Shown here one piece after another: positions 1 through 35,425 of a DNA stretch of 35,425 nt (the stretch's first letter is position 1; each line of letters starts with the position of its first letter). Origin of the DNA: Seison nebaliae. Lineage: Eukaryota. The position numbers and the translations under genes were made by a program. The DNA lies in the NCBI GenBank assembly GCA_023231475.1, contig JALJEE010000769.1, positions 1 through 35,425 of the forward strand, read 5' to 3'. The notes beneath the pieces are model-generated. The model did no database searches. It worked only from the letters and a program-made list of their open reading frames with translations, and had not been told where the DNA came from.

Positions 1-438
1 ACTCGCCACACCGTCTTTCGTTCAGTGTGAAGAATTTATTTCACCGTTGAATTTTTTTTGTCATTATTATGAATTAAGAACTCCCAATTCTATAAATGAC
101 TTCCGAACTCTATTATCAAATTTTAACATATCTTCTCATGTTCCTGATTTGTTGCTTTCAAGAGTAACTCAGGCCAAATCGTTTATTTCAGATGATTCAC
201 CTAGTGAGTTATCTCATTTTCTTCTTTATTTACCCCGCGGGGATTTGTTATTTTAAATTTAAAAAAAAAAAAAAAAAAAAATATGAAATATTATTCAACA
301 TTAAAAATTTGCCATTTTACAAAAATTTTTATGTTTTTATTTTTATCAACAATCGACAGAAGGCAACCCTCAAGAATAGTACTCCTGTTCCAAATAATTT
401 AGGACCTGTCAAAAAAAGTTTATAATTCCAACACCGTG

Positions 439-1815
439 ATGCAATTGACACCAGAGGAGCGACAGAGAATAAGTACATTTCTCTTCTCCAAGAAATTACC
501 TTCGTTCACCAATGTTTCTATTCAGCAATTGTTTCCTTTCATTCAAGAACTGTCAATAGAAAATTGTCCGATTACACCCTTGTTCCAGAAGATAAAGGTA
601 ACCAAACGAGGTAATTGTATGTTGAAATTTGTATCATATATTCCTCGTCAATCGAATAACATCTCATTCAATGAATTCATTAATGGAGGAAATATCGACA
701 TTTTTTCCAAAAAACTTCCGTTTTATAATTATCAATTTCCGCTGAAAAAAGTCGATTTTAACAATTTCAATTTATCGGCAAGATACAAATTCCCTATTTT
801 CCGTTTCATTTTATTTCTATTAGATTGTAGAAAGAGTCAAGAACTGGTTATAGATACCAGTTCTAACTTCAACTCTTTTATTAACAATAATATCGATCTG
901 TTGAAGAAACCTTTAGACGAGTTCGATAAATGTTTGGAAGATGATATCAAAGAAATGATTGCATTGGAAAAAAAGGTTTCGCGAGAATTAACTGATTTTT
1001 CAGTGGAGAAGTTGACGAAATTAATTCTCGAAAAAGAAATTTCAATAGTAAGATCAAAATTGGAAGACGTTGGAAAAGAAACTGGCAATATGAATACTAC
1101 GGACGACGCAGAAAGACTGAAAGAAGAATTTAAAATCAAACATGATGAATTAACAAAGAAATATATTCAGATAAATTCTCATTTTGATAGAGACAAATTT
1201 GAGAAATTAGAAAAACAATTGAAAATGGAAGAAGAATTGAATCAGAAGTTGAATTCTAAAAAACTCGAAATGGAAAAAATTCAGAAAAACTTTAATGAAG
1301 TTGAGGAAGAATTGGAAAAGAATGAACAATTACTATACGAAGAAGCGGATCAATTTGTCTTCTCGTTAATGAATCAATTATCATCTATTGGAAATACATT
1401 GGATGTACCAATGGAAAAATATCATAAATATTTAGAAGAGTTTCAACTTGCAATCGACAATAAATCTCGTGTTAAATTAAATGACTTTATGAATAATTTA
1501 GAAAATTGGAAAGTTAAAGTTCAAGAAGAGATTGCTTATGGACGAAATCAACTGGGTATTAAACGACAAATTAGATATGCCGATTATAAGAGGAAAACAA
1601 AAGAATTCGATGACAAATTGGAATTAACGAAGAAGCAGAACATCTTATCAGAAGAAGTGGAAACGGATCTTAATATTGAAGAACAAGAACTGAAAGTGTT
1701 GAAATTGCAGATAAGATTTGTGAAAGCTAAGATCGAAATTTTTAAAGAAAATTATCGGAAATTGGAGGAATATGCTCACTTCTTAATTAACACATTTAAT
1801 GCTCTCAATAGATGA
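439..1815 (+). CDS. Coiled-coil protein, probable divergent NDC80/HEC1 kinetochore subunit (5' end uncertain)
   Basis: Uninterrupted ORF of about 458 aa. YNYQFPLKKVDF...KFPIFRFILFLLDC resembles the end of the Ndc80 CH domain (GYPFALSKSSM...WPHIVAALVWLIDC). About 300 aa of E/K-rich coiled coil follows. Confidence 0.45.
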   Translation: MQLTPEERQRISTFLFSKKLPSFTNVSIQQLFPFIQELSIENCPITPLFQKIKVTKRGNCMLKFVSYIPRQSNNISFNEFINGGNIDIFSKKLPFYNYQFPLKKVDFNNFNLSARYKFPIFRFILFLLDCRKSQELVIDTSSNFNSFINNNIDLLKKPLDEFDKCLEDDIKEMIALEKKVSRELTDFSVEKLTKLILEKEISIVRSKLEDVGKETGNMNTTDDAERLKEEFKIKHDELTKKYIQINSHFDRDKFEKLEKQLKMEEELNQKLNSKKLEMEKIQKNFNEVEEELEKNEQLLYEEADQFVFSLMNQLSSIGNTLDVPMEKYHKYLEEFQLAIDNKSRVKLNDFMNNLENWKVKVQEEIAYGRNQLGIKRQIRYADYKRKTKEFDDKLELTKKQNILSEEVETDLNIEEQELKVLKLQIRFVKAKIEIFKENYRKLEEYAHFLINTFNALNR

Positions 1816-2502
1816 TTAATGTTATTTCTTGAGGATATTATACTTGGTTTACGAGGGTAGATTTAATAATCCTTTATATTTTCCATTTTTTTTGGCTGTT
1901 ATATGTTAAATCGGAATGTCATTTTTTCTTTTAACTTCAACATCATTTCAGACATGTAAATCTTGAGGATTGTAAGAAGTATAAGTTGAAGTTCCAAAAC
2001 AAGAAAACTTGAAGGAATTTTTATCGTTAATAAAGAAAGATGCATCTAAATATTAATAAAAACTATTGCAACAATTATATCATGATTTATCTCCATTATG
2101 TATATTAAACATAATGTACTCAATTTTTTAATTTCTTCAATTAGGTTCTATCAGATTCCTTCAACTTGGGATAGATGGATAATGAAACATAAGGCAAATT
2201 TAGAAATGTAAAATTTAAAAAAAGAAATGCTTGATAATAAAATGAGTGAATAGTACGTAGAATGTTCTACCTAAATCGATAGTATATTGTAGAAGTTTCA
2301 ACGTAGAATATAATCCAAATTGAAAAAATTGAACACTATATGTTTAGTTTCATATTATTATAATTAACCTAAAATAAAAATTTCTCCAAAATTATAACTT
2401 ATAAAACAAAAGTTAGAAAACGTTAATTATTGTAATGGAACGATTAGAAAACAAGGTTGGAGTGATTGAAGAACTTGTTCGTTTAAGAGTATTTACATTC
2501 CA

Positions 2503-2516
2503 GTTACCATAGTAAT
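2503..2516. promoter_or_regulatory. RFX X-box-like element
   Basis: GTTACCATAGTAAT is close to the X-box consensus GTNRCC-AT-RGYAAC and lies about 48 nt upstream of the ATG of a ciliary gene. Confidence 0.6.
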
Positions 2517-2563
2517 AGAAGAAAATTTTTCAAACACAAATATTGAGTCAATATTATTTGACC

Positions 2564-2863
2564 ATGGACCAGCAGATAAATCAGAAAAACTACGTTGCCG
2601 AAGATTGTTTTTGGAGATCAGTAGTAAAGACACAGAACCTTAGACAGAAGAACTGGAAGGATCTTTATGGTTATATGGTGGAAGAAACGACTAAAAAGAA
2701 AAGTAGCACAGAAACAAATATACCGCCAAAACAATCTTCACAATATATTGGATGGCGTTATGGAAATAGTTTATTGACCCATCCAAAATTTAATATTACC
2801 ACCAGACGACAAACAGACCTACCCAATACTCTTGGACTGCCTGCAAATGGTGCTAATGATTAA
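2564..2863 (+). CDS. C20orf85: C20orf85/LLC1 (CIMIP1)-family ciliary microtubule protein
   Basis: NYVAEDCFWRSVVK...NWKDLYGYM and PKQSSQYIGWR match the remembered LLC1 motifs (N-x-V-x-x-D-x-x-W...W-x-x-x-WGF; TT-x-x-x-IGWR). Single exon. Confidence 0.75.
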   Translation: MDQQINQKNYVAEDCFWRSVVKTQNLRQKNWKDLYGYMVEETTKKKSSTETNIPPKQSSQYIGWRYGNSLLTHPKFNITTRRQTDLPNTLGLPANGAND

Positions 2864-3451
2864 AATCCAAGTCAGTTCCAAGTCAGATTAGGTCGAAAAA
2901 GAACGAACGTAATTCAATATTAGCATCTCTCACAATAATTAATCTAACCAATCCTATTACTATAGATTGAAGTAATAGTTCAAATTCTTAAAATTATTTA
3001 CCAATATCTTTATTTCATCTTCATTTTAACGTTCATTTAATAATCAATTAATTCAAATGCTCATAAACCTAAAAGTCAATTTCAAGGATTTGAGGTAAGG
3101 CGGACACACAAATCACGATTAATGAACGTTTTCCAGTGAGAATTAACCAAATCTTGTAAATTATTTGAAGTGTCTGTAATTTTATTTGAATTCCACTGCA
3201 TTAATGTGAATGAAGATGTTTAAAAAATAATGATAATAAAAAATTTTAAATAATTAAGAAAAAAATCTTCTGTTTATTCCAGGCCGATGATTTTTCAGTA
3301 TTTTCTATTTTCACGTGTGATTCTATTTGAGAAAAACTATGGTAAAATTAAGAGTTTTAAGAGAAGTATGTTGTTGAATTGAAAGCTTCCAGTCTCTAAA
3401 TAGTGAAGTGAAGATAAGACATTGGTAAGTTTTTGAAGTTCGTTTCAGAGG

Positions 3452-6113
3452 ATGATAGAAGAAGTAAAAAAAGTTAGAAAGAATGGAAGAAGGAATGCTA
3501 TCAACCGAAAAGTGTTGGTCGATCGGTTGAATTTAAGAGAGAAATTAGGAGATCTTCAGAATACTGTTCAACAAACTACTTCTTCGAATGAGAGTAAAAC
3601 AGAAACAAGCCCGGAAATAAAATTTGCTCAATCATTGGCATCTAATTGTAAAGAACAGCGTGAACAAGCTCTTTCTCGTACATCTAATTTTTTGAAAACG
3701 CAAAGTTCCGTCATATCTTTGAAAAATGTTCAACATCGTTTTAGAATCGATAACATTCGTTGATTTATTGAAATTATGGAAAGGACTTTACTTAGCCTTA
3801 TGGCAAACGGACAAACCAAAAACACAAGAACATCTGATTGAAAACGTTTCGTCTCTAATGAAATGTTTCGATTCGAATTTATCGTTTTCAATTCTCTTCT
3901 ATCGTGCTGGCATTGCTACAATATCGAGAGAATGGAAAGTTATTGATAAATGGAGAACTGATAAATTCTTATTGGTTTTAATTATGATCTTCTCAATTTT
4001 ATTTTATTTCTATTTTTAGTTAAATCGATATCTCTTGAAAAATTTATTGGATGTTTTTGAAATGTTTGATTGGAATGAACATTGTCTCATTTATTTTCGA
4101 AAAATATTATTGATTGACCTCTTAAATGATTATGTGAAAGAAGATTTAGTTAAAGAGAATTTCAATGTTTCCATCGATAATGATGATGTGAATTCTTCAA
4201 AAAAATTATTCAAGCGACACATTTCCGATTATGAAGATTACGATGAACAATTATTGTTACTTCATCAGAATCATGTGAAAACGGCGTATAGTTCTCTCTT
4301 TCTCTCTTTCCATCAATTCATCGATTGAAGGTATTCTTATTCATTTTTTGGAAATATTCCTTGAGGAATTATCATTAAAGAAGAAAGTCTCTACTAAAAT
4401 TTCATCTGCAATCTCGAAAATATTTGTGGAAGCTATTTCGTTATTAGAAAAGTTTTATTTTTTTTCTTTCACCAAATTGATTATGATTGAACCTTATTAA
4501 TGATTTTTTATAAAAAGCATGAAAATTTGTCATTTGATCGAGAAGAATATTTTTAAATCAATCATCGAACAGTCAGATGTTGGCATCCCAACAGAGGAAG
4601 AAGAAAAAGAAGAATTTAACAATTTAACAACTTTCGACAGAACGAAAATTGAGAAGAAGTATCAGAATGAAGATGAAGAAGAATCGTCTGTTGAAGTTAA
4701 TTTTATTGGTCTTTAAAATTTGAAATGTTTTTCTTGAAAAATAAAGTTCGATTATGAATTTTTAAGTGAAGCATTTTTGGAATTTTGGAAGAAACAAAAT
4801 ATTCCTACGAAGAATAAGAAAATTCTCCATCGCAATTATATTTAGTTCACTTTAATTTTTTCTTTCGTCCTTTCTCATTTAGTAGTTTCAAGGAAATGGA
4901 CAATGGAAGATATCCGTTCGCTATGAATAAAGATGAATATAAACCATCCTTAAATGATGATGTTGCTTGCCTTTATTTTACATCATTTTCTCATATAATT
5001 TAATTTAAGGATGTTTCAATGAAAGAAGATATCTTACCTGAAATTTGTAATTCCGAACAAATTGGAATGAAAGAAAAAAGGTTAATAGAGAATAGAATGG
5101 CAATCGATAATTTAACAGACAATGGAGTGGTCAATGGTAACTTGATAGAAAATGAAGTGTTAATCGAGGAGAATGTGATGAAAAATGACAATGAGAATAA
5201 TGAAGAAGAAAGAGATGATGTTACTTCATCGAACGAATTGAATAAACTAACTCCGAACAACATCAAAGGAGATGGTTTTAATTTAGATAATCCTGTGAAA
5301 TCACCAAATCTTTCACCCGTTCCTAAATCGATGTCGATGAAATTGACATTCGTCACCGAGGATCCTCAAGAAGAACAAATTCTAAACTCTCTACTACAAA
5401 ATGAGGATGATGCAGTTCCGAATATCGACGTTGCGATATCTGAAAGTCCAGAAAAGATTGATTCAGAATCAGAATCAGAATCAGAATCAGATGATGTCGA
5501 TATGCAAGAAAATGATGAAGAGAACGAAGATATAAGTTTTAATGACGGAAGAATAAGGAAAGTTACATTTCAAGGTGGACTCCCACAAATCAGAGGTTTT
5601 AATTAATCATTTCTATTTCGTCTATTGATAAATTCTTAAGAATTACCGAAAAGTTGGAGGAAACCGAAAAAATTAAAAATTCACATTCCTCATTTAATTG
5701 AAGAGAATATGAAATCGATTTTGAAAGAAAAGAGTAAATATCCGACGGATAAAATGTCTCCGATTAATGGAGAGACGACACTGAATGAGGAAGGCTCGAA
5801 AATTCGTATAGAACTTGCCAAACGTGCAATTGATCAAAAGAAAGGAATAAACGCCAATAACTTTTATTTATTCAATGAATTTATAGCAAATTCACTCGAG
5901 AATAAATTAGGTTCGGAGGATTCGGATGAATCATGTGAAATCTCCTCAAAAGTTTTCGAATGGCTCTTGGAGAATTCGATCGACGAAGAAGGAGATGATG
6001 GTAAATCTGTATCTGATGATTCAGACGACGAATATAAGCCAAAAGGAAAGAATAAAAAGAAAATGAAACGAAACAATAAGAATAAGAAGATGAATAAAAA
6101 GAGAAAGTCGTAA
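3452..6113 (+). CDS. RRP1: Ribosomal RNA processing protein 1 (RRP1/Nop52 family), 9 exons
   Basis: Nop52 motifs EIKFAQSLASN, LLKLWKGL..ALWQTDKP, REWKVIDKWRTDKFLLL, HFLEIFLEEL and FDYE. Frame-restoring introns: 3705-3744, 3975-4019, 4291-4330, 4452-4517, 4696-4746, 4845-4885, 4962-5009, 5596-5640. RKVTF (RVxF) motif and a basic C-terminus. Confidence 0.9.
5463..5490 (+). repeat. (TCAGAA)n coding microsatellite (Ser-Glu repeat)
   Basis: About 4.5 tandem hexamers inside an RRP1 exon. Confidence 0.8.
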
Positions 6114-6929
6114 AACTTTTTTTTTATCAGTGGTTGGTCCTCGGAAAATTTTCAATTATTTGTGTATGTTTAAATTGAACTAAATTTTTTTATTTGTTCT
6201 AATTGGTTTTAATGAATGACAAAATTTGATAAATTTCAAAGATGGATATCTTCAGCCGTGTTGTCGCCAAATAAGTAAATGGGGCGTGTTAAATAAATGA
6301 GTAATTAATATTTTTGATAAAATATTTTAAAACTAATTTGTTTCAAGAAAAAATATTCTGACAGCAAAAAATAACAATAAAAATTAGCTGAATTGAACTT
6401 AAAATTTGAATGACAATTTTCAAATATATTCCAATTCCATTAATTTTTTATGTTACAAAGTTATATGAGATATTTATAATATGAAAATGGAGATGGTCCA
6501 TCTCCTACATTTTTGTTATTAGAGAATAATAAATAACATAACAATGAAGACATATGAGGTAGGGACAGAGGAGGAAGTGTATATTTATTTCATTAGGCAA
6601 ACTGGACAAAGAGGGACATTCTCTGGTGAAATGAATGTTGTATAAGTAACTTTTATAAGTTGTATGGATATATTATGTGAATTGAATTGAAATATGAATT
6701 GATGTCTCTATCATTTGAGTTGTAAGGAATAAAATAAAAGGAAGAGATATATCTGCCTTAAACTGATTAATAGAAACATATTTAGTTGATATGATAAATT
6801 GATAAATCAATCTTACTTTTTTTCTTCATTAGATGTATAGTTATGGTCTTCTAAATTAAGACATACTTCTCATCTGATGACTGAGCTATTCCTTAACTAT
6901 CTATTCAGTTTGACGTCATCCATAGAGTA

Positions 6930-9900
6930 ATGGAGACATTACAATCGGAGAATCGGGAAGATGAGACGGTTGGCATTCTCTTCAACGACTCACCATCTGA
7001 CACTGGAAATGGAACGATTATAGGTGATATATTCATTTCTGATGAACAACTACTTGGTTATTCCACCAAAGAGTTGAATCAAGCATTGAAAATTCATAAT
7101 TTCACTGCACAACAAATTGAAATTGTTAAATCGAGACGACGTATGTTGAAGAATCGAGGATATGCACAGAACTCTCGAATGAAAGAACAATTTAATAGGA
7201 AACGATTCGCTGAAAAACGAAAAAGTCTCATCGATGAATTACGATTGAGTATGACTGAATATGAGAAATTAGAATTGCAATTAGAATCTCTCTTTATGAA
7301 TTGCAACGAATCGATAACTTTTGCGAAAAAGTTACAAATCGATATGGCTGACATTTCACCAACTGTCGACGAATTCTATAAGTTGATGTCGAACTTCTCA
7401 TCGGGTAAAGGGAAGTTGAAGGATGAAGCGAAAAAATTCCTTCAGTTTGAAATGAATGTCAATTATCAAGAGAATGGCAATAAAGAATGTTCATCACCAA
7501 TCTCAGGTAGAGCGACATCCCCCGCTCAAAATTTTTCGTCAATTGTTGAAGATGAAGAAGATTTATCGGAATTGATAGTTGAAAATGAGAATATGATACA
7601 AGAGAAGAATTCATTCGAATCGAATAATGTCAATTCGGAATCGAATTTCAGTCGAAATTATTCGAAAATCGATTTCAATGAAAAGATGATGAATCCGAAT
7701 AATTATTTGAAACAAAAATCATCCCATTTATTCCGATCAATATATCATTCAGATATTACTGAAAGTGAACCATGTATGGATGATGAAACGACAACAGGAA
7801 ATGATTATGACGACGACTTTTCCGAATGTGATTGGAATCATTCTCGTTTGGCACAAAGTCGACGGTTAGTACAAATGAAGAATGAGGAATTATTGAGAGA
7901 GCAAGAAGAACAGAAACTGAATGGTAATAATGGTAATAATGATCCAGAATATCAAACATTGACACCATCATCGGCAGCAAAAATGAAGGAAGATTTCAAG
8001 ATATTTCGATCAAACCCTTCAACAATCGAAGAAGTTGAAAATGGGAAAAGTGAAAATTATCTTCAAATCGATTCAATGGATAAGTCAATGTCCAAGAATG
8101 ATGATGTCGATAATTTCAAAAATGATTCTTCTTCCATTCTTCTTGGGAATGACACTAATGGAATGATTGTGGATAATTTGAATGGAAATTTCTCAACTTC
8201 TAATCGAAACGACAATCATGACGAAAATGAGAATTTAAATAAGAATATTGTGGGCACAATATCATCCACTACCACTACTTCAAATTCAACTGATGCATAT
8301 GTAAATAATAATAATAATAATATGAATAATAAAATTTTTCATCATCATAATCATCAATACAATGAGAATTATAAGACAATGATAACACAACGACCATATC
8401 TGTCGACAGCGATTCGTAGTGACGATCGTCGATTAGTTGAAGACCAGATGAAACATCGAATTCTTATGAATAACGAACGAACAGCATTTATTAATGGAAT
8501 CGTGACACAAGATGTAAACGATGATGATGATGATGATGACGATGATGATGATGAGGATGATGATCATGATAGTCGTAGTTTGAATCATAACGACTGTTTA
8601 ACTAATAATCATCTTTATAAATTCGATGGAAACGGTTTAAATAATTCAAATGAAATGGAAACGTCTCCTTCGTTTGATTCGATGACAGATCATTTGATAT
8701 TTAAGAGAACGCATCATTTAATTTCTGAAGAAACAATAAAATCAAACGATTCACCGAAGTCTTTGATTGATACCAAATTAAAATTTGTAAATAGTCAACC
8801 CAGACAAATGTCATTGATTGAAAGTGAAAATAAAGAAGATGATGAATTAATTGATCAGAAATCAGAGACAGATATCTCAAAAGACAAAGACAATTATCTC
8901 TCAGATATCTCTCAAATTAAATCTCAATATGGACATAATATCGTTCTGGAGAACGCGATGAAAGAACCATTTGCTATGAATAGTTTGGAGACGCCGGAAT
9001 CGAAAAGTAATTTTTTCAGGAATTCGACGGCTGTCGTCGTTTCAGCGGCAGCGAAATTACCGTCGAATGTTAAGCGATTAAGAATTCCTTATAGTTTCAA
9101 AGTGCCAAATAATACGAATCTTCCACCAATATATCCTCGATGTTACACTCAATTTCAATCCATCCAAAATAATCATCATGATTATGTCGATATACAGAAT
9201 TTGACACCAAATACACTTCCCAGCACCGACGACAATACGGATTTCTCTGAGAATAAATCACTTCCCATTCCACAGACTAATGAGAGTTCACTAGACAATC
9301 AATCTCAATATCAACATCTCATATCAACCAAAAATGACGTTGAGATGATGTTGACATCATCATCTTCACAATTATCACAACAACATCATCATAGAGACGA
9401 TATGATTTCGAATGGAAAATCAGAAAATTATATATTCTCTTCTAATATCTCTAGTTCTGAAAGAGATTCATCTGGATCGTACAGAATGGGAAATCGAATG
9501 GTCTCCCGGTTATCTGCTAATCATTCGAAATTCAATTCATCCATCTCTTCCAATACACCAACAATGACATTAAAAGATGATTATCGTCGAGATCGCACAC
9601 ATCCGTATCAGATCAATAAGAATCGAAATATTTTGAAAATTAGAAATTTGAAGAGAACATTCGGTTCAATGCAACAACAATCTATTTCACTTCCAACAGG
9701 AAATAGTGAAAAGTCTGAAGTGAATAATGTAGAATTAACAGGTGTGGAAACCGTTCCAACCACAATTACCACAAACAAAATCATAAGAAGTGATGTAAAT
9801 GACATCGAGATAAAGCAGAAACGTCGAAATGAAATTGAATCAGATATCGATATAGATAGTCCAATTAAATCGACCACCGTCCCCACAGTCGTCACAACGA

Positions 9901-10526
9901 AACATAGGAAGAACTTTTTAAATCCTCCCCCATGGGTAGATTGTGCTGATGATGCGATGAATGATGGCGATGATGAAGATGATGAATATGATCATCTTCT
10001 TCAAAAGAAGAAAGCCATTCAATCGACGGAGGAAGATGATGATGAATTGATTTTATATCCCGATCAATTATCTTCTACTACATCTCTTCACAATCTCGAC
10101 AGCACATTACGAATGTCGTCGGATAAACAGTCGACGAAGCATGATAATAGTAATAATAAGAATGACAGTTTTATGGTAGATTTGGAGAAGAAGGTTGAAG
10201 ATGTGAAACATGTGAAAAATCTTTCGTCTATGATCAGTTTATTGGTTGGAGGATTGTCAAGAAGTTCCGATGTGATCAATTCGAATGATGATAATAATGA
10301 AATCAGTAATAATAATAATAATAATAATAATAATAGTATTATTAATCATCCGCATCATCATCAACTGACGAAGAAGAATAGTGACAATTTAATATCATCA
10401 GCGTCATCTACAGGAAATAGTGTAAGTCGATGTCGTTTGTTATATGAAATTAATCTGAAATTAATTCTCAATAATTTGAAAAGAAGACAAAGTCGAATGT
10501 TGGTTGATAAGAAAGACCGAACTTAA
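6930..10526 (+). CDS. maf: Maf-family bZIP transcription factor with a very long low-complexity C-terminus
   Basis: Extended homology region plus basic region: ISDEQLLGYSTKELNQAL...IEIVKSRRRMLKNRGYAQNSR, then a leucine zipper. The terminal exon structure is uncertain. Confidence 0.85.
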   Translation: METLQSENREDETVGILFNDSPSDTGNGTIIGDIFISDEQLLGYSTKELNQALKIHNFTAQQIEIVKSRRRMLKNRGYAQNSRMKEQFNRKRFAEKRKSLIDELRLSMTEYEKLELQLESLFMNCNESITFAKKLQIDMADISPTVDEFYKLMSNFSSGKGKLKDEAKKFLQFEMNVNYQENGNKECSSPISGRATSPAQNFSSIVEDEEDLSELIVENENMIQEKNSFESNNVNSESNFSRNYSKIDFNEKMMNPNNYLKQKSSHLFRSIYHSDITESEPCMDDETTTGNDYDDDFSECDWNHSRLAQSRRLVQMKNEELLREQEEQKLNGNNGNNDPEYQTLTPSSAAKMKEDFKIFRSNPSTIEEVENGKSENYLQIDSMDKSMSKNDDVDNFKNDSSSILLGNDTNGMIVDNLNGNFSTSNRNDNHDENENLNKNIVGTISSTTTTSNSTDAYVNNNNNNMNNKIFHHHNHQYNENYKTMITQRPYLSTAIRSDDRRLVEDQMKHRILMNNERTAFINGIVTQDVNDDDDDDDDDDDEDDDHDSRSLNHNDCLTNNHLYKFDGNGLNNSNEMETSPSFDSMTDHLIFKRTHHLISEETIKSNDSPKSLIDTKLKFVNSQPRQMSLIESENKEDDELIDQKSETDISKDKDNYLSDISQIKSQYGHNIVLENAMKEPFAMNSLETPESKSNFFRNSTAVVVSAAAKLPSNVKRLRIPYSFKVPNNTNLPPIYPRCYTQFQSIQNNHHDYVDIQNLTPNTLPSTDDNTDFSENKSLPIPQTNESSLDNQSQYQHLISTKNDVEMMLTSSSSQLSQQHHHRDDMISNGKSENYIFSSNISSSERDSSGSYRMGNRMVSRLSANHSKFNSSISSNTPTMTLKDDYRRDRTHPYQINKNRNILKIRNLKRTFGSMQQQSISLPTGNSEKSEVNNVELTGVETVPTTITTNKIIRSDVNDIEIKQKRRNEIESDIDIDSPIKSTTVPTVVTTKHRKNFLNPPPWVDCADDAMNDGDDEDDEYDHLLQKKKAIQSTEEDDDELILYPDQLSSTTSLHNLDSTLRMSSDKQSTKHDNSNNKNDSFMVDLEKKVEDVKHVKNLSSMISLLVGGLSRSSDVINSNDDNNEISNNNNNNNNNSIINHPHHHQLTKKNSDNLISSASSTGNSVSRCRLLYEINLKLILNNLKRRQSRMLVDKKDRT
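8520..8570 (+). repeat. (GAT)n coding microsatellite (poly-Asp)
   Basis: Imperfect GAT run inside the Maf ORF. AAT runs (poly-Asn) also occur near 8303-8330 and 10308-10334. Confidence 0.8.
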
Positions 10527-10914
10527 ATTCAAATAAATTATTTCTTCTCCTAGTTTTTATCACATAAAGGAACTATCGATCCCACTGCCATTAGAATCCA
10601 TTCATTCAAAACCTTTTATTTATATTCATTCTATTCGTCACTTATTGTTTGGGAAAAGAAAAATTCTTCGATAGTTCTATTAGAATTCTCATTCTGAATC
10701 ATTATCATTTTTTTTAATTTTATGAAATAAACTTTTGGTAAGTAAAATTTTCAGTCTTTCAGAAAGGTTATTTCAGAATTATGTTAATTTTCAGTTATCA
10801 ATGAAAATGTTTTATATCAGATGGTATTCCTCTCATAATTGACTCTAATAAAAACTTTAAATAATTGTCTATTACGATATCATATTATTTTTGTATTAGT
10901 ATAATCAAATTAAA

Positions 10915-22390: not shown

Positions 22391-24458
22391 ATGAGAGATA
22401 AAATAATTCTTTTCTTTTTTACTTTTATAACATTATCTTATTCAGTCAAGTATGATATAGTAAAAATCGATCGAGATATCCAAAATGCCGATATTCAATT
22501 CGAACTTAAATTTACAGGAATATCAGATCGATATCTCCTATTTGGACTCTATAACGATGACATATCATTGATTATGGGAGACATCTTTCTGTTCGACACT
22601 ACGAAAAAAGGAAGAAAAAGTTGAAAATTTTAAAAATCTTTTCATTTTATAATTAACCGTTTATTTAAGATTTTAATGATTATTATTTAGATAATGATTA
22701 CAAAATGCATAAAGAAAAGAATATAGATTGGAAATTAATTTCATACATTACTGAACCGGATAGTAAATCGTTCATTTTGAAGAGATCAATGATTACTTGC
22801 GACAAATATGATTTGGATATAAAAGTTTCGATTCTATTTTGAATTGGTTATTGTTTAATTATTGAGGGAAAATCAGTTTGGCTCTAATGAATTTATCATC
22901 GGAAGTGGCAATGATATTAAATGGAATGATATTGAAAAATATTCGGTGAAAAGAATTCGTAAGTTTATTGGAAATACTCAAATTCCATTTTCAATCTCTG
23001 ATAATTATTTTAAAATGGAAGTGCAAATTAATATGGTTCGCTTATTAGACGTGAACAAAAGTTAAAACTTTCTTCTTTTCTGTCATATTTAGATTGAAGA
23101 TTCAACGGAAAATTATTGTAAACTCTTCAACATAGATCCTCAAATGATTACTTCAAACGGTTCTGGATTTCTATATGGAGTTACTAACTGATCTTTTACT
23201 GATGTAAACTGGAATATTTTTAGATACAAATTAATATAATAAACGAAAAATACCAAATGATAAATCTTGGAAATGAGCACAATGTTAAAAGTTTAACTAT
23301 TCACATATGTAACAAAAGTTTATCAGAAACAAATGTAAGATATTTCCAAGCAAACGGATTTCCGACTGATGGCGATTGTTCGTTAGTCGATCATTATTAT
23401 GATTATTGTAAGTATTTTACCTTGAATCATTGGGAAGGGAATTTTGAAGTTAACACATTGAAATACAGTTAATTTACTGAATATCTAGGAGTTCCTTATA
23501 GAAAAGGATAATTCCATAATTATTTCTGGTGAAACTTATTTATTTGTGGATGTCAAATTAAGAGACAAGTCGAAAAACCAACCAGGTTTTTCTTTATTCG
23601 TTCGTTGTTGTTCAATCATTTATATGAAGATATCGAAATAATTATGAAGTTTTATAAAGAACAAACTACAAATTTCATTTCACTGATGAATGTCAATTCT
23701 AATGAATGTTCTGTTGATGATTGCTTACCAACAATTATACCAAACGAATGCTTCGATCTTAGTATTTTTAGTACTAAATTAGTGGTCGATTTAGACGTTC
23801 TATTTTTCCTCAATAATTTTTAGAATTTAATAAATATCATGTTTAGGATGTGGACAACGTGAAAAACTTGAATTTCTTTGGAATGAAATCCATATCGAAC
23901 AGTAATTAATTTTTTTCTATAATGATGATTTTCTATAATTAATTTATAAATATTTTAGTGCCGAAAAATAGGTATTTCTTCAAATTTAATAAGGTGTCAA
24001 CCAACTGGAAGAAATATAAACTATTCTCTTTTGTGCAACATTCATATGATGAAACCAATTTATTTATTCGATTAAATAACACAATCAATTCATTTAGTCT
24101 ACAATCCATCATCTTCGATTATTCATCAATTTCTCATATTCCTCAAACCATCAATACTATTCTTTATATTCAACATCAAAATATTTTCAGTGAATCCTTC
24201 ATTTCTGCCACAACAAGTAATTATGATACAATATGTCACAAAGTTAATTTTCATATAATATTTAAATTATTTCTACTGCCTTCTAATTCGTAGCATAAGT
24301 CCAATCAAATTGAATATTACAAAAATTTATTTAATTCAAAAGACGTGGAAGCCAACTGTCAATTAGACATTAGAAGTCATGGTAATTGTAAACATAAAAA
24401 TTCTATTCTTTTATTTTCAATCGTTTTCACCATATTGTCCTTAATAATAAATTTATGA
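22391..24458 (+). CDS. DOMON + degenerate copper type II monooxygenase (DBH/MOXD1-like) protein, about 10 exons
   Basis: Signal peptide. DOMON-like LLFGL...GDIFLF...KRSMITCDKYDLDI, then TENYCKLFNI (cf. TTYWC.MF.I). C-terminal hydrophobic tail. Short frame-restoring introns, e.g. 22620-22669, 22825-22876, 23036-23092, 23180-23223. Confidence 0.65.
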
Positions 24459-24647
24459 AAAAATGTAGTATAGTGGATGTGAATAAACGACAAGAATATG
24501 CAAGAATAATTTATTCAATCATCAAATAATACTTGAATTGTGTTATTTGTTTCTTTGTTTTCCTTAAAATTTATAAAGAAATTGTTGAATTCAAGAATTT
24601 ATTGTAAAGTTTGGAAAGAAAGGATATATTAAATCAGGTCCCCTAAA

Positions 24648-25292
24648 ATGAAATTTATGTTTAAAATAATAATATTATTATTTACGGTTATAATTATTAT
24701 GGTTGTTTCAATCAAGAGATATTTAATACGAATCAATAACTTACAGATAATGAAAAATGAGAAGTTATGGGAAATTATAAATATGTTCAATATTATCTAT
24801 TTATCTTCTACTTTTTCCTCAATCTATGACCAGTGCACAATGGAAAATGAGAAGAATTATATACAGAAATTTATCTTCCGTACTCATTGTACAGAATTGT
24901 GGAGATTGGCAATTTTCTTCAACGAGAATAAATCAAAATTAAATTTGGATTACGAATTGATCGTGTCCAAATTCCATCGAAATCATACTTTCAGAGGTTT
25001 TGATGGAATACTTACAGAAACGTTAATTATGTTCTTAAATGAAAAAAACGGTTATAGAAAACGGCAATTTTCTGAAAATAGCACAAATAGTAATTATTCT
25101 AAAATATTTAATTTAACTTCTTACGTTATGAGAAATACTATTTCATCTTATAGTCTTTGTCCTGATCATATTATTTTCCACAACAGAGCCACACACCATG
25201 TATTCCATTTTATTACCATTTATAATTTAAACGAAACTTTTTTTCAACCATTCGACGAACATACTGCAGCTTCATTCTGCCATTTACTTTAA
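24648..25292 (+). CDS. Hypothetical protein with an N-terminal signal/anchor (214 aa)
   Basis: ATG ORF with the hydrophobic segment IIILLFTVIIIMVVSI. No family recognised. Confidence 0.6.
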   Translation: MKFMFKIIILLFTVIIIMVVSIKRYLIRINNLQIMKNEKLWEIINMFNIIYLSSTFSSIYDQCTMENEKNYIQKFIFRTHCTELWRLAIFFNENKSKLNLDYELIVSKFHRNHTFRGFDGILTETLIMFLNEKNGYRKRQFSENSTNSNYSKIFNLTSYVMRNTISSYSLCPDHIIFHNRATHHVFHFITIYNLNETFFQPFDEHTAASFCHLL

Positions 25293-25454
25293 TTTTTAAA
25301 TGAATTCATCGAATATTCAAGGAATTCATCATGATGGAAATATTACATTTAAATATTCGTACACAAATACTTACAAATGATCATTCAAATTACTTCTAAA
25401 AATTATTATTAATGTGTATGTAATGTAATATTAATCTCTCAAAATTCTTTTAAT

Positions 25455-25968
25455 ATGAATACTTCGACTGAGTGGGAGTACCAAAATTCTAAGGTTATTG
25501 ATGAGCGTGTGAAACCAGGGTCAGATGTTCTCTGCATGTACCGTTCATCTCAGAACGAACCAGGACAGGAAACCGATTCTCAAGATCTCCAACGCAACAC
25601 ACCAAGTACTGGAAATAAAAGAGAGAAACCTGAGAATTCCTCTCTGATCTATTGGATCACATTTGATACGATGGACTTTTCATCATATTTCGAAGAAATA
25701 AAGAAAATTGTATGAACTATCTATAATATAGTAAATATCTTATTTTTAGAAGTCTGGGTGGCTCTTATGTCCTAGACTCAACAGCAGTATGTGTCAGAAA
25801 TTTGGAAAAATATATTCGACTATTCACATCAAACCTATGTGGGAACCAATACATCCTTTAGGTTTGAGATTAGGTAAAAGTCTAATTTGCAAAGAACATT
25901 ACCAGGATTGCCTTGAACCATTAATGTATCGGAAGGCAATAATAACGACTTCGTCAGTACATTTGTAA
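25455..25968 (+). CDS. Hypothetical protein, 2 exons
   Basis: The 86-codon ORF joins a second open frame (KSGWLLCPRL...SVHL*) through a 40-nt GTATGA..TAG intron at 25710-25749. Confidence 0.5.
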
Positions 25969-26187
25969 AAAACAATTTGGTGTAAGGCGAGTTAAAATAT
26001 TCCAACATCAAAAAGAATCGGTTAAAATAAACTTTTTCTCATTTGTCGAATAATTCATGTCTAATTTTCTCATAAATATTGTTCTAAAACATAAAAGTCA
26101 GCTTTATCGAATATTACTCATTGGAAAAAAGTTTTAAAGGACAAGCTTCATCTGAAAATAATGGAGTATCGTACCCATCAGTAAACG

Positions 26188-26544
26188 ATGGTTTGTAATA
26201 AATGTGAGAAGAAATTGAACCGTTTAGCTACACCTGATCCATGGAAAGGTTCAAAGAAAGGAGGTACTCTATCAACTGGTGGTGGATCAGGTGGAGCTAT
26301 TACATCATCGAAAGTTATAAACGGAAATAAGTTATTATCGAGTAAAAATACACGATTTCATCCGTATGCCAAACCCTCGAAAGACAAACCGACATCTCAA
26401 TTCCGAAAATGTCGAATTTGTGCCGATTCTATCCATTTGACCGGTGCATATTACTGTCAGAAATGTTCTTATAAGAAAGGTATATGTGCCATGTGTGGAG
26501 CGAAAGTGTCGGAAATAAAAAATTATGTGGGTCGAACAGTGTGA
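26188..26544 (+). CDS. CRIPT: Cysteine-rich PDZ-binding protein
   Basis: MVCNKCEKKL..TPDPWK, NKLLS..RFHPY, CRIC...YCQKCSYKKGICAMCG, and a C-terminal T-V PDZ ligand. Confidence 0.95.
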   Translation: MVCNKCEKKLNRLATPDPWKGSKKGGTLSTGGGSGGAITSSKVINGNKLLSSKNTRFHPYAKPSKDKPTSQFRKCRICADSIHLTGAYYCQKCSYKKGICAMCGAKVSEIKNYVGRTV

Positions 26545-26651
26545 TTTCGTAATAAATTTTTTGTTCAATTTTGAAATAAAATAAATTTCCCAACATTTTC
26601 GATTTGGTTCGATCCAAAGCTAAAACATTTTTACTTTTCAATTAGTATTTG

Positions 26652-27367
26652 ATGGAGTATGTGGATGAAGAATATCATTTAGAGATCACTCCATCTACTC
26701 TTTATTTCGATAAGCCGGATGATGTTTTTGCGGGAAAATTCTTCATGAGAAATCTATGTCATGAATATGTCATTTGTCATATTAATTCAAATAATGAGAA
26801 TTATTTCATTTCTCCTCATCAATTATGCTTAGCAGTTTGTTCTTATATTATTCTTTAGTTGTCTAGATTCAAAAAATAGCCGATGAACAATTGTCAGATA
26901 ATAGTAGAAACTGAAGTTCTCATGCCACATAAGGATAAAATTGAAATTTTCTATAAGTTGACTAATGAATTCCAATCTCATAGTCAAATTAATTTAATTA
27001 TAATGAGTTCGATAATTTTGTCAAAACTTTTATTTATTAAAATCTATTGAGAATAGATGAGAATTTCCGATTATTCTCCAAATCACTAGATGTAGAAAGG
27101 AAATTCGATTATTTACTTACTGATGCATATCCAATAAATCGAAAAAATGATAAGTTTTCGAAAGAAATAGTTTATAGATCTGATTTGAACGTAAATCAAA
27201 ATAATTACAATGAGGAAGAATATCCAAGGACTCTGAATGAGATAAGCGATGTAGATAATAGTATGATTAACAAGCGGGAATTAAAATCGAATTTTGATCA
27301 TTTGAGAATGTGGGAAATGAATAAGAATCAGAATCGGAAAAAACCGGAAAATTTAGGCATAAGTTAG
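26652..27367 (+). CDS. MSP (major sperm protein/VAP)-domain-like protein, 3 exons
   Basis: LEITPSTLYF...FFMRN...V.CHINSNN..YFISP..CLAP...IIVE....KDKIEI fits the MSP Ig-like fold pattern. Introns 26835-26879 and 27007-27056. Confidence 0.55.
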
Positions 27368-27529
27368 TGGCCATTTTAGAAAAAGTTTATTCGTATAATC
27401 GATTTTGTTTAGCTAATAAAATTATGTGTATGGCGGATAATTTTGAGAAACATATACAGCAAAAATATGGATATGGAATCGGTAGAATATGTTAATCAAT
27501 TTTTTGATTCAATTTTTATAACCCTTCAA

Positions 27530-28228
27530 ATGAAACATTCTTATTCAGTTACTGTTCGAACAGTTTTGGCATTTCTTGGAGTACTTTTAGTCTCCATCAT
27601 TTTGGTCTTATGGGTGTTATTTACAATTAATGGTGAAGAAGATACTGGACATCCGTTGGGACCGGCTCGTGTTATTTTCCCTAATAGTTATATGGCCGGT
27701 TATGTACAACATGATTCAGCCCACGGTCATTATAAACAAAAAGAACCAAATACTCCACAAGATGTGTTGGTACATTTTGGTAAAAATGGAAATTCCGTTG
27801 CCGAGGTGCGTAAACCATATTGTAAACCAATTTGTAAACCATTTGGAAAAGGAAGAAATCATAGACCGTTTTGTACAAGTGGTTGTAGGAAACCTCATCC
27901 GACACCTTACGAGAATCCTGGTCCATGGTGTAAACCATATCCATGTCGAAAGAAGAGAGAAGATGCTCCTTATCTTGATGAAATATGTCGGATGAATTCA
28001 TTTAGATGTAACACAATTCAAAAAGTTCCTGATAATTATTATCATAAGACACCGAATAATGATTATCAAAATCGATATTTTCCCGGAAAACAATATCCAA
28101 GTAATCCAAGTCCTGAAGAATATGAGTCTCCCGTTTTTGATATAGAGAAAGGTATCGAATATCCTTCTAAATATAAAAAAGATCATATGTTCGATAGATA
28201 TGCTAGATATGAAACTCTCCAAATTTAA
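27530..28228 (+). CDS. Membrane-anchored or secreted Cys/Pro/Tyr-rich orphan protein
   Basis: Hydrophobic segment VLAFLGVLLVSIILVLWVLF, repeats KPYC-KPIC-KPFG, and an RKKR site. The start could be the upstream ATG within the ORF. Confidence 0.7.
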   Translation: MKHSYSVTVRTVLAFLGVLLVSIILVLWVLFTINGEEDTGHPLGPARVIFPNSYMAGYVQHDSAHGHYKQKEPNTPQDVLVHFGKNGNSVAEVRKPYCKPICKPFGKGRNHRPFCTSGCRKPHPTPYENPGPWCKPYPCRKKREDAPYLDEICRMNSFRCNTIQKVPDNYYHKTPNNDYQNRYFPGKQYPSNPSPEEYESPVFDIEKGIEYPSKYKKDHMFDRYARYETLQI

Positions 28229-28562
28229 TCATGAAAATTATCCGAATTTTGATTATCATTAAATCAAGAAAAGATTTAAAATCTCAATTTAGGAGTAGTA
28301 ATTGGACGTTAATATAACTTTTACTAACAACTGTAATATAACTCCTAATACCTAATACACAAATACTTCATAAGGACATCATCAAACTATTAATCACCTA
28401 TAGTCTATAAATTATAATCGAAACATTGATATGGAACCAAAATAATATAATATATTTGTACATTTTTCATAACCAATTAAATATCTTAATTAATTTTTTC
28501 TCTTTCATTTTCATTTTGTTTTACTGAAATATTAGCAATCTATAATTTTTGTGTAGCTTTAA

Positions 28563-29418
28563 ATGCGCTTCCGTAATAATCAAATAAAATATATTTCGTT
28601 CGAAACGAAACATCTGTACTTCGTTTATATAGACGAGAAGAAACTGTATAAAGCAATTTTGCCAATTGATAATCATTCAATTTTATCGAACTTCATAGGA
28701 AAGATCAGTTGCCCAAACAATAATGTTAGAATATATCCAAGTCCATTCAATCTTGAAGTTCCGTTCAATTTCAAATAAAAACGATTATATTCCAATTGCA
28801 AGTTTTCATCTTCAAGGCAAATCTCTTTCGAGACACCAGAGAAACCTTCTGATAAATTAAGAGTTATTATCAGATACGTTTGGAGGAAAAATGTAAGTAA
28901 TTTGGAAGAATGTTTTAAAGATTTGGAAAGTTAATTCGTTCTATTCGAAAACCAGTTTTTATCTAAACAATTCTTTATTTTTAGAAATCGGATTATATGA
29001 TGAGAGAATCCTTGATTTTCCTACCATTGTTTCAACTAATATTCAATTAGACACAACTTACGATTCCCAACGAAAATTATTTGGACAGATAGAATCGATA
29101 AGAAGTCAACCTGGTAACGTGAATACGAATGCTATTTGCGATCTATCGACGATCAAAAAATGGGAAACAGCAAATAATATCAATTGCAGTTCAGTTTTAT
29201 TTTGTGAATTAATTACTTTATTTGCAGGTAATCGGAAACATGGAAACAAAACTAAACAACCGGATCCAATAATTCCACGATTATTCCTCATATTTTGTGG
29301 GATAATACTGTTAATTCTAATAATTTATTTTACAAAAGAAATAGTTGATAAAGTATCAAAACCGTTATGTTTAACGGGGAGTCTCTATGGAACAAAAGAT
29401 TATTATGTCGATTCATGA
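28563..29418 (+). CDS. Hypothetical single-pass membrane protein (5' end uncertain)
   Basis: Frames are joined by introns 28758-28802 and 28930-28984. C-terminal TM segment LFLIFCGIILLILIIYF. Confidence 0.5.
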
Positions 29419-29517
29419 TCTTCTGAAATAATACATTCTATACAACAAATATTAAAGATAATTATTAAATTTAGTTTTTTTCCGATTATTTACATGTGAA
29501 AGAACGAAATGTTAAAG

Positions 29518-30141
29518 TTAAATATCTAAAAAATGCCATAACGCTTGTAATGTATACTGTCGGTTTTTCAATGAAGCACTTACCCTTAATCTTTGACTAG
29601 ATGGTGTAATACTTCTTTTGAATGCTCGTCGACAACCACCTACCGGTTGGAATAAACTTCGTGGTTCTAATCGTCTTTGTCTTTGATGAGGATAAATTGA
29701 ATTTAATGAACGAAATTTTTGATCTCCTGGTACAATTTCACAAGAAGCTCGTTTCAATCGAATCAATAATTTCTTCTTATAATGATGTACGCAACACAAT
29801 CCTGAACATCCATGTACGGAACCGCCAGCATTAGCCGGTGGTAATAATCCTAATTTCCTTTTAACAAAACAAGCATAAGCGTCGTATAAATGTTTGCGAC
29901 TGTATAATGATTGATATTTCTTCTTAAATTTTATCAATGGTGAATTGAAAATTTCGTCACATGAACAAACGCCATCACAAAGGCATGTGTGCTGAAATAT
30001 TTGACGTGATCTTCCCGTTAGTTCTTTCAGAACTCCCCACAATTCTAGAGAAGCATAAGTTTTTCTACAATCGACTAAATTGTCAAGTGTTATGGTGGAG
30101 AGAGATATTATTTCTATAAGAATTAGTAAGCGCATTTTCAT
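29518..30141 (-). CDS. Secreted Cys-rich protein, paralog A
   Basis: Signal peptide. Shares a CLC..CSC.EI..SPLIKFK..YQ.LYSRKHL..AYACFVK.KLG..PP.N core with 30945-31445. Confidence 0.8.
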   Translation of the reverse strand: MKMRLLILIEIISLSTITLDNLVDCRKTYASLELWGVLKELTGRSRQIFQHTCLCDGVCSCDEIFNSPLIKFKKKYQSLYSRKHLYDAYACFVKRKLGLLPPANAGGSVHGCSGLCCVHHYKKKLLIRLKRASCEIVPGDQKFRSLNSIYPHQRQRRLEPRSLFQPVGGCRRAFKRSITPSSQRLRVSASLKNRQYTLQALWHFLDI

Positions 30142-30449
30142 TTGAACGTTATGTTTTTGAATAATTTAATTTTCAGTTTTATTTTACAGTTTTAAAAGTT
30201 TAATTTATATAAGGTTTAATTTTTAGTGTATATTAATTATTATTATCGATTAATTACACCTACCAATTAATCAATGCAATTAATTACACTTGTCTCAATC
30301 GTAAGATTCAATTCAACCAATGAACTTACCAATCGGTTTCGTTTATTACCCAGATTGTCTACAGTGAACTCTCTGCATCCTTTAATTTCAAAACGCAACA
30401 TTCTGATTAAAAAGAATATTGAAGAAAATGATATCATGAACAATGAATG

Positions 30450-30759
30450 TCATTGAGATAAAGATTTCTTGGTTATTTCAAAACCATTTTGTAAATATTT
30501 AGGTTTTTGTGGAAATTTGTCTATTTCAAATGGGGTAAACGGAAGGTATCCCCGAAGTTTCTCTTTACTAAGCACCGTTCTCTCTTTATTGTCAGATTTG
30601 GTATTAAAAAAACTCGGGGATAGCTTCCTCTTTTTCACATTTTCTTACTGTTAAGAGAGAGAAACGTCGGGCATAATTTCCTACATTGTTCAAATGGTAG
30701 TATAAACTTTTTTCGACGTTTCGAATCAGAGCTTTCGTCACATCTTTAGATAAGTCCAT
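30450..30759 (-). CDS. Possible small 2-exon orphan gene
   Basis: MDLSKDVTKALIRN...AIP joins KEKLRGYLPF...SQ* through a 46-nt GTT..TAG intron at 30568-30613. No homology recognised. Confidence 0.3.
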
Positions 30760-30944
30760 CTTAATTATTCCGCGTTAATTTTGAAAAATAAATTTCGGAA
30801 ATTAAAATGATAAAAATAAAACCTAATTAATAAAACTTTCTAAAATAAAATTATAAAACCTAACATATATTTTATTTCCAGTTAAATTAACGCATTAAAA
30901 GAAATGGTGAAAGATGATAAGTGGAACAGCGTCCACAAAACCAT

Positions 30945-31445
30945 TTAATCGACATAAAAATATTTTTCATAATACAGACTGTAAATCGTTCGACAATCTT
31001 GTCCAAGACCCGGTAAGTAAATTTCTCTCTTTATCCTTTTATGTTGATAAAGCTGATAGAATTCATCATTTACATTATTTTCGAATGTGCAACGTGCACC
31101 TCTGTAATGCTTTTTACAACATAAACGCGATTTACCTACTAGATTTGTTGGTGGCATCTTACCCAATTTGGCTTTGACGAAGCATGCATAGGCATTGAAC
31201 AAATGTTTCCGACTATAAAGTGCTTGATATATTCGCTTAAATTTGATAAGCGGAGAACAGTAGATCTCTTCACATGAACATATCTCGCCGCAAAGACATA
31301 CACGTTGGAACATTTTACGAGATTTGGGTGTCAGTTTTCGTAATTCTTTCCAAAGATCTTTTGACGGTGATGAATGTTTTTTAGAAAATAATTGTTGAGG
31401 TAGTAAGATAAGAAAGGAGATTACCATTGATAATTCTGCGCGCAT
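30945..31445 (-). CDS. Secreted Cys-rich protein, paralog B
   Basis: Signal peptide and the same conserved core as 29518-30141. Confidence 0.8.
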   Translation of the reverse strand: MRAELSMVISFLILLPQQLFSKKHSSPSKDLWKELRKLTPKSRKMFQRVCLCGEICSCEEIYCSPLIKFKRIYQALYSRKHLFNAYACFVKAKLGKMPPTNLVGKSRLCCKKHYRGARCTFENNVNDEFYQLYQHKRIKREIYLPGLGQDCRTIYSLYYEKYFYVD

Positions 31446-31625
31446 TTTACTCAGATCTCCGTGAGTTCCTTATAAAAAATTTGAATCATATTTTTGTCGA
31501 ATCAAATTAATTAATCAGAAGAAGAATTTCAATCGAAACAGATTCCACTTTTCTTTCCTTTTTATATTAGAACCATATTTGGTATATATTGGATACTCAA
31601 TTTTAGTTAGATCAATTCATCTATT

Positions 31626-33446
31626 ATGGGAAATCGATTCTCTAGTTCGGACAATGATCGAAATATTGAAGATTATCATTCAGCCATGTCGTCCCGCAAT
31701 CAATTCTTTCACAATAATTTAGGGAAATATGCGGAAACATTCGGAATTAGTAGTGAAAGATTACTAGACATTTTCGAAACGGAAATCGGATTTTATGATG
31801 AATCTTGGCAAGGCATTAAACGCCATCAATGGACATTAGCGAACTGTTTGTCATTGTTTTCCAAACTCTTCCCCAATTCTTCACAAGTCACACGTCGTAT
31901 GTATTGCGAAAGAATTATCGGTTTATTTGACACACCATTCATTTATGATATTGCACCATATCAGGTAGAATTATTAGAAAAATTTCAAACTAAATCACAA
32001 TGTGCTGCTTTCCAAGATTATTTGAACAATAATTTAGATCGACGAATGATCAATCTGAATGAGAAAGAAAAAAGAATTGAACATATTCTCAAAATCAAAC
32101 GGATTCTAAGCGATAATTATGATATGGATAATATTGGGAAATTGAATAATTCAAATAAATTATCGGACGATGTCATGTTAGAAATCTATCCAACGAAAGG
32201 ACTTTATTCACTTAGACCCAATCTGTTAATATTAGCGAAGAATTGTAAGAGCCATCAAGAGGGAGATTTTGATGAAAATCAGGAGAGATATCGAATGAAA
32301 TTAGAATATGATTTGTTCAATAATCATTTCTTAAATTTCATAACTTTTCGAGAATTATTAATTGGACTAATTCTTATGAGTAATCATCACAATATCAATA
32401 TTAATGATATGGAGAACATTCAAAGTAATTCGATTTATTTAAGAAACTTTCAGAATAAGTTGGAAGCTGCATTCGATCTATGGGACACAGCAGATAAGAG
32501 ATATCTAACACCGAATGAATTTAACGCATTAATTTATGCAATTTATAAAATATCAGGACATGCTGATGGATATAGTTTTCATTATTCTTCTCTTTCGACT
32601 ATCTAATCTTTTTATTCAAAAATAATAGATATCAAATTTGCATCTCAATGTTATACAAAATGTGCGAAAGTAAGTGGAGAATTATGGAAGTTGAAACAAT
32701 TAAAACAGTTCCAGAAGAAAGATATGTCCACCAATTGTAGCGAACTGCCACCACCTTGTGAAAATCGTACTGAAACGGCGAGTGAACTCTTCGAAAATAG
32801 ATTTGCGACACCCAACGATGAAACTGATCAATATTACGAAGAAATTTGTGATAAGAAGGATTGTGTAACTAAAGATGAATTTATTCGACTAATTTTGAAT
32901 AATGTTTTCTTTCGAAGTATCTTAGCTGGTTTCGGTTCGATTCCCGATATAACAACTTATGGAGAAGGACATCTTATCATCGGAATGCCGCAAGATCCAT
33001 CCTATCCTACTTTGACTACACCGAAAAAGAAGAGTAAAATTCCTCATGAAGGAAGTGATAAAGTGTTTAAAGGACAACATCCAGTCTCTCGAATCAATAG
33101 TAGTAATACTTATCCAAACTTATATCCAGTGGAAGATTTGGAATTGGAAATTAGTGGAAAATTATCGAGTATTATGAAGACAGCGATGTGTAGTCAATTG
33201 GAATGGACTTCTCCAATGCATCATCAATTATCCGACGACTTTTATAAAAGTCCATTAAAGAAATTGATTAAATCCGCTTCTTATCGAGATAAATATAAAA
33301 CGGAGAATGCCTATTGGCATGATTTGTTGATTGATACAAATAAAAACCAATTGAATCGTGAATGTCGAGATAAAGTGAAAATAGGAGATATTTATTCCAA
33401 TATCGAAGTTAAAACGATCGATGTGAATAATAAAAAAGAAATTTAG
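31626..33446 (+). CDS. Expanded neuronal calcium sensor (recoverin/frequenin)-family EF-hand protein, 2 exons
   Basis: MGNRFS myristoylation motif. NCS-like segments LFP...YCERIIGLFD, ITFRELLIGL, KLEAAFDLWD..YLTPNEF..LIYAIYKISG and VTKDEFIRL. Intron 32575-32628. Confidence 0.75.
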
Positions 33447-33598
33447 AATTAACTTCCACTCGAACAATAAATAAATTTTTTAGATCGAATAAATTTTTTA
33501 CAAATATCAAATATAGTACAATAATTGTTAAAATATCGTTATCGATGATATATAGAGTTGGTTGAGAGAAAGAAATATGTGAAGAAAAATAAGAGAAT

Positions 33599-34685
33599 TT
33601 AAAAAGCAATTTTTCTTCTTCGACCTGTATATTTCGTATCGGCTCGAACTTCTTTTCCTTGACGTCTTCGTCTTTCCTTTTTACTGAGAACTCGTTGACG
33701 TCGTGTTATTGTAGGACCTTTCTTATTCTTCTTTACATTCCCTCGTTCACGTCGAAGATTTAATTGGTTTTTCGAATCATCCAAATCTTCAAAACAAAAT
33801 TGTATAAATAAATTTTAAAAAAATGAACTTGGAGGTAAATCGTTGATTGTGCCACCAGTAAATAAACACAAATATATTTTTTTAGCTCTTGTTGAATTAG
33901 GATAATCGATAACTAGACCTCCTGTAAAACCACATAACATCGCTTGTTTCATAATCAAATCAGCTTGCGTTTGACTTGACGGATAGAACTGGAATACAGC
34001 TTTTCCTCCTTGCACTAATGAAGCGAAAATAGTTTGGAAAAACTTTCTAAGACGCTTTATCGGATTGTGATCGTTTCTATCACTATTACACAACCATTGA
34101 ATGGCTGATATGCTTATAATTGCGTCAAATGAGGCTAATATCCATAAATGTTAGAAAGATAAGAGAAACAAACGTACCTGGTCTGAATGGAACACCATCA
34201 CCAATATCATTTAAAACGGCATCACCATTATTTAATAAGTTCTTATTATTTTCTTCTTCTTCATTATCATCATCTTCTTCTTCCGTATCCATATCATCAT
34301 TATCATCATCATCATCATCTTCTTCTTCTTCTTCTTCTGATATCATTTCAAGATCATTAATTGGTTTGTTTCGTTTATTATGGAAAACATTCAACATCGA
34401 TTCACTGATATCAACACCCACCTATTTAATTACTTCATGTTTCGAGAAAGATTTTACTTAAAATTAAACCCAGTAATGACCTGCTTTTGCTACTACTTCC
34501 CCACTCAAGCCAGACCCACAACCAACATCTAAAATCAATGAGCATTCTTCCAAATTCAACAACTCTAATGCTCTTTCCGATAATTTCTTCTGGATAGTTC
34601 GTATTCGACTGTTTTTCGTATATTTGGCAGCTTCCTCGTCGTTGTAAAAGTATTGGGGAGGACCTTGTGATTCAGGACGAGACAT
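33599..34685 (-). CDS. BUD23: 18S rRNA m7G methyltransferase BUD23/WBSCR22, 4 exons
   Basis: MSRPE..PP..FYNDEEA.KYT.NSR, LDVGCGSGLSG, ISISAIQWLCN, GFTGGLVIDYPNSTRAKK and TKYTGRRR. Introns 34422-34469, 34135-34177, 33787-33828. Confidence 0.97.
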
Positions 34686-35425
34686 CGTGCTTTCAGATTG
34701 ATTACGAAGCTTCTTTCTTAAAAGTTAACCTGAGATAAAAAACAACGATATACTATGGTTTATCTGAAATATTTAATTAAATTACATTATTATGTGTATA
34801 AAATATACATCATAATACATGTATTACCCTACAATAGGTTTTAGTTATAACTTTACAGAACTGTGTTATATCAACGTTATGATTTTATTATGAAAATTTT
34901 ATTCGAAGATAATTCGACAAATACTATTATAAAACAATAAAACTTAAGGTAAAATAAGTAAAAGATGTTATAAAGTCTGCGTTATTTTACATATGCTTAT
35001 GAATATGCTATTGAAGAAACAAGATCTTTTTTAATATAATCTTCATTTGATCAATCCAATTAATCTTTATTATACATATAGTATTATTATTATTATTTAT
35101 TGATTAAATTCCCGTCGGGATAAATTAGAAAAAAGTGAAAAAAAAAAAATTTGATCTTCGCCGATATTGATTAATCGGTGTAATTCGGCGAGAGAATCCA
35201 TATCGATTGGCATAGAAACTGCGGGATCAAAGGAAAAAGTGAAATCTCTAAAATCCTCAATTGGAATCTAAGGCGATAAACCGTAATAACGAACAGTATG
35301 CGAAAATATCGATCGATTATTTAGGATGTCTATGTTCGGAATTTGTGACATGTGAAAATTCGAATCGGTGATTTTGTCAATAAGTGTAAAGACTCGACGA
35401 GAGAAGAGAATAGGTAGGGGAAGGA

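What the first reader, a model, noticed from the sequence alone, without database searches (positions are those of the whole stretch)
3705..34469. Shifted 5' splice-site code: introns start GTT, not GTR
Seen: 32 of 35 hand-placed coding introns begin GTT. Counts are RRP1 8/8 (GTTCCG, GTTTTA, GTTCTC, GTTTTA, GTTAAT, GTTCAC, GTTGCT, GTTTTA), MORN4 3/3, TAF12 3/3, Kazal 3/3, MOXD-like 8/9, MSP 2/2, NCS 1/1, BUD23 2/3 and the 28.5-kb gene 2/2. The three exceptions are GTACGT, GTAATT and GTATGA; none is GTAAG or GTGAG. In RRP1, MORN4, TAF12 and BUD23 many positions are forced by protein conservation. Established: U2-type donors are overwhelmingly GTRAGT, with +3 A/G pairing to U1, and +3 T is rare. 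AT-richness alone would favour A as much as T. Inference: this lineage has a rewired spliceosome that selects +3 U, with +4 to +6 nearly free in short introns.
Basis: partly seen in the sequence, partly recalled or inferred. Interest (0 to 1): 0.9.

Follow-up and report, generated by a model that had tools for sequence, protein, structure and literature searches.

The report
Rotifer introns that start with GTT
In this DNA from the marine rotifer Seison nebaliae, 32 of 35 predicted introns begin with GTT instead of the GTA or GTG that animals normally use, which likely means that its splicing machinery has changed how it recognises where an intron starts.

Summary
The window is a Seison nebaliae contig (NCBI protein labels). 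I rebuilt ten genes: 35 introns, 32 GTT and 3 GTA. Three NCBI models give 18 of 20 of the same donors, plus one GTG fusion intron that is probably an artefact. A placement blind to +3 estimates 92-94% T. Background is 41-57% T (p = 7e-6). BUD23 genes of bdelloid rotifers have 6 of 35 GTT, all six with +5 G; Seison has +5 G in 6 of 32. The working signal is about AR|GTT; the two longest introns read GTTAGT. No RNA junctions and no Seison snRNAs could be seen, so the mechanism is inferred: most likely a U1 5' end changed from ACUUAC to ACUAAC, as in Entamoeba (0.45). Rivals: +3 U read by U6 or a protein with a normal U1, shifted register (poorly supported), intron turnover. A published BUSCO table lists METTL16 as missing only in Seison. 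No report for any animal was found. This scan noted GTT donors before on other DNA (Bonamia, foraminifers), not in an animal.

The parts
3705..3744 (+). RRP1 intron 1, aaa|GTTCCG, 40 nt, phase 1
   Evidence: NCBI model; junction aligns without gap to a PDB Rrp1 chain
3975..4019 (+). RRP1 intron 2, ttg|GTTTTA, 45 nt, phase 0
   Evidence: gap-free junction against human RRP1; no GTR alternative within 90 nt
4291..4330 (+). RRP1 intron 3, ata|GTTCTC, 40 nt
4452..4517 (+). RRP1 intron 4, aaa|GTTTTA, 66 nt
4696..4746 (+). RRP1 intron 5, gaa|GTTAAT, 51 nt
4845..4885 (+). RRP1 intron 6, tta|GTTCAC, 41 nt
4962..5009 (+). RRP1 intron 7, gat|GTTGCT, 48 nt
   Evidence: no GTR alternative within 150 nt
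5596..5640 (+). RRP1 intron 8, gag|GTTTTA, 45 nt
10964..11015 (+). Kazal gene intron 1, caa|GTTTAG, 52 nt (needs the 5-nt micro-exon 11016-11020; uncertain)
   Evidence: inference
11021..11074 (+). Kazal gene intron 2, gaa|GTTTGA, 54 nt (uncertain, as above)
   Evidence: inference
11235..11283 (+). Kazal gene intron 3, acg|GTTAAC, 49 nt
   Evidence: Kazal domains on both sides
12050..12092 (+). MORN4 intron 1, cat|GTTTCT, 43 nt (near alternative also GTT)
   Evidence: same junction in database protein P0127
12268..12438 (+). MORN4 intron 2, tcg|GTTAAT, 171 nt
   Evidence: flanks match MORN4 chain residues 5-61 and 62-96
12549..13486 (+). MORN4 intron 3, atg|GTTAGT, 938 nt, holds a nested antisense ORF
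13970..14020 (-). TAF12 intron 3, aaa|GTTTCA, 51 nt
   Evidence: flanks match Pfam TFIID_20kDa positions 3-45 and 47-64, weak E-values
14723..14795 (-). TAF12 intron 2, aac|GTTTTT, 73 nt (GTGAAC 6 nt upstream scores as well; GTGAGT 45 nt upstream is in frame)
15488..15706 (-). TAF12 intron 1, gaa|GTTAGT, 219 nt (first exon inferred)
22620..22669 (+). 22.4-kb gene (SNEBB_002329) intron 1, aaa|GTTGAA
22825..22876 (+). 22.4-kb gene intron 2, aaa|GTTTCG
23036..23092 (+). 22.4-kb gene intron 3, atg|GTTCGC (GTGAAC 15 nt downstream scores better by composition)
23180..23223 (+). 22.4-kb gene intron 4, gga|GTTACT
23449..23488 (+). 22.4-kb gene intron 5, gaa|GTTAAC
23586..23629 (+). 22.4-kb gene intron 6, cag|GTTTTT
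23797..23846 (+). 22.4-kb gene intron 7, gac|GTTCTA
23902..23958 (+). 22.4-kb gene intron 8, aca|GTAATT (exception)
24243..24293 (+). 22.4-kb gene intron 9, aaa|GTTAAT
25710..25749 (+). 25.5-kb gene intron, att|GTATGA (exception; gene unverified)
26835..26879 (+).
27007..27056 (+). 26.7-kb gene intron 2, tga|GTTCGA (GTCAAA alternative)
28758..28802 (+). 28.5-kb gene intron 1, gaa|GTTCCG
28930..28984 (+). 28.5-kb gene intron 2, aaa|GTTAAT
32575..32628 (+). EF-hand (NCS-like) gene intron, ata|GTTTTC
33787..33828 (-). BUD23 intron 3, caa|GTTCAT
34135..34177 (-). BUD23 intron 2, cag|GTACGT (exception; the most canonical donor in the window)
34422..34469 (-). BUD23 intron 1, tgg|GTTTAA
   Evidence: a low-depth, 80%-alike contig aligns up to 34466, four letters into the intron

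Best explanation
The predicted introns of this Seison nebaliae contig start with GTT nine times in ten, most likely because the U1 RNA that marks intron starts has changed one letter so that it would pair with U at the third position. Shown: short (median 50 nt) GT-AG introns with the signal AR|GTT, little information at +4 to +6, and GTTAGT in the two longest introns. Inferred: U1 5' end ACUUAC > ACUAAC (position 6, pseudo-U to A), giving an unbroken helix over G+1 U+2 U+3 in the normal register with optimum AG|GUUAGU; the A-rich exon end adds pairing to U1 or to U5 loop 1; the U6 ACAGA check at +4/+5 is relaxed, perhaps with loss of METTL16, and U+3 can wobble with the U6 G that faces it; short introns are defined across the intron and so need little more.
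For: 32/35, 18/20 in NCBI models, 92-94% by +3-blind EM. Bdelloid control 6/35, p = 2.5e-10; their GTT donors all keep +5 G, Seison's do in 6/32, so T is the unpenalised base in Seison, while 2 of the 3 GTA exceptions have +5 G. GTTAGT, the canonical GTAAGT with only +3 changed, is in 2 of 3 introns over 100 nt and 0 of 32 short ones (p = 0.005, post hoc): strong donors stay in the normal register and keep T. Among 33 single changes to the U1 5' end, U6A ranks true donors best over 114 neighbouring GT sites (AUC 0.64 against 0.60; partly circular). Nine GTRAG sites lie unused in exons of five spliced genes, and GTRAGT is not depleted in their coding DNA (7 against 3.5 expected). Animals whose donor is reduced to three letters keep GTa (myxozoans, Dicyema; PMC13644364, passages), so reduction alone does not give T. 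The published lineage with fixed +3 U that I found, Entamoeba, has a matching U1 (preprint 10.1101/2022.06.08.495308, passages).
Against: No Seison U1 was seen (no genome held; no Rfam hit in the window). U1 rarely co-evolves: it is unchanged in Saccharomycotina, Giardia, Trichomonas, Thecamonas and Mamiellales with altered donors. Beyond GTT, pairing to a register-0 U1 is not significantly above background (p = 0.10), and -1 G, expected from U1 C9, is not enriched (8 against 6.2) while -1 A is (20 against 11.7). METTL16 loss is linked to +4 U, not +3; +4 T is not enriched here (13 against 15), SNRNP27K is scored present, and 'missing' in BUSCO may be divergence (76 Seison-only losses). No RNA junction confirms any donor.
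Confidence: 0.45

Rival explanations
1. U1 is normal but matters little (weak pairing, divergent U1C/LUC7 or U1-light assembly on short introns); +3 U is then chosen later, by a G-U wobble with the U6 ACAGA box or by a changed protein pocket, and the A-rich exon end by U5 loop 1.
For: No significant U1-type pairing outside GTT. -2 A and -1 purine are enriched (p = 0.005, 0.0001), as for U5-class donors that gain use when METTL16 is lost (PMC11732430, passages). METTL16, SNRNP40 and LSm2 are scored missing in Seison alone among 25 syndermatans for METTL16 and LSm2. U at +3 is noted to extend U6 pairing. U1 is usually unchanged when donors shift.
Against: +5 G, the main U6 pair, is low (8/35 against 20/35 in bdelloids), so a lone +3 wobble would have little helix to sit in. 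Other animals with weak donors keep GTa. No Seison protein or snRNA was examined.
Confidence: 0.28
2. Intron turnover: most Seison introns are new insertions from a source that starts with GTT (introner-like element), and a normal but tolerant spliceosome accepts them.
For: The three BUD23 introns (codon 76/0, 111/1, 213/1) match none of ten bdelloid positions or five fungal positions, four of which bdelloids and the fungus share.
Against: No sequence likeness among the 32 short introns: best local score 29 against 27-41 in shuffles. Decayed elements would not keep +3 alone at 91% without selection. From recall, not from a call: RRP1 introns 1-2 and MORN4 introns 2-3 lie at the human intron positions, and they are GTT.
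Confidence: 0.1
3. A normal U1 binds one base downstream (the +1 shifted register), so that U1 A7 pairs with U+3 and U10 with the -1 purine.
For: It predicts both +3 U and -1 A over G, as seen. The register exists for atypical human sites (PMC4856993, passages).
Against: Its other predictions fail: GTTNNGT in 2 of 35, +6 G 4 against 2.6, +5 A 11 against 10.6, -2 is A not C; no stable duplex and AUC 0.50; the long introns read GTTAGT, not GTTAAGT.
Confidence: 0.09
4. No special recognition: selection on +3 is lost and T-rich, TpA-poor composition plus biased placement gives GTT.
For: Background after GT already favours T (41-57%) over A (17-24%); Val codons GTT 116 against GTA 53; placements are predictions; the homology-anchored subset alone (7/8) does not beat background (p = 0.07).
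Against: 32/35, 18/20 and the blind 29/35 all exceed 57%; EM beats the background model by 10-12 log units under every setting; unused frame-compatible donors are only 40 of 103 GTT.
Confidence: 0.06

Closest known systems
Entamoeba GUUUGU(U) donors with co-evolved U1 ACAAAC (bioRxiv 10.1101/2022.06.08.495308; passages read)
   Same: +3 U is the rule instead of A/G; U2-type GT-AG introns; host-bound lineage.
   Different: Entamoeba donors are rigid (88-90% GUUUGU) in an intron-poor protist; Seison has GTTTGT in 1 of 35, +4 to +6 nearly free, an exon-side AR signal, intron-rich genes, and is an animal. U1 is known in Entamoeba, unseen in Seison.
+4 A-to-U donor switch with METTL16/SNRNP27K loss in Saccharomycotina (PMC10581693; passages) and the U5/U6 donor classes (PMC11732430; passages)
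   Same: Lineage-wide change of one donor position; METTL16 scored missing; loss of +4 A preference (10/35 against 20/35 in bdelloids); weight on the exon side.
   Different: The switch there is at +4, with +3 A kept and U1/U6 unchanged; here it is at +3, +4 U is not enriched, and SNRNP27K is scored present.
Reduced 'GTa' donors of myxozoans and Dicyema (PMC13644364; passages)
   Same: Donor information shrunk to about three intron letters in small host-bound animals with short introns.
   Different: They keep A at +3 and have 22-27 nt introns; Seison has T and a 50 nt median.
+1 shifted-register donors (PMC4856993; passages)
   Same: GUU start and A at -1.
   Different: Needs the slid AAGU at +4 to +7, which is absent here.
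Bdelloid rotifer donors (BUD23 loci L004, L005, L012, L013)
   Same: Short T-rich GT-AG introns of 44-69 nt; a GTT minority exists.
   Different: 27/35 GTA, 6/35 GTT, all six with +5 G; -1 G 21/35 against 9/35; different intron positions.

Membership tests
U2-type spliceosomal introns | GT...AG ends whose removal restores the reading frame | tested here: met
   35 of 35; three BUD23 introns recovered by homology alone
U2-type spliceosomal introns | Removal seen in RNA | not testable with these tools
   no run on record as RNA holds the stretch; laid runs are DNA contigs
U2-type spliceosomal introns | Canonical donor GTRAG | tested here: not met
   0 of 35 GTRAG; 3 of 35 GTR
U12-type introns | Donor RTATCCTT (recalled motif) and minor-spliceosome proteins | tested here: not met
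   no such donor among 35; ZMAT5 scored missing in Seison and acanthocephalans (its identity as the U11/U12 20K protein is recalled)
Entamoeba-type transformed donor | +3 U majority | tested here: met
   32/35
Entamoeba-type transformed donor | Fixed +4 U +5 G +6 U | tested here: not met
   GTTTGT 1 of 35; +4 T 13 against 15 expected
Entamoeba-type transformed donor | Compensatory change in the U1 5' end | not testable with these tools
   no genome held; no snRNA in the window
Shifted-register donors | Consensus slid by one: +4 R, +5 A, +6 G, +7 U | tested here: not met
METTL16-loss +4 U switch | +4 U preference | tested here: not met
   13 of 32 against 15.0 expected
METTL16-loss +4 U switch | METTL16 absent | tested here: inconclusive
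   BUSCO 'Missing' in a published table, not searched by me; SNRNP27K 'Complete'
Introner-derived introns | Families of introns alike in sequence | tested here: not met
   32 short introns of one window, no pair above shuffles; genome-wide not tested
Introner-derived introns | Novel intron positions | tested here: inconclusive
   3 of 3 BUD23 positions unshared; other genes had no genomic homologue

The most novel reading that the evidence does not exclude
Seison nebaliae is the first animal whose major spliceosome has swapped its donor code genome-wide: a U1 with a changed 5' end (ACUAAC, perhaps also C9U) reads AR|GUU, ancient introns were converted in place from GTA to GTT, canonical GTAAGT sites are ignored in exons, and U6 m6A (METTL16) was lost along the way.
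Probability: 0.35. Interest if true: 0.9.

Novelty: new variant of a known kind. Interest (0 to 1): 0.78.

Why it matters
The purine at +3 is among the most stable features of animal splice donors; it survives even where the signal has shrunk to GTa. A lineage-wide flip to T in an intron-rich animal would be a natural experiment on a standing question: how a splice signal shared by tens of thousands of introns and the snRNA that reads it can change together, and whether U1, U6 or proteins set the +3 preference. With bdelloids (GTA, small GTT minority) and the sister acanthocephalans at hand, the order of events can be tested from public genomes. It also matters in practice: gene finders and BUSCO with standard donor models would mis-call Seison genes (two of four database models seen here are faulty), which may inflate the reported gene loss in this lineage (inference).

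Tried and rejected
Whole genome for snRNA and U1C/LUC7/Prp8/METTL16 search: none held. RNA: no RNA holder listed; contigs of X1-X5 show no intron-skipping joint and behave as DNA, which says nothing on splicing. Rfam: 0 hits in the window at gathering score; the multi-copy repeat at 30.5 kb was checked as a possible snRNA and is not one. Reading donors of the low-depth divergent contigs: the tables were cut (629 rows not shown), so only alignment ends could be used. Genomic RRP1 homologues in viral contigs: none. The MORN4 representative search returned mostly long MORN-repeat proteins. PDB search with a TAF12 exon: 0 hits. Atlas checks of the 'MOXD' and 'MSP' labels gave no answer, so these names stay unverified. 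One search used one off-frame training ORF; it was redone with the same outcome, and one search is the one cited for numbers. Branch-point words (CTAA, CTGA, TTAA, CTCA, TAAT, TGAT) are not enriched. Depletion of AR|GTT in exons: not seen (26 against 29.1). A -1 G/+5 G see-saw: not seen (p = 0.40). The 147-nt GTT..AG segment inside BUD23 was left out of the count as probably coding; the GTG fusion intron of the RRP1 model was left out as probably false (with it, 18/21, p = 0.005). The BUD23 tree is the quick version; Seison is a long branch in it and does not group with rotifers, so it was used only to place the control loci.
Full report
Source. Three exon searches each returned a 99-100% identical NCBI protein labelled Seison nebaliae whose longest contig has the window's length, 35,425 (BUD23 SNEBB_002335; RRP1 SNEBB_002322; SNEBB_002329). 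Seison is a seisonid rotifer living on crustaceans, sister group to acanthocephalans, with a compact genome of about 46 Mb and 32% GC (PMC8351084, passages). No whole genome was held, no run on record as RNA holds the stretch, and the laid contigs are DNA. All intron calls below are therefore predictions.

Observation. I rebuilt ten spliced genes from the sequence. They give 35 GT-AG introns, median 50 nt, and ten open frames; +3 is T in 32 and A in 3. All 17 introns of 3n length contain an in-frame stop. Three checks are less dependent on it. (i) Exact mapping of the three NCBI proteins gives the same 20 introns, 18 GTT, plus one GTG intron that fuses two genes; how these models were made I could not see. 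(ii) A protein-to-genome aligner with no donor weights found the three BUD23 introns with each of four homologues, plus a probably coding 147-nt insert that I left out. Eight junctions are anchored by homology (BUD23 1-3, RRP1 1-2, MORN4 2-3, TAF12 3): 7 are GTT. (iii) For each intron I listed every frame-compatible, stop-free GT..AG pair nearby and scored it by coding and intron composition with the +3 base left out. Within 60, 90 and 150 nt, 16, 12 and 6 of 35 introns have no GTA/GTG option at all; the best-scoring donor is GTT in 29 of 35; unused compatible donors are GTT in only 40 of 103; EM over all options gives 92-94% T and beats a canonical donor model by 62-79, a bdelloid-like model by 41-46 and the intron background by 10-12 log units (the canonical frequencies in that model are recalled). 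In addition, low-depth contigs about 80% alike to the window stop or resume aligning within six letters of predicted splice sites at 34466, 23903, 23087, 28981 and 13482; this is suggestive only, as most rows were cut.

Chance. Against the strictest figure (57%), 32/35 gives p = 7e-6, 18/20 p = 0.0014, 29/35 p = 0.0009. The eight homology-anchored junctions alone do not beat background (p = 0.07) but differ from bdelloids (p = 0.0004).

Control in relatives. A scan with the bdelloid BUD23 gave 16 loci. Four distinct intron-rich ones used as control (L004, L005, L012, L013) group with Didymodactylos at SH-aLRT 98 in a quick tree; near-duplicates of L005 and three short partial loci were not counted. 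Their 35 donors are GTA 27, GTT 6, GTG 1, GTC 1 (p = 2.5e-10 against Seison); they cover ten homologous positions, so they are not fully independent. All six bdelloid GTT donors keep +5 G, the usual compensation; only 6 of 32 Seison GTT donors do (p = 0.0003). Seison also has less +4 A (10 against 20), +5 G (8 against 20) and -1 G (9 against 21).

Anatomy of the signal. Among the 32 GTT donors, -2 A (20 against 12.3 expected, p = 0.005), -1 A (20 against 11.7, p = 0.002) and -1 purine (28 against 17.9, p = 0.0001) are enriched; -1 G is not; +4 to +8 carry 0.03-0.25 bits with a weak +5 G excess (p = 0.04) (many positions were tested, uncorrected). The three introns over 100 nt read GTTAGT, GTTAGT and GTTAAT; no short intron reads GTTAGT (post hoc; one of the long ones rests on an inferred first exon). 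Nine GTRAG sites are exonic in these models, five of them 37-102 nt upstream of the donor that the model uses, and GTRAGT is not depleted in spliced coding DNA.

Mechanism. By established structure U1 position 6 faces +3 and the U6 ACAGA box pairs with +2 to +6 (position detail from my knowledge). The simplest change that makes U the preferred +3 base while strong donors stay xxxAGT in the normal register is U1 ACUUAC > ACUAAC; this is the best of 33 single changes in a ranking test, by a small and partly circular margin, and it has a precedent in Entamoeba, where GUUUGU is matched by ACAAAC. I give it 0.45. Against it, U1 stays unchanged in most lineages with altered donors and pairing outside GTT is not significant (p = 0.10). 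The second reading, a normal but weak U1 with +3 read by U6 wobble or a protein and the exon end read by U5 loop 1, fits the exon-side bias and the BUSCO table of PMC12256650 (supplement rows read), where METTL16 is missing in Seison and complete, duplicated or fragmented in the other 24 species; but METTL16 acts on +4, SNRNP27K is present, and 76 BUSCOs are missing in Seison alone, so this may be coincidence or divergence (0.28). The shifted register, a lead from earlier scan notes, predicts -1 A and +3 U but fails at -2, +5, +6 and +7 and forms no stable duplex (0.09). Intron turnover is real in BUD23 (no shared position), but the introns are not alike, and by my recall, not a call, two RRP1 and two MORN4 GTT introns sit at human positions (0.10). 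Composition or mis-placement: 0.06.

Novelty. Searches of the paper library for Seison or rotifers with splice-site terms, for GTT/atypical donors and for reduced parasitic animals listed no report of GTT-majority donors in Seison or any animal; the Seison genome paper mentions introns only for gene length and the 2025 paper's main text not at all. Subscription papers and figure logos are not searched, and supplements of the Entamoeba preprint were closed, so a logo may exist unseen. A 2026 survey finds agGTaagt in most animals and GTa in myxozoans and Dicyema. Fritillaria departs further (non-GT/AG introns) with an unchanged U1 5' end (PMC13326754, passages). This scan's notes hold GTT donors in Bonamia and shifted GTT-NN-GT donors in foraminifers and other protists, unchecked by me, and nothing for this genome. 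Papers also opened without bearing on the verdict: PMC10125929, PMC6543705, 10.1101/2023.12.10.571018 (passages).

Verdict. New variant of a known kind (Entamoeba-like +3 U, first seen here in an animal and without the rigid +4 to +6). Interest 0.78.

Noticed in passing
window 30533-30690: Dispersed repeat of about 155 nt: summed contig depth 500-640 against about 28 for single-copy DNA, up to 17 contigs; its 5' part folds into a long hairpin (z -2.3); no Rfam family. Probably a MITE or fold-back element.
   Followed up: partly
window 12543-13229 (-): A 229-codon ORF without Pfam match lies antisense inside MORN4 intron 3.
   Followed up: partly
window 34242-34388 (-): BUD23 carries a Seison-only 49-residue acidic insert bounded by GTT..AG, in frame and stop-free; coding in the NCBI model, but it could be a retained or optional intron.
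   Followed up: partly
window 2564-3548 and 11992-12283: Database models are faulty here: SNEBB_002322 fuses an LLC1-like ORF to RRP1 through a GTG intron, and P0127 reads through MORN4 intron 2 to a stop.
   Followed up: yes
window 11016-11020: The Kazal gene needs a 5-nt micro-exon between two 52-54 nt GTT introns, or else loses part of its signal peptide.
   Followed up: no
window 12447 and 12549: In one MORN4 exon ATG|GTGAGT (8 nt after the acceptor, exonic by homology) and the used ATG|GTTAGT differ only at +3; the short distance may by itself explain the choice.
   Followed up: partly
window 33599-34685 against L004, L005, L012, L013, L010: Seison BUD23 lacks all ten bdelloid intron positions and has three of its own, a sign of heavy intron turnover.
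   Followed up: partly
window 29521-30165 (-) and 30948-31469 (-): Two neighbouring paralogous cysteine-rich ORFs with signal-like starts and no convincing Pfam match.
   Followed up: no
acceptors of the 35 introns: -3 is T 21, A 11, C 3: AAG acceptors are common and CAG rare; no branch-point word stands out.
   Followed up: partly
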